From: Candidatus Woykebacteria bacterium RBG_13_40_15
Lineage (GTDB): Bacteria; Patescibacteriota; Microgenomatia; Woykebacterales; RBG-16-39-9b
Length of the DNA stretch: 64,000 nt
Reading direction: 5' to 3'
Assembly: GCA_001816655.1 (NCBI GenBank)
Contig: MHCP01000028.1
Location: forward strand, 30,309-94,308
Part shown: positions 1 to 64,000 of the stretch, piece by piece
Position numbering within the stretch: position 1 is the stretch's first letter
Layout: every line of letters begins with the position of its first letter
The notes under the pieces: model-generated
Told to the model about the DNA's origin: nothing
Seen by the model: the letters and a program-made list of their open reading frames with translations, nothing else
The model's database searches: none
Translations under genes and position numbers: made by a program

Positions 1-194
1 TAAATCGAGTCCCCAATTTTCCTAGTTAAATATTTCTTAACATCTCTACTTCCAACACCAAGAGCGTGAGCGATTTTAACTAGCCTCTGCCCACTACTTA
101 TTTCGCAATGCGCAATAACATCTGCTTCCGAAACAGGCTGTCCAATTTTTACCGCAGGCTTACAGAAACCTGGGTAATTTCTAGGTAAGAGCAT
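1..194 (-). CDS. partial CDS (runs off window start), helix-turn-helix-like C-terminal region
   Basis: Reverse complement from ATG at 192-194 translates MLLPRNYPGFCKPAVKIGQPVSEADVIAHCEISSGQRLVKIAHALGVGSRDVKKYL... with no stop before position 1. The HTH call is a guess from the sequence pattern. Confidence 0.3.
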   Translation of the reverse strand, partial: MLLPRNYPGFCKPAVKIGQPVSEADVIAHCEISSGQRLVKIAHALGVGSRDVKKYLTRKIGDSI

Positions 195-232
195 TTTATT
201 TTTTGATTCTATTCTTCTAATTACTGGACAGA

Positions 233-1279
233 TCAAAAAGCCTCCTCGTTTTTTGTTTTTTCTAACATTTGGTGCCAAAGAGAAACAGATACCCTGGAAC
301 TTTCTTGACCAAATGAAAGCGCAAGGGGCTTTTCTCTGGAATCAAGCAAAATACCAAGCGAGCCCCCATTTACGGAAAAATTATGCTTTTCCTTTTCGAT
401 CAGAAAACTTAAATTAATTGTCTGCTCGCGCGATGCGGGGACAAGAGCAATCTCGTCTTTGGAAAGTTCAATTTCCTGTAATTGCGAGTACCCCCAATCT
501 AGTTTCAAAGGTAGTGGTCCACCCAAAGAAATAAACGCCCCTACTCTATCTAGCCACGGCCCGGGAGTTACAACCTGCAACTGTTTGTAAGTCGCTAAAA
601 GAGTACCAAAGGAGGGTAAAAAGAAATCTCGGTCAAAAAAAACTTCAGCTACTTCATGTTCTCTTAAAACGTCTAAAACAATTAAGGCTAGCCTAGACAT
701 ACTAGGCGTACCAGAAACTAATCCCCCAGTAGCGATAATTGTAAGTTTCTTCTTTGATTTTTCGGGCAAAATTTTGCCAAGGGCATTTCGCAAAAAGGCC
801 TCTTCTACCTCTAAGTCTTTTGGGCTGTTGGGAAGAATATGTGGTCGATATTTTCTGTTTCCCAACAGATTTTCTAAACTAATCTCATCGACTGGGTAAG
901 TAAGGTATTTACCAACATCCCTTGGCTCAGCCTCGGTTTGAAGTACAATACTTCCAGCATCAAAAAGTACTATATTAGTCTCAGCGCTCTTAAAGAAATC
1001 TACTAGAAATTTGCTTACACCTTCTTCCCTAACAAATTCAGCCTTTAATTTCTTCGCTAATCCTTCCGCTTCAGGCAAGCTGCTCACAAAGATTTTTGGT
1101 AGCTCCTTCTCACTGAAATTAGCCAATAACGTTTCTGTACTAAGGAGAAGGTCTTCCCTTGCGGTAGGTAAACGGAAGGATTTTTCAATATTCAGGAAAT
1201 TTTCGCTATCTATAGCTGTCTGAAAAGCTTTTGTCCAAGTACTTCCAATATCAATTGTAAGAAATCTTTGATCGGGCAT
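233..1279 (-). CDS. actin-like (ASKHA) ATPase family protein, PilM/MutL-like
   Basis: 348-aa ORF. N-terminal LTIDIGSTWTKAF resembles the phosphate-1 motif of actin-like ATPases (PilM/FtsA/MutL families). Length is close to PilM. Confidence 0.45.
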   Translation of the reverse strand: MPDQRFLTIDIGSTWTKAFQTAIDSENFLNIEKSFRLPTAREDLLLSTETLLANFSEKELPKIFVSSLPEAEGLAKKLKAEFVREEGVSKFLVDFFKSAETNIVLFDAGSIVLQTEAEPRDVGKYLTYPVDEISLENLLGNRKYRPHILPNSPKDLEVEEAFLRNALGKILPEKSKKKLTIIATGGLVSGTPSMSRLALIVLDVLREHEVAEVFFDRDFFLPSFGTLLATYKQLQVVTPGPWLDRVGAFISLGGPLPLKLDWGYSQLQEIELSKDEIALVPASREQTINLSFLIEKEKHNFSVNGGSLGILLDSREKPLALSFGQESSRVSVSLWHQMLEKTKNEEAF

Positions 1280-1301
1280 CTTTGTTTCAAGTTATCGAAC
1301 A

Positions 1302-1526
1302 TTAAATTCTAGGTACAAATGGCAATAAAGCTAGATTTCTTGCTCTCTTAATACTAGTTGCCAACTTCTTTTGGTGAGCTGCACACACGCCACTTCTTGC
1401 ACGACTTAGAATTTTACCACGCTCAGTCGTGAATTTTTTTATTGCCTCAACATCTTTATAATCTGGTTCCTTTTTTTCTTTGCAAAAACTGCAAACTTTT
1501 TTTACGTAATATTTTGTTTGTACCAT
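1302..1526 (-). CDS. rpsR: 30S ribosomal protein S18
   Basis: 74 aa with CSFC and the [17 protein letters not shown]...[17 protein letters not shown]18 signature. Third gene of the classic rpsF-ssb-rpsR arrangement. Confidence 0.9.
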
Positions 1527-1549
1527 TATTCTATCTTTCCTTTTTTAGT

Positions 1550-1699
1550 CCACTTTAGTGGTCGCCCGCCTGCCGCGCCCGACTTCGCTTCGCGAACTCG
1601 AAGCGGGCGAGCCAAAGACTGGCACTGTCGGGCAGGCAGAACTCGAGAGTACCTAAATTACTTTCGCGAAAGCGAACGAATTTAGTTACGGAGAGTTCT
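1550..1699 (+). repeat. structured intergenic repeat element, copy A (carries a 71-nt GC-rich hairpin insertion at 1566-1636)
   Basis: CCACTTTAGTGGTCGC...CAGAACTCGAGAGTACCTAAATTA-CTTTCGCGAAAG-CGAACGAATTTAGTTACGGAGAGTTCT. Outside the insertion it is identical to copy D (58688-58764, reverse complement) and homologous to copies B, C and E. Confidence 0.7.
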
Positions 1700-1708
1700 A
1701 CTTTTGAC

Positions 1709-2269
1709 TTAAAACGGTATGTCATCGATATCTATTTCGTCACTCGCCTCTTCGCTCTTACCTTTTTCTTTTTCAGGCTTGTCTTCTTTTTCTTTCGTCT
1801 CCTTCTTAGTTTTCTTCTCCTCTTTTGTTTCTGCCTCCTCCGCCTCTTCTTTTACTTCTTCGGTCTCTTCTGATTTCTTTTTTTCAACTTCGGGAACTTC
1901 AGCAGCTTCACCAGCCTCCTCTGCCGTCCTTCTCGAATCAAGCAAAACCATGTCCTCTGCAACGATCTCCGTAGAATAACGTTTTTCGCCCTCGGGAGTT
2001 TCCCAGCTTCTTGTTTGAAGACGGCCCTCTATATAAACCTTCCGCCCTTTGGTAAGAAGTTGGGAGCACAGCTCCGCCAACTTATTCCAAGCAACTACTC
2101 TGTGAAACTCTGCCTCTTCTCTCTTCTCGGAACTGTCTGAAGGAGTCCAACTACGATTGGTTGCAACACGAAATGAGCAGACTGCGGTCCCTGATGGTAT
2201 ATATCGCAGTTCCGGATCCCGAGCGATATTACCGATTAACATAACCTTATTTAAACTACGATTAGCCAT
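1709..2269 (-). CDS. ssb: single-stranded DNA-binding protein
   Basis: OB-fold N-terminus ([15 protein letters not shown]...), acidic tail ending DDIPF. Sits between rpsF and rpsR. Confidence 0.9.
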
Positions 2270-2338
2270 AAGTCCTCCTTAATAATTCTTTCGTTACTGC
2301 AAATTAGAAATTTATCCCTCTTTCTCCCTTAAAGTCTT

Positions 2339-2656
2339 TCAATCCCCTTTCCTCACAACCAAATAACGAAGTAGCTCCTCCATTAATTTTAGTTTTGAGT
2401 TTAAAAAGTTTGGAATTTGACTTTCCGCGTTAAAGTTAACTAGCGTGTAAAACCCTTTTTCTTGATTTTTTATTTTGTAGGCTAGATCACGAGCGCCCCA
2501 AGGTTCCGCACTTACAATTTTCCCTTTTTTGCCTTCAATCAATTTCTTTATTTCGTCTAATGTGGTTTCACGGTTTGATTCGCTCAAATCAACCCTCAAA
2601 ACAACCATTAATTCGTATTCGCTTGTCATAACTCGCCCCAGTATAGCACACAGCAT
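2339..2656 (-). CDS. rpsF: 30S ribosomal protein S6
   Basis: YELMVVLRVDL...LIEGKKGKIVSAEPWGARDLAYKI is a typical S6 sequence. Operon context with ssb and rpsR. Confidence 0.9.
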   Translation of the reverse strand: MLCAILGRVMTSEYELMVVLRVDLSESNRETTLDEIKKLIEGKKGKIVSAEPWGARDLAYKIKNQEKGFYTLVNFNAESQIPNFLNSKLKLMEELLRYLVVRKGD

Positions 2657-2705
2657 TAAATCTAATCAAGGTTGCTGTGTGCTGCGTCACTTCGTTCCTA
2701 AGCAC

Positions 2706-2801
2706 ACTACGTAACAGAAATTCAAGAATTTTTAGATCGCTGCGCGCTCTGCGACCATTTTATGGACTTGGTACTCCCGCATACTGCAACCACTAAAGTG
2801 G
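2706..2801 (+). repeat. divergent copy E of the structured intergenic repeat (opposite orientation to A)
   Basis: ctacgtaacagaaattc...ttggtactcccgcatactgcaaccactaaagtgg aligns to copy D (ctccgtaactaaattc...ttaggtactctcgagttctgcgaccactaaagtgg). Its central hairpin region is expanded. Confidence 0.45.
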
Positions 2802-2867
2802 GCTAAACACAGGATCCAAGATCGCTTCAAGTAATTCCTCAACCACGTATAACTTCTATCTTAAAGC

Positions 2868-2900
2868 GAAAGAGGCCTCGGAAATTCCAAGGCCTCTTGA
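2868..2900 (-). terminator. GC-rich hairpin downstream of the island-1 ORF
   Basis: aagaggcctcggaaattccaaggcctctt is a perfect 9-bp stem just past the stop of the 2936..3295 (-) ORF. The U-tract is weak. Confidence 0.35.
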
Positions 2901-2935
2901 TTCATCGCTACTCCTCCCCACACACCCCATCTGCT

Positions 2936-3295
2936 CTAAGAAGGAGCGTGCCTAGCTCTATGGAAACCGCAGTTAAGGCAGGTGATACCGAGATCGTCTC
3001 CCCCCTTAACCAGGGATTCCTTTTTATTGCACTTGGGACATCTCACACTGATCAGCACTACTGGGCCTTGATGCCCTTTCGGCGGCATTTCGGAAAGGAC
3101 TTGTACCACTGTTGCCTTCTGGTTGAGCCTTCTCTCCAACCTCGCCGGATCTTTTTCACCCCCGTTCACAATTATCAGAATATCACCGCATATCCGGATT
3201 CTAGCCCTTCCTGGGAGTTTGATGAGTCTCGCCGCCGCTCTCGCTTCAGGCGTCAGCAGCAACAAACCACTTAACATCCTTGTATGGGATTCCAT
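2936..3295 (-). CDS. hypothetical zinc-ribbon protein (GC-rich island 1)
   Basis: 119-aa ORF with paired CxxC (CPKCNKK...CLNCG). High-GC codon usage unlike neighbouring genes. The opposite-strand ORF 2897..3274 is low-complexity and rejected. Confidence 0.45.
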   Translation of the reverse strand: MESHTRMLSGLLLLTPEARAAARLIKLPGRARIRICGDILIIVNGGEKDPARLERRLNQKATVVQVLSEMPPKGHQGPVVLISVRCPKCNKKESLVKGGDDLGITCLNCGFHRARHAPS

Positions 3296-3757
3296 GGCGC
3301 TCTCCTCATCCTGTAAACTTGGGCAACAAAAAACTCACCCGTAAGGGCGAGTCTTGTGTCGCTTATACCACCTTACTTTCCCGATCTGTTACCAAATCGG
3401 GACTATCTAGAACCTCTCGCCTCAAGACCGCTCAAGATTTATCCTGAGCTCACCGAAGGACAAGGTCCATCACGCTGTAACGGGCGCTCCCGGGAAAATC
3501 TATTTACCCACCGAAGCTTTGGCGAAGGCGGGCTTTCAATTCCCCTGCTCCGCAGTGAATGGTTGGGCTAGTCACCTGCCGGGCTTCCACCTTACCCCAG
3601 CTCTCTGTCAGGTTTTCAACACCAACCCCTTCTGCATCATGCGCATTTATCTATTTAATTCGTTTGTTAGTATAAGGAATTTATAACGGCGTGTCAAATG
3701 GGTGGGCAAGCGGCCTCTGCACATCGGTCGAGAGGCCGCTCAGTCTTGTCCAGTTCG

Positions 3758-4231
3758 TTACGCCACTTTGTCCCGCCAAAACCACAAGCCGTTGAACGTA
3801 TCGAGATACGCCTCGAAGATCTCGACGAGCATCCCTAGAGCCTCCTCAGACAGAAGATAGGCCTCGAGAGTCTCTGCCGCTAATAGCTGGAAGGAAACAA
3901 GACCATCGGAACCGCTGATCCTTGAAATAGTCAGCAGATCCTCCGACTGCAACCTCCTTAGATTTGCGAGCAGAAAACAGGCGATTGACACCGCCCTTGT
4001 CCTCTCATCACACCTCCCATCAACTGCACTGAGAACGAGCTTTTCGGCGATTTCCTCCGAAAGTCCGTTTGGCGCAATACGCTCAACTAACTCCTGTAGC
4101 TCTGGCAGCTGAAGCGACACCGCCTGAACGATTACGGGGAAGATTCTCTCCACTATCCATCCTTTCCGCCACCGCCTCTTCCCCACCGCAGCGCGTCGTA
4201 CAATGTTAACAAAAAATCGAACATTTTTCAA
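3758..4231 (-). CDS. hypothetical protein (GC-rich island 1)
   Basis: 157-aa ORF in a ~60% GC block. No recognisable domain. Confidence 0.4.
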   Translation of the reverse strand: MKNVRFFVNIVRRAAVGKRRWRKGWIVERIFPVIVQAVSLQLPELQELVERIAPNGLSEEIAEKLVLSAVDGRCDERTRAVSIACFLLANLRRLQSEDLLTISRISGSDGLVSFQLLAAETLEAYLLSEEALGMLVEIFEAYLDTFNGLWFWRDKVA

Positions 4232-4491
4232 CCCATAGCTTTGGCCCTAGTACATTGATGTTATACGAGAGAAACGATAGAATATCGATATGCTGAAGGT
4301 TGGAATTGTTGGGGCGTAACCGGAAAAAGTGAGGCTACCAGAATACCCTTTAAGTTCAAATTAAGAATCCCAAAAACCTAGAAAAGAAACCAGAATTATT
4401 GAAAGAGACTCTCTCGGAAGAGTTGTTACTAGTCGGCATCTTTAAAATACTCTTATCTCTCTAAATTTATGAGTAGGCCTACTCTTTTTGT

Positions 4492-5034
4492 TTAACCTAG
4501 TTTTTCTTCTATCTTAGCCAACCTATCCTCTATTCGTCTTAGGACCTCCATTGTCTCAACGTGTGGAGGCGGTCCGTGGTGAGGCGGAGGTGGAGGCGGC
4601 CCGTGATGTCCAGGAGGTGGGGGCGGCGGTCCTGGTTCGTACAGTGGGTTTACTGGTACATCTGCCATTTTTGTCACCTCCTCTCGAAGAGCTTCAACTT
4701 TATTTAATAAATCTTCTTCGGTTTCGTTTTCTGTATCGGCGGTTATTTCTCTACCATCAGGAAACCCATAAATTAGTAACTCCTTGTTTTCGTTATTCTT
4801 AACTCTTAGCGGCAACCTAGTTAGCCAAGGGTACCTGTATCTTATTCGCTCTACTAGTTTATTAATGGCTGCAAGAATTAACTCATCACGGGAGAAATAC
4901 AACACGCCACCGACTTGATAAGAGTTTATTTTTCCATCCTCAGCAAGTCGATAAATTCCCTGCCTATAAAAGTACTTCTTGCCAAGGACTTCTTCTAACT
5001 CTTGGGCTGTACATAAATTAGCTACCTTTTCCAT
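4492..5034 (-). CDS. hypothetical protein with proline-rich repeat (PPPPPPGHHGPPPPPPHHGPPPH)
   Basis: 180-aa ORF. Globular N-terminal part, low-complexity Pro/His tract, C-terminal coiled-coil-like tail. Confidence 0.55.
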   Translation of the reverse strand: MEKVANLCTAQELEEVLGKKYFYRQGIYRLAEDGKINSYQVGGVLYFSRDELILAAINKLVERIRYRYPWLTRLPLRVKNNENKELLIYGFPDGREITADTENETEEDLLNKVEALREEVTKMADVPVNPLYEPGPPPPPPGHHGPPPPPPHHGPPPHVETMEVLRRIEDRLAKIEEKLG

Positions 5035-5254
5035 AGATATTGTTACAAGTCTTACTAGAATTGTAACATAATTAGGGTAAATGTCAAGTTTTGGATTTTA
5101 CACCAAAAATGCTAAAATAGCAGCGTTGCACACTGAGTCCCGTTCCATTAAGTTCTAAATGTGAATGGGCTTTAGTAGCAACGCGTGTAGGTATCTATCA
5201 TCGCCAATACTGTAGGAATGGCAGCTTATGGGCTATAAAGAGCTGCGGGGGCCG

Positions 5255-5485
5255 TCAAGCACTCGTATTTAACTCCAAGCTCTCTTCAATTACTTCCAAC
5301 CGCCCATCATGCTTATCAATCCGCTTCCTCTCTAAGTCCAATGCATCCATGTATGCTTTAATTTCTTTCTCTAAATTTAAGAGCGAAACTGTATGGCTGT
5401 CTAGTTTTTCATTTACTGGCTCAAGTTTTTCTTTGAGCGCCTTATTTATTATTTTGTCGATAGCTTCTAAATCTTTTTCTTCCAT
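5255..5485 (-). CDS. small coiled-coil protein (start placed at internal Met)
   Basis: The long ORF 5255..5659 overlaps the ychF start. The conserved-looking part begins MEEKDLEAIDKIINKALKEKLEP... with ATG at 5483-5485. Confidence 0.3.
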   Translation of the reverse strand: MEEKDLEAIDKIINKALKEKLEPVNEKLDSHTVSLLNLEKEIKAYMDALDLERKRIDKHDGRLEVIEESLELNTSA

Positions 5486-5546
5486 AGACTTACAATCTAA
5501 CAAACAAGTATAATACAAGTCAATCTGCCTTTTTGAAAGGTAAAAA

Positions 5547-6428
5547 ATGTTAAGAGTCGGGATCGTTGGATTGCCAAACTCTGGAAAATCTACACTTTTT
5601 AATGCCCTGCTACAGCGACAGATTGCAGAAGTCGCCGAATACCCTTTTACAACTATCAAACCAAATGTCGGTGTTGTTCAGGTACCAGACCATCGACTAA
5701 GCGAAATTTCAAAAGCAACCGGAATCCAAAAGACTGTACCAGCAGCGATTGAATTTATTGATATTGCCGGTCTTGTCAAAGGAGCGCATGAAGGAGAGGG
5801 TTTGGGAAACCAATTTTTAGGACACATCCGAGACGTTGATGTCGTTTTACACCTAGTGCGAGCCTTTCACAATCCGAATGTTCAACATCACACAGATTTT
5901 CCCGACCCCATTAAAGACAGCGAAATTGTAACCCAAGAGCTAAAACTGGCAGAGATCGAAAAGCCAACGATTTATGCGATCAATGCAGACGAAACCGACC
6001 TTTCCGACACTTCTGTCCCAATTGAGGATGCCATTAAAATTTCAGCTAAACTGGAAGCTGAGCTGTCTCAGCTTTCTCCCGAAGATCAAAAAGCCTATCT
6101 TAAAGAGCTTGGAATCGAAAAAACAGGATTGGAAAAAGTCATTTTAGCTTGCTATGAACCTCTGAACCTTATTACCTTTTTCACCATCGTTGGAAGAAAA
6201 CAAGTCCAAGCCTGGCCGGTCAAAAAAGGAACCACCGCCTTAGAGGCAGCTGGAATCGTTCACACTGATATGCAGAAAGGTTTTATAAAAGCTGAAGGAA
6301 TTGAATGGAACAAATTAGTTGAAGCAAAGAGTTGGAAGGCAGCAGCCGAAAAAGGTTGGATCAGACTTGAAAGCCGTGATTACGAAATAAAAGATGGCGA
6401 TGTGGTAGAGTTCAAATTCAATATTTAA
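5547..6428 (+). CDS. ychF: ribosome-binding ATPase YchF/Ola1 (short form)
   Basis: N-terminal P-loop [18 protein letters not shown]-terminal TGS-like end ...[16 protein letters not shown]. Confidence 0.8.
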
Positions 6429-7174
6429 TTAAAGGGGTCTACCCTTCCTAGGGGTTCGCTCGCTGGAAATGTAGTCACCATTATTTGACTTAATAGATCG
6501 TCAATATCTTTTTTCTCAGCCTCAGTTAGACCTACAAATGTACCAGCGCTTGCAACCGCAGGTAAAGAATACAAAGGAAATTCGATACCAACCGTTGCAG
6601 TTATCGCTGACTCACTTTGATTTTTACTAATATTCAAATCTGTCACAGAAGCTACTCTATCCATTTTATTTAAATTTATTAAGAGTCCCAGCAGCGACTG
6701 ATAAGAACCTGAAAAGGAAATTCGCATTTTCGGGGCTGAACTTTGCCCAGTCGTACTTGCACTCTGGGGGGTAGTTTGGCTAACTCCTGACACAGAACTG
6801 TTACCTACCTGTGACGGAGTTTGAATTTGCAGAGCTGAGACTTTCATACCAGAAGCTGCTGCAACAGCTTCAACAAGCGATGTAATCCTCAAATTATCTG
6901 ATTCCGTCGGAAGCAACTTATCCAAAGCTTCGTTATCCTCACTAATTTCCGCTGAATCTAAATTTTTAAGGGTCTGTAAGTTTCTATCTAAGACCTCTAG
7001 GCGGGCCTCATCCTCTTTAATTTTTTCTCTTGCAGAAGACCAGGAATGAAATCTTGGTACCATCACGAAATAAATTAATGAGGCAGAAATTAATAAAGCA
7101 ACGAGTATCCCGGCAATTGTAAAAATCACCGTGTAATTAGAAGTTTTTGCCGCTTTCGATTTATTATCTTTCAT
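6425..7174 (-). CDS. pilO: type IV pilus assembly protein PilO-like
   Basis: N-terminal TM, coiled coil, C-terminal periplasmic domain ending DPF. Lies directly downstream of a PilN-like gene. Confidence 0.55.
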
Positions 7175-7178
7175 TTTT

Positions 7179-7736
7179 CTATTTTAACCCCAAAGTTAGG
7201 TTAAAAATGTAGCTGTCTATGCTCTTGGTAAGGGAGCCTATGTTTACGCTCGAAAAAGTTTTATCTCCCTTCAGTGCTCCATAGAATTGATAAAGTATTT
7301 TCGGATCCGTCGATTTCACCTGCACTGTCAATTTGGAATTTTTGAAATCAAGGCTAGTCAATGTAATACCATTGGGTATAGTTTTCCCAAACTCAATAAG
7401 TTTGTCATAAAAATCTTGGTTTTTGCTTTGAGCGGCTTTTATCTGACCAATCTTCCCCTTCAAACTACCTACCTGCTGCGCTACCGATGCGTAAGTCTGC
7501 CAACTGCTCCTTTCAGAACTTAAATTTTCGGAAACCTCTCTCGCTTTGCTTTCCTCAACTAAACTGCCGTAGTAAATTGTTACAGAAATTATCGCTACTA
7601 TAATTACAACGGCAATTGAGACCAAAAGCGATATACTTTTAAACTTCCCTAAATCTAGAGAAGTTTTCGGCTCGGGGATTAAATTTAATTCTTTTTGTTT
7701 TTTTTCAAAAATAGGCATAGCAGACTTACTCACCAA
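7179..7736 (-). CDS. pilN: type IV pilus assembly protein PilN-like
   Basis: 185 aa with a single N-terminal TM followed by a coiled-coil/periplasmic domain. Gene order is PilN-PilO. Confidence 0.55.
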   Translation of the reverse strand: MVSKSAMPIFEKKQKELNLIPEPKTSLDLGKFKSISLLVSIAVVIIVAIISVTIYYGSLVEESKAREVSENLSSERSSWQTYASVAQQVGSLKGKIGQIKAAQSKNQDFYDKLIEFGKTIPNGITLTSLDFKNSKLTVQVKSTDPKILYQFYGALKGDKTFSSVNIGSLTKSIDSYIFNLTLGLK

Positions 7737-7817
7737 GGCTTTAGCGAAGGCGAGCTAACTTTTTACTAACACAATCGTAACAATAATAAGCCTCGTTTGC
7801 AAGTCAAAAAGCTGACC

Positions 7818-8456
7818 CTACGGCACAATTCTTGGTTTACCGCTAGGATTATCAGCAGGAGCTTCTTGCGGACCATCTCCATTTGAATCATCATCCCCGC
7901 TATCGTCTTGATCTTGATCGTCTGGTATCCCGTCGTTATCATGGTCGAAAGGAAACTCGTCAGAATCATCTGGAATACCGTCGTTGTCGCTATCTGGGTC
8001 TCCAGCATCGGAATTACCATCGTTATCATGGTCGTACGGAAGATCATCAAGACCATCTTCAATACCATCGCTGTCATCGTCAGAGTCCTGCCCATCATTT
8101 ACCCCATTGTTGTTATGATCAAAAGCCATAGAGTCAGAAGAATTTAAAATGCCGTCATTATCATGATCTGTGTCCCGTGAATCGGGGGTCCCATCATTGT
8201 CATGATCAGTTGGAAAGGAATCTGCACTGTTTGCTATCCCATCACCATCCTTGTCATCTTTGGTAACAAGCGCATTAGTTTTTTGGTTATTTGCTTTTAG
8301 ATTTTCTTTTTCAGAAGTTGAGGACCCAAAGTTCATTATTATTGCTGTTAGTATTATGAACAATAAGAGTGTTACCCCTAAAATTATTAAAAGCGTTTTC
8401 TTATCCTTTTTGTTTATTAGTTTTTTCAAAAACTCTGTATTCACTTTTCCTTCCAA
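7818..8456 (-). CDS. membrane-anchored protein with thrombospondin type-3 Ca-binding repeats
   Basis: N-terminal TM followed by at least six DxDxDGxxDxxD repeats (DHDNDGIPDD, DHDNDGTPDS...). The overlapping ORF 7766..8098 is rejected. Confidence 0.6.
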   Translation of the reverse strand: MEGKVNTEFLKKLINKKDKKTLLIILGVTLLLFIILTAIIMNFGSSTSEKENLKANNQKTNALVTKDDKDGDGIANSADSFPTDHDNDGTPDSRDTDHDNDGILNSSDSMAFDHNNNGVNDGQDSDDDSDGIEDGLDDLPYDHDNDGNSDAGDPDSDNDGIPDDSDEFPFDHDNDGIPDDQDQDDSGDDDSNGDGPQEAPADNPSGKPRIVP

Positions 8457-10021
8457 TCAAGAATTGAGTAATTCCCAATCGTCGGAAACAAAGGAGGCGG
8501 CACTACACTTAAATTTTGATCGTAGGTCAAGTTACGGGTTTGGTAACCAGTCCCATCAGTGTAGGCAAACCCGTACCGCTTGTTGGTACCAATCGAACCG
8601 TAAACCGTAACTATGTTTCGCCTGTAATAGGTAGAACTACAGTCTTCGTTGTAATAATTACGGCCGACTCTTCCTTTTTGGGCAAGCAAGGCGGCATGAA
8701 TTTTTAGTTCCTTACTATCATCGTTGTAACCTGGCTGAGTCGGAAGAGTACCTTCACTGTTCAAACCAACCGAAATATCCTTCTGGGCAATCAGACCTAG
8801 CTTGTCGCTGCCGTCAAGATTGGTGTACTCAAGATCACTGTTTATAAAGATTGAACGGTCGGTCGACTCCGGCAAAGTCGCTGCTGCTATTGTAAGCTGA
8901 GCATCGTCAATTTGGCCGTCAATCCATAAATTATCCTCAACAAAGATAAGACCATTATTTGGAAAAAGGACATCGTTACCAATCTTGGTTTGGCTGTTAA
9001 TTGTATTCTTATCTTGCCATTTATACTGATTACCAGTCCAGCAAGATCCGGTTGTACTGTTCACCCTGTAAATGTCGAAACTATGGATCGGAGCTGTCTG
9101 TAAAACGATGTGATAACCACTGGCTCCCGAGGGACCGTAGTAAAGCCCATCTGGTGGTTGGGCTTTTTCTTTAATATCGGCTAAATCCGCTGTTACTTGA
9201 TTGAAATCTACAGGCGGAACTGGAAAACTAGTCCCTCCAAGAAAGACTTGAGAAGGATCCGGACGGTGAGTATGGACCCCCGGCTCATTTGGTCCGCTAT
9301 GATCGGGATCATTATAATTAGCCATAGCACTAGTAACTAAACCGTGGGCTACACCATCAAAACGAACCCCGCCATTGTTATGAACTGGGCCAAAAACTTC
9401 AGTACCCTCTCCAAAGCGGAGATGATTGGTTGTATCATTGGCCACAACAGCATATTGGGCAAACGATGGTACGCCAAGTGTAGCTATAATCGTCCTATTT
9501 TCATTACCGTCTGCAACGTCTCCTCTAGATTCTACTACCACCTTACCACCACCACTTGCCCCACCTCCTCCACAAGGCCCAAAATAATCACCATGGGCCA
9601 AATGAGCCGCCACGGCAGAAGGGGCAACTGTTAGGGTCTCATCGACTGGTGGTGGAACGTGGCAAATAATAACCTTACCCCCCTGGGTAATTTCTGGTGG
9701 TGCAACCCAAAGGGTGTAGGTACCAATCACCTTTCCGGTATTATCCGTATAGTTGTGTACAAAGGGGCCATATGGAGGGGAACCTACGCAAGGGTTGCCA
9801 TCACAATAATCGTCAGGGGAGTGCACAAGATGCCAAAGGTAGTAGTTTATTCCTGCCTCAGCAACATCTAAGGCAGACAGCCTTCTGACTCCCGCGTTTG
9901 AATTTTTTAATCCCAATATGACCAAACTAACGACAACAAAGAGAACTCCAGCAACAATGCTTATTAGTATTATCGACCAAATTAAAGCTAATCCCCGCTC
10001 TTTTATAAAACAAGTTCTCAT
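8441..10021 (-). CDS. large membrane-anchored pilus-associated protein (hypothetical)
   Basis: 526-aa ORF with an N-terminal TM. Gly/Asn/Thr-rich extracellular region. Sits inside the pilin gene cluster. Confidence 0.5.
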   Translation of the reverse strand: MRTCFIKERGLALIWSIILISIVAGVLFVVVSLVILGLKNSNAGVRRLSALDVAEAGINYYLWHLVHSPDDYCDGNPCVGSPPYGPFVHNYTDNTGKVIGTYTLWVAPPEITQGGKVIICHVPPPVDETLTVAPSAVAAHLAHGDYFGPCGGGGASGGGKVVVESRGDVADGNENRTIIATLGVPSFAQYAVVANDTTNHLRFGEGTEVFGPVHNNGGVRFDGVAHGLVTSAMANYNDPDHSGPNEPGVHTHRPDPSQVFLGGTSFPVPPVDFNQVTADLADIKEKAQPPDGLYYGPSGASGYHIVLQTAPIHSFDIYRVNSTTGSCWTGNQYKWQDKNTINSQTKIGNDVLFPNNGLIFVEDNLWIDGQIDDAQLTIAAATLPESTDRSIFINSDLEYTNLDGSDKLGLIAQKDISVGLNSEGTLPTQPGYNDDSKELKIHAALLAQKGRVGRNYYNEDCSSTYYRRNIVTVYGSIGTNKRYGFAYTDGTGYQTRNLTYDQNLSVVPPPLFPTIGNYSILDWKEK

Positions 10022-10620
10022 AAATTAGTTTTATTCCATCTAAGCTGCGCACTAGTTTCCACTTTAAATGGGCTTGGATTATCCAGCTGTTTAAAAATAA
10101 ATTTCATCTTTATCAGCGTAACCTCCAAGGGATTTATAGGTGCGGAGAGCGTCTCTCCATCTTGATTATAATACGAAAAGATTCTTTCTGCCCCATTAAT
10201 CACATCAAAGGCTAAAATTTTTGTTGTTTCGGAAGCTGGGTTGTAGGTATATGGCGCTTCAGAACCGGTTGGCGGTATCTCGCCTCTCATCAAACTTGTT
10301 CCGTCTAGGTAAAATCTCACCTGGAATGGAGCAGGATCTGTTGCGACTACATATTCTCTAATTGTTAGGCCCTGGTTTCCTGCTGACACAATTTCAGTTG
10401 CTTGTCTTACCTCTTTTGTAATTCTTTCACAAACTGCTTGAGCTTGATTATTCGCCTTGTAGGATTCCCAACTGCCTTGGCTTCTTTTAAAAACCTGAAC
10501 AATTATAGTTATAACGACGATTAGAATAATTGAAGATATTCCAATCGCGATAAGAAGTTCAAGTAAACTAAAGCCGCGGTTTCCAGTTTTTAATTTTTCC
10601 CACCAATCCGTGATTTTCAT
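10018..10620 (-). CDS. prepilin-type N-terminal cleavage/methylation domain minor pilin
   Basis: N-terminus ...NRGFSLLELLIAIGISSIILIV matches the class-III signal with G^FxLxE. Confidence 0.7.
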   Translation of the reverse strand: MKITDWWEKLKTGNRGFSLLELLIAIGISSIILIVVITIIVQVFKRSQGSWESYKANNQAQAVCERITKEVRQATEIVSAGNQGLTIREYVVATDPAPFQVRFYLDGTSLMRGEIPPTGSEAPYTYNPASETTKILAFDVINGAERIFSYYNQDGETLSAPINPLEVTLIKMKFIFKQLDNPSPFKVETSAQLRWNKTNL

Positions 10621-10626
10621 ATTTCT

Positions 10627-12075
10627 TTATGGCCCTGTTATCGTAAATCCAGCTGTTTGGGTGGTAGATTTACCGTCGGGCTTGGTTACTACCAAATCCC
10701 ATGTTCCGGTAGCTACTCCGGTTAAATCAAAATTACAAGAAAGTTTCGTATCCGAATCGCTACTAACTACATCGGTGGCAATAATATCGCTCTGGCCGCT
10801 TTTTACAAGTTTCAGGATGGACCCAACTGGTAAATTGGCCCCAAGCACTTCTACTGAGACAACAAGGTTGTTTAGGCCAGAGTTGGGTGCAACTTGGGAA
10901 ATCTGTGGCCAGGAAGAGTCAGTAGTCACTTTCAAAGTAGCAGCAGTACTACTCCCAGCTGGCACACTCACATTTTGGTATGGGTTGGTGCTGATAATAT
11001 AATAGCCATCTGGCACTGAAAAACTATAGTTGTCCCATTCCAAATCGGCAATTGAAATTACCCCGCCAGAACCGCTACTGAAAGTATCAGAATACTTGGG
11101 AATGTACGGATTTATTTCATCTGGATCCTTGTAAATTGCCTTTTCCTCAGAACCGGCAACTGCCACTTCTAAGTCTGGGACTGGTGCCCCGGATTCATTT
11201 ACGACTGTGATCTGTAGGTTGGCGAGTAAATCAATTTTCAGCGTTTTATCGGCCACCTGCTGAGCCAAAATATTAAAGTCACCATTTGTTGGATTATAAC
11301 CAGGTATGTTATCCGGGTAGGTTTGATCGCTGGAGTATTCAGGCAGACTAACCTCAAGGTGGTAGCTATTATTGGTGTCTTCTGGAAGTAGGGGGATTTG
11401 CAAATCGCCGTTTACATCAGTAATAGTCACGATTTCCCAAGTTGGGCCTAAGTTGACATTAGTAAGAGTCACATTAGCGTTGGGTACCGGATCTCCGTTG
11501 GAATCTATCACCTGTAAAAAGAGGATTCCAGTATCATCGCTCGTCTCAGCAGCATTAGCAGAAATGTTGGTCGAAATTGACGTCAAGACCTTGGCGTTAC
11601 TATTGCCTCTTACCTGGGTAATTGCTGAACAACCGGCGGTAAAAGAAACCGGTTGTCTTACTTCTATTGTGACTTTCTTGTAGTCAAACGCATAAAAATC
11701 CTGAGGCTTACCCGGAATAGTTCCAGAAGCATTACCATCAAAAGGGTCATCTACAAAGTTAATGTAAGTAAGCACCAGGTAGCTATATCCACCCGAATTT
11801 ACCTGCGCCACGTCGAGAAGACCACCATGGGGCAAAACTGTTCCGCACTGAGTAGAAAGTTCATCGTAAGGCATGTTTTTGAGAACTTCCATCTTTTCAT
11901 TGGCAAGGTTTTGGGCGCGCACTATATCTTGGGAAACTAGGGTTACTTTTAAAATCGAAACAATTGTTGAAAGGATTGCGGCGCCAGCAATAGCAATAAC
12001 AGCAGTAGCGATCAAGGTCTCGATTAACGTGAAGCCTTTTTGCGGATTTTTAGAAATAGGCAGACATTCCCCCAC
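10627..12075 (-). CDS. large prepilin-type pseudopilin / minor pilin
   Basis: N-terminus ...QKGFTLIETLIATAVIAIA is a type IV pilin signal. 482 aa. Confidence 0.7.
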   Translation of the reverse strand: MGECLPISKNPQKGFTLIETLIATAVIAIAGAAILSTIVSILKVTLVSQDIVRAQNLANEKMEVLKNMPYDELSTQCGTVLPHGGLLDVAQVNSGGYSYLVLTYINFVDDPFDGNASGTIPGKPQDFYAFDYKKVTIEVRQPVSFTAGCSAITQVRGNSNAKVLTSISTNISANAAETSDDTGILFLQVIDSNGDPVPNANVTLTNVNLGPTWEIVTITDVNGDLQIPLLPEDTNNSYHLEVSLPEYSSDQTYPDNIPGYNPTNGDFNILAQQVADKTLKIDLLANLQITVVNESGAPVPDLEVAVAGSEEKAIYKDPDEINPYIPKYSDTFSSGSGGVISIADLEWDNYSFSVPDGYYIISTNPYQNVSVPAGSSTAATLKVTTDSSWPQISQVAPNSGLNNLVVSVEVLGANLPVGSILKLVKSGQSDIIATDVVSSDSDTKLSCNFDLTGVATGTWDLVVTKPDGKSTTQTAGFTITGP

Positions 12076-12124
12076 ACATTAATTCTACAAAAAATCCTTT
12101 CACTTTTCCATCCCGAACCTTAAT

Positions 12125-12577
12125 TTACAATATTACTCTACACTTCAATTTATCAATAGATTGAAGTGGTCGACCACCTAAAAGCTTTGCACGGGCCTTC
12201 ATATTTGTTTTCGCACCAAGGAAAGCTTCCAACCAACTCATCTCTCTTTTCTCCTCTTTAAACCTATCGGCAAACCTTCTAATAAACTCCTTAAATTTCG
12301 GGTTCCCTAACTTATACCCTACATCCCTAATTGTCGCTGTACTAACCTTAAGAGCATCGGAAATACTTTTGTAATCCACCCCTACTTCGAGCATAACCGC
12401 AATTGCCAACCTTTTCGCAAGCATTGTTTTTTCCGCACTCGACAAAAATACATTCAAAAACTCTTCGGTAACCGCTTCGTCGTCCAAATTAATAATTACT
12501 CCCCAAAAGGTCTCTAAAATATCTTTATAAACTTTTTCTTTCAGCGGGACTTTAGATACTCTCGTCATATACTTCAA
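12125..12577 (-). CDS. YerC/TrpR-like HTH DNA-binding protein
   Basis: AKRLAIAVMLEVGVDYKSISDALKVSTATIRDV is a TrpR/YerC-type HTH. The gene is bracketed by two identical 27-bp palindromic repeats (12142-12168 and 12571-12597). Confidence 0.5.
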   Translation of the reverse strand: MKYMTRVSKVPLKEKVYKDILETFWGVIINLDDEAVTEEFLNVFLSSAEKTMLAKRLAIAVMLEVGVDYKSISDALKVSTATIRDVGYKLGNPKFKEFIRRFADRFKEEKREMSWLEAFLGAKTNMKARAKLLGGRPLQSIDKLKCRVIL

Positions 12578-12640
12578 TTTATCAATAGATTGAAGTGTAA
12601 GTCAAGAGAAAAATTTGTCGACAGAACTAAAATACAGGGC

Positions 12641-12670
12641 TTGATAACGAAAATAATTTATCCTATAATG
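12641..12670 (+). promoter_or_regulatory. sigma70-like promoter of island-2 ORF
   Basis: TTGATA at 12641-12646, TATAAT at 12665-12670, then SD aaaggagg and ATG at 12694. Confidence 0.45.
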
Positions 12671-12693
12671 CTTACTGAGAAAGGAGGCTGAAT

Positions 12694-12981
12694 ATGCCAT
12701 CAGACCCAAGGGTCTTAGGAAGGATTATCGACGAACTTGTGCCCCGGATTCCCCAACGTTCGGTCCACGTCTACGAGGAGTCTCGGATATTCGCCAGGCT
12801 CGAGCTGACGGAGGAAGACCTCTCCGACCTTCTATACGAAGTCCAGAACGAGGGTACATGTCCAGAACTCGATCTACCCAACATGTTCAAGGAATTCATC
12901 GCCGAACAACACCCCGAGACCGCCGCGTACGGAATCTTGCGGTTCGTCAAGAGGCGACAGGAGATGCTTGCGGCAGCCTAG
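12694..12981 (+). CDS. hypothetical protein (GC-rich island 2)
   Basis: 95-aa ORF with high-GC codons, its own consensus promoter and SD, followed by a hairpin (agagggtac...gtgccctct). Confidence 0.5.
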   Translation: MPSDPRVLGRIIDELVPRIPQRSVHVYEESRIFARLELTEEDLSDLLYEVQNEGTCPELDLPNMFKEFIAEQHPETAAYGILRFVKRRQEMLAAA

Positions 12982-13045
12982 ACACGGAGAGAATCAACAA
13001 AGAGGGTACTTGGAAACGAGTGCCCTCTTATCGTAATTAACTTTG

Positions 13046-14512
13046 TCAGCTAACTACCTTTTTAAGCTTTTGGCCTTCGGGGGTATCGACTACCTCGTAA
13101 CCTTTCCCTTTGATTTCGTTTCTTAATTTATCTGATTCTGAAAAATCGCCTTTTTTCCACGCTTCTTCGCGCTGTTCAATAAGCTTTTTTACTTCTTCTG
13201 GTACTTCAGCAGCCTCTTCAGCGACTTTTTCGAGATCGAGCCCAAGAACTTCGTCAAACTTATATAATGTAGCAGCCTTTTCGCCTACAGGCATATTGCT
13301 TCTTACCAAATCCCAAACCAAAGTTAGTGCAGCTGGTGTATCTAAATCATTATTGACAGCATCAACGAATTTCTTTTCGAAATCACTGTTTACACTAGTT
13401 ACTTCTCCGTTTGTAACATAACCAGTTAGTTCCCGATATAAATTATTCAATGCAGTTTCAGCAGCTTTGAGGGAATCCCAGGTAAAATTCAATCTTGAGC
13501 GGTAGTGTGTTGTTAATGTTAAGTATCGAAAAGCTAATGGATTGAAGCTTTTTTTAACCAAGTCGCTTACCGTGTAAACATTTCCCTCTCTCCTCGCCAT
13601 TTTCTTTCCGTCAACCAACAAGAAGCCGGCGTGCAACCAGTAGTTAACTACTTTTTCTCCTGTGGCAGCTTCACTTTGGGCAATTTCATCCTCGTGGTGA
13701 GGAAAAATATTGTCTTCCCCACCGGTGTGAATATCAATCCTTCGACTTTGCTCATGATTAAACTCCCCGTCTTTAAACGCATCAGTCAAATATTTTAATG
13801 ACATTGCGGAGCATTCTATATGCCAGCCGGGGAAGCCTTCGCCCCAAGGACTATCCCATTTCAAACTACGATCGTTTTGGGCTTTTTTCCAAAGAGCAAA
13901 ATCAATAGAATCTTTTTTATCGGTCTCGGTTGCCACCCTAACTGCTCCCAGCAATTTATCCATTTTATCTAGAGTGTTGCCGGATAATTTTCCATAGTCA
14001 GCAAACCTCTTGACGTCGAAGTATATGGTCCCCCTAGTTTCATAGGCAAAACCTTTTTCCAGTAGTTGTTTAGTTAATTCAATCATTTCGCTGATGTGTT
14101 CAGTGGCCTTAGGAAAAACATTGGCTGGAATTATGTTGAGGACTTTTTCATCGTCGAGAAACTTTTTTGTGTATTCAGAAGCTACTTCTTGCGGGGTCTT
14201 TCCCTGTTTTAGCGCCTCATCAATTATTGGATCAATAGCGGCCTCTTCACCTGCCCCACGAGGTCCTGACGTAGCGGGGTCAGTCCGCATATGCCCAACA
14301 TCGGTAATGTTTTTAACGTGATAAACTTTGTAACCGTTGTAAGTTAATACTCTTTTGAGAATATCGGCCGAAAGATATGTCCGCAGGTTTCCAATGTGAA
14401 TATCTCGATAAACCGTCGGCCCACAAGAATAAATTCCAACTTTATCCGAATTAATTGGAACAAACTTTTCCTTCTTTTTTCCAAGTGTATTGGTTAAAAA
14501 AATATCGGCCAC
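13046..14512 (-). CDS. cysS: cysteine--tRNA ligase
   Basis: CGPTVY...HIGN (HIGH motif region) near the N-terminus, KMSKS-like KMARREGN, class-I aaRS length. Confidence 0.9.
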   Translation of the reverse strand: MADIFLTNTLGKKKEKFVPINSDKVGIYSCGPTVYRDIHIGNLRTYLSADILKRVLTYNGYKVYHVKNITDVGHMRTDPATSGPRGAGEEAAIDPIIDEALKQGKTPQEVASEYTKKFLDDEKVLNIIPANVFPKATEHISEMIELTKQLLEKGFAYETRGTIYFDVKRFADYGKLSGNTLDKMDKLLGAVRVATETDKKDSIDFALWKKAQNDRSLKWDSPWGEGFPGWHIECSAMSLKYLTDAFKDGEFNHEQSRRIDIHTGGEDNIFPHHEDEIAQSEAATGEKVVNYWLHAGFLLVDGKKMARREGNVYTVSDLVKKSFNPLAFRYLTLTTHYRSRLNFTWDSLKAAETALNNLYRELTGYVTNGEVTSVNSDFEKKFVDAVNNDLDTPAALTLVWDLVRSNMPVGEKAATLYKFDEVLGLDLEKVAEEAAEVPEEVKKLIEQREEAWKKGDFSESDKLRNEIKGKGYEVVDTPEGQKLKKVVS

Positions 14513-14635
14513 AAGGTTATTATAACGTGAATTGGTCGATTAGTTAATCTTTATGTTATAATCTTTTCGTCCAAAACCGACGGACAATCAGCTAAGAGAT
14601 CAAACCAGCGAAGCTGGTGGGAAGGACAGAGAAAA

Positions 14636-15271
14636 ATGGCACCCAAAAAGGAAGAGCGAAGCAAAACGATCATACGAAGAATAATCGCTGTCGCCTGTGT
14701 TCTTTTTCTAGTCGCTAGCGGCTTCTTGGGGTTGGCGGTCAGAAATATTCTCACGCCAGCAGGAGCCGCCGCCGAAGAGACCGTCACCAAAGACGATGTT
14801 TGGCTGTCTCAAGGAGCCTCTGTACTACCGGAGTGGGGCGTCGTCTGTGGCATCAGAACACAACCGGTCTCGATGGACGATTTCCACGCAAAGACTTCCG
14901 AAACACCAATCGTGTTCTTAACCGACTTGAAGGATACTACCTGCTGCGGAAGCGATTGGGGAAGTACGCTAAAGATCGTCTATCTCGACATAAACCAGGA
15001 CCCTCCCATCCAAGCAGAGGTGGTCGTCGCCAAAGCAAAGGGCTATCAATACATAGGAAGACGCACTCTCGACAGGGGCACCAGCGGCAAAGACACCGGC
15101 ACTATCACGGTAGAGCTAGCCGCCGACTACAGCTCAGGTGGAAAGAGGGTCGAAGTGATCTTAGGCTTGGTCTTTGGAGGTATATTTGCCCTTGCCGGGA
15201 TAAGAGCTCTGGCCGTCTTGATTATCTACTTGAGGGCTACAGGACCGAAATCGGAAATCGACGTCGGCTGA
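14636..15271 (+). CDS. hypothetical membrane protein (GC-rich island 3)
   Basis: 211-aa ORF with N-terminal and C-terminal TM segments and high-GC codons. The overlapping Arg/His-rich frame 14800..15435 is rejected. Confidence 0.45.
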   Translation: MAPKKEERSKTIIRRIIAVACVLFLVASGFLGLAVRNILTPAGAAAEETVTKDDVWLSQGASVLPEWGVVCGIRTQPVSMDDFHAKTSETPIVFLTDLKDTTCCGSDWGSTLKIVYLDINQDPPIQAEVVVAKAKGYQYIGRRTLDRGTSGKDTGTITVELAADYSSGGKRVEVILGLVFGGIFALAGIRALAVLIIYLRATGPKSEIDVG

Positions 15272-15462
15272 GGGAAGAGATCATTCGGACTCGTGCGGGG
15301 CGTGCGGAACCAGCAACACTGCGCGCCCTGCTTCCCAATCCCCAATTTTCACATTTCATTAAATCAAAACGCTACAAATGTACACACAAATGTAATGTAC
15401 ACACCAGGAGTGTACAATGTTTTAACCGACCTTAGATGATTAGTCGGCGTTAATAAAAAAAC

Positions 15463-15637
15463 CGCTATTACGGCAGCTGGCGTCTTAAAACTTGCAAAAA
15501 TACAAAGAGGAGACGGAAACTGAACGATTAGAGAATTTCCGAGGATGTCCCGAAGTATTTTTGCAAAGTTTTACAGCCAGCGAAGTTTAGCGGAAGTTTT
15601 GGTACCACCTTTCCAAAAAGGTGGTAAAAGTAGTTTA
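15463..15637 (+). ncRNA. candidate structured sRNA / repeat, copy 1 of a 2-copy family
   Basis: ~88% identical to 41758-41926. Long stem gctggcgtcttaaaacttgcaaaaata / tatttttgcaaagttttacagccagc. 3' hairpin ccacctttccaaaaaggtgg followed by an A/T-rich tail. Confidence 0.45.
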
Positions 15638-16081
15638 GGAAAGCTTTTCTTTGACAACACCACTTACCAGGCCCATATCTGCTTTTCCTTTGAGTTTCGG
15701 AGAAAGAACCCCCATTACCTTCCCCATATCCTGCATAGAAGAGGCACTGGTTTCAGCTACTGCACTATCAACCAATTTTCGTATTTCCTCTTCACCCATT
15801 TGTTCCGGAAGATATCCTTGCAATATTTCCAGTTCCTTGCTTTCTTTATCAGCGAGTTCTTGCCTACCCCCGGCTTTATAACTCTCGATCGACTCTTTTC
15901 TCTGCTTTATTTCTTTTTGGATAACTCCTAAAATTTCCTCATCGCTAGGGTTGTAACTAGCACTTTCCTTAGCAATTGCAAAGTTTTTAATTGCGCCTAG
16001 TAACAAACGTAGGGTTGAAACCTTCAACTCATCTTTTGCTTTCTGCGCCTCTATTAAATTTTTTTGAATCTTCTCTAGCAT
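15635..16081 (-). CDS. yqeY: GatB/YqeY domain protein
   Basis: 148 aa. Pattern ...LRLLLGAIKN...EILQGYLP is typical of the YqeY family. Confidence 0.75.
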   Translation of the reverse strand: MLEKIQKNLIEAQKAKDELKVSTLRLLLGAIKNFAIAKESASYNPSDEEILGVIQKEIKQRKESIESYKAGGRQELADKESKELEILQGYLPEQMGEEEIRKLVDSAVAETSASSMQDMGKVMGVLSPKLKGKADMGLVSGVVKEKLS

Positions 16082-16129
16082 AAGCCCCCTTTTTATTTTA
16101 ATTTTGAATTTTAACTTTTGCCTTTTTAC

Positions 16130-16726
16130 TTAATACTCCATTCTCCCCTCAATCGCCCGACTAAGAGTCACTTCATCAGCATATTCTAGATCTGCCCCAA
16201 CTGGCAAACCACGAGCGATACGGGTGATTTTTATACCTAGGGGGGAAATTAGTTTTTGCAAATACATTGCCGTACTTTCACCCTCAACACTTGGATTGGT
16301 TGCCAAAATTATTTCTTTTATGGCGCCTTTTTTTAGTCTATTAAGTAGCTCTTTTATCCGAAGATGCTCTGGCCCAATCCCCTGCAGGGGCGCAATACAG
16401 CCGCCAAGAATATGGTAAAGCCCTCTGTAAGCGCGTGATTTTTCAAGGGCTGAAACATCCAATGGTTCCTCTACTATCATTATAGCGGACTTATCACGGC
16501 CTTCAGCACTACAGATTTCGCAAGGATTCACTTCCGTGATATTAAAACAAGTTTCACAAATTGTGGTTTTTTCTTTTAGATCAACTACTGCGCTAGCTAG
16601 TTGCGCGGCATACTCTTTTGGAGCATTCAATAAATGGTAGGTTAGTCGCTCTGCTGTCTTTGGACCAATACCGGGAAGTTTTTCAAATTCGACTATCACT
16701 GCCTCAACTGATTTTGGAATCCGCAT
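16130..16726 (-). CDS. recR: recombination protein RecR
   Basis: HhH GIGPKTAERL, C4 zinc finger CETCFNITEVNPCEIC, Toprim region. Confidence 0.9.
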   Translation of the reverse strand: MRIPKSVEAVIVEFEKLPGIGPKTAERLTYHLLNAPKEYAAQLASAVVDLKEKTTICETCFNITEVNPCEICSAEGRDKSAIMIVEEPLDVSALEKSRAYRGLYHILGGCIAPLQGIGPEHLRIKELLNRLKKGAIKEIILATNPSVEGESTAMYLQKLISPLGIKITRIARGLPVGADLEYADEVTLSRAIEGRMEY

Positions 16727-16745
16727 ATATTAACAATTTGTTGAA

Positions 16746-17027
16746 CTAACCTTTGAGAAGATCCTGCAATCCTTCCATTCCGCCCATCATCCCCTGCATT
16801 TTTTTCGCGGCGACTTTTTGGGCTTCATCGAGAGCTTTATTAACTGCATCTTTCAGATCATTTGGATTGACATCCTGCGGAAAGTCAATTTCTTTTATTT
16901 TTTGTGCCGCATTTATGCGGACTTTCACACCATGCACCTCGACATCGATAATTTCCGACTCGAGTTCCTTCTTCATCGCATCTGCTTTTCTTTTTAGATC
17001 GTACATCTGCTTCAACTTATCAAACAT
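16746..17027 (-). CDS. ybaB: nucleoid-associated protein YbaB/EbfC
   Basis: 93 aa, MQGMMGGM and coiled-coil. Positioned between dnaX and recR. Confidence 0.85.
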   Translation of the reverse strand: MFDKLKQMYDLKRKADAMKKELESEIIDVEVHGVKVRINAAQKIKEIDFPQDVNPNDLKDAVNKALDEAQKVAAKKMQGMMGGMEGLQDLLKG

Positions 17028-17052
17028 AGTACCTCCGATTTATTTAATAATT

Positions 17053-18636
17053 TTATTCTAGCTTGCTAAAAATTTCAACCGGATCTGCTTCCGTAGCTAG
17101 TTTCTCTTTTTCTTCTTTCTTAGGTTCGGGTGGTCTCTCTCCCACTACACATTTTACCCGAAGTTTCGCTCCTATTACTTCTTCCAAAACGTCTTCAAAC
17201 ATTTCCTTGTACTTTTTTTCCTCGGCTTTTTCTTTATGGAACCTGTAACCAAACTCCAAAATCAATAAATCTTCGTCGACGTTTTTTACTTTTGCGCTAC
17301 TTAAAAATATCCCAAGTGATGAGCTTTTCTCTTTTGCGGCTTTTAGCATTTTAGACCAATTATCATGGAGTTTTTTTAAGATCTTTCCTTCCGAGGGATT
17401 TGGTTTGCTCGGATTTTCTTTTTCAATCTCTTTAGCCACGGCTTCACGGGCTGGTTCTTTTTCAGTTTCCGCTTTGACAACGGCTGGCTCCTCCTCTTTT
17501 GGTTCTTCAGTAACATTAGCAATATCTTTATCTTCTTCAACAATCGCTTCCCCCATTTTATCTAAAGAGCCTTCAACTATTGCTATTTCGAGGGGCAATT
17601 GGGGAATTGTAGAGTCTCGGAGTTGCTCAATTGATTTATTAAACAGATCTGTTAGTTTTAACAATCTTTCCTTGGGCAGTTTTTTGTTCAGCTCGACCAA
17701 AGCTTCAAGTTCTTCTTTGGCAATAGGTTCTAACACAACCCCAGCCCCTGCTTTCACAAGTATTATTTTTCGCAGTATCTCTAGAACTGATTCAGTTAAA
17801 ATACGCACATTTCCACCTTCTTTGAGATAACTATCAAGCCAAATTAAAGACTCTTTTGCCATGCCTTTTTCCAATAGATCAAGCAAACTTATTGACGAGG
17901 CGGTCTCTTTCTTCCCAAGAATCGACAGCGTTTTTTCTAAATCTGCTTTTGTGTCAACAGAGACAACCTTTTCTAGTAGAACCTCGGCATCCCTGAAAGC
18001 TCCTGCTGCCATTTTTGCAATTTCTTCTAAGGAATCGGCGGAAATTCCCCAAGCTTCTTTTTTCACTATGGATGTTAGCTTTTCTTTTATTTGAGAAACA
18101 TCAGGCATTTTGAAATCAAATTTGGTAACCCTTGAGGCTATAGTTGCCGGTATTTTGTGGGGCTCAGTTGTCGCTAAAATAAAAATCGCGTGGGCGGGTG
18201 GTTCCTCCAATGTTTTCAAAAGGGCGTTAAAGGCCTCTCCAGTCAACATGTGAGCTTCGTCGATAATGTAAACCTTGAATTTTCCACCGGCTGGGGCAAG
18301 CTTTATTTTCTCCCGCAACTCTCTAATTTCATCAATACCCCTGTTTGAAGCAGCGTCAATTTCAATTAAATCAAGGTTGGAACCATCAGTGACAGAAACG
18401 CAAACCTCGCATTTGTTACAGGGCTCGCCAAAAACGTTTCCGGTATATGTAGAACAGTTCACCGCCTTCGCAACAATTCGGGCAACTGATGTTTTTCCAG
18501 TTCCGCGAGAACCAGAAAAAAGATAAGCATGGGAAATTTTTCCGCTTTTTAGTTGGGCTAGTAGTTGATCCCTGATTTGTTCTTGGCCTACAACTTCACT
18601 TAAAGCTTGAGGTCGGTATTTACGGTACAAAACCAT
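17053..18636 (-). CDS. dnaX: DNA polymerase III subunit gamma/tau
   Basis: YRPQALSEVVGQE..., AAA+ P-loop GSRGTGKTS, Zn module CNKCEVC. Confidence 0.9.
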   Translation of the reverse strand: MVLYRKYRPQALSEVVGQEQIRDQLLAQLKSGKISHAYLFSGSRGTGKTSVARIVAKAVNCSTYTGNVFGEPCNKCEVCVSVTDGSNLDLIEIDAASNRGIDEIRELREKIKLAPAGGKFKVYIIDEAHMLTGEAFNALLKTLEEPPAHAIFILATTEPHKIPATIASRVTKFDFKMPDVSQIKEKLTSIVKKEAWGISADSLEEIAKMAAGAFRDAEVLLEKVVSVDTKADLEKTLSILGKKETASSISLLDLLEKGMAKESLIWLDSYLKEGGNVRILTESVLEILRKIILVKAGAGVVLEPIAKEELEALVELNKKLPKERLLKLTDLFNKSIEQLRDSTIPQLPLEIAIVEGSLDKMGEAIVEEDKDIANVTEEPKEEEPAVVKAETEKEPAREAVAKEIEKENPSKPNPSEGKILKKLHDNWSKMLKAAKEKSSSLGIFLSSAKVKNVDEDLLILEFGYRFHKEKAEEKKYKEMFEDVLEEVIGAKLRVKCVVGERPPEPKKEEKEKLATEADPVEIFSKLE

Positions 18637-18689
18637 CGCGATGATATTTTACACTAGCCTAGACCTGAAAACAATTGATATAATAAACC

Positions 18690-19049
18690 TTGATGACACC
18701 AGAGGAAGCCTTCGAACAAAAACTTAACGACGTTCCGATGACAGCAGAAGGAAAGGTTATTGAAGTCCTCCCCGATGACATCGGCGAAACCCCACATCAG
18801 CGATTTGTCATAAAACTTGATGCTGGAAACACAATTCTTATCGCCCATAACTTGGAGAGAGCTTATAGAGTACCGGTGAAGCTTGGCGATGAAGTAGAGG
18901 TTCATGGAACTTACAAGTGGAACAAATATGGTGGGCTAATCCACAAAACCCATCACGATGAGCGTGGTGAACACGAGGATGGTTGGATAAATTTAGTCGG
19001 AGTCCATCATCCAGACTTTACCAAACCAGTTGACGCAAAACTAGCTTAG
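18690..19049 (+). CDS. DUF3465-like protein
   Basis: HQRFVIKLDAGNTILIAHNLERAYRVP...HGTYKWNKYGGLIHKTHHDERGEHEDGW matches my recollection of the DUF3465 family. Confidence 0.55.
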   Translation: MMTPEEAFEQKLNDVPMTAEGKVIEVLPDDIGETPHQRFVIKLDAGNTILIAHNLERAYRVPVKLGDEVEVHGTYKWNKYGGLIHKTHHDERGEHEDGWINLVGVHHPDFTKPVDAKLA

Positions 19050-21224
19050 TTTTTTATTTTTCAACCTCTCAATTGCCTGCGAAAGCAACTGAACATATAA
19101 TTCAAACCCAATTAAGGCTATGTTGCCACTCTGGGCTGTTCCGAGCAAGTTACCGGCGCCGCGAATTTCGAGGTCGTGTTTTGCTATTTTAAAACCAGAC
19201 CCTAGCTCCGTACTTTCTGAAATCGCTGCTAATCTTTCCAAACTTTCACCCTCTGGTACATAATTTTTAGGATAAAAGAGATGGGCATAGGCGGCTCTGT
19301 CGGAACGCCCAACCCTACCACGCAGCTGATAAAGTTCTGACAGACCAAACGCTTGAGCATTTTCAATTATGATGGTGTTAACATTCGGCATGTCCAGCCC
19401 CGAACCAATAATCGTCGTACAAATTAGTACATCATATTTTTTCTCATAAAAGAGATCCATAACTTTTTCCAAACTTGTTACCTGCACCTTGTTACTTGTT
19501 ACTTTCCTCTCCATTTGTCCATGAGCAAAAGTAACTCTTGCAGAAGGAACAAGTTTTTGGATTTCTGCCGCTTTTGAGGCTATTTTTTGAACACTGTTAA
19601 AAACATAATAAACTTGCCCGCCTGCCATTGCCTGGCGGCGAAGCTCCTGGCGGGCAGGCCCGCCCCGGAAAATTTCTTTTTCGATTGCTAATTTAACTTT
19701 TTCTTCGTCAAATTCGCCGACCGAAGTTTCAATCGGCTTTCTACCGGCTGGTGCCTCACTCAAAACCGACATATCTCGCAAAGTAGTTAGCGCCAAATTT
19801 AAAGTTCGCGGTATTGGGGTTGCACTTATGGACAAAACATCCACTACGGGTTTTATGGTTTTTAATTTCTCTTTGTGCTTCACGCCAAAACGGTGCTCCT
19901 CATCAATTATCAAAAGCCCTAGATTTTTAAATTCCACGTCGTCACTGAGAAGTCTGTGAGTCCCTATAACAACATCAATTGATCCATCTTTCAGCCCACT
20001 GACAACGTCGACTTGTTTTTCTTTTTCTTCAAAGCGTGAAAGTTTTTCAATTCTTACTGGAAAGCCTTGTAATCTTTCTCGAAATAAATGGAGGTGCTGC
20101 TCTGCTAAAACTGTGGTTGGAACTAAAATTGCCGCTTGGCGACCAGCTTGAGCTACTTTAAATGTCGCTCTAATTGCCACCTCAGTCTTACCAAAACCAA
20201 CATCTCCAACTAAAACTCTATCCATTGGGTGATTGCTTTCCAAATCTGCTTTAATTTCCATCGCTGCTTTCAGCTGATCAGCCGTTTCTTCATATTCAAA
20301 GGCCTCTTCAAGTTGTTTTTGCCAAGGAGTATCAGTACCAACACCGACCCGTGTTGAAAGTTGCCTTTTTGCGTAAAGTTCAAGCAGTTCTTTTGCGTAT
20401 TCCGTAACACTTTCAGTGACTTTTTGCCTTGTCTTCTCCCAAGCGCCAGTCCCCAAGTATGAGAGTGGGACTTTTCTGCCACCAACTCCAATATATTTTG
20501 TAATCCGCTCGATTTGATCTACCGGCACGAAAAGTTTGTCACCCTTCGCGTATTCGACAATTAAATGCTGATTAGTCAGATTTGACTTTCTGCCAGTCTT
20601 TTCATCTGTTTGAGCCAAACCGTCATAAATTTCCTCATCTTGCAACGAAGCGAGACGACCCAATTTTTGAGGCTTCAATGGCACAAGCGACGAGGCGTCA
20701 CAGGTAAATCCAACCTTCCTTGATTCGCGCGGATTTGAAGCAGAAGAAAATTGTTGATCGTCGAGCTTCAAATTAGAAATCCCGATAAACCTCCCAACCC
20801 CATAATCTATATGAACGACCAAATCTCCAGGTTCTATTTCTGATAAAAATAGGCGAACCGAATTCCCTGATTGCAGAGGAAATTTCTTTTGTTTTGTCCA
20901 TTTCGGAGCGATTTTTGGCGTAATACCACAAGCGATTATATACACTTCTTTTAACCTTTTTATTATTCCTTGAGTAAAAATATTGAACATGTAAATATTT
21001 TCAACCTGCTCACCAATTAAGTCGATTCTCACCGGAATTTTGTATCTTTCCAACCAAATATCAATTAAGCCGCCGCGTTTAGAAAACTCCCCGGCTTTTG
21101 CAATCGTACCGGGAGAAATATTTTCGTATCCTAAATTCGTTAATTTAGCTGCAAGAACAGTAGGCGAAACTTTGTCACACAAAGCAATATTTAAACCTGT
21201 TTCATTATATTGATCCATAATCAT
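19041..21224 (-). CDS. mfd: transcription-repair coupling factor Mfd (N-terminally truncated form)
   Basis: SF2 helicase motifs (DEEHRFGV), C-terminal TRCF signature EIRGAGNLLGTAQSG...GFELY. At 727 aa it lacks the UvrB-homology N-terminal modules. Confidence 0.8.
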   Translation of the reverse strand: MIMDQYNETGLNIALCDKVSPTVLAAKLTNLGYENISPGTIAKAGEFSKRGGLIDIWLERYKIPVRIDLIGEQVENIYMFNIFTQGIIKRLKEVYIIACGITPKIAPKWTKQKKFPLQSGNSVRLFLSEIEPGDLVVHIDYGVGRFIGISNLKLDDQQFSSASNPRESRKVGFTCDASSLVPLKPQKLGRLASLQDEEIYDGLAQTDEKTGRKSNLTNQHLIVEYAKGDKLFVPVDQIERITKYIGVGGRKVPLSYLGTGAWEKTRQKVTESVTEYAKELLELYAKRQLSTRVGVGTDTPWQKQLEEAFEYEETADQLKAAMEIKADLESNHPMDRVLVGDVGFGKTEVAIRATFKVAQAGRQAAILVPTTVLAEQHLHLFRERLQGFPVRIEKLSRFEEKEKQVDVVSGLKDGSIDVVIGTHRLLSDDVEFKNLGLLIIDEEHRFGVKHKEKLKTIKPVVDVLSISATPIPRTLNLALTTLRDMSVLSEAPAGRKPIETSVGEFDEEKVKLAIEKEIFRGGPARQELRRQAMAGGQVYYVFNSVQKIASKAAEIQKLVPSARVTFAHGQMERKVTSNKVQVTSLEKVMDLFYEKKYDVLICTTIIGSGLDMPNVNTIIIENAQAFGLSELYQLRGRVGRSDRAAYAHLFYPKNYVPEGESLERLAAISESTELGSGFKIAKHDLEIRGAGNLLGTAQSGNIALIGFELYVQLLSQAIERLKNKKLS

Positions 21225-21296
21225 CCCAACGCAAACAAACCCATTTCTAGAATATGGGGTATGTTTTTATTTAGTTTAGTTGCTGCCTACATTCCA

Positions 21297-21812
21297 CTAT
21301 TTCAGCCAATTAATAACCACTTCGGCCGCTCGCTGAATTGTTTTTTGGATGTCTGATTTTTCTTTTGAGAATCGTTGCAGGACCCAGTCTTCAGTCTCCA
21401 TCGAAACATTGGGTCGGCCAATTCCAACCCGCACCCGACTGAATTCATCGGAGCCCAATGATTCGATAATTGATTCAACGCCCTTGTGGCCGGCGGAACT
21501 TCTGCCAAACTGATGTTTTATTTCGCCAAATTCGAGATCGACATCGTCATGAACTACCAGGAGCTCCTCTGGCTTTATTTTATAGAAATTCGCAATTCGA
21601 TTAACCGCTTTTCCAGAAACATTCATAAAGGTCTGAGGCTTAACTAAAAGTCTCTCATTATCAAGAGTATAAATAATAGAGTCGAATTTCTTATTGAATT
21701 GGGGACTAGCCGCATACGTTGATAAAAGTTCGTCAATCACCATAAACCCAACATTGTGCCGGGTAAATGCATATTTTTCTCCAGGATTTCCGAGCCCCAC
21801 TACTATTTTCAT
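21297..21812 (-). CDS. pth: peptidyl-tRNA hydrolase
   Basis: MKIVVGLGNPGEKYAFTRHNVGF. Confidence 0.9.
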   Translation of the reverse strand: MKIVVGLGNPGEKYAFTRHNVGFMVIDELLSTYAASPQFNKKFDSIIYTLDNERLLVKPQTFMNVSGKAVNRIANFYKIKPEELLVVHDDVDLEFGEIKHQFGRSSAGHKGVESIIESLGSDEFSRVRVGIGRPNVSMETEDWVLQRFSKEKSDIQKTIQRAAEVVINWLK

Positions 21813-21860
21813 CGCCTTAAGATTAACAGGTAAAATGCAGCCATTGCAAGCGCGGGAAAC

Positions 21861-22322
21861 TTAAGAAGTTGTTTTAGAAAAAATTGTGTCTTCCAATCTT
21901 TCCATTTCCGCTGCATCATGGGGGTTTTCGTGGTCAAATCCAAGAAGATGCAAGACTCCATGAATGACTAAAATCCGTGCCATATCATCCACCATTATGT
22001 CTTCCTTTGCAGCGCGATCAAGTAGCTGCGGATAGGAAATTAAAATATCGCCCAAATTTAAATAGGAAGACGGTGGTGTAACAAAAGTTTTTGGTTTTCC
22101 GGTGTCCAGAGAATAAGCGAAAGAAAGAACATCAGTTGGCTTATCCAAATTAAGATATTTCTTATTCAACTCACGCATTTTTCGATCCCCAATAACAGAA
22201 ATTACCAGAGAAACCTTTCCCTTCACGTTCTCAGCAGAAAGGGTCGCCTCTGCGGCGACCACCAAAACACTTTTTTTGATTGGGTAATGAGGTTCAACAT
22301 AGGCAACAACTTTATAGTTCAT
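21861..22322 (-). CDS. ybeY: rRNA maturation endoribonuclease YbeY
   Basis: HGVLHLLGFDH zinc-binding motif. Confidence 0.85.
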   Translation of the reverse strand: MNYKVVAYVEPHYPIKKSVLVVAAEATLSAENVKGKVSLVISVIGDRKMRELNKKYLNLDKPTDVLSFAYSLDTGKPKTFVTPPSSYLNLGDILISYPQLLDRAAKEDIMVDDMARILVIHGVLHLLGFDHENPHDAAEMERLEDTIFSKTTS

Positions 22323-22323
22323 C

Positions 22324-22512
22324 TTATTCTTCTTCCTGATACTTCAATTTGCGCTCAAGAGCCTCCTTTGCTCTCTTGCGATGAATAGATGGTTTCTCAT
22401 AAAACTCCCTTTTGCGAAGTTCTTTAAGAACACCTTCTTGCTGCACTTTTCTGTTGAATTTTCTGATCAGAGAATCAACACTTTCGCCTTCATTTGCTCT
22501 AACTATTGCCAT
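22324..22512 (-). CDS. rpsU: 30S ribosomal protein S21
   Basis: 62 aa, basic, ...[32 protein letters not shown]. Confidence 0.85.
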
Positions 22513-22611
22513 GTAATATTAAAGTAAAAAGACACCCCCTAACTTAAGTTAAAAGTTAAAATTTAAAAGTCCAAAGCCAAAAATTAGCTCTTTCTACGCT
22601 TACTCCCAACC

Positions 22612-22929
22612 TTAATCGCCTAACAAGTGGAGGTGTAAATGCGGAACCTCTTGATACACTCCTCCATTTACAACTACCCTATAAGAGCTTTCTAATTTTT
22701 TGTCTTTAACTAATTGTTGTATCACTTTTATTATTTTTGTCAACAACTTTGTATGATTCTCCTTCAAATCAAGAAAGCTTTCAATATGTTCCTTTGGTGT
22801 AATTAAAAGATGTACCTTTGCCTTTGGTCGTATATCCGGGAAAACAACCAAATCGGCGTCCTGGTAAACGAAATTTGCTGGTATTTCTCCTTTTACTATC
22901 TTACAAAATGTACAATCCATAATGCCCAA
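22612..22929 (-). CDS. HIT family hydrolase
   Basis: C-terminal histidine triad HLHLHLL. N-terminal CTFCKI. Confidence 0.8.
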   Translation of the reverse strand: MGIMDCTFCKIVKGEIPANFVYQDADLVVFPDIRPKAKVHLLITPKEHIESFLDLKENHTKLLTKIIKVIQQLVKDKKLESSYRVVVNGGVYQEVPHLHLHLLGD

Positions 22930-22934
22930 GGAAA

Positions 22935-23849
22935 TTATTTTTTAGACCTTAATTTTAGATCATCTAAAACCTGGTACGGTATTTTCAAATAAAATCCAAC
23001 AAATCCAAGCTCTTTTCCTGTACTGCTAAAACCATGATAATCACTTCCGCCGCTGACAGCAAGGCCCTTTTCCTTTGCTATTTTTTCATAGTGAGCAACG
23101 CAGAGCTTTGTATCTTCCTCGCTGTCACGATGAGAATAGACCTCAATTCCATCAAGGCCATTCCCTAGAAGTTCAGCTAGATAATGATCGTCAAATGTTA
23201 ATTTTCCACTTTCTGAATCTTTACTAACTAAATCCCAACTGGGGTGTGCAAGTATTGCTAGCCCTCCATGTTTGTGAATCAGATCAATTGAATCCTTTGG
23301 GTCTAGAGCTTCCCTTCTGTGATGAGCCGGCATACCCGTTATTAAATATTTTCTGATGAAATCGCTAGCTGTTGGAATACCACCAAAATCCTCCAAAAGT
23401 TTCTTTTTATTCTCGAGATCATTTATAACCATCCATGCAATGTGGGGTTTTCCTATTACCCCACGCGTCAGACTCTTCAAATCGCCGAGATTTATTAAAT
23501 ATCCTAGTTCATTTAAGGAGGCTACCACTTTTTCCGCTTGTTGTTCTCTTTGGGTTTGTAATTCTTTCAAAAAGGATTGAAAAGTTTTATTTTTCCAATC
23601 TATAAAATAACCAAGGATATGAAATTCTCTTTTCTCGCTGGGGTAACAAGTAATTTCGGTTGCTGGAACTACTTCAATACCAATTTTTTTTCCGGCGGAA
23701 GTAGCTTCTGAAAGTCCCGAAACGCTATCATGATCAGCAATTCCGACAGCGCTAAGACCTATCTTTTTTGCTTTTTCAACTACGGCTGCGGGAGAAAGTC
23801 CTCCATCTGAATAATATGTATGGGCGTGTAGATCAATGTACTTTTTCAT
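22935..23849 (-). CDS. PHP domain phosphoesterase
   Basis: IDLHAHTYYSDG...GIADHD metal-binding motifs of the PHP family. Confidence 0.8.
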   Translation of the reverse strand: MKKYIDLHAHTYYSDGGLSPAAVVEKAKKIGLSAVGIADHDSVSGLSEATSAGKKIGIEVVPATEITCYPSEKREFHILGYFIDWKNKTFQSFLKELQTQREQQAEKVVASLNELGYLINLGDLKSLTRGVIGKPHIAWMVINDLENKKKLLEDFGGIPTASDFIRKYLITGMPAHHRREALDPKDSIDLIHKHGGLAILAHPSWDLVSKDSESGKLTFDDHYLAELLGNGLDGIEVYSHRDSEEDTKLCVAHYEKIAKEKGLAVSGGSDYHGFSSTGKELGFVGFYLKIPYQVLDDLKLRSKK

Positions 23850-24061
23850 AGTAAGCTTGTCAAATCCATTTATGGTGAGCTTGTCGAACCATCAGGCGAT
23901 TTTAATCCTTTCGATACTTAAAATCAATTACTTAATGAGCGGATGGGACTTTTAGTCGCTAATAATTTCGAAAGATAAAGTTGTTACAGAAAGATCCAAT
24001 TGACTTTCCACAATTTCTAAAACAAAATAAAAAGGCTAGATAAAAAACACTAGAGGGCACC

Positions 24062-24092
24062 TTGACAGCTAAAATAATAGCCAGTCTATGAA
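24062..24092 (+). promoter_or_regulatory. putative promoter of ParB-like gene
   Basis: TTGACA at 24062-24067, TATGAA at 24087-24092 (19-nt spacer), SD gaaggagg, ATG at 24108. Confidence 0.3.
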
Positions 24093-24107
24093 GAAGGAGG
24101 GCCGATC

Positions 24108-25409
24108 ATGGCAAAGAAAAAAGCGGCTGGTCAGCCCCCTAACGAGGCTGACTTTACCTTTCCTGAACAAGATACGAAGCTAGACTTCCGTGTAATCAAT
24201 ACCGTTTCGCAACCACGCAAGGAATTCCCCGATATACGAGAGCTAGCTGATAGCATCGCAAGACACGGCTTGCTCTACCCCCTAGTCATCCTAAAACTCG
24301 ATGAGGAGCAATGCAGAAAGTACTTGGGGAACCTAAACGCAATCTGGGAGAGTGAGCACTGTATCGAAGAGCTAACCGTGGTACGCGAGGGGAAAAAGCG
24401 CATTTTCTATCTCCTCCTTGCCGGAGAGCGCCGGCTACGTGCTTATCGCCACTTGTGGAAGAAAGGCTGCAGCGATTGCCTGGAAGTCTACGGCAAGGAG
24501 AAACGCGGCACGTGCTTCAGACGGCACATTTCGGTAGAGGGAATGATACCCACCAGAATCTGCGAAAACATGCCGATTCACGAGGCACTAATCCTACAGA
24601 TGATCGAGAACACGAGCCGTGTCCAGCTATCCCTCAATGATGAAGCACGCGGCCTGGCCTATCTCTACAGAACCTTTCGGATGGCCGATCCCGCTCTTAC
24701 CGTGAAGGACTTCGCTCGTCACTTTGGACGAGGAGAAACCACTGTTAGAAGTGCTCTTCGCTTCTGCAAGTTACCACCCGAGATCCAAGGTGCTGTCGAC
24801 AACGGTAATGATTACGGCAAGCTTGAGTTTGGAATAGCCGTCCAACTTGCCAGACTTCAGGAACACGGTTGCGACGAGGAAGAGCTCCTACACCGTATGA
24901 AAACAGCGCAGCTCGACAGAACCACGGTCCCCGATTTCCGTCAGTCCGTGACGAGCTACCTGCAATTCCTGAGAGGGCAGGGGTGTCTTTTCGATAGCGA
25001 TGTAAGTAGGCGACTTGCAGCACTTGGACAGCACAAACAAATAGTCGAGCGACACATTCTTGGAGCGCTTTACACCCAGCTCCAATACATGTTGACAGTG
25101 ATCCGTCTGTTTGAGAACGGTGATCTTGGAATGGAAGACTCTCCGTTCTCTGTGAGAAGCCCAGTCAAAGTATACCTTCGAGTAGTTCAAACTCTCGCGC
25201 AAGCCCTTCCTCACATGCGCCAGTTCCTGCCGGAGAAAGACCTAGCGATGATTGGGGCAACTTTGGCAGAAGGATTAGAGGTCACACGCATTCTCGAAGC
25301 AGCCTTAGCGGAAGCGAAAGAGACCGGAACGGAAGCACCAGGACCGGAAGAAAAGGAGGTAGGGATCCCGGTTGGTGCTCCTGGGGGCAACTTGCATCAG
25401 CAGGATTAG
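24108..25409 (+). CDS. ParB/Srx-like nuclease-domain protein with Cys-rich insertion (GC-rich island 4)
   Basis: LLAGERRLRAYR is the ParB GERRxRA motif. A downstream Cys-rich segment (GCSDC...GTCFRRH...RIC) sits before the MIENTSR helix. 433 aa with high-GC codons. Confidence 0.6.
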   Translation: MAKKKAAGQPPNEADFTFPEQDTKLDFRVINTVSQPRKEFPDIRELADSIARHGLLYPLVILKLDEEQCRKYLGNLNAIWESEHCIEELTVVREGKKRIFYLLLAGERRLRAYRHLWKKGCSDCLEVYGKEKRGTCFRRHISVEGMIPTRICENMPIHEALILQMIENTSRVQLSLNDEARGLAYLYRTFRMADPALTVKDFARHFGRGETTVRSALRFCKLPPEIQGAVDNGNDYGKLEFGIAVQLARLQEHGCDEEELLHRMKTAQLDRTTVPDFRQSVTSYLQFLRGQGCLFDSDVSRRLAALGQHKQIVERHILGALYTQLQYMLTVIRLFENGDLGMEDSPFSVRSPVKVYLRVVQTLAQALPHMRQFLPEKDLAMIGATLAEGLEVTRILEAALAEAKETGTEAPGPEEKEVGIPVGAPGGNLHQQD

Positions 25410-25495
25410 TCCCCTATTGTACGCGGAGGGTAGCAAGCATGGATGCTTCTACCCTCTCTCCGTTTTAAAAAAGAAAACCTGATATAATCCCTTTT

Positions 25496-25846
25496 GTGAT
25501 AGACGAAGAATTCCAAAAACTAGTTTCAAACGCACTAGAATCATTACCCACTTTTTTTAAAGAAAAACTTGATAATGTAGATGTAGTGGTGGGAGATTGG
25601 CCAAGCCCCGATTTATCAAAAGGGAGGCTTTTGCTTGGGCTTTATCAAGGAGTTCCAAAAACTCGGCGTGGGACAGGGTACTCTTTTGTTTTACCCGATA
25701 AAATAACGATTTTTAAAGGTCCCATTGAGATTTTTTCGAAAGGAAACAGCGAATCAATTAAGGAAATTGTGGCCGATACAGTCCAACACGAAATCGCCCA
25801 CCATTTTGGAATAAGTGATAGTAGATTAAAAGAATTAAAAACCTAG
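25496..25846 (+). CDS. zincin-like metallopeptidase (DUF1025-type)
   Basis: HEIAHH (HExxH) near the C-terminus. AT-rich native-like composition. Confidence 0.55.
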   Translation: MIDEEFQKLVSNALESLPTFFKEKLDNVDVVVGDWPSPDLSKGRLLLGLYQGVPKTRRGTGYSFVLPDKITIFKGPIEIFSKGNSESIKEIVADTVQHEIAHHFGISDSRLKELKT

Positions 25847-25916
25847 GGTCGACCTCTCTCCTTTGCGCGAGATCTCCCCTAACTTGTAGCAACTCGTTTC
25901 CTCCCCTCCTTTCTCA

Positions 25917-26171
25917 TCAGACCAATCCTTCCGCCTCAGCATACTCCTGCAGCACTCGACACGCTTCTCGAGTCAGCCCCCGCACCTCTAGAGAGCCGGA
26001 TGCGAGTTCTAGATCTCCAACCGTGATTATACCCGCTGCATTCGCCGCTTGGAGCGTCTTTTCAGCTATTTCCGAAGCTAGCCTGCTACCGTCGTTACTC
26101 TGTCTAACCACGATCTTTTCCGTAACCAATAGAAGGTCAGCAGCTCTAATTGTTCTTCCGCCTCCTGGCAT
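25917..26171 (-). CDS. hypothetical protein (GC-rich island 5)
   Basis: 84-aa ORF with high-GC codons. No recognisable domain. Confidence 0.4.
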   Translation of the reverse strand: MPGGGRTIRAADLLLVTEKIVVRQSNDGSRLASEIAEKTLQAANAAGIITVGDLELASGSLEVRGLTREACRVLQEYAEAEGLV

Positions 26172-26184
26172 AGGATCCCTCCTT

Positions 26185-26400
26185 TCACATGATCTCTATC
26201 TCGTCTCCCTTTTCAATCACTCTTTGGGAGAAAGCAGCTACGAGATTGCCGTTGACCTTAACAAACAAGCCGCAAGGGGTCTGCTCCACCTTCCGAAGAT
26301 ACTGGCAGACCCTTTCCACTGTCAAGCCAACGAACTCTCGCTCCACCTCTTCCCCATTACACAGAGTGACCTTTATGGTGTCCATACCCAAGGAAACCAT
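26185..26400 (-). CDS. ThiS/MoaD-like beta-grasp protein lacking C-terminal GG (GC-rich island 5)
   Basis: 71 aa. IKVTLCNGEEVE...VKVNGNLV...GDEIEIM follows the ThiS pattern (VNGexv...gDeveI) but ends EIM rather than GG. Confidence 0.45.
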   Translation of the reverse strand: MVSLGMDTIKVTLCNGEEVEREFVGLTVERVCQYLRKVEQTPCGLFVKVNGNLVAAFSQRVIEKGDEIEIM

Positions 26401-26677
26401 TTGAATTCTCCCCTCTTACTGCTGCAGTTTGCTATCTTCCGCTTGAAATATAAGACAGAGTTGGTGGAAATTATATCCCGCAGGAAACAATACGCAACAG
26501 GTAATGTTGCGGATTATACTGATTGGAATGGAAAAATGCAATAATACATTAGAATTTGCTTTTGAAGAAAATCGAAAAAGAAAAAGAGGAATCCTGCCGG
26601 ACTGCGACAAAACGCATAATCTCCGGCAGGGCATCTCCTCTCCAATCTTGCCTAGCGAAGTCCTGGGGACCGGTTTC

Positions 26678-27025
26678 CTACGCCGGTTCAGGGGTGCTGA
26701 TTGTGCTTGAAGTCCCCTTCCGTACAACCACACGCCTCACAAACCCCCTTCCCACCTCGATCACTAACCGAACCTCCCTTCTTCCCACCTTATCAAAGGA
26801 CTTGGCGACAGCCTTCACTGGTCCGGATAGGTAAGTCGATTCAACAACATCAGTACCATCCGGACACGTGGACCTGATGGTAGTAACAGGTCCGGTTCTT
26901 AGAAGACGGGTTTGCAACCCTGGTGGGCCTTCGATAACGATCTCACCACTAAGAACTCTTGACCCGCCCAAATACACCCTCACCTCTTCTAGCGGGTCGA
27001 CATCGCCTGATCCTAACACTGCCAT
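26678..27025 (-). CDS. hypothetical protein (GC-rich island 5)
   Basis: 115-aa ORF with high-GC codons. Alternative frames overlap. Confidence 0.35.
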   Translation of the reverse strand: MAVLGSGDVDPLEEVRVYLGGSRVLSGEIVIEGPPGLQTRLLRTGPVTTIRSTCPDGTDVVESTYLSGPVKAVAKSFDKVGRREVRLVIEVGRGFVRRVVVRKGTSSTISTPEPA

Positions 27026-27161
27026 CTTGAACCCCCTTGAGTTTCAACTAAGCTAAACGACTGCTTGGGAGATCGCGTGTAAAGTTCCCTTCTTTCCTGC
27101 TGACGAATTATATACATTGCAAAGAAAAAAGTAAATGCTATAAGACAGCTACCTGGAAAAA

Positions 27162-27485
27162 TTACAGAAGTTTAAAGTGGATTATTTTCACAGGAGTTTG
27201 GCTAGAGACTTGCTTACCATAATATTTAGAATAGGTTTCAAACATTTCTTTTTCTGAAGGAAATTTTTCATGCCCTTCGAAATCTTCTGGAGTTAAATCT
27301 TTAAATGGTTTTTCGAAAACGTCCGTCAGCTTCGCCTTTGCAAAAGTCTCCCCAGTTTGTTTATTGATAAATTCGATTTCATCGCCAGTTTTTAGGTTCT
27401 TTTCATCAAAAAGCCGCCAGGTGTTAGTTTTCTCACCTGCCAAAATCGGCCCAACAAATTTTTCATCAAATTTCAATGTTTTCAT
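27162..27485 (-). CDS. ASCH domain protein
   Basis: ILAGEKTNTWRL matches the ASCH signature (GxKTxExR-like). Confidence 0.65.
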   Translation of the reverse strand: MKTLKFDEKFVGPILAGEKTNTWRLFDEKNLKTGDEIEFINKQTGETFAKAKLTDVFEKPFKDLTPEDFEGHEKFPSEKEMFETYSKYYGKQVSSQTPVKIIHFKLL

Positions 27486-27494
27486 TGTTATTGG

Positions 27495-27523
27495 ATTTTA
27501 TGATTTGGGGGTTTGATTGTCAA
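27495..27523 (-). promoter_or_regulatory. leaderless-type promoter of ASCH gene
   Basis: Minus strand reads TTGACA-17nt-TAAAAT. The -10 lies 9 nt upstream of the ATG. Confidence 0.4.
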
Positions 27524-27641
27524 AAAGTGTTGGCGGCGGGCCTTTTGCGTCACGTACCACAATTTGGCCCGCCTAAGTAGTGCTACGCTGAAAATCGTAG
27601 TACCCTCGATAAAACGCGCGAAGGTCCTGTTCCACCTCCGG

Positions 27642-27860
27642 TCAGCATTGATCAACTATCTCCCTACCGACCCTCCTCTCGACTTCCGCTCGGGCACGAC
27701 GAAGAAGTTGAGACACTGGAGTAGCGGCGCTGAGAAAACAAGCCTGGAAGTAGCTGTAATCCTCCACCATCAACCTCCAGCCAGATTCCTCCTTAAGGAA
27801 AACCTCGTTTGGAGCAACGAGGTGGAAGACTGTTTGGCCTAACTTAAAGATATTTCTCAC
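27642..27860 (-). CDS. hypothetical protein (GC-rich island 6)
   Basis: 72-aa ORF in a short high-GC block. The opposite-strand ORF 27513..27842 is an alternative. Confidence 0.3.
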   Translation of the reverse strand: MRNIFKLGQTVFHLVAPNEVFLKEESGWRLMVEDYSYFQACFLSAATPVSQLLRRARAEVERRVGREIVDQC

Positions 27861-28001
27861 GCCTCGCTCCTCCTTTCTTGAAGGAAATCATATCACTTAT
27901 AAAAATCAAAATCAACCGACTATGGGACAAATGGGTTAGGAAGTTTGTTGCTAGCACCTCGAAGCCCTGAGTCAAACCGAAGGACAAAGTGGTGTCAAAA
28001 A

Positions 28002-28865
28002 CTAAACACTAAAAATCGACAGAAGCACAATTCCCGCCAAAGTCAACACTATCCCTACGACTTGTTGTTTTGTAATTTTATCTTTAAAAAACAAAAAAGC
28101 CAAGATTATAAAAAGGGTTGGATTTGCCCCTGCAATCGGCGCAACGATGGTGACTAATCCTTTACTTATTCCAAAGAAGTAGCTAAATTCGGCAACACGA
28201 ACAAGAGCCGTTGAAGCTACTAGTGGCACAAAAGCCCGGTTTTTAGTAGGAAGTTCCAGAGTAAATCCCCTCATTTTTATATATAAAAACACTAAAGGAA
28301 AGAGCATTAAGGTAATATAATTGGGCCAAAACCAACCAACCTTACTAACTGGAATCTTTAACAACGCCATCCAAACGCCCCATGTCACCATTGTTACTAG
28401 TGCCAGGAAGGTTGCCCTATTTAAGAAGATGCCCTTGCTTCTAAGTTCGCTTAAATTAAGGCTCGAGAGAGTTACTCCGCCAAAAATGATAAGTATTGCG
28501 ACCAGCTGTTTAACCGATACCGGCTCGTGAAGAAACAAAACAGAAACTAAAACTACCACAGCCGGAAACGATGAAGCAATTGTTCCAACCACCGCTCTAT
28601 TCCCTATTTTTAGTGCTTCGTAGTAAATAATAGTCCCAAGAAGTAAACCTGCTATCCCAATACCAATAATAAAAATTAAGAGGCCAAAAGTTAGATTACC
28701 AAGATTGCCTGGTGCAAAAGGTGCAAAAAAGGTTAATACTATAGAACTTAAAGCGAAACCCCAAAAAACTAGAGAGTATGTTTTAAGTCTCCTGGCAACT
28801 ATAGCCTCGAGAAAGACTCCATTGCCCCAGGTGAAATAGGAAATTAGGCCAAAAATAATAGGCAT
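28002..28865 (-). CDS. EamA/DMT-family transporter
   Basis: 287 aa, ~10 predicted TM helices. Resembles the duplicated EamA domain architecture. Confidence 0.75.
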   Translation of the reverse strand: MPIIFGLISYFTWGNGVFLEAIVARRLKTYSLVFWGFALSSIVLTFFAPFAPGNLGNLTFGLLIFIIGIGIAGLLLGTIIYYEALKIGNRAVVGTIASSFPAVVVLVSVLFLHEPVSVKQLVAILIIFGGVTLSSLNLSELRSKGIFLNRATFLALVTMVTWGVWMALLKIPVSKVGWFWPNYITLMLFPLVFLYIKMRGFTLELPTKNRAFVPLVASTALVRVAEFSYFFGISKGLVTIVAPIAGANPTLFIILAFLFFKDKITKQQVVGIVLTLAGIVLLSIFSV

Positions 28866-28872
28866 CGGTTAG

Positions 28873-28904
28873 ATTGTACGGTTAGGGAGTCTTGTTGTCA
28901 AAAA
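28873..28904 (-). promoter_or_regulatory. promoter (leaderless configuration), copy 1 of duplicated 33-bp promoter
   Basis: Minus strand reads TTGACAacaagactccctaaccgTACAAT. The -10 ends 7 nt before the ATG of the EamA gene. Confidence 0.5.
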
Positions 28905-28907
28905 AAC

Positions 28908-29150
28908 TTAGGGGTACTTTCCCAAAATCTCGTTTAACTTACCCAAAAGAGGAGTTCGCCAATCGTCAAGAAGTTGGGTTCGAATCAAAGAAACCAGTTC
29001 CCGATCCGCTGGCGACAAATTTTTACTTTCGAGCTCTTTCACCTTTGCCAAAATCGCGTAATCCTCTTCTTTCGGCATCAGATAAGGTTTCTCGTCCTCT
29101 TCTGTTATCCCATATTTAATTCTCAACTTCTCTTTTTCTGCTTTTTCCAT
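28908..29150 (-). CDS. hypothetical small protein
   Basis: 80-aa ORF, charged and helical. Lies between the two copies of the 33-bp promoter repeat. Confidence 0.45.
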   Translation of the reverse strand: MEKAEKEKLRIKYGITEEDEKPYLMPKEEDYAILAKVKELESKNLSPADRELVSLIRTQLLDDWRTPLLGKLNEILGKYP

Positions 29151-29156
29151 AGTCTA

Positions 29157-29189
29157 AATTGTACGGTTAGGGAGTCTTGTTGTCAAAAA
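29157..29189 (-). promoter_or_regulatory. promoter (leaderless configuration), copy 2 of duplicated 33-bp promoter
   Basis: Identical 31/33 to 28873-28904. The -10 ends 7 nt before the ATG at 29150. Confidence 0.5.
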
Positions 29190-29197
29190 GGGAGGCT

Positions 29198-29710
29198 TTA
29201 TTTCTTTATTTTCTTTTTAAGATTCTCAAGAACTGAGATATACTTTTTAATTTGGTCGTTATCCCACTCGAATTGACTCAAGGCAACTTGTTTTGCGATT
29301 CTACCCTCTTTGTAACCATTTAAAGTATTCCAAGCCATGTTATCGGTTGTATAAGTAAAAAAATTCAACATTGAATCCATATCAGTAATCTCCCCTGAAT
29401 TTAAGAACTTGTACAGAAGCCCTCTTTGAAAAGCTTCCGATATAAAAAGTCTCTGAAGTTTATTAAATTTAAAAATAGTAAAAATGTTCTTATCGTCGGC
29501 GGCAATTTGCCTCAACATTTTATCAAAATCTTCTTTGTACGCTTTCAAAAATTCAATGTTGAACTCGAATTCTTTTTTCAGACTAACTAGTAAATCATTT
29601 TCGTTCATATTTTTTCTCCAGCGCTCTGTTAAGTAAAAAAGGGTTAGGGAAAAAATAAAAGCTAGTATTGCTCCGACAAAAGTAGACGTAGCCTGTGTCC
29701 AAAAATTCAT
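29198..29710 (-). CDS. hypothetical membrane-anchored protein
   Basis: 170 aa with an N-terminal TM (FVGAILAFIFSLTLFYL). Confidence 0.45.
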   Translation of the reverse strand: MNFWTQATSTFVGAILAFIFSLTLFYLTERWRKNMNENDLLVSLKKEFEFNIEFLKAYKEDFDKMLRQIAADDKNIFTIFKFNKLQRLFISEAFQRGLLYKFLNSGEITDMDSMLNFFTYTTDNMAWNTLNGYKEGRIAKQVALSQFEWDNDQIKKYISVLENLKKKIKK

Positions 29711-29746
29711 GAGAAAAGTATAGCACTTGGGGAGGAGGCGGGCAAA

Positions 29747-30208
29747 TTAGAGATTTAATTCCCTTCTCGATTGATCAGGAAAGTTTACTTCGTCAAAAAG
29801 GACGATTTGGCTTGGGACAACCTTGTAGAAATGGTGGTCTGTTACCCCCTCGACTATATCTTTTGGGGATAAGATAAATTTTGTTACAGTGGGAAACCTT
29901 TTGGCAAAAATCGCAAAGGCTTTGACTAGTTCAACACCTTTTACTTCGTGGCATTCTCCTTCAAACTGTAGCCCTCGTGTCTTATCGCCCAAAGTTTTGT
30001 GTGGTTTGACAATAGCACCGGCGACGTGAGGGTTTTTGGCAATTTCCAGGGAGTGGCGACGGTTAAAACGGGAAATAAAGTAGAGGTTGAAAGCACTATC
30101 GTAGGCAAACCAAACACTCGCTATCCAAGGTTTATTACCTTTGGCAGTAGCTATCTGCATTAAATTCGTTTCTTTCAAGTAATCTTTTATTAGTTTCTTC
30201 AAATCCAT
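29747..30208 (-). CDS. pyridoxamine 5'-phosphate oxidase-like FMN-binding protein
   Basis: PNPOx-like fold pattern (NLMQIATAKGNKPWIASVWF...). Start placed at MDLKKL (ATG 30206-30208). The longer ORF reads through into GC-rich island 7. Confidence 0.65.
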   Translation of the reverse strand: MDLKKLIKDYLKETNLMQIATAKGNKPWIASVWFAYDSAFNLYFISRFNRRHSLEIAKNPHVAGAIVKPHKTLGDKTRGLQFEGECHEVKGVELVKAFAIFAKRFPTVTKFILSPKDIVEGVTDHHFYKVVPSQIVLFDEVNFPDQSRRELNL

Positions 30209-30336
30209 GGAAGTGATTTTATCACTGATAGAGGTGTTGGGCAAATTAAAGTATGGTGGGGGGGGGAGAAGCGCTTCTCCATTCACTCCTACACCCCCAC
30301 CAGCGAGACGAAGGGCCTCTCATCCTTCGTCCGCCT

Positions 30337-30609
30337 TCAAACCGGATTTTCTCTTCTCTGCTCCTCCCTCTCCAACCACCGCTGCGTGGCTGCTAACAGA
30401 AGGGAGAGAACGCCGTAGATCAGGAGTATCCCTATTCCACTCCAGGCAGGCCATTTCCCGAAAATAGGGGCGGCGAGATAGACGAGGATTGAGACTCCTA
30501 CCCAGACAACTGTCCTCCAGCGTCCACGGAGCAGAAACGAAAGGGTCCCCGCTACACTAAGCAAGATTCGGTCCCAAATCGAAACACCCGCTCCTTCTTG
30601 CCAAATCAT
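30337..30609 (-). CDS. hypothetical small membrane protein (GC-rich island 7)
   Basis: 90 aa with two or three TM segments, high-GC codons, and SD taggaggtgaga upstream. Confidence 0.4.
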   Translation of the reverse strand: MIWQEGAGVSIWDRILLSVAGTLSFLLRGRWRTVVWVGVSILVYLAAPIFGKWPAWSGIGILLIYGVLSLLLAATQRWLEREEQRRENPV

Positions 30610-30711
30610 CTCTCACCTCCTAGTAAGATCTGAAAATAATAATACTGCAATATGAAAGCTAAAAACAAGTCTGCTTGATTGGTAAATTTGCGTAGAATGG
30701 AAATAGTCCAA

Positions 30712-31284
30712 TTAGAGGTATTTTAATCCGCTGCTTTCCAAAATCTCCCACTTACCGTCATTTTTCGCAGTCTTTACCCAACCATAATGATCAATATGAA
30801 TTACGCCCCCTTGAAATCCAAGGCCAGCGCGGATTACTCCCATGTGGGTTAGAACTAATTTTGTCTTCTCTTTTCTCTGCCAGATTTTTTCGAACGCCCC
30901 CTTTACTCTTTTTACAAAATCATCCTCTTTCTCTGCCCCCTCAATATCTTGGAAAGATTCTATTTTCTTAACAAGCTCGGGGTATTTTTCTCTTGCCGCT
31001 TCTTTTGTCATACCGGAAAGTGCCCCGTAGCGATTCTTCTCACGCAAATCATTTTCAAAATCTAGCGAGACTCCCAGTTTTTGGGCAATTATTGTCGCTG
31101 GATTTTTGGCGCGAAGATAGGGGCTCGCGATTACTATTTCAATTCCTTTTTCTTTAAAAGTTTCGGCAAAGCTTGCCGCATCCTTCAAACTTTTTTCAGT
31201 CGGCTCATGGTCAGCAGACCCACCATACAGATTTTCAACATCATCAAGAGCTTCCCCATGCCGAACCAGGTAAAGGATTTTCAT
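30712..31284 (-). CDS. histidine phosphatase family protein (phosphoglycerate mutase-like)
   Basis: N-terminal LVRHGE catalytic motif. Confidence 0.8.
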   Translation of the reverse strand: MKILYLVRHGEALDDVENLYGGSADHEPTEKSLKDAASFAETFKEKGIEIVIASPYLRAKNPATIIAQKLGVSLDFENDLREKNRYGALSGMTKEAAREKYPELVKKIESFQDIEGAEKEDDFVKRVKGAFEKIWQRKEKTKLVLTHMGVIRAGLGFQGGVIHIDHYGWVKTAKNDGKWEILESSGLKYL

Positions 31285-31556
31285 CTCAAAACCTTTATTA
31301 TCTCTTCTCGGCTAAAGCCAAAACTTTCAATCTCCTTTACAAGATCTTCCCGAAACGATTTGTAGTAATCGCCATGCCAATACTGAATCATTATGAAAGG
31401 CGGTTGAGGCTTCTTAGGTCTTCTTGTGGGATAAATTGCTTTCGCGTGACTTCCTTTTCCTTTACTTTTGTCAATTATAAACCCGAGCTTTTTTAAAGCT
31501 TTGAGAAGTTCTCTTGTACCAAAGGTGGGAGTTTCCATTTCAACAAGTGACCGCAC
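31281..31556 (-). CDS. hicA: HicA-family toxin with C-terminal extension
   Basis: KKLGFIIDKSKGKGSHAKAIYP is the HicA/YcfA motif (GSH). Overlaps the upstream HicB-like gene. Confidence 0.55.
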   Translation of the reverse strand: MRSLVEMETPTFGTRELLKALKKLGFIIDKSKGKGSHAKAIYPTRRPKKPQPPFIMIQYWHGDYYKSFREDLVKEIESFGFSREEIIKVLR

Positions 31557-31854
31557 ATCTTCGATAGGCTTCTACGTTTGTGGTAGCAGAAAGTACTTTT
31601 GCGGCCTCGATTGATTCAAGTTTTCTAGCCTCGGGAATATAAAGGAGGGTTTCATCAATTTCCTTCCGGGGCACGTCGAAATAAGTAAGTATAGCGTCGG
31701 TAATATTATCCGCAAGCTGAACAACACTAGCGGCCTGTGTATGACACCCTGGAAGTTCTGGAAAAGTAGCGTAAAAACCACCTTCCGGCACTCGTTGGAT
31801 TTTAACCAGGACTCTTTTAGGTAGTTTGTACTTCTCGACAATATTTTTTGACAT
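31540..31854 (-). CDS. hicB: HicB-family antitoxin (UPF0150)
   Basis: FYATFPELPGCHTQAASVVQLADNITDAI matches the HicB/UPF0150 core. Confidence 0.6.
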   Translation of the reverse strand: MSKNIVEKYKLPKRVLVKIQRVPEGGFYATFPELPGCHTQAASVVQLADNITDAILTYFDVPRKEIDETLLYIPEARKLESIEAAKVLSATTNVEAYRRCAVTC

Positions 31855-31906
31855 AAAAACCTAGTATACCACCAGTATATAAGTTTTTTGAATAGGCAAG
31901 CAAGAG

Positions 31907-32431
31907 TTATTTAATAATTTTGTAATACAGCTGGATTTCGTTTTTGGAGAGGTTTTTTACCTCGAGTAATTCCAGCTTTGTTTCAAAATCGCCCTCGGCA
32001 AAAAGGCGGATTCCTTTTCCGAAAATAACCGGTTCTATATCCAAATAAATTTCATTGACCAGCCCCTCTTTCAGAAAACTGGCATTCAACCCACCTCCAC
32101 CGCACACCATAATAGTTTCAAACCCTTGATTGCGAAGAATACCCAAGGCCTCGCGGGGTGATTTGGCGGTAAAAATAAACTCTGGATTGTGAACTTGCAA
32201 TGATGCGTCGTCTGTTACCACCACAGTTTTTATCTGGTTGAACTGAGATCTGTTAAATTCATCGTTCTTGAGCATAATTTCATAAGTCCGCCTGCCAATA
32301 ATCATATTTCCCGCTTTCTTAATCATGCCACTATAACTTTCCCATTCCGTTTCAGTAACCCAGGTGGTGTCGTCATCTTCTTTGGCAATAAACCCATTTA
32401 CCGTCGGCGCCATGTAGAGAATTACTTTCAT
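31907..32431 (-). CDS. dihydrofolate reductase-like (RibD C-terminal domain) protein
   Basis: MKVILYMAPTVNGFIA...GRRTYE...MVCGGGGLNASFL. Confidence 0.7.
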   Translation of the reverse strand: MKVILYMAPTVNGFIAKEDDDTTWVTETEWESYSGMIKKAGNMIIGRRTYEIMLKNDEFNRSQFNQIKTVVVTDDASLQVHNPEFIFTAKSPREALGILRNQGFETIMVCGGGGLNASFLKEGLVNEIYLDIEPVIFGKGIRLFAEGDFETKLELLEVKNLSKNEIQLYYKIIK

Positions 32432-32877
32432 TTCTTCCTCCCAGCCTTCAATCTGTAAACGTGGGTGTCTCTTTTTTCAAACCCAAGTGATTCATATAGA
32501 CTGTGGGCAGCTAACCTATCGGGGGTGCTAGTTAGATCAATTGTCTCCACCGCTAGCTCCTCTACAAGAGCAATCGCTACTTTTGACAACTCCCTTCCAA
32601 TTCCCTGCCTTCGAAAAGGCTCATCTACAACCACATCCTCAATAAACATCTTTTTTCTTGATGGAAAATGAAAAAAACCGCTCGTCAGCATCCCAACTAG
32701 CGCTTTGTCCCTGAAAGCAAGGAAAAGTCTCACATGAGGTTGCTCTGAAAGCTTTTTTAGCTCTTCTTTATTTATAGGCGTCAAATCCGGATCAAGTTGG
32801 CAACGAAGGTTATTTATTTTTTCTAGCAAGGAATCGGTTATAAGTTCTGGTGATAAAACTTTAATTTCCATCGGCAT
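32428..32877 (-). CDS. GNAT family N-acetyltransferase
   Basis: Acetyl-CoA binding motif RRQGIGRELSK. Confidence 0.75.
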   Translation of the reverse strand: MPMEIKVLSPELITDSLLEKINNLRCQLDPDLTPINKEELKKLSEQPHVRLFLAFRDKALVGMLTSGFFHFPSRKKMFIEDVVVDEPFRRQGIGRELSKVAIALVEELAVETIDLTSTPDRLAAHSLYESLGFEKRDTHVYRLKAGRKK

Positions 32878-32884
32878 TCGTTCT

Positions 32885-34111
32885 TTAAAGAGCAGAGATT
32901 TTTACTAACCTAGTTTCTTTTTCGTTTCTTTTCTTTACTTCAATCGATTCTTTTTCGATAGTTTTTTCAGAAACTACCCAACGCTGCGGTATGCCAATCA
33001 GATCTGCATCTGCAAGCTTCACACCAGGACTTTCTTCCCGGTCGTCAAACAATACCTCAACACCTTTTTTGATTAATTTTTCGTAAACTTCGTTAGCTTT
33101 TTTAACAGCATCACTATTTGTTCCAATAGAAACCAGATGAATTTTGTACGGAGCAACTTCCTCTGGCCAAACTAGTCCAGCTTCGTCATTGCAAACTTCC
33201 GCAACAGTCCCCATTACTCTACCAATCCCAATTCCATAACAACCCATTATTATTGGTTTTTCCTTACCGTCTTTGTCAACAAAAGCAGCCCCCAAAGCTT
33301 GCGAATATTTTGTTCCAAGAGAAAACACCTGCCCCGCCTCAATAGCGCGTGTTTTTTCAAGTTTCTTTCCGCAATCCGAGCAAGTTTCTTTTACTCCTTT
33401 TTCCGCCATATACTGTTCATTGATCGCGTAACCGCAAGGACAGAAATAAACGGTATCTTCTCCAACAGGGGCTGGGACTTGAAATTCATAGGTTACGTCT
33501 CCCCCAATAGCCCCACCTGGGGCCAAGGTAATTAAAACTTTCAGACCAAGTCTTGCAAAGATTTTTTCGTAGGCTTCAATTACTTTTTTAAAATATTTAT
33601 CAAAATCTTCTTTTGTTGCGTGAAATGAGTAGAGATCTTTCATAAAAAATTCACGAGTCCGAAGTAAACCGCCGGTCGCTCTCTGTTCATTACGAAACTT
33701 ATCCTGTATTTGGTAAGCAGCCGTAGGTAAATCTTTGTAGCTTTTTATAAATCTGCGGGCAAGATCTGTAATTACTTCCTCATGAGTTGGCCCCAGAGCA
33801 TATTCTTTTTCGTGGCGGTCTTTTACTTTAAATAACGGCGGGTCCATACTTTCCCACCGACCAGACTCAACCCATAAATTTTTTGGGGAAAGAACCGGCA
33901 TTGAAAATTCAGCCGCGCCCAAGGCATTCATTTCCTCGCGAATAATATTTTCAATTTTTGAGTGAACCAGCCAACCAAGAGGTAAAAAATTGTAGATTCC
34001 AGCCGAGAGCTGATCGATAAATCCAGCTTTCGCTAAAAGCCTATGGGAGGTACTTTCCGCATCTTTCGGTGATTCCCTCAAAGTTTTTCCAAAAAGTTTC
34101 GAATAACGCAT
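32885..34111 (-). CDS. proS: proline--tRNA ligase (short form without editing domain)
   Basis: Class-II aaRS motifs and a ProRS-like anticodon-binding C-terminal region. 408 aa. Confidence 0.8.
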   Translation of the reverse strand: MRYSKLFGKTLRESPKDAESTSHRLLAKAGFIDQLSAGIYNFLPLGWLVHSKIENIIREEMNALGAAEFSMPVLSPKNLWVESGRWESMDPPLFKVKDRHEKEYALGPTHEEVITDLARRFIKSYKDLPTAAYQIQDKFRNEQRATGGLLRTREFFMKDLYSFHATKEDFDKYFKKVIEAYEKIFARLGLKVLITLAPGGAIGGDVTYEFQVPAPVGEDTVYFCPCGYAINEQYMAEKGVKETCSDCGKKLEKTRAIEAGQVFSLGTKYSQALGAAFVDKDGKEKPIIMGCYGIGIGRVMGTVAEVCNDEAGLVWPEEVAPYKIHLVSIGTNSDAVKKANEVYEKLIKKGVEVLFDDREESPGVKLADADLIGIPQRWVVSEKTIEKESIEVKKRNEKETRLVKISAL

Positions 34112-34160
34112 ACTTTCAATATTTATATAACAAAGGAGCTAGCTTAGCAAGCAAGTCCTA

Positions 34161-35306
34161 TTAGCCAAAGATTAACATTCGAATGTCATTGAACGTCAAT
34201 AAAATAAATAGTAAGATCAAAAACATAAAACCTACTGTGTTGACCCACCTTTCAATACTTTCATTTACTTTAACCCTGAAAACCCCTTCAATAAGAGCAA
34301 AGATCAGTCTACCCCCATCTGCCGCTGGAATTGGCAAGAGATTTATTACTCCAAGCATCAAACTAATAAGCCCAACAACCATAACTATCGTCCAAGTGGC
34401 TGAAGCTCCGGCTTGGCCAATAAATTTACCAAGAAATGCAACGATTCCAACAGGACCGTGGGCCGCATTGGAAACAGGGGCAGCAGAATGCTCCTCTATT
34501 GATTGGTTAACCAAACTAGTTATACCAACATACTGCTCGTAAATCATATTCCCTGCATGAAGGGGGCCAACAAATACTTTATCTGCAATGGAAGAGTATC
34601 TTATGACATAAAAACTACCCAAGCCTACACCCAAAGGGCCTTGATCACTTGGTGGGTTTACTCTTGGAACAAGTGTCACGGCCTTGGTTCGACTCGAGTT
34701 AAAATCTCGGACAAGCAGGATCATCTCTTTACCTTTATTTTGATCAACAATATTTTGAAGGTCGCTCACCGAAGAAGGAGTTTTACCATTAACACTTAAT
34801 ACTTCATCTGGAGGCGCGATTCCAGCTTTTTCAGCCGGAGAATTCTCATCAACTGCAACAATTAATATTGATTCTGATTGCGAGCCAAAAGGAAACTTCA
34901 AGTTCAGCGGCGCACCACTTGTAGGAATAGATGTAGGCGCTTCGAACTGAAAGTGATTAAAGGCCAAGGTGAGTGTAAAAAGAGTGAAGGCAACCAAGAC
35001 ATTCATAAATACCCCCGCCACTAAAACAGCACTTCGTGTCCAAGGCCCTTTAGAAGAGAGACTACGCTCGCTACTCTCTCCGCCATCTTCCCCAAGAAGT
35101 CTAACAAAACCACCAGCGGGAACTGCATTTATCGAATAGATAGTCTCCCCAATTTTCTTTCCCCAAAGCCGCGGAGGAAAACCAAAACCAAATTCCTCCA
35201 CTTTTACGCCAAATAATTTTGCAGCAAAAAAGTGGCCTGATTCGTGGGCAAAAATTATTAAGCCCAGGAGAATTATGGCAATTACGATCCCAAAAAATAA
35301 AGTCAT
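34161..35306 (-). CDS. rseP: RIP metalloprotease RseP (site-2 protease)
   Basis: HESGHF (HExxH) in the first TM helix, a PDZ domain, and a C-terminal LDGG-like motif. Confidence 0.85.
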   Translation of the reverse strand: MTLFFGIVIAIILLGLIIFAHESGHFFAAKLFGVKVEEFGFGFPPRLWGKKIGETIYSINAVPAGGFVRLLGEDGGESSERSLSSKGPWTRSAVLVAGVFMNVLVAFTLFTLTLAFNHFQFEAPTSIPTSGAPLNLKFPFGSQSESILIVAVDENSPAEKAGIAPPDEVLSVNGKTPSSVSDLQNIVDQNKGKEMILLVRDFNSSRTKAVTLVPRVNPPSDQGPLGVGLGSFYVIRYSSIADKVFVGPLHAGNMIYEQYVGITSLVNQSIEEHSAAPVSNAAHGPVGIVAFLGKFIGQAGASATWTIVMVVGLISLMLGVINLLPIPAADGGRLIFALIEGVFRVKVNESIERWVNTVGFMFLILLFILLTFNDIRMLIFG

Positions 35307-35309
35307 AAG

Positions 35310-35870
35310 TTAAACTTGGAGGATTTCTTTTTCTTTCCCTTTTGCTATATTCTCTATCTCGCCGGAGAAACCTTCTGTAATTTTTTGAATTTCTTCGTCC
35401 TTGCGAAATCTATCGTCCTCAGAGATTTTCTTACTCTTTTCTAGCTTATCAATTTCTTCTATTGCTTCTCTTCGAATTTGTCGAACTGCTACCCTTGCGC
35501 TTTCAGTCCGCTCGTTTACTAGCTTTATCATTTCTTTTCTTCTTTCTTCGTTCAAGGGGGGAATTGCGACTCTGATTAAATTTCCCTCTGCAACAGGATT
35601 TAAACCAATATTTGCATCTCTTATTGCCTTTTCAATTAAAGAAAGGTTGTTTTGATCCCAAATTTGGACAACCAAAAGACGAGGCTCGGGAGCATTGATA
35701 GAAGCTAAATCGCGGAGATTCATTTTCGTTCCATAAGCTTCAACTTTAATCTCTTCCAAAAGGGATGGGTTTGCTCTGCCAGTCCTCACACCTACAAGCT
35801 CTCCGTGCAGATGTTCCAAGGCTTTCTGCATGCGTTCTTTTGTTTCTTTTAACAAATGATCCAAATCCAT
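35310..35870 (-). CDS. frr: ribosome recycling factor
   Basis: 186 aa, typical RRF sequence (LRTGRANPSLLEEIKVEAYG...). Confidence 0.9.
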   Translation of the reverse strand: MDLDHLLKETKERMQKALEHLHGELVGVRTGRANPSLLEEIKVEAYGTKMNLRDLASINAPEPRLLVVQIWDQNNLSLIEKAIRDANIGLNPVAEGNLIRVAIPPLNEERRKEMIKLVNERTESARVAVRQIRREAIEEIDKLEKSKKISEDDRFRKDEEIQKITEGFSGEIENIAKGKEKEILQV

Positions 35871-35875
35871 ACGAA

Positions 35876-36340
35876 TTATTTTAATTGATCTGAGAGCGAA
35901 AAGCGAGATATTCTCTTGACCTGAATATTTTCTCCGGTTTTTGCGATTACTTCAGCGACCAAATCAGTGATCTTTTTTTCGCTATCGCGTATGTACTCTT
36001 GATCGAGAAGTTCTTCAACGCTCTGTGGATCCATTGCTGCAACTTGCATTGCGAGTTCGCGTGCTAAGGTTTTAAATTCGTCGGTTCTGGCGACAAAATC
36101 TGTCTCACAAGCCAAATGAACCATCGCCCCTACTCTTGCATCGGAATGAATGTAGGATTCGATAATACCTTGGGCTGTTTCACGCTCTGCTCGCTTTTCG
36201 ACTTTTTCGAGACCTTTTTGTTTCAAAATTTCTTTAGCTTCTTTGACGTTGCCGTCAGTTTCCATCAAAGCCCGTCTTATTTCCATTACTGGCGCTCCTG
36301 TTTCTTCCCTCAAGTTTTTTACTTCTGCTGCTGTTACCAT
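35876..36340 (-). CDS. tsf: elongation factor Ts (short form)
   Basis: N-terminal UBA-like VKNLREETGAPVMEIRRAL. Adjacent to rpsB. Confidence 0.85.
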   Translation of the reverse strand: MVTAAEVKNLREETGAPVMEIRRALMETDGNVKEAKEILKQKGLEKVEKRAERETAQGIIESYIHSDARVGAMVHLACETDFVARTDEFKTLARELAMQVAAMDPQSVEELLDQEYIRDSEKKITDLVAEVIAKTGENIQVKRISRFSLSDQLK

Positions 36341-36372
36341 AAACCTCCTATTGTTAGTAAAAATTTCCTAGC

Positions 36373-36450
36373 CCACGTTAGTGGTCGCAGCTTTCGAAAG
36401 TACCCAAATTACTTTTGCGATTAGCAAACGAATTTGGTTACGGAGAATGC
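36373..36450 (+). repeat. structured intergenic repeat element, copy B (between rpsB and tsf)
   Basis: CCACGTTAGTGGTCGCAG-CTTTC-GAAAGTACCCAAATTA-hairpin-CGAATTTGGTTACGGAGAATGC. Stems covary relative to copies A and C. Confidence 0.65.
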
Positions 36451-37202
36451 TATACTTTTGCTTCCTCGGCTACTTTCTTTACTTCTGCAACCTTTTCTTT
36501 CTTTTCGTGAAGGCTTCTGCCCTCTTTATAAAAGAGGGCGATTGTTTTAACAAGCAAAGAAACCGACTTTACAGAATCATCATTAGCGGCAACGGGATAA
36601 TTTACCTTTGTCGGATCCCCATTTGTATCGACCAAAGCAACGATTGGAATACCCATTTTATTTGCCTCACGAACCGCATTATCTTCTCTCTTGGCATCAA
36701 TAATAAAAAGGCAATCTGGAAGACGGTCCAAGCTCCTTATACCACCTAAAACTCGTATTAATTTGTCAATTTCCCGCTGCATAAGAAGCTGCTCTTTTTT
36801 TGTGTAGCGTCCCTCTGCAGTTTTTAACTCTTCCTCTAGATTTCCTAGTTTTTCGATTGTTTTTTTAACAGAATCAAAATTGGTTAAAAGCCCACCAAAC
36901 CAACGCTCCGTAAGAAACATTGCACCAGCTTCTTTTGCAGCCCCTTCTACAATCTCAGAAAGCTGCCTTTTGGTCGAAAGAAATAAAACAACGCCGCCAC
37001 GACTTGCTACTTCTTTTATAAATTCTGCCGCCCTCTCTAGTTGCTTTTCAGTTTTTTCTAAATCAATAATGTGGATACCAGATTGCTGGCCAAAAATATA
37101 TGGACTCATTTTTGGATTCCATCTTTTCGATTGATGGCCGAAATGAGCACCAGAATCAAGTAATTCTTCCATTGAAGGTAACTTTGCCATAATGACTCGC
37201 AC
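36450..37202 (-). CDS. rpsB: 30S ribosomal protein S2
   Basis: LLDSGAHFGHQSKRWNPKM... Confidence 0.9.
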   Translation of the reverse strand: MRVIMAKLPSMEELLDSGAHFGHQSKRWNPKMSPYIFGQQSGIHIIDLEKTEKQLERAAEFIKEVASRGGVVLFLSTKRQLSEIVEGAAKEAGAMFLTERWFGGLLTNFDSVKKTIEKLGNLEEELKTAEGRYTKKEQLLMQREIDKLIRVLGGIRSLDRLPDCLFIIDAKREDNAVREANKMGIPIVALVDTNGDPTKVNYPVAANDDSVKSVSLLVKTIALFYKEGRSLHEKKEKVAEVKKVAEEAKV

Positions 37203-37224
37203 AATGATAGCAAAATTGTATACA

Positions 37225-37262
37225 AAAGCGCAAGGGTCACTTCATACAAGACGAAGTGACCC
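37225..37262 (-). terminator. hairpin terminator
   Basis: gggtcacttc-atacaagac-gaagtgaccc is a 10-bp perfect stem with a T-rich run on the minus strand. Downstream of the 37267..37623 gene. Confidence 0.45.
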
Positions 37263-37266
37263 GGCC

Positions 37267-37623
37267 TTACGTTGTGTTCTCCTCCTCCTTCAGCTTATCA
37301 CACACCTCCTTCCAATCTATAACGTCCCCGAATCTGGCAACGATCTGAGCAGCAGGAACTAGTAGGGAAACTGAGTGATCGTCGTCTGAAACCCTAAACT
37401 TCCAGAAAGTGCCTTTAGGGTTTATAGTCCGCCCCACGTCTATTATGGTAAAGCCTTGGTCCTTAAACGCCAGTAGAACACTTAGCTTAATTGTTTTACG
37501 CTTATTGGGCAGCTTTATTGGTGGTGGGGCACTCTTTTGTTTCCCTCTCCGGACAGGACCTGACTTGGTAGTTTTTTTTCTTACCACTAACCTCTCCCCT
37601 TGCTCTATTGTTAACGAAAACAA
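37267..37623 (-). CDS. hypothetical protein
   Basis: 118-aa ORF of intermediate GC with a basic N-terminus. No recognisable domain. Confidence 0.4.
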   Translation of the reverse strand: MFSLTIEQGERLVVRKKTTKSGPVRRGKQKSAPPPIKLPNKRKTIKLSVLLAFKDQGFTIIDVGRTINPKGTFWKFRVSDDDHSVSLLVPAAQIVARFGDVIDWKEVCDKLKEEENTT

Positions 37624-37746
37624 GTCGTTTTATGTCTCATTTTTGATATTGACACACCGATGTTATTTTTGAGAAGTAGGTAAATTTGATTGAGGAGTAA
37701 GTAAAAACTAAAAACACTTATTATTGCGGATATAAGTTAATTAAAC

Positions 37747-39219
37747 TTATAGCTCGCGCGGGCCATCATAATACTTCCAAAGAAGTGGATGGGCTTTTTC
37801 CGCGAGTTTAAACGCTTTTAGAATTGGCCGTTGGATACGATAGTGAGCACCGGCTCGCGTCCGAAGCCTAAATAAGTGATATGCTTCACGAAGATTAAAC
37901 TCTACCAACATTGGACGTATATGAGCACGAGTTAAAAGGTAATGCGCTGAGAAAGGAAATTTTTTCTCTATTTTATGATATGCAGCATCAACTTTTTTAA
38001 TAACCTCTCTAAAACGTTCTTCCCATCCCATTTCTCCAAATAAATCAGGAATTACGTAACCATAGTCTACAGACGGTGATTTCGTTAGGTAACTTTGTAT
38101 CCTATGTCTCTTGTATTCCCGGACAGTTCCGTAGTCAAAATCAAATTCAAAAAGATAGTAGGTTGCAAATTCTAGATCGCGAATAGTGGGATCATGATAT
38201 TTTTTTCCGGAAAGCGCTTTCTTGATTATTCTTTCTTTTTGCGTCTTTGATAACCTCCTTACTTTATTCTTTATTGATTCGTAACTTGCTTTTGAGTCAG
38301 CGTAAAGAAACGCTGATACAAATCTATCTTCTGCATCTTTGTCATAAGATAATAATTTAACAGCGGTTTCACTGCCCTTGATGACTAATTTTGGAGTGCT
38401 GAAACTTTTTGCTAGTTTTTCCCGAGTTTTGTCAACCTCGGACAAATAAGGGTTGTGGTCGGCGAATCTTACCAAGGTTGGAGTAATTTGGATAGCTTGT
38501 TTTTTTAGTATTTTACCTACTTCGATTGCCTCTTCGTAAGGAGAAGAAAGCAACTTTCTAAGCATATGTTCCATCGTTCGGGCATTTGCAGTCACACCAA
38601 CATTCGATAATCTCCCTGTGGTATGTAAAAATCTTGCATTGTCAGTAACTATTTTTTTAAGTCTTGCTAAATATCCTTTGTCAGTTTCGTTAGGTTTCAT
38701 TTTGCGTTCTGGAAATTTTTTAAGCGATTCTTCGCTTTTTATATATTCGAGTCCAGCTCCGACAAATTTTTCATAAGATTCAAAAAGCATATTTTGCGTC
38801 TCGCGATACAATTTGAGTAACTTTTTGTCTTTTTTGATATCTTTAGGGGTGTAGAAGTATCCAGGAGCGATTACTTGATATCGGGCTGACTGTTCCGTAA
38901 AAGAAGCTAGGCGATTATCGGTAACTTCATCAACTACAAGTGATGAAATACCCTCGCAAGCCAGATGATGAATCGCATGTTCAGCGACTGAGGAATGTCC
39001 ATAACCTTCTACAGAGGCTACCCACCTCTCATGAAAGTTGGCCGCTCCTTCTTCAGTCACTTCTTTTGCCATTTCATCAAAAGGGTTTGGAGACCTAGAG
39101 GTTCTTGCAAAAACGACTGCAATTTCCTCTTCTGTCAGTAATTCGTTTTTTGTCAGCCCTAAATCTTTTTTAATCTGGCCTGTCACGCCCATTGGGTAAA
39201 TTCTTCTTTTGTATTTCAT
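37747..39219 (-). CDS. thyX: flavin-dependent thymidylate synthase ThyX (tandem-domain long form)
   Basis: ThyX-like serine motif region ...FTEQSARY, second RHR-containing segment (YKRHRIQS), and C-terminal ...FRLRTRAGAHYRIQ. At 490 aa it is about twice a single ThyX. Confidence 0.65.
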   Translation of the reverse strand: MKYKRRIYPMGVTGQIKKDLGLTKNELLTEEEIAVVFARTSRSPNPFDEMAKEVTEEGAANFHERWVASVEGYGHSSVAEHAIHHLACEGISSLVVDEVTDNRLASFTEQSARYQVIAPGYFYTPKDIKKDKKLLKLYRETQNMLFESYEKFVGAGLEYIKSEESLKKFPERKMKPNETDKGYLARLKKIVTDNARFLHTTGRLSNVGVTANARTMEHMLRKLLSSPYEEAIEVGKILKKQAIQITPTLVRFADHNPYLSEVDKTREKLAKSFSTPKLVIKGSETAVKLLSYDKDAEDRFVSAFLYADSKASYESIKNKVRRLSKTQKERIIKKALSGKKYHDPTIRDLEFATYYLFEFDFDYGTVREYKRHRIQSYLTKSPSVDYGYVIPDLFGEMGWEERFREVIKKVDAAYHKIEKKFPFSAHYLLTRAHIRPMLVEFNLREAYHLFRLRTRAGAHYRIQRPILKAFKLAEKAHPLLWKYYDGPREL

Positions 39220-39279
39220 ATGCCTCCATTCACATTGGGTCAGAAAATTTTTAAAAACGAGCTTGAGCAGTTAGAAGAA

Positions 39280-39822
39280 TCAGACTTGTTTTTCTTCCTT
39301 CTCCGTTGTCACCCGACCGCCTTGCCACTGACCGCGGTACATCGAACCTTTACCAGCTACTTCCCAAAATATAATGTGTAGTATTCTAGCTCCAAGTTCC
39401 ACAGTAAAATCCGCATTTCCCATATTTTTTAGGCCCACATTCAAGGGGCCTTTGTAACCTGGGGCAATTTGAGTGGTCAGAAGCCATACACCCGAACGCA
39501 GAAGTGTTGATCTTGGATGCATTGTAGCAACTAAGTAATCCGGAAGGTTAACATTTTCCACTGTCTGAACCAAATAAAATTCACCAGGTTTAACTGTAAA
39601 AGAAGTTTTCTTTTTCGGATCATATTTTGCAACGGAAGTGTGACTGACTGTTTTTCTTTTTTCTTCGCCGAGAAAAGTCTCTCCCTCTATTTTGAAAATT
39701 TCACCAAGCCGAAGATCCAAACCGGCACCCTCAGGATTTTCTAAATCCCGCTGCCCCAAATCCTCGACAAGATGGGTTTTTTTAATTAACTTTTTAATTT
39801 TGTCTACACCTAATGCTCCCAT
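39280..39822 (-). CDS. dCTP deaminase/dUTPase-superfamily protein (paralog 3)
   Basis: HPRSTLLRSGVW...APGYKGPLNVGL matches the RSxxxRxG...DPGxxG pattern of the Dcd/Dut fold. Confidence 0.6.
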   Translation of the reverse strand: MGALGVDKIKKLIKKTHLVEDLGQRDLENPEGAGLDLRLGEIFKIEGETFLGEEKRKTVSHTSVAKYDPKKKTSFTVKPGEFYLVQTVENVNLPDYLVATMHPRSTLLRSGVWLLTTQIAPGYKGPLNVGLKNMGNADFTVELGARILHIIFWEVAGKGSMYRGQWQGGRVTTEKEEKQV

Positions 39823-39838
39823 ATTTTTAATTCGTAGC

Positions 39839-39915
39839 CCACTTAAGTGGTCGCAGTATCCAAGAGTACCTAAATAATCAAGGATTATCGAAGATTATTT
39901 TGTTACGTAGGATAC
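39839..39915 (+). repeat. structured intergenic repeat element, copy C
   Basis: CCACTTAAGTGGTCGCAG-TATCC-AAGAGTACCTAAATAA-hairpin-TTTGTTACGTAGGATAC. The outer stem TATCC/GGATA covaries with AACTC/GAGTT in copy A. Confidence 0.6.
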
Positions 39916-39938
39916 TATCAACCAACACCTAAAGCCAT

Positions 39939-40424
39939 TTATGTAGATCCTTCCAGTTTACTTGGTTCTGGTTTTGTATGATCATACCTTGATCTGTAAC
40001 CTTCAACAGGACTGTCCACTTCTTCGAACAAAAGCTGGCAAATTGCCAATCCCGAACGCAAAAGAACCGGCTTTTTCGAGAGATTTTTCATAGTTAAAAT
40101 CGGCTTTCCTGAGTAGTTTGGTGGAAGCAGGTCGGCGTCAAAGGTAACTAAAATTCCAAGCCTGGCAAAACTCGAACGAGGAATAATCCTTGCCACCAAG
40201 TTGGAGGGCAGGGTGATTGTCTCGATTGGATTAGCGAGTAAAAATTCATCAAGTGAAAGGTGATAGTCTTGCAAATTTATTTCTTTTCCGCTGTCGGGAT
40301 TGAGCGCTTGGTTGCCAAGACGAAGATCCACACTGACAGCCCCAACTTGAGATTCGTCGTACGGATCGATTTTTATTTCCCCTTCCTTTACATATTTTTT
40401 AATAGTTTCTCCAGAAAGTACCAT
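39939..40424 (-). CDS. dCTP deaminase/dUTPase-superfamily protein (paralog 2)
   Basis: IIPRSSFARLGILV...NYSGKPILTM is Dcd-like. Confidence 0.6.
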   Translation of the reverse strand: MVLSGETIKKYVKEGEIKIDPYDESQVGAVSVDLRLGNQALNPDSGKEINLQDYHLSLDEFLLANPIETITLPSNLVARIIPRSSFARLGILVTFDADLLPPNYSGKPILTMKNLSKKPVLLRSGLAICQLLFEEVDSPVEGYRSRYDHTKPEPSKLEGST

Positions 40425-40429
40425 TAAAA

Positions 40430-41023
40430 TTACTCCTTTTTTCGACTTTTACTTGTAAACTCCTGAAAAAGTCTCGATGAATCTGGCGCTTTTTGTCCGG
40501 CGTACTTAGAACTTTTTCTTTGCGTATAGGAAATATCGACTGGGGAAGAAAGCGTTTCAAAAGTAAAAGAGCAAATTTTCATACCCGGATACAAAGCAAC
40601 TGGCATTACTCCAATATTTCCAAGCTCCATTACCGGTTTCCCGATCCAGCCAGGATCAAATCTAGCAGCTGTAGAATGAACTATAATTCCAAGACGGCCC
40701 AAGGAGCTTCTTCCTTCTAGGCGTGCTAGGACATCGTTTGCAAGTTCCAATTCCTCAACGGTTGTGGCCAAAACAAATTCTCCTGGCCTCATAATAAACT
40801 GTTCATTATCTGGGATTTTGATTTCTTTCATTACTTCGCTCGAAAGGTTGGGGTCTTTCGGATCAATATAGGGATATCTTGAATGGTCAAAAAGTCTAAA
40901 AGTGTTGCCTAGATAAAAATCTATTGTGCAGGGCCCAAGTTGTTTTGCTAAATCTGGTTTTGGTTTAATTTTTATTTTTCCGCTTTTTAAGTATTTGCGT
41001 ATGTCTTGGTCTGACAAAATCAT
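40430..41023 (-). CDS. dcd: dCTP deaminase
   Basis: LEGRSSLGRLGIIVHSTAARFDPGWIGKPVMELGN is the canonical Dcd core. Confidence 0.75.
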   Translation of the reverse strand: MILSDQDIRKYLKSGKIKIKPKPDLAKQLGPCTIDFYLGNTFRLFDHSRYPYIDPKDPNLSSEVMKEIKIPDNEQFIMRPGEFVLATTVEELELANDVLARLEGRSSLGRLGIIVHSTAARFDPGWIGKPVMELGNIGVMPVALYPGMKICSFTFETLSSPVDISYTQRKSSKYAGQKAPDSSRLFQEFTSKSRKKE

Positions 41024-41029
41024 AAAAGC

Positions 41030-41700
41030 CCTCTTTGTGGATTTAGAATAGCACTAGTGTGGAAACTTGACAATCCCTGAAAAAGAAGATTTTTAAGTGG
41101 CTCTTGGGGTACAAAAAACTCTCCCAAACCATCCTTCGAAAATAAGAAGGATGACTTAAGAGAGGACCCGAGACGTCGCATTGTCAACATGAACGCCTCG
41201 GGCTTGATCCCTCTCCGTTGGGTCTGCATCATTGGTCTAGGGGCCGCTATAAAAAAGCTGCGTGCCGACGTATCAACGCGCAATCGTCCTTAGAAAGGAC
41301 ATTTGCCCCCGACTCAAGTTCCCAATCAGCCACCACTACCGACTATACCTCCATGCGTCAGCAGCGGCTAAGGATATAGACTGGGAACACTAGCAGGGCG
41401 GGTCTCTTCCGATCTTCTTCTCCAAGATCGCCTCCTTCTTACGTTGCAGAAAAGGACACCCTCCGGTAAACATCAGTCGCTGTCGGTCCTACCAGGGATC
41501 TTAACTTTCCGGATTATCGTTTCTTCCCTTGACTCTCGGACGAGCCTTTCTCCAAGCGCGGGGCGCCCATTAGGAGTGGAAGTGCCCTCTCCGGACTACT
41601 TACGGACCGTTCAGCTCCCTCAAAACTATCTCATCAAACTCCGCTTTGTGACACAGTCTTGAGGGATACGAAGGGTATAAAATAATCTTAAACCATTATA
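41030..41700. other. GC-rich (~57%) non-coding block, possible structured RNA
   Basis: No convincing ORF; the 87-aa frame 41020..41283 is low-complexity. Composition contrasts sharply with the flanking AT-rich genes. The ~170-nt repeat copy 2 follows immediately. Confidence 0.25.
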
Positions 41701-41757
41701 TAACACTAATGCAAGTTTTTGGTTGTAAGGTACCCTTTTTACGGAAATTATTATACA

Positions 41758-41926
41758 CGCTATTATGTAGCTGGCGTCTTAAAACTTGCAAAAATGTGAG
41801 AGAAACGGAAACTGACCGAAGAGAATTTCCGAGGCTCCCGAAACATTTTTGTTTAGTTTTACAGCCAGCGAAGTTTAGCGGAAGTTTTGGTACCACCTTT
41901 CCAAAAAGGTGGTAATAAAGATTTTA
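41758..41926 (+). ncRNA. candidate structured sRNA / repeat, copy 2
   Basis: Paralog of 15463-15637 with compensatory changes in the long stem (aaaaatgt/acattttt vs aaaaata/tattttt). Identical 3' hairpin ggtaccacctttccaaaaaggtggtaa. Confidence 0.45.
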
Positions 41927-42052
41927 AACACTCGGCAATCTATAGATTTTCACACGCTGGATAGTCCAGGTGTATGCTTCCTCAATTTCAAAATACTTCG
42001 ATATTTATTGAATCAAAAACAACCCCTCGCTTGTTGCAAATTTTAGAAATTT

Positions 42053-42370
42053 ATGCTAAAAAAGGAGCGACTGGCCAGGGCTGAAAAGGAGGCAGCCATG
42101 GTTACTATGTGCAAGGTGCCGACTGGCACCGAAGACACACTTCTTGCGGGACTGGGAGAGCTGGGAAAGGAGGTCGAGATAGCGGTCGCTACAGGAAGGC
42201 TAAACACAGAGAAGGGTATCACTGACGCCCTACGGGATGGCACAGTGCCAATAGCCGTAAGGCACCGAGTAGACGGCGTTCTTCCTCCGGAAAAGGCAGA
42301 GGCAATCAGAGCCTGGAGGAAGGAAGTCGAAGCAAGACTTCTTGGAGGAATTGGGATTGAGCGACCATAA
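42053..42370 (+). CDS. hypothetical protein (GC-rich island 8)
   Basis: 105-aa ORF with high-GC codons. The antisense ORF 42043..42375 is an alternative. Confidence 0.35.
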   Translation: MLKKERLARAEKEAAMVTMCKVPTGTEDTLLAGLGELGKEVEIAVATGRLNTEKGITDALRDGTVPIAVRHRVDGVLPPEKAEAIRAWRKEVEARLLGGIGIERP

Positions 42371-42450
42371 CACACCTGGCCAGTTCAAGTAGCGGCCTTG
42401 CTTCGCATGGAATGCGCAAACGGAGCAGGGCCGCTCAACTATTTACAAGA

Positions 42451-44421
42451 TTAATTCGTTGTTGGAATAGTCCAACTGGCCCATTTACATTTTGGATAAC
42501 TCGAACAGCCGTAGAAAATTCTTCCTTTTCTCGTCTTTCGAACTACTATATCAGAACCGCATTTTGGACATTTCATCCCAAGTTTTTGCACCTCTTCTTC
42601 TTTTTTCTTCTGCTCCTCTGTCTCAAACGGTTCTGTGTATTTGTGTTCAGGATATTTTTCACAGGCTAAAAATTTACCAAAACGGCCGTAGCGAATAACC
42701 ATATTGTGGCCTTCCGGGCATTTTTTATCTACTCTTTCAACCGCAATCTTCACTCTTTCCGCTCCTTCCGAAACGTCATTTAAGTGCGACGCAAAGGGTT
42801 CATAAAATTCACGTATTACAGGAACCCATGGAATTTTCCCATCTGCGATTTGGTCAAGTTCATCCTCCATCTTGGCTGTAAATTCGACATTGATAATTTT
42901 TGGGAAATTTTTAACGAGAAAATCGCTCACAGCAATCCCAAGTGGAGTTGGCACAAGTTTGCGCTCTAAAAGCTCAATATAAAGTCTCTCTATAATTGTT
43001 GAAATAATCGGTGCGTAAGTACTTGGCCTCCCAATACCATCCTCTTCCAAGGCTTTTATTAAAGACGCTTCTGTGTAACGGGGCGGGGCTTCTGTAAAAT
43101 GTTGGTTTGGAGTAAGCTTCAAAAGATTTAGCTTTTCCCCTACCCCTAGAAGTGGAACCGGTACTTCTTCTTCTTTTTCGCCATAAACTTTTTGCCAGCC
43201 TGGAAATTTAACCTCTGAGCCAGAAGCTCTAAACAAATATTTTTTGGCGGAGATATCGAGTGAAACTTGATTGTAAGCGGCATCGGCCATCTGACAGGCC
43301 ACAAATCTTTTCCAAATCAAGTCATAAAGTTTTTGATGGTCCTTCCCTAAGTTCTTAATTATTGATTCTTCACTACCCATGCCAACGTTAGTCGGTCGAA
43401 CGGCCTCATGTGCTTCTTGCGCCACCTTACTTTTTGTTTTGTAGATTCTAGCTTGTGCAGGCAAAAATTTATCGCCGAAGTTTTTATTTATAAACTCCCT
43501 TGCGTTGTTAATTGCGCTAGCCGAAATATTGAAAGAATCTGTTCGGTGATATGTTATTAATCCTTCCTCGTAGAGATCTTGGGCTAGTTTCATGGTTTTC
43601 TTAGAGCTAAAGCCCAGATTATAAGAAGCACTCTGAGTCATTGTTGAGGTAGTAAAAGGCGGATAAGGACTCTTTTTAACTTCCTTTTGTTCCGCTTTTG
43701 AAACAATCCATTGGGTATCTTTGTTATCCAAATCAGAGACAATTTCATCTCCCCTCTTCCCATTTTTTATTTCCGCTTTCTCACCATCAATTTTAATTAA
43801 ACTTGCTTCAAATTCTTCTTTTTTTTGACTTCGGAGTATTGCTTCAATGCTCCAGTATTCATCAGGTTTAAATGCTTCTATTTCCCGTTCGCGCTCAACA
43901 ATCAAACGCAGTGCGATAGACTGCACTCTACCAGCGGATAGGCCTTTTTTCACTTTAAACCAAAGAAGTGGCGATAGTTTGTAGCCAACTAACCTGTCTA
44001 GAATACGGCGTGCCACTTGGGCGTCTACGAGTTTTAAATCTATGCCCCTCGGGCTCTTCAGTGCCTCGAGAATGGCCTCTTTAGTTATTTCATGGAAAAC
44101 AATACGCTTTGCTTTATTTTTCCCGTCTACTGCCATTTCATGAATGTGCCAAGCTATTGCCTCCCCTTCTCTATCTGGATCTGTTGCTAAAATAACCTCT
44201 TTTGCCTTTTTTGCCAGGTCTTTTAGGCGTTCAACTGTTTTTCTTTTGTCGCGCGGAATTACATAAGAAGGCTCAAAGTTTTTATCGATATCCACTCCAA
44301 TTTTCGACTTAGGCAAATCTCTAACATGGCCCATCGAAGCTTCAATCTTAAAGTCCTCTCCCAAAAAACGGGAGAGAGTTTTGGCTTTTGTTGGACTCTC
44401 AACAATAATTAATTTTTCCAT
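42451..44421 (-). CDS. topA: DNA topoisomerase I
   Basis: Toprim N-terminus (LIIVESPTKAKT), catalytic-Tyr region, C-terminal C4 zinc ribbons (CPKCGSD...CSSYPKC). Confidence 0.9.
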   Translation of the reverse strand: MEKLIIVESPTKAKTLSRFLGEDFKIEASMGHVRDLPKSKIGVDIDKNFEPSYVIPRDKRKTVERLKDLAKKAKEVILATDPDREGEAIAWHIHEMAVDGKNKAKRIVFHEITKEAILEALKSPRGIDLKLVDAQVARRILDRLVGYKLSPLLWFKVKKGLSAGRVQSIALRLIVEREREIEAFKPDEYWSIEAILRSQKKEEFEASLIKIDGEKAEIKNGKRGDEIVSDLDNKDTQWIVSKAEQKEVKKSPYPPFTTSTMTQSASYNLGFSSKKTMKLAQDLYEEGLITYHRTDSFNISASAINNAREFINKNFGDKFLPAQARIYKTKSKVAQEAHEAVRPTNVGMGSEESIIKNLGKDHQKLYDLIWKRFVACQMADAAYNQVSLDISAKKYLFRASGSEVKFPGWQKVYGEKEEEVPVPLLGVGEKLNLLKLTPNQHFTEAPPRYTEASLIKALEEDGIGRPSTYAPIISTIIERLYIELLERKLVPTPLGIAVSDFLVKNFPKIINVEFTAKMEDELDQIADGKIPWVPVIREFYEPFASHLNDVSEGAERVKIAVERVDKKCPEGHNMVIRYGRFGKFLACEKYPEHKYTEPFETEEQKKKEEEVQKLGMKCPKCGSDIVVRKTRKGRIFYGCSSYPKCKWASWTIPTTN

Positions 44422-44541
44422 AAAAACAGCTTATTGTAGTTAATCAGAAAACAAATGAGAAAGTCAAATGGGAAATGGCAAGGGCAGGACACCATCCAAG
44501 CTACTCCGTAGATGGTGTCCTTAAACCCTCTCCATTTGCTC

Positions 44542-44883
44542 CTACTGCTTCGAGGCCTCCTTCTCCCGGGTCACTTCCTCATCGAGGTATCGGGCAATCT
44601 CCTGAAGAGCCGCCTCTCTTTCCGTACCACGGAGACGTGCAACGGAGAATTTCAGTTGGCCACTCGAGGAAGCGAGTCGTTCGAGTTTACCCAAACAGGG
44701 TTTTAGCTGCAGAATACCCTCCGCGAGGATGCCAAGCGCTGCACCACTTCTCTTCTCGGCCGGAATAGTTCTGGGAAACTGTATCTCCAGAACCCAGGAA
44801 AGCTTCAGTACTCGAAGTACAATCCCCCGCTTACTAGTCAAGAGCTCGTGGTTGCCTATTCTCCTAATGGAATATGGCCGCAT
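44542..44883 (-). CDS. hypothetical protein (GC-rich island 9)
   Basis: Start placed at MRPYSIRRIG, preceded by a perfect SD GGAGGGAGTTCC-ATG. A GC-rich hairpin (ggacaccatc...gatggtgtcc) lies downstream. Confidence 0.45.
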   Translation of the reverse strand: MRPYSIRRIGNHELLTSKRGIVLRVLKLSWVLEIQFPRTIPAEKRSGAALGILAEGILQLKPCLGKLERLASSSGQLKFSVARLRGTEREAALQEIARYLDEEVTREKEASKQ

Positions 44884-44979
44884 GGAACTCCCTCCTATTT
44901 CTTGGGCAACTGCCGAATAGATCAATTATCTTCCTTAAAGCAGACATTATTTTAACATAGTAGAAAAAGCAAAATGTTA

Positions 44980-46236
44980 TTAGCTAAGGTCAGGAGGACT
45001 TTCAGGAGGGTTTTGAGGAGGATTTAAAGTATTCGAAATTGCTTCTTTCAACTTCCCTTTCCTTTTCTCCCATATAACTAAAATAGCGATTAACGCTAGG
45101 ATTGCTACAACTACAAAGGCTGGTAAAGCTACTCTCAATATCCCTTGTAAACTTACTTCGCCAGCAAAAGCTGTAACCTGATACTCCTGCCGGCTCTTCG
45201 AAGCTTTTACGTCGATTTCTGCACCAAAAGTCTCTTCTCCAGATGTTAAATTTACCCCATGCTTACCTAAAGAGATGTCTTCAAATTTTACTATTCCTTC
45301 TTTGTCCGTAGTCGCTTCCTCCAAACCAGGATAAATCTTCACTTTTATTCCGGAGAGAGGTTTACCGGCTGGATCGGAGACTTTTATTTGGATAGAATAA
45401 CCCTTTGTTTTGAATGATAAAATTTTGCTAGTCGCGGCGTTGCCAGCCTCATCTGCACTTATAACTTTATAATAGTAAGTGGTCCCTGGAACAAGAAAAT
45501 TGCCGGAAAGATTGATAACTTGGCTAGTTCTTAATCCTCCGTTTGAGGCAGAAAGGCCAAGATTCTGGGAAATACCATAATTAACAGTTGAATTTGCTGG
45601 TTCATTGGTCTTCCAAGAAATTGTCGCCGAATTTAAACCAGGCTTGCTAACTTTTATATTTGAAATTACCGGGGCAGTCTTATCAACTGGTTTGGGGGTA
45701 GATGTAGATGTTACCGGGGCAGTCTTATCAACTGGTTTGGGGGTAGATGTAGTAGATGTAAAGCTGTAAGTTCCACCGCTTGATCCTGTCATTATGTTTA
45801 TTCCGTCATTAACTATTGCTGAGCCTCCTGAAAAAGAGACCGTGGCCAAGCCCGAGGAAACCTTGGCTCTGAAAGTCAGTGTTGCCAGTAGCTTGTCTCC
45901 AACTACCGGGCTTAAGGTTCCTCGACTGATTGTTATTGAACCTCCCCCACCACTACTTGGTGCTTCTATCTCGAATGCACTACCTGCTGAACTAATGCCA
46001 AGAAAATCCAATGAAGCTGTGGGATAAGTAAGGTTTGCTGTTACAGCGTTCGCGGGAGTTCCTCCCGTGTTAACTCGCACAGAAACAGAAAATGTTGCTC
46101 CTTGGACGACTGTAGCTGAGCCTGGTGACAAATAGAGACTGCCTCCAGCAAAAACTTTTGAAAGAGGGGCCAATGGGAAAATTAAAATTATAGAAACTAA
46201 ACCTGCTATTAACAACTTGGGCAGCTGTTTTATCAT
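44980..46236 (-). CDS. cohesin-like domain surface protein with fibronectin-III-like region and C-terminal TM anchor (anchoring scaffoldin-like)
   Basis: After the N-terminal signal/TM, the segment LYLSPGSATVVQGATFSVSVRV...LTYPTASLDF...GDKLLATLTFRAKVSSG...VSFSGGSAIVNDG fits the cohesin beta-sandwich pattern. C-terminal TM AFVVVAILALIAILVIW. Confidence 0.55.
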   Translation of the reverse strand: MIKQLPKLLIAGLVSIILIFPLAPLSKVFAGGSLYLSPGSATVVQGATFSVSVRVNTGGTPANAVTANLTYPTASLDFLGISSAGSAFEIEAPSSGGGGSITISRGTLSPVVGDKLLATLTFRAKVSSGLATVSFSGGSAIVNDGINIMTGSSGGTYSFTSTTSTPKPVDKTAPVTSTSTPKPVDKTAPVISNIKVSKPGLNSATISWKTNEPANSTVNYGISQNLGLSASNGGLRTSQVINLSGNFLVPGTTYYYKVISADEAGNAATSKILSFKTKGYSIQIKVSDPAGKPLSGIKVKIYPGLEEATTDKEGIVKFEDISLGKHGVNLTSGEETFGAEIDVKASKSRQEYQVTAFAGEVSLQGILRVALPAFVVVAILALIAILVIWEKRKGKLKEAISNTLNPPQNPPESPPDLS

Positions 46237-46237
46237 T

Positions 46238-48055
46238 TTATGTTCCCCACCTTGAAAGTAGTATACTTAAATCAAATATATCAACTATCCCACTACTATT
46301 CAAATCTGCCGCCACATTGCTGCTTCCCCACCTAGTCAGAAGGATGCTTAAATCAAAGATGTCTACTTTCCCATCACCGTTTATATCCGCTGTCTTTCTG
46401 GTTGTCGCTGAAGCGGTGCTTGAAGAGGTAGAAGCACTTCCGACTTTATCAATTGCTTTGACGTAGTAACTATAAGAAGTTGCTGGCGTTAACCCAGTGT
46501 CGTTATAACTAGTGGTGTTAACTAAACCCGTGTTAATCTTAATGCCGCCGCGGTAAATATCATAACCGGCCACTCCGATCGCATCTGTACTAGCCGTCCA
46601 GGTAAGATTGATTTGAGTACCGCTGACAGCAGTAGCCGTCAATCCAGTTGGTGCTGATGGCAGTGTATTATCAGTAGTAACGTTTATTGTAGCCGCATTA
46701 GTATTACCAGCGTTATCATAGGTGGTTGCCAAAATAGCGTGATTCCCATCGGCCATTGTGGTCGTATCCCAGCTGTATAAGTAGGGGGAGGATATGTCGG
46801 TAACTTTTAAGCTTCCGTCGATACGAAACTCAACCTTTGAAATTCCATTGGCATCTGAGGTTGTAACCGCTATATTAACGGTCCCACGTAGAAAAGCGGC
46901 GGCTGCTGGCGAGGTAATAGAAGCGGTCGGAGAAGTATTGTCAACCGTCACCGCCACAGCGGAAGAGTTACCCACATTACCAGCATTATCATAGGCTTTG
47001 GCTGATAAGCTGTGCGAACCATCGGTCACCGCTGTTGTATCCCAGGAATAAGCAAAGGGGGAAGACGTGTCAGTAGATTTCAACCCCCCATCAACATAAA
47101 ATTCGACTTTTGTTACACCGACAGTGTCGGAAGCAGTCGCTGTTGCATTCACCGTTCCCCGAACAAGTGCTCCACCAACAGGTGCGGAGATGTAAACTGT
47201 GGGAGCATTATTATCAACGATAACATTAATCGTTGCTGTAGTTGTATTATTCGAGTCATACGCTTTTGCTGATATGGTGTGACCGCCATCAGTTAATGTC
47301 GTGGCATCTAAAGAATATGCGTAGGGCGTCGTTGTGTCGATACTTTTGGAACTGCCATCCACCAAGAATTCTACTTGGGTTACGCCTAAATCATCTGAAG
47401 CAGTCGCCGTAACATTAACTGTTCCTTTAACAGTTGAGCCGGCCGCTGGATTGGTAATCGTTACCGTTGGCGGCGGATTGACAACAGTGAAAGTACCGCT
47501 AGTTGTATTACCTAAAATGTCGATGTTGTCCGTACTTCGCACGATTGCAGATCCGGCTGCAAAACTTACCGCTGTTGCACCAGGCACATATTTTGCTTTA
47601 AAAGTAACTGTCGCCACGAGTTGATCACCAGTAACCGGTGTCGCACCACCGGCTAACGCTCTGGCGATCCGGATTGAGCCAGCCCCACCGCTACCTTCCG
47701 CGACGGTTGTAAACGAGGTACCGGCGGGCGGATTATCAAGACTGACAAAATCTAGCTTTGTAGCATCATACGTTAAGTTAGCTTGGACGGCATTAACCGG
47801 TTCAGTATTACTGTTTTCTCTGACCTGGACAGTGAAGTTTGTTCCTTGGTTAATGCTCTGAGTTGCTGGTGAAATGGATAAAGTTATCCCAGCCAGGGCC
47901 CTACTTCGAAATTCCCGGGCGTTTAGCACCGCAATTACCGTCAGCGGGATAGAAATCAAAATAATTAGGGTAGCTAAAATCACCGGTAAATCTTTTGGGT
48001 TATAAGGTGGGTTGATAATTCGGCGGTATTTTCTAAGCAACTCGGCAGTTTTCAT
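46238..48055 (-). CDS. cohesin-like + 4x Ig-like repeat + FN3-like + C-terminal type-I dockerin protein (adaptor scaffoldin-like)
   Basis: N-terminal cohesin-like segment (ISPATQSINQGTNFTVQV...GDQLVATVTFKAKYVPG). Four ~90-aa repeats follow (TVKGTVNVTATASDDLGV...YAYSLD). The protein ends DINGDGKVDIFDLSILLTRWGSS...DLNSSGIVDIFDLSILLSRWGT, a duplicated Ca-loop dockerin. Confidence 0.6.
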   Translation of the reverse strand: MKTAELLRKYRRIINPPYNPKDLPVILATLIILISIPLTVIAVLNAREFRSRALAGITLSISPATQSINQGTNFTVQVRENSNTEPVNAVQANLTYDATKLDFVSLDNPPAGTSFTTVAEGSGGAGSIRIARALAGGATPVTGDQLVATVTFKAKYVPGATAVSFAAGSAIVRSTDNIDILGNTTSGTFTVVNPPPTVTITNPAAGSTVKGTVNVTATASDDLGVTQVEFLVDGSSKSIDTTTPYAYSLDATTLTDGGHTISAKAYDSNNTTTATINVIVDNNAPTVYISAPVGGALVRGTVNATATASDTVGVTKVEFYVDGGLKSTDTSSPFAYSWDTTAVTDGSHSLSAKAYDNAGNVGNSSAVAVTVDNTSPTASITSPAAAAFLRGTVNIAVTTSDANGISKVEFRIDGSLKVTDISSPYLYSWDTTTMADGNHAILATTYDNAGNTNAATINVTTDNTLPSAPTGLTATAVSGTQINLTWTASTDAIGVAGYDIYRGGIKINTGLVNTTSYNDTGLTPATSYSYYVKAIDKVGSASTSSSTASATTRKTADINGDGKVDIFDLSILLTRWGSSNVAADLNSSGIVDIFDLSILLSRWGT

Positions 48056-48096
48056 TTCTTTATTTAAGTATTGCCCCTTGTCGTTTACTTGTCAAC

Positions 48097-50661
48097 CTAA
48101 CTCCCCCAATAAGAAAGGAGAATCGAGAGATCGAAGATATCTACTGTACCATTTTTATTTAAATCGGCGGTCGTATCGCTGCTTCCCCAACGAGTCAAAA
48201 GGATAGAAAGATCAAAGATATCGACTTTTCCGTCACTATTCAAATCCCCAGTCTTTGTTAAGCTGGTTACTTGATAAACCGCACTTGTCGAAGCGCTGTA
48301 ACTGGCAGCCGAAGAATTGGTCGCGGTAGTGGAGATTGTGTAGTTACCGGCGGAAGCTGAGGTTGATGATGTCACTTTGATTGTTGAACTCCCATTCGCG
48401 CCGGAAGTTAAGGTTAAAGATGCTGGTGTGAATGTGGCTGACCAACCAGTTGGGACAATACTAGAGAGCGAAAAGGTTGAGCTGCCACAGACTGAATTGT
48501 CACTATTAGTCACCGATACTGTATAGCTTAAGGTGGTTCCGGCTGTTCCTCCCTGGCTGGCGGGAGCTAAACTCACAGTTGGATTGGCTCTGGTGCAGGT
48601 TGCATTATTAACTGTCACTGACACGGTACTTGCGCCACCCAGGTTATTTGGAACACCAAAAGCTTCACCGGATTTATCATAAGCTGTGGCGGTAAGGGTA
48701 TATCCACCATCCGCTACTTTCGTCGTATCCCAAGGTACACTAAATGGCTCTGTCGTATCGGTAGCAATTACTTGCCCCATTCCCCCGTAGGGAATGTAAG
48801 CGAATTCCACTTCTTTAATACCAGAGGCATCGGCGGCGTTGGCAGCAATTGTAACCGTGCCCGAAACTGTTGCTCCGGAACTTGGCGCAGTAATCGAAAC
48901 AGTTGGAACGGTAAAGTCGGTCTTGCCTAGAACAACATTTAAAGTTAAAGCCGAGGCGGTTGCCGATGTCACCGCTATTCGGGTACCGGTATCCGGATCG
49001 GTGAAAGACGAGCCAGGCGTCACAACGATTGTACTAATACTAATAGGCGGGGTTGGATCAAGAAGCGCGGTCTTGTTAATTGGGGAAAGAGGGATGTGAA
49101 GAAGAGCGCCTTGGTAAACACTGTCTGACGGGCTTTTTGCCGAATCAAAACCAATTGGTTGGCGGTATTCAACATAGAGATAATCGGCCGTAGACTGGCC
49201 CCGCTGAATCTTCAAGGCTTTCAGGCTAGCTGTAGCTCTCTCAATCGGTTCTAAAACATAAGCCCCACTAGTCGTAACTGTCTGAATATTGGTCGGGTCA
49301 AACCAACCCACATTTTCTTTATGGGCAGCGTTGAAGTGAAAAGGTGGGCTAGTAGACCCCATAATATCGTAGGGATCACCATATTCGTAAACAGTACAGC
49401 CAGAGGGGGCAATAGTGACGCTGCCGCAATCAAGTAGTGAGGCGTGGCCACTACCAAAGCCATGGCCTAGTTCATGACCGACTAGCCCAAGATCAAACCC
49501 ATAATTCGACACAATGGAAGCCCAGGATAAACTGACATTACCGTCAGCGGTAACTATTGTAGTTTTCCCTATGCTGGCCGCTCCTGCCCAACCGCAGCTC
49601 GGACCATAAGGGGCAATAATAACAAGACGGCTGTAGTTTGGAAAATAAACAGCACTGTCAGCTAAATTTATAGCTTCCTGCAAAACAGTACCACCGGCAC
49701 TGCAGGTTTGGTCTATCGGTAGTGTATACCAACCATAAACATCACCGGTTATGCTGATTTTGTTGTAGGAAAGTTCAGCGTAGAAATTATTAATCTGCGT
49801 ATCAACAAAATTATCCACCTGGGCGCTGGTAAAAGAGGGCTGAGCGGTGTTTTGAAAATTTACCAGTAAAGTGACTGTTCTCTGTTGCCCCAGAACCGGT
49901 GGATTGCCCGGTTGCGACACCACATCAATCCCGCCTTTAAGGTCGCCGGCTTGGGAAAGCGGGCGGCTGCCATCAAAAACAAGATCATTATCAATCTGCA
50001 TTCCTTTGACTTTAACCCTGGTTCGGGATTCTAAAAAGGCCCGAAGACCACCGGCCGGATGGATACTTATCTTTTTTCCGCTGTCAGTTTTCAGGGTATA
50101 ACTGGTTGTGCTTGTTCCTTCCTTGAAAAAGTCGGCGTGCACTACCTCAAGCTGTCCCTCAATGGTTGCTGATCTTTCCAGACAGTTTTGCGCTAATGGG
50201 GCAAAGTTGCTTCTCTCCTGATCAGAAAGAAGCGAGTTTAAAGCCTGGTCGGGATTTTGGCGCATGGTTTCCACTAAGTCGCTCTTTCGTTCTTGAAGGA
50301 GACTCTGAAGTTCTTTGGCGGCTTTCACGCTGCCATCTTTTTTAAACTCTTGCTGCTTTTGGGTAAGATCCACCGTAACACTGGCAAGCTTTGAAGCAGC
50401 AACTTTAGCTCTGTTTTTATCCGGTCTTTCGCTAAAACTTTCCAAAGGTTCCGCCGAACAGTAAACCTTCTGAACTATCTGCTGACCACTTGGATTAGCT
50501 ACTGCTTTCGAAGTCGGCTCCCTAGTCTGCAGAATAGAAATTACGGTCAAGGGGATGGTGATAAGAAGAAACACGGTTAAAAAAAGGCTTATCAAATCCC
50601 TTGGATCATAAGGGGGATTAATGCTTTTGCGATACTTTTGAAAAAGATCGGCAGCCCTCAC
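48097..50661 (-). CDS. secreted metzincin-like zinc protease with C-terminal dockerin
   Basis: HELGHGFGSGH fits HExxHxxGxxH. Ig-like domains. Ends DLNSDGKVDIFDLSILLTRWGSS...DLNKNGTVDIFDLSILLSYWGS. Confidence 0.6.
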   Translation of the reverse strand: MRAADLFQKYRKSINPPYDPRDLISLFLTVFLLITIPLTVISILQTREPTSKAVANPSGQQIVQKVYCSAEPLESFSERPDKNRAKVAASKLASVTVDLTQKQQEFKKDGSVKAAKELQSLLQERKSDLVETMRQNPDQALNSLLSDQERSNFAPLAQNCLERSATIEGQLEVVHADFFKEGTSTTSYTLKTDSGKKISIHPAGGLRAFLESRTRVKVKGMQIDNDLVFDGSRPLSQAGDLKGGIDVVSQPGNPPVLGQQRTVTLLVNFQNTAQPSFTSAQVDNFVDTQINNFYAELSYNKISITGDVYGWYTLPIDQTCSAGGTVLQEAINLADSAVYFPNYSRLVIIAPYGPSCGWAGAASIGKTTIVTADGNVSLSWASIVSNYGFDLGLVGHELGHGFGSGHASLLDCGSVTIAPSGCTVYEYGDPYDIMGSTSPPFHFNAAHKENVGWFDPTNIQTVTTSGAYVLEPIERATASLKALKIQRGQSTADYLYVEYRQPIGFDSAKSPSDSVYQGALLHIPLSPINKTALLDPTPPISISTIVVTPGSSFTDPDTGTRIAVTSATASALTLNVVLGKTDFTVPTVSITAPSSGATVSGTVTIAANAADASGIKEVEFAYIPYGGMGQVIATDTTEPFSVPWDTTKVADGGYTLTATAYDKSGEAFGVPNNLGGASTVSVTVNNATCTRANPTVSLAPASQGGTAGTTLSYTVSVTNSDNSVCGSSTFSLSSIVPTGWSATFTPASLTLTSGANGSSTIKVTSSTSASAGNYTISTTATNSSAASYSASTSAVYQVTSLTKTGDLNSDGKVDIFDLSILLTRWGSSDTTADLNKNGTVDIFDLSILLSYWGS

Positions 50662-50725
50662 AATTAAATTGTAGGATTCAATTTCTGACCTGTCAACTTG
50701 GACGGGGAATAGGAACCAGAGCCCT

Positions 50726-53700
50726 TTAAATTCCCCAGTGGGAAAGGAGAATCGAGAGATCGAAGATATCTACTGTACCATTTTTATTCAAATCAGCGGC
50801 TGTATCGCTGCTTCCCCAACGAGTCAAAATGATAGAAAGATCAAAGATATCTACCTTGCCATCGCCATTTATATCGCCGATCTTGCCTGCGTTTGAGACA
50901 TTCACAGTAATGGTTGCTGATGTACCAATATTATTGGCGGCATCATAGGCTTTGGCGGAAAGTGTATGGGAGCCGTTGGAATAAGCTGTAGTATTCCAAG
51001 AAAAACTGTATGGGCTTGTTGTATCTGTAGTATTCAATGTCCCATCAACCAAAAAATCCACTTCGGTTACCCCAGTGTTATCCGAAGCAGTAGCCGCAAC
51101 TGCTACTGTTCCCGAAACCGCTGCTCCCACCGCAGGCGAAGTGATAGCCACTGTCGGCGGAGTTATATCACTAGTCTCGTAAGTAATAACTAACTCACCT
51201 ATATTTGCCCACGAGGAATCCCTCTCAAAGGAAATCAAGGGACCAGCAGTTGCTGAACCATTATTACTAATAACAAAAGCCATTGACTTCCCACTCTCCC
51301 AGTTTTCTTGATCAACTAACTCCTGCACAATCGAAGTAATCTTCGAGGTAAACTCATAGCTACCAAAACTAGTGATATTCCAATCTGCGTAAGCAACGGT
51401 GGTCGGTAAATTCGCTGGGTTATTGCTTGTGGAAAAAGTAGCCACATCCGGATCAGCCACGCCCTTCAGCTTCAAGTTCAAAGCCGGAACCGCATTATTT
51501 GGTGAAAAAATAAGGGCCGCATTAGTAATTTTTGCCCCACGGGGAATATGAAGATCTGTAAACCGAAAACCAGTGGTAAGATTTTTTGAACACGAAGGAT
51601 TGTAACCGATCCAAAGATTATCCCCCGTAAGCTCCAGGAAACAACTATCAACTGCATCGTCAGAGCCAAGTGTGATTTTTTTGAATACATTGGTAACAGG
51701 AGGGATTGTCGGATCCGGCGTAATGCCAGGATCAGTGTTGAACGGGTTCTTATAAATAAGAACGCGGCTCCGATTACCATCGACAATATATAAATTGTCG
51801 AATTTATCAAAAGTAGCCCCAAGCGGCAATATAGTAAAATCTCTAAGATAGCCGGTTGGAAGGATTTCAGGACCGGTTGGATCATCATAGTAGCCAATAA
51901 AACCTCCATGCTTATACGCATTGTAACCAACTGCCATTCGGTTAGTAGAGTCAAAGGCCGGCTCCCAAGTAGCAGCAATTTGGGAACTTTTTTCGGGAAA
52001 ACTTTTGGCTGCAAAGGGCCCAAAGCACACTTTCGTATTATTCTCTGTGCAAGCATCAATCACGCTTTGGGTAAAAATAAGCAGGCGGAAGTTGCCGCTT
52101 GCCTCAAGAGAATGATCAGAAACGTAAAGATTCCCTTTTCGATCAAAAGAAAGAGCGCCGGGAGCATTAAGAAAATTTAACGGGGGTGCTTGACCCTCGC
52201 TAAAAGTTTGACCGCGATTTGGCAATACGCTAGTTGCGTCCTCTTGACCAAGAATAACATCAACAACCGGATTTGATCCCAGCGGATCTCTGACTCTAAA
52301 TACCCGGTTGTTGCCCGGTTCCGAAATCCAAAGGTATTCCCCATGAGCAGTTGGAGCAATTCCGGGAGAGTCTCTCGTTTCTGGTATCTGGCCACCGCCT
52401 AAAACATTAAAGGGGTAACCAATAATTTTAATCAGCTTATCCCCGATTTTAACCGGCGCCTGAAAAACCCTGACATTGTAGTCGGTTCTAACCCAAATCC
52501 TGCTATCAGCGTCGGATTTAATTTGAGTATAGTAGCCGCGAATAACATTTCCTTCCAAAGTTTCGAGATCTCTCTGGCCAATAACTCCATCAGCGGGCTG
52601 CCCGCTCACCAAAGAAGTAGGATTATTCCAAAAAAGGATTCTCGCTGCCCCATCACTAACAAAAAGCTGGTTGGCAGCGACAGCAATACCGCTGCCAGAT
52701 ATCATTCTTCTGCCACTAATACCATTAGGCTCCCCGGGAGCAATGGGACTGAATAAATCACGGTTTGGATTAAGTGATGACGCTGGGTTAACTAGCGGAT
52801 TATTAAAAAGATAAACCGATGCCCCAGTACCGTCGGATCTTGCAACAAGCACATTACCCTGAGCATCAATTCCAATTTCTCCTAAGCTAGCTCCACCATC
52901 TGGATTTAGGGTTTTTTTAAGTGTAGCTCCATCCCAGCCAAAAAGAACAACTTTGCCATGCTGCGAATCATTAATCCACAAGCCTGCTCCGCTTGGATCA
53001 ACTTCACCCATATAAGGCACCCGCAGCCCTGTTCCGAAAGTACCAGAAGCTGTCATACCATTGGTGAAATCAGGATTGGGTGTGAAAACTAAAACCCGGT
53101 CATTGCCTCCATCAGCAACGTAGAGCTTGCCATCCGGACCAAAGCGCAGAGAGTTGGGATTTGCCATTTGATTTAAACCGCTTCCTTTGTGATCCCAGCC
53201 AGTACCAGAAGTAAAGTTATCTTGCCCCAGAACTAAATTAGCGGTTTTTGCAAACAAGCCGGTGGCTTTATCCTTTGGAAATCGCAAAACTCTATTGTTA
53301 CCCTCATCAGCCACCCACAAATCTCCTTTCGCATCAATCGCAACCCCCACACCATGGTAAGACCCAGCAGCTAAATCGTAAAAACAAAGAGTAGAAGCTG
53401 TCGGTTGATTTTCCGGGCTTCCAAAAGAAGCTGAATTCTGGTTGCAGAGATTGCCAGTAAAATCAGTCTGCCCAATCACCTGACTGGCGGAAGCATTGGT
53501 AACCCAGGGGTTGTCGTAAACCAAAACGCGGTGATTTTCCAAATCCGGAACAACTAATCTGCCACCGTCAAGATCCATACCAATAAAGCTTAAGATTTCG
53601 TCCGGGCTATTTACCCCATCATCCATGCCGCAGAGAGTTTGGGCGGAAGCCGGAGCCCTGGTTGGATAATTTTGAAAAGACAAATCCCGGTTGCAGGCGC

Positions 53701-54148
53701 CCCAATCGCTGAGGGAGGGCTGCCCAATAACAATATCGGCACTACAGGCAGAGGATCCCGAGTAACACTTAGCTAAATCAATACCAAGGATACGGCTACG
53801 TTGGGCATCAAAGATATAGGCTCTACCCGGATTGGTAGAGCGATCAACCAATACCCCGCCAACTTTCCGCACATTGTAAGGTAGAATTTCGCCCCTAGAA
53901 AGCTCCCCAAAATCCCTTTGGCCTAAAATTACATCTGCCCAAAGATCCCCAGATACACCTCGAACCGATTGACTCGCTGCTTTTGGCTGATAACTTCTTA
54001 TATTAAAAACTGCAAAAACTGTCAAAGGAATTGCTACAAGGATAAATATCGTAGCTAAAATTGGAAGTAGGTCCTTACGGCTGTAGGGCGGATTTATACT
54101 TTTCCGATATTCGACAGCAGATTTTTGGAACAGATTACAGGCTCTCAT
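50726..54148 (-). CDS. 1140-aa NHL/beta-propeller repeat protein with C-terminal dockerin
   Basis: Many repeats of the NHL/YVTN type (...GNNRVLV...DGKLYVAD...). C-terminal Ig-like region, then DINGDGKVDIFDLSIILTRWGSS...DLNKNGTVDIFDLSILLSHWGI. Confidence 0.6.
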   Translation of the reverse strand: MRACNLFQKSAVEYRKSINPPYSRKDLLPILATIFILVAIPLTVFAVFNIRSYQPKAASQSVRGVSGDLWADVILGQRDFGELSRGEILPYNVRKVGGVLVDRSTNPGRAYIFDAQRSRILGIDLAKCYSGSSACSADIVIGQPSLSDWGACNRDLSFQNYPTRAPASAQTLCGMDDGVNSPDEILSFIGMDLDGGRLVVPDLENHRVLVYDNPWVTNASASQVIGQTDFTGNLCNQNSASFGSPENQPTASTLCFYDLAAGSYHGVGVAIDAKGDLWVADEGNNRVLRFPKDKATGLFAKTANLVLGQDNFTSGTGWDHKGSGLNQMANPNSLRFGPDGKLYVADGGNDRVLVFTPNPDFTNGMTASGTFGTGLRVPYMGEVDPSGAGLWINDSQHGKVVLFGWDGATLKKTLNPDGGASLGEIGIDAQGNVLVARSDGTGASVYLFNNPLVNPASSLNPNRDLFSPIAPGEPNGISGRRMISGSGIAVAANQLFVSDGAARILFWNNPTSLVSGQPADGVIGQRDLETLEGNVIRGYYTQIKSDADSRIWVRTDYNVRVFQAPVKIGDKLIKIIGYPFNVLGGGQIPETRDSPGIAPTAHGEYLWISEPGNNRVFRVRDPLGSNPVVDVILGQEDATSVLPNRGQTFSEGQAPPLNFLNAPGALSFDRKGNLYVSDHSLEASGNFRLLIFTQSVIDACTENNTKVCFGPFAAKSFPEKSSQIAATWEPAFDSTNRMAVGYNAYKHGGFIGYYDDPTGPEILPTGYLRDFTILPLGATFDKFDNLYIVDGNRSRVLIYKNPFNTDPGITPDPTIPPVTNVFKKITLGSDDAVDSCFLELTGDNLWIGYNPSCSKNLTTGFRFTDLHIPRGAKITNAALIFSPNNAVPALNLKLKGVADPDVATFSTSNNPANLPTTVAYADWNITSFGSYEFTSKITSIVQELVDQENWESGKSMAFVISNNGSATAGPLISFERDSSWANIGELVITYETSDITPPTVAITSPAVGAAVSGTVAVAATASDNTGVTEVDFLVDGTLNTTDTTSPYSFSWNTTAYSNGSHTLSAKAYDAANNIGTSATITVNVSNAGKIGDINGDGKVDIFDLSIILTRWGSSDTAADLNKNGTVDIFDLSILLSHWGI

Positions 54149-54190
54149 GAAGTTAACTTAATTTTCGCTTATTGGACTTTCACTGTCAAT

Positions 54191-55279
54191 TTAATTTGGA
54201 AGGGAGTATGAGCCGGAGCCTAGATTTTTAACTTTCCCTTTTATCTCCATTAAGGAAAGGATTGAGCCTATTTTTGAGGCTGGAAGTTTTGAGGCTCTTG
54301 CTATTTCATCAATATGAGTAGGCCCGTTTCTTAGTAAATCTAAAATTGTTTGCTCTTCCTCTGTATCCCCCTTTATTTCTCTTAAATCTAGCATCTTAGA
54401 TCTTAGATCTATATTTAATTCTTCAAGAATATCCCCAACGTTCATCACTAATTTCGCGCCTTGTTTTATCAATTGTGCTGGCCCTTTTGCGAGGCCTGAA
54501 TAAATCGGTCCCGGAACGGCAAAAACTTCCCTTCCTTGTTCTCCTGCAAGACCCGCTGTAATCAAAGAACCGGAGTCTTCGCCTGCTTCAGTTACAAGAA
54601 CGCCCAGCGAAAGACCAGAAATTATCCTATTTCTCGAAGGGAAATTACCCGGAGTCGCTAGCATCTCAAGTGGATATTCGCTGATAACTGCCCCATCATT
54701 ATTAATAATATTTTCAGCTAAAGAAACGTTTTCAGGCGGATAAATATTGCAGACACCACTTCCAAGTACCGCAATTGTTTTTCCTTTATTTTCCAAAGTA
54801 GCTTTGTGGGCTAAAGAATCTACCCCACGTGCAAGACCGGAAATGATCGTAAAACCAGCCGCAACAAGATCACCAACCAAAATCTCGGTGACTTGTCGAC
54901 CATAACTTGTTATTTTTCGAGATCCAACCACCGCAATGCATCTATTTTCCACACCCAAATCAAGATTTCCTTTTATATATAGCACTGGTGGTGGATCAGA
55001 AATTTCCTTTAAAATAGATGGATAACTTTTATCATCAATTGTAATTACTTTTACATTTTTAGCAGCTATTTTTTTATAGTAGCTGTCGACATCAAAGCTT
55101 TTTCTAAACGCGATAAATTGCCTAAAAATAGCGGGAGTTAATACCTTTTCTAAAACTTCTTCTTTTTCTCTCCAAATATTTTCTGCTGTTTTGAAATGTT
55201 TAATAAGGAGTTTAAAATGAACCGGCCCAATTCCCGGAGTAGCTGCAAGAGCAACATAATAAGGCAGATCAGATTTCAT
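54191..55279 (-). CDS. dprA: DNA processing protein DprA/Smf
   Basis: Rossmann-like core ...IAVVGSRK...GLARGVDSLAHKA...GSGVCNIYPPEN with a C-terminal winged helix. Confidence 0.85.
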   Translation of the reverse strand: MKSDLPYYVALAATPGIGPVHFKLLIKHFKTAENIWREKEEVLEKVLTPAIFRQFIAFRKSFDVDSYYKKIAAKNVKVITIDDKSYPSILKEISDPPPVLYIKGNLDLGVENRCIAVVGSRKITSYGRQVTEILVGDLVAAGFTIISGLARGVDSLAHKATLENKGKTIAVLGSGVCNIYPPENVSLAENIINNDGAVISEYPLEMLATPGNFPSRNRIISGLSLGVLVTEAGEDSGSLITAGLAGEQGREVFAVPGPIYSGLAKGPAQLIKQGAKLVMNVGDILEELNIDLRSKMLDLREIKGDTEEEQTILDLLRNGPTHIDEIARASKLPASKIGSILSLMEIKGKVKNLGSGSYSLPN

Positions 55280-55439
55280 TTGAGAACCATTATATCAAAA
55301 AGAAAAACGACCCGTTTCCGAGTCGCTTCTCTTCCTAAGAAAACCTCTAATGAGATTTGCTTGGGAAGAACCCCGGTGTCGTGACAAGTCACTTCTTGAC
55401 TCGTACGTCCTGGGGCACTCCTTGCTATTCGGTTCTCGA

Positions 55440-56042
55440 TCAGCAGCCCGGGCTCCCTGGGTTCCAGTGGATGACAACCGTCCCGTCTTCCAACTTCTGG
55501 AAGGTGTAAAGCGGGGCAAGATCGTCTTCCACCAGTGCCACCAGATCCGCAGGCAAATCGTACCGTCCGAGCTTCACACTGGTGGGTCCGCAGGAAGTCA
55601 CACCCAGCGAACTGATGGCGACGTGGGTGAGTACCTCAGCAGTTGTCACGTTGCCCTTCGCCAATTCCTGTTGAGCTTGGGCGATCAAGGAGTCGAAATA
55701 GCCCCGAGCAGTGAAGTCTCTGCCTCCTCCCTCCACACCACTCTTCTCGCTGTACCAGGATGAATGAGTATACAGGTCGGCCTCGACGATATACATGCGT
55801 CCCTGTAAGTCACCGACACTCCCGCTCAGGGTGTAAGGGTACCCGACCTCAGTCCCTCCGACTCTGGCTTGCAGATCTTCGATTTGCTTCTGCTGCTCGT
55901 CGATACGGTCCTGCTGAGCAACGGCCGTTGCTTGTATGTCACCGATCTGACTCCGCAGGGCCTCCTCGTTGTCTGAGCCTCCTCCACAGGCCACTAGGAA
56001 TATGGCGGTCAGAACTGTGGCTATAACCAGAAAACGCCTCAC
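55440..56042 (-). CDS. hypothetical lipoprotein (GC-rich island 10a)
   Basis: Lipobox MRRFLVIATVLTAIFLVAC. 200 aa with high-GC codons. Confidence 0.5.
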   Translation of the reverse strand: MRRFLVIATVLTAIFLVACGGGSDNEEALRSQIGDIQATAVAQQDRIDEQQKQIEDLQARVGGTEVGYPYTLSGSVGDLQGRMYIVEADLYTHSSWYSEKSGVEGGGRDFTARGYFDSLIAQAQQELAKGNVTTAEVLTHVAISSLGVTSCGPTSVKLGRYDLPADLVALVEDDLAPLYTFQKLEDGTVVIHWNPGSPGC

Positions 56043-56197
56043 GGCGTCACTCCTTTCCCCGCCATTTGGCGGACCAACTAGAACAACTAACTTCCATCAT
56101 GACTGCCAACTTAGCCGTCAAGTTACAAATTGGTAACCAAGTTGGCAGCCACAATGTAAGGCGAAAACAACCGAATAAGTTTTCAAGGAACAGAAGT

Positions 56198-56226
56198 ATT
56201 ATACCAAACTATAGGTCAAAAGTCAA
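56198..56226 (-). promoter_or_regulatory. consensus sigma70 promoter for lipoprotein 55440..56042
   Basis: Minus strand reads TTGACT-tttgacctatagtttgg-TATAAT. Nearly identical to the promoter at 57034-57063. Confidence 0.5.
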
Positions 56227-56289
56227 TCTACGGACTACTCATAATTTATTGCGGGGAAAGTTTTTGGGAAAATTTGTTTGGTCCGAAAA

Positions 56290-56325
56290 AGAAAAACGAG
56301 CCTTTCGACTCGTTTTTCCTCCTAA
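56290..56325 (-). terminator. bidirectional hairpin terminator
   Basis: aaaaacgag-cctttcga-ctcgttttt is a 9-bp stem flanked by A/T runs. Downstream of lipoprotein 56451..56906. Confidence 0.5.
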
Positions 56326-56450
56326 ATAAACCATGGCTCGCTATAAGCTCACTATGATTTACTTGGGTATGCGAGGAACGGACAAGCCAAAGCTTGTTGC
56401 TCCCGTTCCTCGCTCATTTTCCCTTTCCGTTCTAGCCGAGGCCAGGCCCT

Positions 56451-56906
56451 CTATTTCGGGCAAAGATCGGGGCTTACTTTACGAAAGGATGCCCGTTCTA
56501 GGTCTGTGAGTACTTTGCCATTTCTCAGCACAATGACAAAACAGGCCGCCTGACTAACCATCAGGTCGCCCGAGTCACCGGGCCCCCAAAAGGTTGTCCC
56601 ATATGCCACATCCTCAATCTCGTCGTAGACGGGGGTATACTCAACAGCGTACTCTGGCAGCCAGAAAACGTTACCTGTACGCTCGTTTCTGACCTCAGTA
56701 GAGTAGATCGGTCGAGTGCCACTGTATGCACCGGATGGGGTGGAACCCAGGACTGTGACACGGTCACCGTTCTTGAACTCCGACACGAGTACCCCTTTGT
56801 AGGGGTTTTCCACGGTCCCGTACGTAGATGGAGCGCCGCCTTTACAAGAAACGGCAGCACCCACGAGAATCGTGAGAACAACGATCAAGAACGTAGCTCG
56901 TCTCAT
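56451..56906 (-). CDS. hypothetical lipoprotein (GC-rich island 10b)
   Basis: Lipobox-like MRRATFLIVVLTILVGAAVSC. 151 aa with high-GC codons. Confidence 0.5.
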   Translation of the reverse strand: MRRATFLIVVLTILVGAAVSCKGGAPSTYGTVENPYKGVLVSEFKNGDRVTVLGSTPSGAYSGTRPIYSTEVRNERTGNVFWLPEYAVEYTPVYDEIEDVAYGTTFWGPGDSGDLMVSQAACFVIVLRNGKVLTDLERASFRKVSPDLCPK

Positions 56907-57033
56907 CTCAACACCTCAAATGCCGTCAGAACGCGCTCTTCACGCTCCACTATTTTGGTGGTCTGACTCGCATCAAATAACCCTCAAAAGAGGACTATTT
57001 GACATTAGTCAAATCTTCTGATTTAACAGGAAG

Positions 57034-57063
57034 ATTATACTAAACTATGGGATAAAAGTCAAG
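57034..57063 (-). promoter_or_regulatory. consensus sigma70 promoter for lipoprotein 56451..56906
   Basis: Minus strand reads TTGACT-tttatcccatagtttag-TATAAT, a paralog of the 56198-56226 promoter. Confidence 0.5.
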
Positions 57064-57120
57064 ATTGGTTGATTATCAAGAAAGATTCCTAAAATCCAAT
57101 TGTTGTAGTAAAATAAACTA

Positions 57121-57885
57121 GTGAAAAGGCTGGCTGTCACATTTATTATTTTCATAATCCTTTTTATCGCTACTCCTGCGAACGCTTCTGAACTTAAAGC
57201 CGAACCAAGAAACTTTCAGTTGCAAGCTATCCCAGGCGATAACTTAGTTGAAAATGTCCTTATCACGAATTTATCAGCTTCAAATAAGACCCTAAAACTT
57301 TCTTGGTCAGTACCAAAAAATAATGGTATTGGCTTTGTTTCATTTGAAAAATCAGATCTGGTTCTCACACCAAATGCGACTAATCCAATCGAAATTGAGT
57401 TCAAAATTCCAAAAGATCTGCAGCCAGCTGATTATTACGGTTCCCTAGTAGCAAAAACTGGCTCTATCGAAGAAAAGAGCGATTTTACTATTAGGATCCT
57501 CGGAACAACAAAAGAGGAAATAGCGGTGGAAAAATTCCATGATAGTGGAAGTAAACTTAATTTTGAAGTTTCCAACAACGGCAATCGGACAATTACCTTA
57601 CAAACAAAAGCTAAAATAGAAGAGCTTTTTGGTTTATTTGGAAAGAACTTGGAAAGCAAAACTGAACTTAAAGCTGGCGAGAAAAAAGAAATTTCGATAG
57701 CTCACAGCAATTTACCACCTGGTTTTTACGGGGCTGATGTTGTACTTTTGTACGGTACCGCTGGGAGGGAACACTTGTTCCCTTATTTTTGGGTAAATCC
57801 TGATTTTGCATTGATAGGTACTTTGCTTTTAGTAATTGTGGTCTTGCTTTATTTCAAATTTAGGAAATCTACTAAACATGATTAA
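57121..57885 (+). CDS. secreted protein with C-terminal TM anchor (hypothetical surface protein)
   Basis: Signal peptide MKRLAVTFIIFIILFIATPANA, two beta-rich segments, C-terminal TM IGTLLLVIVVLLYF followed by a basic tail. Confidence 0.5.
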   Translation: MKRLAVTFIIFIILFIATPANASELKAEPRNFQLQAIPGDNLVENVLITNLSASNKTLKLSWSVPKNNGIGFVSFEKSDLVLTPNATNPIEIEFKIPKDLQPADYYGSLVAKTGSIEEKSDFTIRILGTTKEEIAVEKFHDSGSKLNFEVSNNGNRTITLQTKAKIEELFGLFGKNLESKTELKAGEKKEISIAHSNLPPGFYGADVVLLYGTAGREHLFPYFWVNPDFALIGTLLLVIVVLLYFKFRKSTKHD

Positions 57886-58657
57886 AAAACTAACTTGCAG
57901 CTTACTAATAGTTTCACTTAGCTTTGTTTTCTGTTTAGTACAGGCTCGTGCTGCAGATGTAACTGTAACTGGAACCGTCCCCCCAACTACTGTTACCCTT
58001 AGCGGTCGCGCGCCAGCAAGTTCAACAATTACGATCAGGGAGGACGGTAGCGTCGTTGCGACAACGGTGACTTCTGTTGCCGGGACATTTATTAGGACTA
58101 TTACTAGCACTTCAGGATTACATAATTATTCACTCACACTAGTTGACACTGCCGGAAGAAGTACACCAGCAACAAACTTTAATAATATAACCCTACCAGC
58201 CCATGGAGACACACCAATTAGCAACATTCTCATGCCACCTACAATTGCCCTTTCTAAGAACACTATTTACAAAGGGGACTCAACCTTGATTTACGGACAA
58301 GCATCTTCTGGATCAACTGTTCACGTTATTTTAAATGGGTCTCAAAAATTTAGTGGTGTTGTAAGCGGAAGCAGCTGGCAATTTACTCTGAGTTCTGGCT
58401 ACAATTTTGGTAATAATAGTATTTACGCTTATTTGACTAGAGCCGGCTACGCAAATTCCGTAAATAGCTACACTCTCAATTTAAAGGTAAATAATTGCAG
58501 AAGAAGTGATCTAAATTGTGATGGTTTCGTAAATTTAACTGATTTTTCGATCTTGCTCTACCATTGGGGTACCAACCACGCAATTGGTGATATAAATGGT
58601 GATGGAACGGTTGGTTTGATCGATTTTAGTATTATGATGTTTGACTGGACAGGGTAA
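57878..58657 (+). CDS. small secreted dockerin-containing protein
   Basis: Start placed at MIKKLTCSLLIVSLSFVFCLVQARA (signal peptide). Ends SDLNCDGFVNLTDFSILLYHWG...DINGDGTVGLIDFSIMMFDW, a duplicated dockerin segment. Confidence 0.5.
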   Translation: MIKKLTCSLLIVSLSFVFCLVQARAADVTVTGTVPPTTVTLSGRAPASSTITIREDGSVVATTVTSVAGTFIRTITSTSGLHNYSLTLVDTAGRSTPATNFNNITLPAHGDTPISNILMPPTIALSKNTIYKGDSTLIYGQASSGSTVHVILNGSQKFSGVVSGSSWQFTLSSGYNFGNNSIYAYLTRAGYANSVNSYTLNLKVNNCRRSDLNCDGFVNLTDFSILLYHWGTNHAIGDINGDGTVGLIDFSIMMFDWTG

Positions 58658-58687
58658 TTCGATCTAAGATTTAAGATGTAAGATATA

Positions 58688-58764
58688 GAACTCTCCGTAA
58701 CTAAATTCGTTCGCTTTCGCGAAAGTAATTTAGGTACTCTCGAGTTCTGCGACCACTAAAGTGG
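58688..58764 (-). repeat. structured intergenic repeat element, copy D (canonical, uninterrupted)
   Basis: The reverse complement is identical to copy A with the 71-nt insertion removed. It lies just upstream of the ATG at 58775. Confidence 0.7.
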
Positions 58765-58774
58765 CCTAAAGATT

Positions 58775-60343
58775 ATGAAAACTGCCAAACTGATTTTAAT
58801 TTTCATTTTTACACTTCAATTTCTGCTGATCCCATTTGTTGCAAAACCGGTCCACGCTGCGACGGCAAGCCTTTTTCTATCTCCTTCATACGGAAGTCAC
58901 TATGTCGGTGAAAAATTTTATGTGATGATTTACGTCTCTGGCGACGCATCAACCAACGCCTATGAAGTCCACATCGGGACTTCAAACATGACCGTTACTG
59001 GTATTTCGACCGGCGGTTCTATTTGCAACCTATATCCAAGCCCACCAAGTTACACAAATTCTTCTGCTTTCTTCCAATGCGGTCTTCCAACCCCTGGATA
59101 CTTAGGATCCTCTGGTTATATTGGAGCAGTTGTTGTGAAAGGAAACTCCCCTGGCACAGGCACTGTTTCTATTCAAGGGGGGTCTAAAATTTTAGCAAAC
59201 GATGGGGCTGGCACAAATATCATTTCGGGCTTAGGCTCTGCCTCCTTTCAGATATTACCGCCACCAACCGCAGCCCCAACTGTAACTTCAAGTACCCACC
59301 CCAATCAAGATAAATGGTATAAAAAATCCGACGTCTCTCTTTCCTGGACAGGCGCGGGAAATAATTTCGTCTACACACTAGATAATTCTCCTGAAACCTC
59401 TCCTGGAACAGGTTCTCCAACACTTGAAAAAAGTAAGACCTATACGGGACTAAAAGACGGAATTTGGTATTTTCATGTGAGAGTCCAAGGGAGCAGCGGC
59501 TGGAGCGAAACAACGCATTTCAGAATCCAAATTGACACAACTCCTCCCCTTCCCTTTAAGCCAGAGGCCGACCCAAAAGAAAATGCCACTAGCCCACCAA
59601 TCATCGCCTTCGCGGCAAAAGATGAAACCTCCGGCGTAGATCATTACGAGATCCGGGTTGATAATAGTGCTTGGGTTGTTGTTTCTGCTCCCTATAAAAT
59701 GGCCAGAATTTCTTCCGGCGAGCACCTAATTGAAATAAAAGCAGTTGATAAAGCGGGAAATGAAAGAATTGGAAGCGTTAAAGTTACGGTAAAGGAAATT
59801 CCCTCACCTGTAATTACCAAACCCACAAATGGAAGTTTTGTTCCGTACACAGATGAGCTTCTAATCCAAGGCCACTCATCTCCAGGGGATAGCGTAGAGA
59901 TATTTTTAGACGGGAAGAAAATTGCAAAAGTGGTAGCTGATAAAAACGGGAACTTTGAATTTACATACAAAGGCTTATTAAAACGCGGTAAACACACAAT
60001 TTACGCGGTTGCCGTCACACCGGCCAATATTGAGTCAAGAAGATCAAAAGAAGTGGTTTTCGCCCTTGATCCTCAAGCGTTTGTTGTAATTGGTTTTGTC
60101 ATACCCGGAGTCGCAATTTTTACCTCTCTGCTAACAGCGATTTTCATATTTGTGTTAATTATTCTCCTTTTGTTCTTTAAATCAAGGAGATTCAAAAAGC
60201 GCCTTCTTATTATTTTGGGACAGCTCGAGAAGGAAGTAGAAAAAGATTTGGAAACCTTCAAAGTCGACCAAAAGGCGGAGAAAAAGGTCGAGGAAGATTT
60301 CGAAAAAGTGGAAGAAGAAATTGCCGGGAAAGAGAAGAAATAG
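58775..60343 (+). CDS. cohesin-like domain surface protein with C-terminal TM anchor and cytoplasmic coiled-coil tail
   Basis: N-terminal signal, then SLFLSPSYGSHYVGEKFYVMIYVSGD...VHIGTSNMTVTGIS...GAVVVKGNSPGTGTVSIQGGSKILANDG (cohesin-like). Ig-like domains. TM AFVVIGFVIPGVAIFTSLLTAIFIFVLIILLLFF, then a KR/E-rich tail. Confidence 0.55.
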   Translation: MKTAKLILIFIFTLQFLLIPFVAKPVHAATASLFLSPSYGSHYVGEKFYVMIYVSGDASTNAYEVHIGTSNMTVTGISTGGSICNLYPSPPSYTNSSAFFQCGLPTPGYLGSSGYIGAVVVKGNSPGTGTVSIQGGSKILANDGAGTNIISGLGSASFQILPPPTAAPTVTSSTHPNQDKWYKKSDVSLSWTGAGNNFVYTLDNSPETSPGTGSPTLEKSKTYTGLKDGIWYFHVRVQGSSGWSETTHFRIQIDTTPPLPFKPEADPKENATSPPIIAFAAKDETSGVDHYEIRVDNSAWVVVSAPYKMARISSGEHLIEIKAVDKAGNERIGSVKVTVKEIPSPVITKPTNGSFVPYTDELLIQGHSSPGDSVEIFLDGKKIAKVVADKNGNFEFTYKGLLKRGKHTIYAVAVTPANIESRRSKEVVFALDPQAFVVIGFVIPGVAIFTSLLTAIFIFVLIILLLFFKSRRFKKRLLIILGQLEKEVEKDLETFKVDQKAEKKVEEDFEKVEEEIAGKEKK

Positions 60344-62224
60344 TTATTCCCTGTGTGCAAACCACCAATCAAAGATTTGTTTGACAACCGGAGCTGATAT
60401 TTCACTGCCGTGCCCTGCATTTTCAACCTGAACAGTTGCTACTATTTTTGCATTTGGATAAGGAGCGTAACCTGTGTACCAAGCGTGTGGTTTTTCTTGT
60501 CCTGATTCCGCACTACCTGTTTTACCTGCAGTTGGAATTTTAAAGCTAGTAAAAAGCCAACCAACGTTTCCATCACCGATTGTGTTTTGGTAAAGACCTT
60601 CCCTAATTGCATCGATAGTTTCCTTTTTCAAAAAATTTTCTTTAATAGCGTTTGGAACGCTACCCTTCAAAATAGTGGGGGTAAGCAACTTTCCACCATT
60701 CGCAAAACAGGCAGTTATCATCGAAAGCTGCAATGGCGTAACAAGTAAGTCTCCCTGGCCGATACTCAAGTTTAAAGTCTCGCCTGGATACCAAGGCTCC
60801 TTTTTCGTCTTCAATTTCCACTCTTCTGTAGGCACAAGACCTGCTTCTTCTCCAGGCAATTCTATCCCAGTAACCCTACCCAAACCAAAGTTTTTAGCCC
60901 AATCTTGAATTGGTTTTTCTCCAGTAATCTGCCCAAGTTTATAGAAAAATGTATCCGTACTGCGAGCGAGGGCTCTAACAATATTAATATCTCCTTCCGT
61001 CCTTCTACTTTCTGCCCAAAGCCAGTTTTGGAAAACATGAGAACCAAGGCTAATGTAACCTGGGTCGTTTATCTTTGTATCTTTTTTAATAGCTCCAGTT
61101 TCTAGACCGGCTGTTCCTGAAACCATCTTAAAGGTAGATCCGGGTGGGTAAGAAGCGCTAATAACTCTATTTAGCAATGGCTTTGCGGAACTATTTGTAA
61201 GAGTCGAATAATCTGCTTCGGTCAAGCCTTTGGCGAACAGATTATCGTCAAATGATGGAATTGAAACCAAAGCCAACACTTCTCCAGTAGAAGAGTCTAA
61301 AACGACAGCCGATCCTCCTTTAGCACCAACGTTTTTCATCTGGGCTAGAAGTGCCTCGCAAACAATTTTTTGTAGATCTATGTCTATACTTAAAGTAATA
61401 TTTTGGCCACTTTTAGCCTCAGTTTTGTAAATCCCCCCTTTTTTCTCACCCTGAGCAGTAACACTAATTAATTCGTAACCATTAATCCCTCGCAGTCTAT
61501 CCTCCATACTTTGTTCAATCCCAAACTTTCCTACCTGATCACCTAAGTTATAGGGAATTGTAATTTTTCTCTCGATGTCTTTTTGATCGGCTTCAGCTGT
61601 GTAACCGAGGAGATGGGCAGTAATTTCCTTGTATGGGTAAGAGCGGATTGGATTTATTTCCAATTGAATGCCTGGAAGACTACCCCCTTCTGCTTCTATA
61701 ACCAAAGCTTTCTCTGCCGGCAAACTCCCCATCAAAGTAACCGGTTTATCATTCGCTTCATTAAACTTTTGGGCCATGTCGCCACTATCACCCAAAATAG
61801 ATAAAAGCTTTGATAAAGCTTGCTCCCTCTTACTTTTTGATAAACCGGAGGGGTCGAAAATCAGTCTGTAACCGGGGGTATTTTGCGCTAAAACACGGCC
61901 GTTTCGGTCAAAAATAGCCCCTCTCGGGGCGTGATTTACAACAAGTTGTATCCTATTACCCTCTGCCCTTCCCAAAAACAAACCGCCACGAATTATTTGA
62001 AGATCGATAGCTCTCGCAAAAAGAACTAGACAGGCGGCGAAAAAGATAAAATAAATTGGAACGAGTCGCCAAGCGGATACTTCAAACTTGCTTTTCTCCT
62101 TCTCTTCGGTCGGGCCTCCCCAACTTTCAGCAAACTTGAGATCTTTTGAACTAACTGAAGCCCTTCTTTTTCTGCTTTTTTCTAATTCTTCCCAAAAAAC
62201 AAGACCGAATTTTTTTGCTTTCAT
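60344..62224 (-). CDS. mrdA: penicillin-binding protein 2 (elongasome transpeptidase)
   Basis: N-terminal TM, SxxK active site (GSTFKMVS), SxN and KTG motifs. Sits downstream of mreBCD. Confidence 0.85.
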   Translation of the reverse strand: MKAKKFGLVFWEELEKSRKRRASVSSKDLKFAESWGGPTEEKEKSKFEVSAWRLVPIYFIFFAACLVLFARAIDLQIIRGGLFLGRAEGNRIQLVVNHAPRGAIFDRNGRVLAQNTPGYRLIFDPSGLSKSKREQALSKLLSILGDSGDMAQKFNEANDKPVTLMGSLPAEKALVIEAEGGSLPGIQLEINPIRSYPYKEITAHLLGYTAEADQKDIERKITIPYNLGDQVGKFGIEQSMEDRLRGINGYELISVTAQGEKKGGIYKTEAKSGQNITLSIDIDLQKIVCEALLAQMKNVGAKGGSAVVLDSSTGEVLALVSIPSFDDNLFAKGLTEADYSTLTNSSAKPLLNRVISASYPPGSTFKMVSGTAGLETGAIKKDTKINDPGYISLGSHVFQNWLWAESRRTEGDINIVRALARSTDTFFYKLGQITGEKPIQDWAKNFGLGRVTGIELPGEEAGLVPTEEWKLKTKKEPWYPGETLNLSIGQGDLLVTPLQLSMITACFANGGKLLTPTILKGSVPNAIKENFLKKETIDAIREGLYQNTIGDGNVGWLFTSFKIPTAGKTGSAESGQEKPHAWYTGYAPYPNAKIVATVQVENAGHGSEISAPVVKQIFDWWFAHRE

Positions 62225-62565
62225 AGATTAATTAGTCTTAATGAGGCGACCAGAAAAGCTTCCCAGGAAATTGCGGAAAAAACCAAAAGACTGTAGGCTA
62301 TAAAATTTTTTGATGGCAAAACCGATCTAAGAGCAGCAAAAAGACCAATCGTGAAAGTTGTACTCATTAAAACTAAAAACACCGGAAGATCTGAGATAAT
62401 AGCTAAAACCAAACTAAAGAGGGTAGCAAAAAAAATTAGATGTTTAGTTTTGTTGATATTGAACCAAAATAAAACAACAAAACTACCGATTGGCAAAGCC
62501 AAAATTGAAACTTGAATGAAACTAGCAACAACAATCAAAATGGTAAATAAGATTAGCTCCTTCAT
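62221..62565 (-). CDS. mreD: rod shape-determining protein MreD
   Basis: 114-aa polytopic membrane protein between mreC and the PBP2 gene. Confidence 0.55.
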   Translation of the reverse strand: MKELILFTILIVVASFIQVSILALPIGSFVVLFWFNINKTKHLIFFATLFSLVLAIISDLPVFLVLMSTTFTIGLFAALRSVLPSKNFIAYSLLVFSAISWEAFLVASLRLINL

Positions 62566-63362
62566 ATTTTTTGCATAATAAAAACAGTTTCCAAATCCTC
62601 AAATGGAACGAGGGGTGAGACTTCAGCATTTTGGAAAATAGCTGACGGGTTTTTGTCTATACTTTTTATTTTCCCAAGCACCAGACCTTTGGGGTATTCG
62701 GCTTCCCCAGAGGAAAAAATGATCTCCCCAACCTGCAAAGTTTCATTTTGGACAACATTTTTTAAAGACATTCTATTGCCAAACTCGCCCTCAAGGATTC
62801 CTCGTGCCCCATTGCTTGTGATAGCTGGTATTTTACTCTCAGGGTCGGTTAACAAAATAACTAGCGACGAAGAATTGTGCGTTGCACTTACTTTACCGAT
62901 TAGGATATTTTTCAGAATTACGAAATTTCCCTCCTCAATGCCATAATTTCTTCCTTTACTTATTAAAATCCTGCTTACGGAAAAAAGTGGGTCTTGACCG
63001 ATTACTGAAGCAACAATTAGTTTGTTTCCAGATATCTTATCTCCAAGCTGCTCCCGCAAAAGCTTATTTTCTACCTCAAGTTTCTTCAAAGAAGCGTTTT
63101 CCGCCAAAAGAAGGCTATTTTCGTATTCCAGGTCGGTTTCCTTTTGTTTCAAGGAGCCAATTTCACTAATTACAGACAAGAAACCCTTTATATCATTGTG
63201 GCTTTTATACAAACTAATTTGAATCGGCGTAGTGATTTTTTGTGTTACATCCGAAACAAATCCCATTATTCCTAAGACATCAAAAATGAAAAAAAGGGCT
63301 ACTAAAGAAAGTAAAATAAGTAATGTTTTTTGTTTTAACAAGGCTCGAAAGTAATTATCCAT
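62562..63362 (-). CDS. mreC: rod shape-determining protein MreC
   Basis: N-terminal TM, coiled coil, beta-rich C-terminal domain. Operon position after mreB. Confidence 0.7.
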   Translation of the reverse strand: MDNYFRALLKQKTLLILLSLVALFFIFDVLGIMGFVSDVTQKITTPIQISLYKSHNDIKGFLSVISEIGSLKQKETDLEYENSLLLAENASLKKLEVENKLLREQLGDKISGNKLIVASVIGQDPLFSVSRILISKGRNYGIEEGNFVILKNILIGKVSATHNSSSLVILLTDPESKIPAITSNGARGILEGEFGNRMSLKNVVQNETLQVGEIIFSSGEAEYPKGLVLGKIKSIDKNPSAIFQNAEVSPLVPFEDLETVFIMQKI

Positions 63363-63372
63363 TAATCTACAA

Positions 63373-64000
63373 TTACCTCACACTACCAGCAAATATAGCC
63401 TTTTTGAGTAATTTTTTGTCGTTTAAAATTCTAACTGTTCCTCTAACAACAGTGGTCAAGGGTTCCTCAGCTAGAATCACCGGCATTTTGGTTTCTTTGG
63501 CTAATAGTTGTGATAATCCTTTTAACAAGGCTCCCCCTCCGGTTAGGTAAATACCTTTTTCGGAAATATCACTTACAAGTTCCGGTGGTGATTCTTCGAC
63601 AACGTCTTTTATAGCTTCGATTATCGACCGCAAGGTATTGGAAAGAGCCTCTCTAATTTCCGCCGTACTAATAGTTACTTTTGAAGGAAGACCGCTAGCT
63701 AAATCCCTACCCCGTACAGTAATTTTTGATTCTTTACCGACTGGATAAGCTGAACCGGCTGAAATTTTAATTTCTTCAGCAGTACGCGGCCCCAAGAGAA
63801 GATTGTAGCGCATTCGCAAATAGTTAATAATGTCTTCGTCCATTTCGTCTCCTGCTACACGAAGTGATTTACTTACAACTACACCCCCCAAGGAAATCAG
63901 GGCCATCTCAGTAGTTCCCCCACCAATATCCACCACCATATTTCCACTTGGCTCATCGATGGGCAGTTCCGCCCCAAGAGCTGCTGCCATTGGCTCATCT
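63373..64000 (-). CDS. mreB: rod shape-determining protein MreB (C-terminal part; gene continues beyond window end)
   Basis: ...VVDIGGGTTEMALISLGGVV...LTGGGALLKGL...EEPLTTVVRGT are actin-like MreB motifs. The true N-terminus is missing from the window. Confidence 0.85.
   Translation of the reverse strand, partial: DEPMAAALGAELPIDEPSGNMVVDIGGGTTEMALISLGGVVVSKSLRVAGDEMDEDIINYLRMRYNLLLGPRTAEEIKISAGSAYPVGKESKITVRGRDLASGLPSKVTISTAEIREALSNTLRSIIEAIKDVVEESPPELVSDISEKGIYLTGGGALLKGLSQLLAKETKMPVILAEEPLTTVVRGTVRILNDKKLLKKAIFAGSVR

Follow-up and report, generated by a model that had tools for sequence, protein, structure and literature searches.

We identified five copies of a short hairpin-forming element in a 64-kb stretch of DNA (the window) from the CPR bacterium Candidatus Woykebacteria RBG_13_40_15. 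The family is probably a lineage-specific, non-autonomous hairpin transposon of the REP/IS200-IS605-like kind, so far seen only in Woykebacteria. Judging from sequence comparison, the elements behave as small mobile DNA insertions and not as a conserved regulatory RNA. The finding is a variation on known kinds of mobile hairpin, not a new class of RNA. CPR bacteria have very small, compact genomes in which mobile DNA is usually thought to be scarce. In this one, a hairpin element has been active enough to interrupt the overlap of rpsB with tsf, a promoter and several gene starts. Such insertions have evidently been tolerated, through a re-made stop codon or a duplicated start or promoter.

All five copies were present where the original prediction had placed them, and all five aligned. 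The 3′ motif CTGCGACCACTNANGTGG had six matches in the window at up to three mismatches, against 0.17 expected. Five of these were the element copies, and the sixth, a three-mismatch match at 31572-31589, was taken as chance. The ends given earlier were shifted, since comparison of filled with empty or uninterrupted sites placed the true ends at 5′-AG...CTA-3′. The “T” of an apparently conserved TAG is the target base and lies outside the element. With these ends (Table 1), full copies measured 81-83 nt and mini forms 25-38 nt. Copies A to D were read in the direction of their neighbouring genes. A and D, which had been called identical except for an insert in A, were nearly so, differing additionally in one base (GTGGACTA vs GTGGCCTA). 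These two copies are young and near-identical, unlike B and C, which have diverged. B lies at rpsB/tsf and A at ssb/rpsR, as described earlier, and E lies in the spacer of a promoter. Copy E is divergent, as had been claimed, though it sits in the old rpsF promoter and not in an RNA leader, and it carries a nested mini copy.

Table 1. Element copies, nested hairpins and associated sites, in window coordinates.
Feature	Position	Strand	Context
Copy A	1546-1699	-	ssb/rpsR junction; full element plus nested GC hairpin
GC-rich nested insertion “G” (CCTGCC...GGCAGGCGG(G))	1566-1636	-	in copy A at CTG^CGACC
Rebuilt rpsF promoter, TTGATT-18-TATACT	2640-2669	-	gene-proximal side of copy E
Copy E	2701-2805	+	decayed full copy, antisense to rpsF, in spacer of ancestral rpsF promoter
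Mini copy, 35 nt	2734-2768	+	P1 hairpin, CTGCGA and P3; inserted in copy E immediately ahead of GGTAC
Orphaned ancestral rpsF -35 (TTGAAG)	2825-2830	-	now ~150 nt from rpsF
Empty site	16093-16133	.	plain 40-nt spacer; orthologous junction in L008 holds antisense copy
GC hairpin relative, 42 nt (CCTGCC...GGCAGGCGGG)	19617-19658	-	in frame in mfd (TRCF), ORF 19041-21224
Copy B	36369-36451	-	rpsB/tsf junction
dcd3 interrupted copy, remainder: CGAATTAAAAAT	39823-39834	-	working dcd3 ATG directly after, at 39822
Copy C	39835-39916	-	after codon 6-7 of ancestral dcd3 start
dcd3 duplicated start, gene-distal interrupted copy, 5′ part: ATGGCTTTAGGTGTTGGTTGAT	39917-39938	-	
Copy D	58687-58768	+	ends 6 nt 5′ of ATG, Ig-domain surface protein gene

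On the sense strand, the intact copies fold into a long imperfect hairpin followed by a small one, P3. The long hairpin has an outer stem (P1) of five freely covarying pairs and an inner stem (P2) with a variable tip, separated by a pyrimidine-rich internal loop. The 3′ part of the element consists of the joint CUGCGA, then P3 (4-5 bp; CCAC-N4-GUGG in the window copies) and the tail GCUA. Fold z-scores against shuffled sequences ranged from -2.1 to -4.2 in copies A to D, whereas copy E folded no better than its shuffles. Runs of a TAAGAT-like hexamer (e.g. CTAAGATTTAAGATGTAAGAT) adjoin element copies in the spacers of three genomes (window 58660-58685, L008 6025-6060 and L013 7040-7070).

About 30 further copies were found in related genomes and metagenomes. 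When one genome per species was scanned with an exact pattern, the element was detected only in Candidatus Woykebacteria GWB1_45_5, and a pattern scan of metagenomes added 19 loci. A search with Tsf assigned the window itself to RBG_13_40_15. The strict pattern had no match in viral contigs; a single match with a looser pattern, inside a GC-rich phage ORF, was dismissed as chance. Searching with a covariance model built on the family, as had been proposed, recovered further diverged copies in relatives. A diverged copy at L009 6770-6860 (-) ends ~15 nt before the 5′ end of an apparent tRNA gene (GGCCCGTAGTTAAATGG...).

The claim that stem substitutions preserve pairing was confirmed on an alignment of 20 distinct copies from several genomes. 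Standard pairs were formed by 94.3% of the stem cells, compared with 29-42% when the partners were slid by one to three columns, and changes on both sides were seen in 10 of 22 pairs, a level reached by none of 500 shuffles. The test was not circular, because the search pattern had placed no constraint on the variable segments of P1 and P2. Diverged copies show covariation in P3 as well, with CCGAG/CUCGG in place of CCAC/GUGG in one copy and CCAU/AUGG in two, and a second subfamily has GUAGCU/AGCUAC at the base of P2. Covariation had been offered as the hallmark of a selected structure. It does indicate a selected fold, but it does not point to RNA in particular, since a folded DNA strand yields the same signal. 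The antisense strand was the more stable one in 23 of 27 copies, by a mean of 3.1 kcal/mol, and as it folds at least as well as the sense strand, the stems do not single out a transcribed RNA. A strand test combining wobble pairs with fold energy, tried as a discriminator between RNA and DNA, gave no decision, the antisense strand being somewhat more stable.

Orthologous neighbourhoods were compared with those of the closest relative, a single contig (L023 and L026) with ~80-87% nucleotide identity to the window. In this relative, no element occupies the sites of A, B, C or E. The ssb-rpsR spacer occupied by copy A is empty in both L026 and L027, so that copy A is a recent insertion. At the copy B site in L023, rpsB and tsf overlap (GTATGA); at the copy C site the second and third dcd genes abut; and the copy E site in L026 is an intact rpsF promoter, TTGAAG-18-TATACT. 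The window holds five copies in 64 kb, against one in ~41 kb of the closest relative, and one of its own spacers is an empty site (Table 1). Such presence and absence at orthologous junctions argues for a mobile element rather than a fixed regulatory site. Of the three original suggestions, this distribution bears out the REP/MITE-like mobile element with a favoured point of insertion, as do exact insertion after WAT, nesting and the near-identity of A and D.

The target lies directly 3′ of a T, with the consensus WAT^ and an A-rich right side. Over 24 loci, position -1 was T in 22, position -2 was A in 21 and position -3 was A or T in 21. At three independent loci (dcd3, the L003 gene and thyA), joining the two flanks rebuilt the uninterrupted reference. 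The joined flanks of copy C read GTTGAT|CGAATTAAAAA, matching the uninterrupted L023 gene; the local alignment covers 27 nt, with 23 identical, and all 17 nt spanning the junction are identical. The corresponding joins were identical at 24 of 24 positions for the L003 gene and at 23 of 24 for thyA. Target duplication is absent, and insertion at the three reconstituted loci was base-exact and in one step.

These junctions make a classical MITE, moved by a DDE transposase and having terminal inverted repeats (TIRs) with a short (TA) or long target duplication, extremely unlikely. The ends TAG...CTA do resemble a 3-nt inverted repeat flanked by TA, but a TA duplication of the IS630 or Correia-like kind cannot have occurred at dcd3 (GAT|CGA). 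At thyA and the L003 gene it predicts both flanks wrongly, and the model without duplication is exact. Direct repeats of 24-33 nt at the flanks at first resembled long target duplications (~30 nt). However, the empty L023 site shows a tandem duplication with the element inside one of its copies, so that the repeats do not flank the element. An apparent duplication at L022b was an unrelated local repeat. P1 and P3 each covary internally and not with one another, and thus conserved TIRs are lacking.

About 75-80% of the copies are co-oriented with the flanking genes; L008, L021, L016b and E are antisense. Their positions include junctions of co-directional genes, gene starts and, in one case, a promoter. 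An element that starts with AG and inserts behind a T will, on hitting the first base of a stop codon, restore the stop as TAG, and the upstream ORF ends in a junction TAG at five copies. The rpsB gene at copy B is one of them: the insertion splits the ancestral overlapping stop/start GTATGA, and the target T with the element's AG forms the present rpsB stop.

The positions just described could also suit a cis-acting RNA inside operons, either a processing or stability site or a translation-coupling or attenuator element for the downstream gene. Most copies run with transcription and end 3-28 nt 5′ of a start codon, several of them without a Shine-Dalgarno sequence. In addition, the stems covary, and the orthologous copies C and L006 retain the fold with different P1 sequences. 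We nevertheless regard such a role as unlikely. The same housekeeping junctions lack the element in the closest relative, and antisense copies occur at the four loci named above. The antisense strand folds better in most copies, there is nothing common among the flanking genes, and the element is without a relative in Rfam. Decay points the same way. In L024, the orthologue of copy C has acquired, in the P2 tip, a mini copy of 38 nt together with other insertions, and P3 is broken in the orthologue of copy B. A locus-specific function is argued against by the fact that individual copies are not kept intact at orthologous loci.

A scan of the window at Rfam gathering scores gave no match to the element, and a lax scan of copy D gave only chance-level matches (E about 1 to 10), with no ribozyme or leader among them; no tRNA or tmRNA was found. 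By eye, no consistent -35/-10 pair was seen within the element. An RNA effect on coupling or stability may occur as a by-product but is unlikely to be the reason for the family. The earlier proposals of an RNA processing or attenuator element and of an antisense sRNA family are not supported, given the empty operon junctions of the closest relative, the decay and the occurrence of both orientations. For annotation, it matters that copies give rise to spurious short ORFs and pseudo-starts and could be mistaken for riboswitch-like leaders.

Copies also land in the loops of one another. Besides the mini copy in E and the insertions in L024, L013b is located in the apparent remains of an older copy, and L012 has a solo 3′ module of 25 nt. 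Copy A carries an insertion of a separate kind. The original prediction described it as a perfect hairpin of 71 nt; it was right in recognising a nested insert, which is a separate tiny hairpin insertion, but the 71 nt alone gave a fold z-score of only -1.2. They consist instead of a GC hairpin of ~33 nt carrying a palindrome of ~38 nt at about 1574-1611, which makes copy A three insertions deep. Whether the insert also occurs independently had been raised as a check, and it does: 26 of its 71 nt recur exactly in an element copy of a different genome. A search for its arms (CCTGCC...GGCAGGCGG) recovered versions of 20-33 nt at the same CTG^CGACC site in L016b, L025b and L009b. In L024 the GC hairpin has the opposite orientation and lies at a different point of the element copy, and in L011 it is free-standing.

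A further relative lies within a protein-coding gene of the window, mfd, where the 14 residues that it contributes (GPARQELRRQAMAG) fall between conserved motifs; the L008 orthologue is without them. The same gene has its CarD/TRCF RID domain split into two Pfam stretches by ~60-70 extra residues (window 20549-20759 (-)). This segment may be another in-frame insertion, and has no obvious hairpin.

Three genes (dcd3, the L003 gene and thyA) have a tandem duplication of their first 29-53 nt, start codon included. The element lies within the upstream copy of the duplicated start, the rest of that copy comes next, and the working ATG follows. At rpsF the duplicated signal is a promoter, and the ancestral -35 has been left on the far side of copy E (Table 1). 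We suggest that insertions into essential signals would persist, and hence be seen, only beside a local duplication that restores the start or the promoter. Slippage at the hairpin may favour such a duplication. Insertions that simply reverted would look like empty sites and so escape notice. The effects of the element on its host look incidental.

Copies might mark the borders of gene-sized segments exchanged between lineages, in which case the element would be a recombination site or a portable homology patch, acting as an attC-like site-specific system or through plain identity. Between the window and L024, nucleotide identity jumps from ~70% in dcd2 to 85-97% over the stretch that runs from element C to the end of dcd3 (39280-39868), where L024 has another copy. 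A weaker rise, to ~80%, was seen just downstream of element B over most of tsf (35970-36385), the neighbouring genes being at ~68-72%. Likewise, L003 and L010 have the element and the downstream gene in common, with different upstream genes. We consider this explanation improbable. The cases number only two or three, the element inserts alone and base-exactly in many places, and the genes concerned belong to the core genome rather than to cassettes. The end motifs of attC sites (RYYYAAC / GTTRRRY) are absent, and the tracts may simply be element-bearing alleles spread by ordinary recombination. The identity pattern suggests that element-bearing alleles were transferred between lineages, and copies may mark or help recombination between them. 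If the homology-patch reading is true, the elements would be agents of gene exchange in ultra-small genomes.

We return to the preferred reading, a non-autonomous hairpin transposon. Transposition as a single strand fits the family because of its exact ends, short 5′ target, lack of duplication, hairpins in place of TIRs, preference for loops and strand bias. The element would move by the “peel-and-paste” chemistry of HUH (Y1) enzymes, which is used by IS200/IS605 and has been proposed for REP/RAYT. Under this model the hairpins and conserved joints would be the recognition sites of an enzyme supplied in trans, and the stems would covary because the strand that moves has to fold. The manner in which REP-like repeats spread is unsettled even in model bacteria. 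The base-exact filled and empty sites, the clear WAT^ target and the minimal units represented by the mini forms could guide biochemistry.

A candidate enzyme was sought in ~0.3 Mb of the sequence analysed. A tblastn search with an IS200 TnpA query gave nothing credible. Its sole match (E = 0.002) was spurious, lying antisense within ychF. Scanning the same ~0.3 Mb for the HUH...Y motif gave no match and revealed no RAYT gene, nor did the Pfam annotations of five 20-kb neighbourhoods include one. This is weak evidence against the model, since the enzyme could be encoded at any place in the genome. We considered L012, in which an element is followed by a 399-aa ORF and a 3′ module, as an autonomous copy. 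The ORF, however, has a motif like that of HExxH metalloproteases (by eye) and its own promoter and terminator, and the 3′ module is the 25-nt solo mini copy.

Spread through RNA, in which a co-transcribed hairpin RNA would be reverse-transcribed and inserted, is very unlikely. The orientation bias does follow transcription, and the structured unit has the size of a tRNA or SINE-like element, but we found no target duplication, no tail and no series of 5′ truncations. The ends are exact, and no reverse transcriptase is present in the annotated neighbourhoods. It is conceivable, though rather unlikely, that the element and the GC hairpins riding on it are moved by structure-guided machinery that is neither IS200/IS605 nor RAYT and leaves no target-site duplication, which would be of a new kind in CPR bacteria; alternatively or additionally, the copies could serve as homology patches for single-gene swaps among Woykebacteria diverged by 30%.

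Our literature search found nothing on such repeats in Woykebacteria or CPR. The element was compared with systems described elsewhere. It resembles REPs, BIMEs and REPINs in being a short, high-copy, extragenic and non-autonomous hairpin with compensatory stem changes, and it shares with REPs and REPINs the arrangement of two inverted “head + hairpin” units per element. REPs are defined by a conserved GTAG tetranucleotide directly 5′ of a palindrome, and in group 3 REPs a TAG-type head stands beside a small palindrome, with RAYTs cutting at a CT dinucleotide (PMC8266576). The antisense 3′ module of the element, NTAG-C-CCAC-N4-GTGG, is likewise a TAG head with a palindrome, as in group 3 REPs, and the antisense strand ends in CT, the dinucleotide cut by RAYTs (PMC8266576). 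TAG is invariant by P3 (antisense) and T^AG by P1 (sense), but unlike the GTAG of REPs the first base of the head is derived from the flank and is variable. The P1/P2 hairpin and the small P3 are very unequal and fold separately, whereas REPIN arms are similar and pair together. REPs lie mainly at 3′ ends, whereas the element is found at junctions of co-directional genes, at gene starts and within a promoter. RAYT-associated REPs share a genome with their RAYT (Y1 HUH) gene, which they usually flank. A further difference from REP/RAYT systems is that the host is a CPR bacterium in which the ~0.3 Mb searched contained no RAYT.

With IS200/IS605 elements and their MITE-like derivatives, the PATEs, the family has in common insertion 3′ of a short specific target without duplication, exact ends, subterminal hairpins rather than TIRs and a strand-specific orientation. 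It differs from IS200/IS605 in that the target is only 2-3 nt (WAT), that the left and right hairpins are dissimilar whereas IS200/IS605 ends resemble each other, and that no associated tnpA or tnpB was seen in the sequence analysed. In IS200/IS605 a guide tetranucleotide stands 5′ of each hairpin. Here the left hairpin starts at base 1-3, which leaves no room for an internal left guide, and the guide/cleavage layout of IS608 does not fit. Correia, ERIC, BOX and RUP elements are similar in that they are ~100 nt long, are co-transcribed with their neighbours, form hairpins and can alter promoters and junctions. They have, however, conserved TIRs and target duplications of TA or other sequence, and duplication is excluded here.

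Integron attC sites (e.g. the VCRs of Vibrio) are likewise structured imperfect palindromes between co-oriented genes, with structure more conserved than sequence, and recognition as a folded single strand would be a further point in common. The element has CCGTAAC...GGTACTC, the second motif of which does not fit GTTRRRY. No cassette array or integrase accompanies it, and it moves alone, dispersed among core genes. The GC hairpin is comparable to the Rickettsia palindromic elements in lying in frame within a protein gene (mfd, 14 residues), but it is much shorter (20-42 nt), GC-rich and mostly nested at one site of the element. The unusual features of the system are its three-deep nesting, the in-frame hairpins in a protein gene and the rescue duplications.

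Several other features of the window were recorded. With 64.7 bits (E about 1e-13), a T-box leader-like RNA at 3340-3650 (-) fell short of the Rfam cut-off, which is 93. Its AGAGA and GGUGGUA boxes are present, and it contains two large insertions, one of which (GCCCGCCUUCGCCAAAGC...) resembles the GC hairpin family. It lies in a 1.4-kb stretch (2850-4250) of 50-55% GC without a convincing ORF, which is absent from L026 and L027. A 119-aa ORF downstream of the T-box-like RNA had no Pfam match. A non-coding sequence of ~155 nt is present in two copies, 90-100% identical, at 15473-15627 and 41767-41915 (+). Each copy ends in a GGTACCACCTTT-CCAA-AAAGGTGGTA hairpin and has no Rfam match, and the pair could represent either a small RNA gene that has been duplicated or a separate family of repeats. 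At 37747-39219 (-) the window has thyX (Thy1) and an unknown 118-aa ORF where L023, L024 and L025 have thyA-folA. The dcd3/thyA junction holds an element copy in two of these three relatives.

What the first reader, a model, noticed from the sequence alone, without database searches (positions are those of the whole stretch)
2860..56940. Compositional mosaic: ~10 short GC-rich ORF islands, each with its own AT-rich consensus promoter and hairpin terminator, interspersed among AT-rich core operons
**Where the islands are**
- At least ten blocks of ~0.3-1.6 kb have strikingly higher GC (roughly 55-62% against a ~38-42% background), with codon usage to match.
- The blocks are 2.9-4.25 kb, 12.69-12.98, 14.6-15.3, 24.1-25.4, 25.9-27.0, 27.6-27.9, 30.3-30.6, 41.0-41.7 plus 42.05-42.37, 44.5-44.9, and 55.4-56.9.
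- They sit between syntenic housekeeping genes.

**What they contain**
- Only small ORFs with no housekeeping role: a Zn-ribbon protein, a ParB-like nuclease-domain protein, a ThiS-like protein, lipoproteins and small membrane proteins.
- The GC shift is essentially confined to the ORFs.
- Each ORF is fronted by a textbook AT-rich -35/-10 promoter and a strong SD. Examples are TTGATA-18-TATAAT at 12641-12670 and TTGACT-17-TATAAT for both lipoproteins.
- Each is closed by a GC-rich hairpin.

**Why it is odd**
- This density, 10 islands in 64 kb, is far beyond ordinary HGT background.

**Possible explanations**
- Repeated acquisition of genes from a high-GC partner (host, co-resident or phage) that have been domesticated under native promoters.
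- Scattered remnants of one large mobile element.
- An assembly or chimeric artefact.
- Deliberately recoded or engineered inserts.

The 170-nt repeat (15463-15637, 41758-41926) sits immediately next to two of the islands and could mark insertion boundaries.
Basis: partly seen in the sequence, partly recalled or inferred. Interest (0 to 1): 0.75.

Follow-up and report, generated by a model that had tools for sequence, protein, structure and literature searches.

The report
GC-rich gene islets in CPR genome
A small groundwater bacterium (Candidatus Woykebacteria) carries about a dozen short GC-rich, self-contained gene or RNA units wedged between its AT-rich core genes; they are real and look like pieces of a lineage-specific flexible gene pool plus a few structured RNAs, which is an unusual flavour of ordinary horizontal gene flow and not an artefact or engineering.

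Summary
The mosaic is real. Twelve blocks (9.6 kb, 15% of the window) have 50-57% GC against 40.5% for core genes. Island ORF GC3 is 0.57 versus 0.36 (p = 2e-8).

The window comes from Candidatus Woykebacteria RBG_13_40_15, a CPR bacterium. Other assemblies cross the island borders, so it is not a chimera.

Most islands are single-gene units with their own promoter, SD and terminator. They encode CPR-restricted orphan proteins. Two are RNA: a T-box-like leader (3340-3650) and a ~560-nt structured RNA (41100-41680) also found in a relative.

- **Close relatives (CysS 73-81%):** they lack islands 2 and 3 and carry other GC-rich insertions elsewhere.
- **A more distant relative (L171):** it has the lipoprotein cluster at the same site. 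The cluster is again GC-rich but only 31-36% identical, while the flanking genes are 69-84% identical.
- **Dinucleotide signature:** island pools from six genomes resemble each other more than their hosts or unrelated genomes of similar GC.

Best reading (about 0.55): moron-like cassettes from a GC-richer, Woykebacteria-associated gene pool, plus structured RNAs. A gene-specific compositional equilibrium is not excluded. One broken mobile element and engineering are rejected. The 165-nt repeat is a structured intergenic repeat, not a boundary mark.

The parts
3758..4231 (-). Island 1a: 157-aa ORF (TTG start; the true start may be an internal GTG). GC 0.52, GC1/2/3 = 0.59/0.39/0.58. A hairpin follows at about 3705-3745.
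   Evidence: No Pfam, NCBIfam, PHROG or PADLOC hit. Fold z = -3.5, so an RNA role is not excluded.
3669..3697 (-). Promoter-like site TTGACA-17-TATACT in front of the T-box-like leader.
   Evidence: 11 of 12 matches; sequence.
3340..3650 (-). T-box-like leader RNA. It has a K-turn, AGAGA/GGUG distal motifs, the CCGUUA F-box, the T-box sequence GGUGGUA and a terminator at 3337-3352. The probable specifier is UUC (Phe).
   Evidence: RF00230, 64.7 bits, E = 7e-14, full model 1-219; below the gathering score of 93. Terminator. Fold z = -4.5.
2936..3295 (-). Island 1b: 119-aa ORF with a C-terminal CPKC...CLNC zinc ribbon, directly downstream of the T-box terminator. A hairpin follows at about 2870-2900.
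   Evidence: Present in NCBI as OGY23155.1, hypothetical. Only weak zinc-ribbon hits.
12641..12981 (+). Island 2: promoter TTGATA-17-TATAAT (12641-12669), SD, and a 95-aa acidic ORF (12694-12981; GC 0.56, GC3 0.68). A hairpin follows at about 13003-13033.
   Evidence: Singleton protein. The whole 12076-13045 insert, including the trpR-like gene, is absent in L173, L174 and L177.
14636..15271 (+). Island 3: 211-aa membrane protein with N- and C-terminal hydrophobic helices. GC 0.53, GC3 0.58. A -10 TATAAT lies at 14557-14562.
   Evidence: Absent in L173 and L174. L177 has an unrelated GC-rich 197-aa ORF at the same place.
24063..25470 (+). Island 4: promoter-like TTGACA...TATGAA, SD, a ParB-like 433-aa ORF (24108-25409) and an intrinsic terminator at about 25425-25470. 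The next gene (zincin, GC 0.38) has its own -10.
   Evidence: Homologs P0002-P0005 (27-38% identity) sit in four other CPR-like contigs, in different contexts.
25917..26560 (-). Island 5a: promoter at about 26530-26560, a ~100-nt leader, then a two-gene unit of 71 aa (26185-26400) and 84 aa (25917-26171).
   Evidence: Singleton proteins. The ThiS hit is not significant.
26591..27135 (-). Island 5b: promoter TTTACT-17-TATAAT (27107-27135), a 115-aa ORF (26678-27025) and a terminator (26591-26613).
27535..27915 (-). Island 6: promoter TTGATT-17-TATGAT (27887-27915), SD, a 72-aa ORF (27642-27860) and a structured 3' region with a hairpin at about 27535-27580.
   Evidence: Fold z of 27490-27641 = -2.7.
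30207..30665 (-). Island 7: promoter-like TTGTTT-18-TATTAT, AGGAGG, a 90-aa membrane ORF (30337-30609) and GC-rich hairpins at 30207-30336.
41100..41680 (-). Island 8a: ORF-free structured RNA of about 560 nt with its own -10 and a terminal hairpin plus U-tract. It lies immediately upstream of the dcd genes.
   Evidence: Fold z = -5.3 and -4.1/-5.9 in halves. Homologous RNA at the same position in L171 17870-18430 (alignment z = 7.7; fold z = -5.9). No Rfam match at E <= 10.
42053..42440 (+). Island 8b: 105-aa ORF (42053-42370; GC 0.55) with a hairpin at about 42390-42440.
   Evidence: Fold z = -2.6.
44485..44990 (-). Island 9: promoter-like site, SD, a 113-aa ORF (ATG at 44883, ends 44542) and a terminator hairpin at about 44485-44520. 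It lies between a surface-protein gene and topA.
55440..56226 (-). Island 10a: promoter TTGACTTTTGACCTATAGTTTGGTATAAT (56198-56226), a ~150-nt leader with a 22-bp hairpin, and a 200-aa lipoprotein (55440-56042; lipobox LVAC; GC 0.57, GC3 0.65).
   Evidence: Small family P0100-P0109. Members are in L171 (same position) and L175 (different position), both GC-rich. No fold match.
56451..57062 (-). Island 10b: promoter TTGACTTTTATCCCATAGTTTAGTATAAT (57034-57062), a structured ~125-nt leader, and a 151-aa lipoprotein (56451-56906; lipobox AVSC).
   Evidence: 36% identical counterpart next to the lipoprotein genes in L171 9016-9378.
15463..15637 (.). Copy 1 of the ~165-nt structured repeat, downstream of yqeY.
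   Evidence: 88% identity to copy 2. Long hairpin, z = -4.9 to -7.5.
41758..41926 (.). Copy 2 of the ~165-nt structured repeat, between the 560-nt RNA and the 105-aa ORF.
   Evidence: Compensatory AC/GT to GT/AC change in the stem between the two copies.

Best explanation
The window is a stretch of a Candidatus Woykebacteria (CPR/Patescibacteria) chromosome. Its conserved core operons are interrupted at intergenic sites by small, self-contained accessory units.

**What the units are.**
- Most are single-gene or two-gene cassettes of the kind called 'morons' in phages: own promoter, strong SD, one short ORF, own terminator.
- They encode orphan proteins found only in Woykebacteria-like CPR genomes: two lipoprotein families, a ParB-like DNA-binding protein, and small membrane, zinc-ribbon and acidic proteins.
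- They come from a gene pool whose base composition (about 53-60% GC) and dinucleotide signature differ from the 40% GC core. Islands of related genomes share that signature.
- A minority are GC-rich because they are structured RNA: a T-box-like leader, a ~560-nt conserved non-coding RNA, and structured 5' leaders.

**How they got there.** The cassettes are gained, lost and replaced at recurrent intergenic hot spots such as cysS flanks, upstream of dprA, topA-dcd and ychF-rpsF.

**Shown versus inferred.**
- Shown: the composition shift, the unit anatomy, presence/absence among relatives, the CPR-restricted homologs, and the shared signature.
- Inferred: the direction of events (gain versus loss), the vehicle, and why the pool is GC-rich. 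Possible vehicles are an unsampled CPR phage or plasmid, or uptake through the competence/pilus/DprA machinery encoded here.
For: **Identity and integrity.**
- Genome identity.
- Other assemblies across the island borders.

**Composition.**
- Two composition classes with almost no overlap, including amino-acid usage.
- GC1 and GC3 of island genes both point to a source genome of about 53% GC under the Muto-Osawa/Lawrence-Ochman relations (my calculation). That shows no strong decay toward the host composition.
- Most island ORFs fold like ordinary coding sequence (z about 0). The T-box, the 560-nt RNA, the repeats and the leaders fold strongly (z -4 to -9).

**Unit anatomy.**

**Comparison with relatives.**
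- Empty sites for islands 2 and 3 in L173, L174 and L177.
- A different GC-rich insertion (polysaccharide deacetylase plus beta-lactamase-like, GC 0.50-0.52) between ybaB and recR in L173 and L174 is absent here.
- ychF-rpsF is a variable hot spot. L174 has a serine recombinase element there.
- Lipoprotein-family genes are GC 0.56-0.62 in hosts of 0.405, 0.44 and 0.46 GC, at one shared and one different position.
- The same-site lipoproteins are 31-36% identical, against 69-84% for the flanking core proteins.
- ParB-like homologs sit in four different neighbourhoods. GC3 is 0.13-0.20 above the host in three of four.

**Shared signature.**
- Island pools of six genomes: mean delta* 77 to each other (about sampling noise), 118 to backgrounds, and a median of 171 to unrelated loci of 49-62% GC.

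**Literature.**
- Patescibacteria carry many islands and individually transferred genes, mostly exchanged within the phylum, covering up to 13% of a genome: PMC12455944.
Against: - No vehicle or donor was found. There is no integrase or transposase in the window, and no phage, plasmid or IMG/VR relative of any island protein.
- The lipoprotein cluster is at the same site in L171. If it was inherited vertically, its GC3 should long since have drifted to the host value. Keeping it GC-rich then requires replacement by related foreign copies or a gene-specific equilibrium.
- The insert at 12076-13045 combines a GC 0.38 trpR-like gene with a divergent GC 0.56 ORF. Similarly, AT-rich ASCH and zincin genes alternate with GC-rich ORFs at 25.4-27.9 kb. 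Composition therefore differs between neighbouring accessory genes, which fits gene-by-gene arrival or gene-specific constraints and argues against block transfer.
- Accessory genes in bacteria are usually AT-richer than the core (my background knowledge). The opposite sign here is unexplained.
- Only the flanks of cysS and dprA-topA could be compared with relatives. Seven of the islands have no comparison at all.
Confidence: 0.55

Rival explanations
1. **Gene-specific compositional equilibrium.** The island genes are long-resident, fast-evolving Woykebacteria genes. Their GC is kept about 10-15 points above the genome by a local process. Candidates are GC-biased gene conversion at frequently recombining loci, or selection on the transcripts for stability, structure or escape from an AT-targeting RNase such as the HicA toxin encoded at 31281-31556.
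For: - The lipoprotein cluster is at the same position in L171 and is GC-rich in both genomes, although synonymous sites between the two genomes must be saturated.
- ParB-like GC roughly tracks host GC with a positive offset: 0.52/0.405, 0.50/0.43, 0.55/0.49, 0.40/0.35.
- AT-rich and GC-rich genes are mixed within what look like single inserted modules.
- Islands share a dinucleotide signature that is closer to the Woykebacteria cores than to unrelated genomes.
Against: - Islands 2 and 3 are simply absent in the closest relatives.
- The offset (GC3 +0.2 to +0.4) is far larger than the recombination-associated GC3 differences reported in bacteria (my background knowledge, not tested here).
- Most island ORFs show no excess RNA structure.
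- Lipoprotein GC is about constant (0.56-0.62) across hosts from 0.405 to 0.46 GC. That fits a common source better than a host-plus-offset model.
- In L170 the ParB-like gene has the host's GC3.
Confidence: 0.22
2. **Transfer from a high-GC non-CPR partner.** Genes were captured directly from a host cell or co-resident bacterium of about 55-65% GC, for example through DNA uptake, and then placed under local expression signals.
For: - The composition is what a source genome of about 53-60% GC would give.
- The window encodes DprA and type IV pilus/pseudopilin genes, which could serve DNA uptake.
- The GC-rich deacetylase and beta-lactamase-like genes in L173 and L174 belong to widespread families and could have such an origin.
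Against: - An exhaustive HMMER search of 1.84 billion representative proteins found only 10 relatives of the lipoprotein. The three that were located are all in CPR genomes.
- The ParB-like protein has four close relatives, all in CPR-like contexts.
- The ten other island proteins looked up form clusters of one or two members at 90% identity. None of the small island proteins has a significant family match.
- The island signature is closer to Woykebacteria cores than to unrelated loci of 49-62% GC.
Confidence: 0.1
3. **Mostly RNA.** The GC-rich islands are chiefly structured RNA genes or elements, as in AT-rich genomes where RNAs stand out by GC. The annotated small ORFs would be spurious.
For: - T-box-like leader.
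- 560-nt conserved RNA.
- Structured leaders and repeats.
- ORF157 and ORF105 fold more stably than shuffled versions (z -3.5 and -2.6).
Against: - Eleven of the 14 island ORFs, ParB-like and both lipoproteins included, fold no better than shuffled sequence (z -0.6 to +1.2); the 151-aa lipoprotein and the 71+84-aa pair are marginal at about -1.7.
- Most island ORFs show coding-type GC1 > GC2 with raised GC3, are preceded by strong SD sites, and several carry signal peptides with lipoboxes or have protein homologs.
- No Rfam family reaches its threshold and there are no tRNAs.
Confidence: 0.05
4. **Artefact, engineering or one shattered element.** The mosaic would be an assembly or binning chimera, a designed or recoded construct, or the scattered remains of one large mobile element.
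For: None beyond the compositional contrast itself.
Against: - Other public assemblies reproduce island 2 with both flanks (2,252 nt, 4 mismatches, all within about 85 nt of that contig's ends) and the lipoprotein region (100% identity).
- One related environmental genome has GC-rich genes at the same site.
- Core gene order between the islands matches relatives, which excludes a fragmented single element.
- No mobility genes are present.
Confidence: 0.03

Closest known systems
Horizontally acquired genomic islets and individually transferred genes in Patescibacteria (PMC12455944)
   Same: - Short foreign-looking segments between core genes of streamlined CPR genomes.
- Exchange mainly within the phylum.
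- A similar share of the genome: up to 13% reported, 15% of this window.
   Different: - The units here are mostly single genes of 0.3-1.5 kb, each with its own signals.
- They are uniformly GC-richer than the host.
- They share a dinucleotide signature across six genomes.
- One cluster recurs at the same site in a relative that is only 69-84% identical in core proteins.
Phage 'morons': independent transcription units spread among phage genomes by horizontal transfer (PMC3594210)
   Same: - Promoter, one ORF and terminator inserted between two otherwise adjacent genes.
- Composition differs from the neighbours.
- Products are often lipoproteins or small membrane proteins.
- Present in some relatives and absent in others.
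   Different: - The flanks are chromosomal housekeeping genes, not prophage genes.
- No phage genes or PHROG matches apart from ParB-like.
- No phage or viral relatives were found.
GC-rich islands that mark structural RNA genes in AT-rich genomes (Klein, Misulovin and Eddy 2002; from my own knowledge, not checked here)
   Same: The T-box-like leader, the 560-nt RNA and the structured leaders stand out by GC and by folding energy.
   Different: Only a minority of the islands are RNA. Most are ordinary coding sequence with raised GC3. The host, at 40% GC, is only moderately AT-rich.
Integron gene cassettes
   Same: Many short, mostly orphan, single-ORF units that vary between relatives.
   Different: - The units are scattered, not in a tandem array.
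- Each has its own promoter.
- No integron integrase is present.
- No attC sites were identified.
T-box riboswitch (Rfam RF00230)
   Same: A full-length match to the model, with Stem I motifs, F-box, T-box sequence and terminator.
   Different: - The score is below Rfam's gathering threshold.
- There is an extra insertion of about 90 nt.
- It sits in a CPR genome.
- The downstream gene is a 119-aa zinc-ribbon orphan, not an aminoacyl-tRNA synthetase, transporter or biosynthetic gene.

Membership tests
Phage moron | Autonomous transcription unit: own promoter and own terminator around one ORF (or a few) | tested here: met
   Consensus-like -35/-10 sites, SD and hairpins were read for each unit. 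These are pattern matches only; no transcript data.
Phage moron | Inserted between genes of a phage or prophage genome | tested here: not met
   The flanks are cysS, pilins, topA, dprA, dcd and similar core genes. No phage structural or lysis genes. PHROG hits are limited to ParB-like.
Phage moron | Composition differs from flanking genes, and the unit is absent at the same junction in relatives | tested here: met
   Composition. Empty junctions for islands 2 and 3 in L173, L174 and L177. The lipoprotein island is instead occupied in L171. The other islands could not be compared.
Integron gene cassette | Adjacent intI tyrosine recombinase with attI, and cassettes in a tandem array | tested here: not met
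   No integrase domain in any window protein scanned. The units are dispersed over 54 kb among core genes.
Integron gene cassette | attC recombination site at the 3' end; usually promoterless | tested here: inconclusive
   No attC model was run. The 3' hairpins look like terminators, and each unit has its own promoter, which is atypical for cassettes.
Classical genomic island | More than about 10 kb, next to a tRNA gene, with integrase and flanking direct repeats | tested here: not met
   Units are 0.3-1.5 kb. No tRNA or tmRNA in the 64 kb. No integrase. No flanking direct repeats were reported.
T-box leader (RF00230) | Covariance-model score at or above the Rfam gathering threshold (93 bits) | tested here: not met
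   64.7 bits, E = 7e-14, model positions 1-219 of 219.
T-box leader (RF00230) | Stem I with K-turn, specifier loop and distal AGAGA/GGUG motifs; F-box; T-box sequence with UGGN; terminator/antiterminator | tested here: met
   All are visible in the cmscan alignment. Terminator at 3337-3352. The UUC specifier reading is my inference from that alignment.
T-box leader (RF00230) | Controls an aminoacyl-tRNA synthetase, amino-acid transport or biosynthesis gene | tested here: not met
   The downstream ORF is a 119-aa zinc-ribbon protein with no family assignment.
ParB/Spo0J partition protein | ParB N-terminal domain plus ParB HTH domain | tested here: met
   PF02195 at 28.8 bits (cutoff 26.3). PF17762 at 21.8 bits, just under its cutoff of 22.6. 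PHROG ParB-like E = 3.6e-14.
ParB/Spo0J partition protein | Operon partner ParA and nearby parS | tested here: not met
   The neighbours are a PHP-domain gene and a zincin gene. No parA is adjacent. parS was not searched.
Bacterial lipoprotein | Signal peptide ending in a lipobox with invariant Cys | tested here: met
   MRRFLVIATVLTAIFLVAC|GGG and MRRATFLIVVLTILVGAAVSC|KGG, read from the translations. The Cys aligns in 5 of the 9 aligned family members. No signal-peptide predictor was run.
ThiS/MoaD sulfur carrier | Family HMM match and C-terminal Gly-Gly | tested here: not met
   TIGR01683 E = 0.095, 13.1 bits against a cutoff of 37.45. No Pfam hit. The protein ends ...DEIEIM.

The most novel reading that the evidence does not exclude
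Woykebacteria and related CPR bacteria may maintain a second, compositionally coherent genome compartment. This would be a pool of GC-rich, self-expressed mini-cassettes and novel structured RNAs that keeps its own base composition and dinucleotide signature across species.

Two mechanisms could keep it distinct. It could cycle through an as yet unsampled CPR-specific mobile element. Or a gene-specific force could hold these genes away from the genome's AT-biased equilibrium.

The compartment would include:
- a ~560-nt RNA class with no Rfam match (E <= 10);
- a T-box that controls a zinc-ribbon protein instead of an amino-acid-related gene.
Probability: 0.25. Interest if true: 0.7.

Novelty: new variant of a known kind. 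Interest (0 to 1): 0.45.

Why it matters
CPR bacteria have tiny genomes and are thought to depend on other cells, so what they gain and lose says much about how they adapt. This window gives four leads.

- **Size and shape of the flexible genome.** It is large (15% of the window) and is organised as many tiny autonomous units, not a few big islands.
- **A recognisable signature.** The units share a GC-rich signature across genomes. It could be used to find the unknown vehicle (phage, plasmid or donor lineage) and to flag accessory genes in other CPR genomes assembled from metagenomes.
- **Direction of the bias.** Acquired or orphan genes are usually AT-richer than the core (my background knowledge). 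The opposite sign here raises a testable question about mutation bias, gene conversion or tolerance of foreign DNA in CPR.
- **Two RNA elements worth study on their own.** One is a ~560-nt structured RNA next to the dcd (dCTP deaminase/dUTPase-family) genes. The other is a T-box-like leader in front of a zinc-ribbon orphan.

If the ordinary reading holds, this is a well-documented example of known horizontal gene flow, not a new mechanism.

Tried and rejected
**Known RNAs.**
- Rfam at gathering thresholds and ARAGORN on the whole window found nothing, so the islands are not rRNA, tRNA, RNase P or tmRNA.
- Rfam at E <= 10 on 41.0-42.05 kb and on the matching L171 stretch gave only noise hits.
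- Rfam at gathering thresholds on seven related loci found only one tmRNA and one tRNA.

**Homolog searches for island proteins.**
It returned nothing, not even the proteins' own database entries, which do exist. The result is uninformative, not negative.
- tblastn of the same concatenation against phage and plasmid collections: no match.
- IMG/VR scan with the ParB-like alignment: no relative.
- The lipoprotein alignment was too divergent for that tool.
- PHROGs, PADLOC, NCBIfam and Pfam on island proteins gave nothing significant except ParB-like.

**Structure.**
- An AlphaFold model of the lipoprotein has a confident C-terminal domain (mean pLDDT 71 overall) but no PDB fold match at E < 0.1.
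- The AFDB library was unavailable.

**Finding relatives.**
- Exact look-ups of the ParB-like and TopA proteins found no contig.
- The genome-collection scan with TopA reached at most 59% identity. The metagenome scan with CysS reached at most 56%. Neither gave close relatives.
- Close relatives came only through the CysS protein search.
The dprA-topA region of the closest relatives, L173 and L174, could not be fetched.

**Ideas dropped.**
- A promoter motif shared by all islands: the extended motif occurs only at the two lipoprotein promoters and once in L171.
- The 165-nt repeat as an insertion scar: see the interpretation check.
- Island GC versus host GC across genomes as a test of 'offset versus common source': the islands were defined relative to the local background, so the argument would be circular.

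Full report

Yes. The window averages 42.7% GC.
- 2806-4272, 12633-13115, 14568-15411, 24079-25515
- 25783-27114, 27487-27888, 30183-30650, 41090-41689
- 42008-42489, 44429-44927, 55280-56177, 56295-57011

Together they cover 9,629 nt, or 15% of the window.

Gene by gene, 14 island ORFs have GC 0.532 +/- 0.020 and GC3 0.567. The 59 background genes have GC 0.405 +/- 0.032 and GC3 0.358 (Mann-Whitney p = 2e-8). The two classes do not overlap in total GC. Amino-acid usage shifts as expected for long residence at higher GC: Arg 8.1% versus 3.9%, Lys 4.4% versus 7.8%.

The dinucleotide signature of the pooled islands differs from the background by delta* = 99.5. Size-matched background samples give 28 +/- 9.6.

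Some corrections are needed. Other >=50% GC stretches inside the large surface-protein and pilin genes have background-range GC3 (0.38-0.42) with high GC2, so they are not islands.

**2. What organism is this, and is it an artefact?**

The ParB-like protein is identical to a protein of Candidatus Woykebacteria bacterium RBG_13_40_15, on a 141-kb contig. Ten other island ORFs are in public databases as hypothetical proteins of that genome, or on ENA contigs, in clusters of one or two members.

Core gene order matches a WWE3 genome and several Woykebacteria-like contigs.

Other public assemblies contain island 2 with both flanks (L169: 2,252 nt, 4 mismatches, all within about 85 nt of that contig's ends) and the lipoprotein region (L167 and L168: 100% identity). 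A chimeric assembly or an engineered construct is therefore not credible.

**3. Anatomy of the islands.**

The GC rise is confined to the transcribed part.

Promoter examples:
- TTGATA-17-TATAAT at 12641-12669
- TTGACA-17-TATACT at 3669-3697
- Two near-identical lipoprotein promoters, TTGACTTTT..CC.ATAGTTT.GTATAAT, at 57034-57062 and 56198-56226

The products are:
- a zinc-ribbon protein
- a ParB-like protein (PF02195 and a borderline HTH_ParB)
- two lipoproteins with lipoboxes
- small membrane and acidic proteins

Apart from ParB-like, none has a significant Pfam, NCBIfam, PHROG or PADLOC match. 'ThiS-like' is not supported.

Most island ORFs fold no better than shuffled sequence, like core genes. 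The exceptions are ORF157 (z = -3.5) and ORF105 (z = -2.6), with the 151-aa lipoprotein and the 71+84-aa pair marginal at about -1.7. Most also show coding-type codon-position GC. On this evidence they are mostly real coding genes.

**4. Not all islands are ORFs.**

- **A T-box-like leader in island 1.** 3340-3650 (-) matches the T-box model over its full length (64.7 bits, E = 7e-14, below the gathering score of 93). It has the K-turn, distal-loop, F-box and T-box motifs and a terminator. It precedes the zinc-ribbon ORF, which is an unusual target. My reading of the alignment puts the specifier at UUC (Phe).
- **A ~560-nt RNA at 41100-41680 (-).** This block has no credible ORF. It folds with z = -5.3 and ends in a hairpin plus U-tract. 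A homologous, equally structured RNA lies at the same place (upstream of dcd) in L171 (alignment z = 7.7 against shuffles; fold z = -5.9). Neither copy matches any Rfam family.
- **Structured lipoprotein leaders.** The lipoprotein 5' leaders contain long hairpins.
- **The ~165-nt repeat.** The two copies are 88% identical (15463-15627 and 41758-41915 align). Each folds into a long hairpin with a compensatory change between the copies.

**5. Comparison with relatives.**

*Close relatives.* Three contigs were found through CysS: L173 at 81%, L174 at 78% and L177 at 73% identity. They keep the order ybeY-pth-mfd-dnaX-ybaB-recR-yqeY-cysS-pilins-ychF...rpsF-ssb-rpsR.
- In all three, cysS abuts the pilin gene. 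The 970-nt insert carrying the trpR-like gene and island 2 is absent.
- Island 3 is absent in L173 and L174. L177 has an unrelated GC-rich ORF at that spot.
- L173 and L174 carry a 2.3-kb GC-rich pair (polysaccharide deacetylase and beta-lactamase-like, GC 0.50-0.52) between ybaB and recR. The window lacks it.
- The ychF-rpsF gap holds island 1 here, three paralogous membrane proteins in L173, and a serine-recombinase element in L174.

*A more distant relative.* L171 has core proteins 69-84% identical to the window.
- It keeps the order surface proteins, lipoproteins, dprA, topA and so on to dcd.
- Upstream of dprA it has four small GC-rich ORFs (GC 0.57-0.62, GC3 0.65-0.86, against a background of about 0.46/0.44).
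- These include members of both lipoprotein families, but at only 31-36% identity.

*Same families elsewhere.*
- In L175 a lipoprotein-family gene is again a GC-rich single-gene island, in an unrelated neighbourhood.
- ParB-like homologs sit in four different neighbourhoods. They exceed host GC3 in three of four genomes.

**6. A shared island signature.**

Island pools from six genomes differ from each other by a mean delta* of 77, which is about sampling noise for 1-3 kb pools. They differ from the six backgrounds by 118 on average. The backgrounds differ from each other by 59.

Thirty-five unrelated loci of 49-62% GC lie at a median of 171 (minimum 114) from the window's islands. The resemblance among islands is therefore not a by-product of GC content alone.

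**7. Interpretation.**

The data fit a flexible genome made of small autonomous cassettes. The cassettes are gained, lost or replaced at recurrent intergenic sites, and they come from a CPR-associated pool with its own, GC-richer composition. A few structured RNAs add to the GC-rich signal. This agrees with published evidence that Patescibacteria exchange many genes, mostly within the phylum (PMC12455944). The unit design matches the phage 'moron' concept (PMC3594210), although here the setting is chromosomal.

The main open point is the same-site but highly divergent lipoprotein cluster. One possibility is that related foreign copies replaced each other at a hot spot. The other is that these genes are held away from the genome's compositional equilibrium by a gene-specific force. 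Fine-scale alternation of AT-rich and GC-rich accessory genes (12.1-13.0 kb, 25.4-27.9 kb) also argues against block transfer from one donor.

No vehicle was found. The window has no integrase or transposase, and no island protein has a phage, plasmid or viral relative.

Confidence in each explanation:

| Explanation | Confidence |
|---|---|
| Cassette pool plus structured RNAs | about 0.55 |
| Gene-specific compositional equilibrium | about 0.2 |
| Transfer from a high-GC non-CPR partner | about 0.1 |
| Mostly RNA | 0.05 |
| Artefact, engineering or one shattered element | 0.03 |

**8. How exceptional is it?**

By one island metric, the window ranks 6th of 98 mostly CPR loci. Every Woykebacteria-like locus I inspected has several GC-rich islets. 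The density is therefore typical of this lineage, not a peculiarity of this contig.

Three aspects are less ordinary:
- the GC-rich direction of the bias;
- the signature shared across genomes;
- the two RNA elements.

Overall this is a new variant of a known phenomenon, of moderate interest.

Noticed in passing
window 3340-3650 (-), with the ORF at 2936-3295 (-): A T-box-like riboswitch (64.7 bits, all hallmark motifs, probable Phe specifier) sits in a CPR genome in front of a 119-aa zinc-ribbon orphan, not an aminoacyl-tRNA synthetase gene. A full-text search found no paper mentioning both 'T-box riboswitch' and 'Patescibacteria'.
   Followed up: partly
window 41100-41680 (-); L171 17870-18430 (+): A structured RNA of about 560 nt with its own promoter and terminator lies upstream of the dcd (dCTP deaminase/dUTPase-family) genes. 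It keeps its position and its 5'/3' motifs in a relative and has no Rfam match. It is a candidate new large non-coding RNA.
   Followed up: partly
window 15463-15637 and 41758-41926; L174 about 9860-9900: Two copies of a ~165-nt element (88% identity) fold into a long hairpin plus a second hairpin, with a compensatory AC/GT to GT/AC change between copies. Part of its motif (TTTTTGCAAGTTTTAA) also lies downstream of yqeY in L174. It looks like a lineage-specific structured intergenic repeat or small RNA.
   Followed up: partly
window 1541-1700, 2786-2807, 36364-36420, 39828-39875, 58686-58775: A recurring intergenic motif, TAGCCCACTTTAGTGGTCGCAG ... GAGTACCTAAAT, contains the palindrome CCACTTTAGTGG. 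It occurs upstream of rpsR, rpsF, tsf, a dcd-family gene and a surface-protein gene. It may be a shared operator or leader element.
   Followed up: no
window 12139-12167 and 12571-12599: The trpR-like gene (12125-12577, GC 0.38) is bracketed by two copies of a ~26-nt palindrome, ACTTCAAT..ATTGAAGT. One copy lies between it and the divergent GC-rich 95-aa gene. This suggests a regulator-target pair of mixed composition inside one insert that relatives lack.
   Followed up: partly
window 44980-54148 (-): Four consecutive large surface proteins (418, 605, 854 and 1140 aa) carry Ig-like, fn3 and dockerin domains. The last three share similar N-termini and a 158-nt repeat at their 3' ends (70-87% identity). 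They are inserted between dprA and topA relative to L171 and WWE3.
   Followed up: no
L174 17590-21398; L175 1-1345; window 4492-5034: The ychF-rpsF gap is a variable hot spot. L174 has a serine recombinase plus an HTH_17 gene and small ORFs there. The window has an HTH_17 gene next to island 1. Elsewhere in its genome, L175 has two GC-rich HTH_17 genes beside a tyrosine integrase. Island 1 could be leftover cargo of an integrative element.
   Followed up: partly
L173 6163-8507; L174 6321-8662: The closest relatives carry a GC-rich pair (GC 0.50-0.52), polysaccharide deacetylase plus beta-lactamase-like, between ybaB and recR. The window lacks it.
   Followed up: yes
window 55776 and 57170; L167 1-293: Two separately assembled contigs both end at window position 55776, inside the 200-aa lipoprotein gene. 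One of them (L167) diverges completely from the window beyond 57170. This may reflect strain-level structural variation, or a scaffolding join, at the lipoprotein island.
   Followed up: partly
window 27485-27526, 28863-28904, 29148-29189: A 42-nt repeat (64-90% identity) carries TTGACA-17-TACAAT/TAAAAT promoters in front of three small AT-rich accessory genes: the ASCH gene and the 287-aa and 80-aa genes. This shows promoter duplication within the accessory region.
   Followed up: no
window 45666-45752: An exact 42-nt unit occurs twice, 45 nt start to start, inside the 418-aa surface-protein gene.
   Followed up: no
window 37747-39219; L171 20427-20642: The window encodes a double-length ThyX (490 aa, two Thy1 stretches) near the three dcd-family genes. 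L171 has thyA at the corresponding end of the cluster. This looks like a thymidylate synthase type swap between relatives.
   Followed up: no

Follow-up and report, generated by a model that had tools for sequence, protein, structure and literature searches.

The DNA analysed here, a window of 64,000 nucleotides, lies on a 141-kb contig of the MAG of Candidatus Woykebacteria bacterium RBG_13_40_15, an uncultured groundwater bacterium of the CPR group. Within this window, a repeat unit was found in two copies, both in + orientation: copy A at 15463–15627 (165 nt) and copy B at 41758–41915 (158 nt), which scored 209.9 and 189.1 bits, respectively, with a covariance model built from the two (R1). 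The + orientation is that in which copy A was first described. Copy A is located between convergent genes, namely a membrane-protein ORF on the + strand, whose stop is at 15271, and yqeY on the − strand, whose stop is at 15635. Copy B, on the other hand, separates divergent units, with a structured RNA on the − strand at one side and the ORF 42053–42370 on the + strand at the other; this ORF has its own promoter-like motif, TTGCAA-17-TAAAAA, which lies downstream of copy B and is kept in the relative L070. Given these opposite contexts, no single one-strand cis role (leader, 3′ UTR or terminator) suits both copies. In particular, the + strand cis-regulatory leader put forward in the first-pass annotation was not sustained, as copy A leads into a convergent gene at its 3′ end, and copy B precedes a gene with a conserved promoter of its own downstream of the unit.

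Alignment of both copies with MAFFT yielded 144 identical columns out of 168, with 24 columns differing, and the blastn core of the pair extended over 153 nt at 88.9% identity (E 1e-35), in line with the two approximately 88% identical copies reported earlier. Of the limits given there (15463–15637 and 41758–41926), the left ends were confirmed, while the right ends had been set about 10 nt too far. Identity begins sharply at CGCTATTA (15463 and 41758) and stops equally sharply after GGTGGTAA (15627 and 41915). Beyond these points, to the left and to the right, likeness between the flanks falls to the level of shuffled sequence: copy A is bordered by AAAAAAAC and AAGTAG and copy B by TTATACA and TAAAGA, with nothing shared or duplicated. 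A segmental duplication including the 3′ end of yqeY was rejected for the dissimilarity of these flanks.

The differences between the copies are unevenly distributed, since they amount to 3 of 39 columns in the 5′ part and 19 of 65 in the apical part, but 0 of 61 in the 3′ part. The three separate 2-nt indels are all central or apical, and the final 61 nt are invariant, the unpaired linker included. By our own arithmetic, the absence of any difference over 61 nt is improbable at a uniform rate (about 2e-4), which points to selection or to a recent conversion tract. Because of the indels, and because chance ORFs fall in different frames, the copies share no coding frame; a small ORF was accordingly rejected as the identity of the unit.

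A common fold was obtained for both copies, comprising a closing helix, an imperfect palindrome of ~105 nt, a 10-nt linker and a separate 10-bp hairpin. On the + strand of copy A, the closing helix P1, reading CGCUA...UAGCG, pairs 15463–15471 with 15585–15592 (span 15463–15592; RNAalifold helix 1, 7 pairs). The palindrome (15476–15581) encloses a 6-bp GC clamp, GCUGGC/GCCAGC (15476–15481 with 15576–15581), and above it an A/U-rich stem of 17–18 bp (15486–15503 with 15555–15573); its apical inner hairpin, CGGAAACU...AG..UUUCCG (15514–15541; helix 4, 8 pairs), is invariant between the copies. There follow the unpaired linker GAAGUUUUGG (15593–15602), which is the same in copy B, and the terminal 10-bp hairpin UACCACCUUU-CCAA-AAAGGUGGUA (15603–15626). 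On the + strand of copy B, the palindrome occupies 41770–41869 (clamp 41770–41775 with 41864–41869; stem 41780–41797 with 41843–41861), the apical inner hairpin 41806–41831 and the terminal 10-bp hairpin 41891–41914; in this palindrome, a 3-nt change from CAA to UUU has opened an internal loop. All three components described from the first reading, namely the long stem, the inner hairpin CGGAAA...UUUCCG and the terminal CCACCUUU/AAAGGUGG hairpin, were hence found in A and B. The inverted-repeat arms, of 26–27 nt, correspond to unit positions 14–41 and 93–119, and the conserved sequence continues for 13 nt and 46 nt beyond them. The left edge of the unit itself coincides with the start of the closing helix, and its right edge lies 1 nt past the terminal hairpin.

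Minimum free energies on the + strand were −61.5 kcal/mol for copy A and −60.8 kcal/mol for copy B (z −6.1 and −6.6 against dinucleotide shuffles), and those on the − strand −56.4 and −56.6 kcal/mol (z −6.9 and −6.3), so that the + strand fold is 4–5 kcal/mol better in both copies. Near-equal folding of both strands is what is expected of a DNA palindrome, and therefore the fold does not identify the strand. With regard to the covariation that had been attributed to the stem, an AC/GU versus GU/AC swap does exist between the copies (alignment columns 40/94 and 41/93, two adjacent pairs), but it lacks statistical support: with two sequences, 2 of 50 pairs were compensatory, a figure equalled in 139 of 500 column shuffles. 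Paired changes in quasi-palindromic DNA can, furthermore, arise from template switching, without selection on an RNA. Two one-sided changes in the stem, each a single event, stay paired as G-U on the + strand only.

The sequence following the terminal hairpin on the + strand is AAAGTAGTTT in copy A and TAAAGATTTT in copy B, and on the − strand it is ACCAAAACTT. In neither copy does a T-run follow this hairpin on either strand, nor was it flagged by the terminator scan. The terminal hairpin is thus not a canonical intrinsic (Rho-independent) terminator, contrary to the hairpin-terminator end initially proposed; T-tract terminators do occur elsewhere in this genome. At the opposite end of copy A, and of this copy only, a T7 run directly follows the closing helix on the − strand and was flagged as terminator-like (15454–15478), whereas copy B has no T-run at its minus-strand end.

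Promoter-like hexamers were detected in copy B only, on both strands. The − strand of copy B contains TTGCAA-18-CATAAT (41762–41791; 9 of 12 positions matched, a consensus match only), which faces the structured RNA and dcd; its counterpart in copy A, TTGCAA-19-CGTAAT (15472–15497, −), is poor, CGTAAT being the −10 equivalent. On the + strand, copy B shows TTTACG-17-TATTAT, with the −10 inside the first bases of the unit, while copy A has no acceptable −35 and TATTAC as its only −10. No promoter is conserved between the copies upstream of the unit on either strand, where the flanks are unrelated.

An Rfam scan and a covariance-model search, both suggested in the first-pass annotation, were carried out. 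Rfam 15, which covers 6S, SRP, T-box, tmRNA, ribozymes and known sRNAs, gave no gathering-threshold match in the 64-kb window; at E ≤ 10 the best score on 15350–15750 was 17 bits, against thresholds of 40–80, and at E ≤ 1 the sole match on 40900–42500 was a 22.6-bit miRNA model. There are no tRNA or tmRNA genes within the window. Neither R1 nor nhmmer retrieved a third copy from the window plus 1.37 Mb of DNA from relatives or pattern-matched records, the covariance model returning the two window copies only. Exact 20–26-mers of the unit were absent from the genome, metagenome and viral contig collections searched, and blastn of the unit against phage and plasmid records gave no match. A gapped pattern derived from the motif shared with the relative L006 had 38 genome and 5 viral matches, which we regard as chance, as they come from unrelated taxa and none fits the covariance model. 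A Pfam scan of the window ORFs detected no transposase, TnpA, RAYT or TnpB, and no integrase or recombinase near either copy.

Several known RNA classes were considered individually and discarded. On the − strand, GGUGGUACC resembles the T-box core, but the order of elements is wrong and no Rfam T-box model matched; CUGANCGA carries one extra base relative to the hammerhead core and likewise had no Rfam match; the central bubble of 6S RNA is absent, and there was no match to it. Retron msr-msd, omega-RNA, bridge RNA and tracrRNA were set aside for want of an RT, TnpB, IscB, IS110 or Cas gene nearby. An attenuator was rejected as well: the 5′ half of the terminal hairpin is able to pair with the 3′ arm, but a leader peptide and a T-tract are both missing, and copy A is without a downstream gene.

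We also compared the two sites with the corresponding regions of relatives whose CysRS and TopA are 78–84% identical to those of the window. The same gene order is maintained over the whole 26 kb between A and B, and consequently the junctions of both copies can be taken as genuine and an assembly artefact as unlikely. Site A, the yqeY-cysS spacer, is a turnover hot spot in the clade: it is a 182-nt spacer in L006 and L007, accommodates an opposite-strand ORF of 88 aa in L001 and opposite-strand ORFs of 190 aa and 90 aa in L119 and L122, and holds CorA in L003 and L123. The unit is absent from this site in L001, L003, L119, L122 and L123. In L006 and L007, the spacer keeps only a 43-nt relic, TTTTTGCAAGTTTTAA plus GCCAGTTTCATAATAGCG, which corresponds to the 5′ end of the unit on the + strand and is split by a 20-nt hairpin; this match may be either a relic or an ancestral seed. 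Without the 20-nt insert, the L006 motif reads TTGCAA-17-CATAAT and faces cysS. In the relatives, a hairpin devoid of a T-tract is present immediately after yqeY.

Small opposite-strand genes, near-orphans that differ from genome to genome and encode hydrophobic, membrane-like segments, repeatedly occupy the yqeY-cysS spacer of the clade (window 14636–15271, +; L119 9010–9872, −; L122 117–979, −; L001 9720–9986, −). Most of them are GC-rich, with a GC3 of 0.55–0.58 vs. 0.35 in host genes, and that of the L001 ORF is 0.44. In the window, this gene is island 1, a 211-aa ORF outside the unit (14636–15271, +) with N- and C-terminal membrane segments and a GC3 of 0.58 compared to 0.35 for host genes. 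A word search among 5.8 billion proteins found no relative of its product, and a single one (P0254; 38% identity, E 2.6e-11, same layout) was found among 1.84 billion representatives; the structure of the island 1 DNA is not unusual. Elsewhere in L006, what is probably an integrated element lies beside ychF at 17590–21398 and comprises several small ORFs along with genes for a serine recombinase and an HTH_17 protein; the window has none of these at that place.

Site B is the topA-dcd spacer. In L070, L124 and L126 it consists of topA, a small opposite-strand ORF, CNNM, a small ORF with a terminator, the structured RNA and dcd, and the unit is absent; in the window, 92 nt, copy B and 32 nt occupy the place of CNNM and the small ORF. 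The small opposite-strand gene next to topA is conserved (window 42053–42370, +; L070 12084–12314, −; L124 4997–5227, −), and the GC-rich block next to topA is this gene and not an insertion; its protein is fast-evolving and its promoter region conserved. After dcd, the relatives have ThyA and DHFR, where the window has a 490-aa ORF that appears ThyX-like by eye; the regions concerned by this replacement and by the absence of CNNM are 37747–39219 and 41916–42050 in the window and 5332–6561 and 9207–10648 in L124. Three consecutive dCTP-deaminase/dUTPase-like paralogues (39280–41023, −) form a triplet that is conserved in the relatives.

The block at 41.0–41.7 kb, also outside the unit, contains no ORF and corresponds to a conserved structured RNA (41105–41700, −). 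It is preceded by a conserved TTGCATTnnTGTTATATAATG motif at 41694–41714 and has a 19-bp terminator hairpin with T6 at 41119–41164 (−). Its − strand folds at −251.9 kcal/mol (z −6.6) and its + strand at −194.9 kcal/mol (z −2.2). This GC-rich RNA of ~550 nt, located immediately upstream of three dcd genes and without an Rfam match, is kept in four Woykebacteria (window 41105–41700, −; L070 14046–14556; L124 6954–7504; L126 8673–~9040), and its closing helix AGCUGAUCGGUC/GACCGACAGCU is maintained in L126 by one A-U swap together with changes to U-G. This RNA may represent either a large ncRNA of a new type or a leader of dcd.

Further features of the window were recorded. A second repeat family, unrelated to the unit, has members of 50–80 nt with the core GGTACTCTCGAG..CTGCGACCACTAAAGTGGGCTA, at 1623–1700 (−), 2770–2807 (+), 36369–36420 (−), 39828–39875 (−) and 58686–58775 (+); where checked (the ORF at 58775 and dcd at 39822), they lie within about 10–25 nt upstream of the start codon, and the family has the appearance of a common module, either a 5′ leader or a promoter. 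Beside a GC-rich block at 2897–4231, a 180-aa HTH protein is encoded at 4492–5034 (−), in a 90%-identity cluster with a protein on a 938-kb CPR contig; as the CysRS and TopA of that contig are only 60–62% identical to those of the window, the sequence comparison suggests recent horizontal transfer. A run of GC-rich blocks at 24.1–27.8 kb surrounds a GC-rich (52%) 433-aa ORF with ParB N-terminal and HTH domains (24108–25409, +), the other ORFs there being without a Pfam match, and may represent a mobile or plasmid-derived segment. At 46238–54148 (−), three large paralogues arranged in tandem (605, 854 and 1140 aa) have a conserved 158-nt 5′ end in common. Outside the window, the RBG_13_40_15 bin includes a second CysRS (P0034; 63% identical) on an 8-kb contig, and the bin may mix two organisms.

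Taken together, the unit is real, fits no described family and is ordinary in kind. Our leading interpretation, held tentatively, is a lineage-specific, low-copy intergenic palindromic repeat, in general kind similar to ERIC, Correia or MITE elements, that was copied as a discrete unit. This is based on its sharp edges and unrelated flanks, its non-coding nature and intergenic location in opposite contexts, its absence from orthologous spacers, its foldability on both strands and its conserved ends around a variable centre, the usual pattern of non-autonomous repeats; no Rfam family matched, and neither the window nor the 1.37 Mb of DNA from relatives and pattern-matched records yielded a third copy. 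Other observations speak against it. The inverted repeat is internal, the ends of the unit not being inverted copies of each other, and no target site is duplicated; only two copies exist in the 64-kb window, which has no transposase; the complete identity over the 61 nt, unpaired linker included, points to selection or recent conversion; the coincidence of unit and helix edges would also be compatible with an RNA gene; and, with less weight, the two one-sided changes preserve G-U pairing on the + strand only.

As such a repeat, the unit would have resided in the variable yqeY-cysS spacer and then have been copied once into the topA-dcd spacer, where this lineage lost the CNNM gene. To judge by the relic in L006, the unit has probably been at site A for a long time, which speaks against its recent insertion at this place. 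Spread would have proceeded by copying, either through non-autonomous transposition or templated by repair or RNA, rather than by vertical gene descent. Its effect would probably be passive, a transcribed unit forming a very stable hairpin that could end or protect neighbouring transcripts. On the − strand, copy A begins about 5–7 nt past the yqeY stop, and a T7 run comes after it, an arrangement that would place a hairpin at the end of the yqeY transcript, whereas copy B may offer an outward promoter-like site, TTGCAA...CATAAT, toward the structured RNA and dcd.

That the copies are instead paralogous genes for trans-acting sRNAs of ~165 nt on the + strand, one of the candidates named in the first-pass annotation, appears unlikely to us. 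The closing helix and long hairpin would then serve as scaffold, the linker GAAGUUUAGCGGAAGUUUUGG as functional or seed region and the 10-bp hairpin as guard of the 3′ end. A discrete, strongly structured unit bounded by helix edges is consistent with this, as are the fully conserved 3′ part (unpaired bases included, against 19 of 65 differing apical columns), the better + strand folding of A and B, the two compensatory pairs with the two G-U-compatible changes, and the TTTACG-17-TATTAT of copy B. However, conservation is lacking upstream of the unit on both strands, copy A is without an acceptable −35, the hairpin is not followed by a T-tract in a genome that uses T-tract terminators, neither the relatives at 78–84% protein identity nor the searched collections contain a homologue, and the covariation, not significant with two sequences, is of a type that template switching can produce. 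More improbable still would be a so-far undescribed CPR structured RNA copied at exactly RNA length. This is prompted by a unit that begins where the closing helix does and stops where the 3′ hairpin does, with no terminal inverted repeats, target duplication or co-copied promoter; if true, it would fit reverse-transcription-mediated sRNA duplication or a new non-autonomous element recognised via its folded single strand, and the fully conserved 61 nt of linker and hairpin would be the portion under selection. We also consider doubtful that the unit is a cis module native to the yqeY-cysS spacer, whose hairpins would end or stabilise the yqeY transcript on the − strand and whose TTGCAA...CATAAT would be the promoter of the next transcription unit, with copy B as a secondary one giving insulation and a promoter before the structured RNA and dcd after the loss of CNNM and its terminator. 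The position of copy A just past the yqeY stop with its flagged T7, the T-tract-less hairpin directly after yqeY in relatives, the retention of TTTTTGCAAGTTTTAA and GCCAGTTTCATAATAGCG in L006 with a promoter-like reading toward cysS, the flagged promoter-like site of copy B, and the fact that copy B stands in for the segment of CNNM, small ORF and terminator all argue for such a module. Nevertheless, at copy B no − strand gene reads into the unit and no T-run follows it, a conserved promoter motif belonging to the structured RNA itself is located 60 nt downstream, the −10 equivalent of copy A is poor and the site there points into a + strand gene in antisense direction, and most relatives do without the unit.

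An association with GC-rich islands had been noted at first reading, each copy being described as abutting one. Both copies do lie 80–120 nt from a GC-rich block, but among the ~12 such blocks of the window only these two have the unit beside them, the other ~10 arguing against a general association. One of the candidates put forward at first reading was that the unit is the 3′ end or an att-like boundary of inserted elements, here taken as horizontally inserted islands; that proximity, together with the near-orphan gene and foreign-looking GC3 of island 1, would favour it. We consider this highly improbable proposal to be refuted, and the unit not to be tied to GC-rich islands: the block at 41.1–41.7 kb is vertically conserved in L070, L124 and L126, all without the unit; the islands share no sequence, whereby homology among them was rejected; the yqeY-cysS spacers of relatives hold other GC-rich opposite-strand genes without it; and neither an integrase or recombinase nearby nor a direct repeat or partial second copy of the unit at the far side of either island was found. 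An assembly artefact, by chimeric joining or collapse of a repeat in a metagenome contig, has next to no likelihood. The second, 63% identical CysRS on another contig of the source bin would favour it, and the 61-nt identical stretch could mislead an assembler; against this, gene order on either side of A and B is that of the relatives over tens of kilobases, and 24 differing columns are not those of a duplicated read pile.

CPR genomes, of about 1 Mb, are generally regarded as containing few repeats and little mobile DNA; to our knowledge, almost nothing is known about CPR non-coding RNAs. A discrete repeat copied inside such a genome would imply that some copying mechanism is active there, and the unit marks two fast-turnover spacers in the clade. 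Were it an expressed RNA, it would be among the very few candidate sRNAs of the CPR group. The neighbouring ~550-nt conserved structured RNA, which belongs to no known family, may matter more than the repeat.

Returning to the low-copy palindromic repeat as the favoured reading, the unit was compared with known systems. As in integron attC sites, copy A has a small orphan ORF upstream of an imperfect palindrome whose stem contains extrahelical bases. However, the stem ends CUUAAAAC (TTAAAAC) and GUUUUAC do not fit RYYYAAC/GTTRRRY, the copies are single and dispersed without an array or intI, and copy B follows a conserved RNA gene and not a cassette ORF; with the core sites absent and no integrase in the window, attC identity was rejected. 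Multi-copy sRNAs such as Qrr and PrrF keep promoters and a T-tract terminator, neither of which is seen here, although they are similarly discrete units of ~100–200 nt with a conserved unpaired stretch and a 3′ hairpin, comparable to our two diverged copies. The IS200/IS605-derived PATEs and REP/BIME sequences are also short and intergenic, with hairpins near an end and without terminal inverted repeats or target duplication. They differ from the unit in that its ends do not bear similar hairpins (there is one at the right end only), no common tetranucleotide precedes its left end (AAAC vs. TACA), and no TnpA, RAYT or TnpB is encoded in the window. Correia elements of Neisseria and MITEs have terminal inverted repeats and a TA or short target duplication, in contrast with the internal repeat and lack of duplication of the unit; they share with it a length of 100–170 bp, inverted-repeat arms of ~26 bp and conserved ends with a variable centre, and are able to supply the genes next to them with signals resembling promoters and terminators. 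The ERIC or IRU sequences of enterobacteria are imperfect palindromes of about 127 bp in transcribed intergenic regions, present in tens to hundreds of copies. Compared to them, the unit has no sequence similarity, is seen twice (in a 64-kb window), is extended beyond the palindrome by a closing helix, a linker and another hairpin, and resides in a CPR bacterium. What it has in common with ERIC is the size class, a core formed by a long imperfect palindrome, a strictly intergenic and non-coding character, presence or absence at orthologous spacers, and the capacity to give a long RNA hairpin from either strand.
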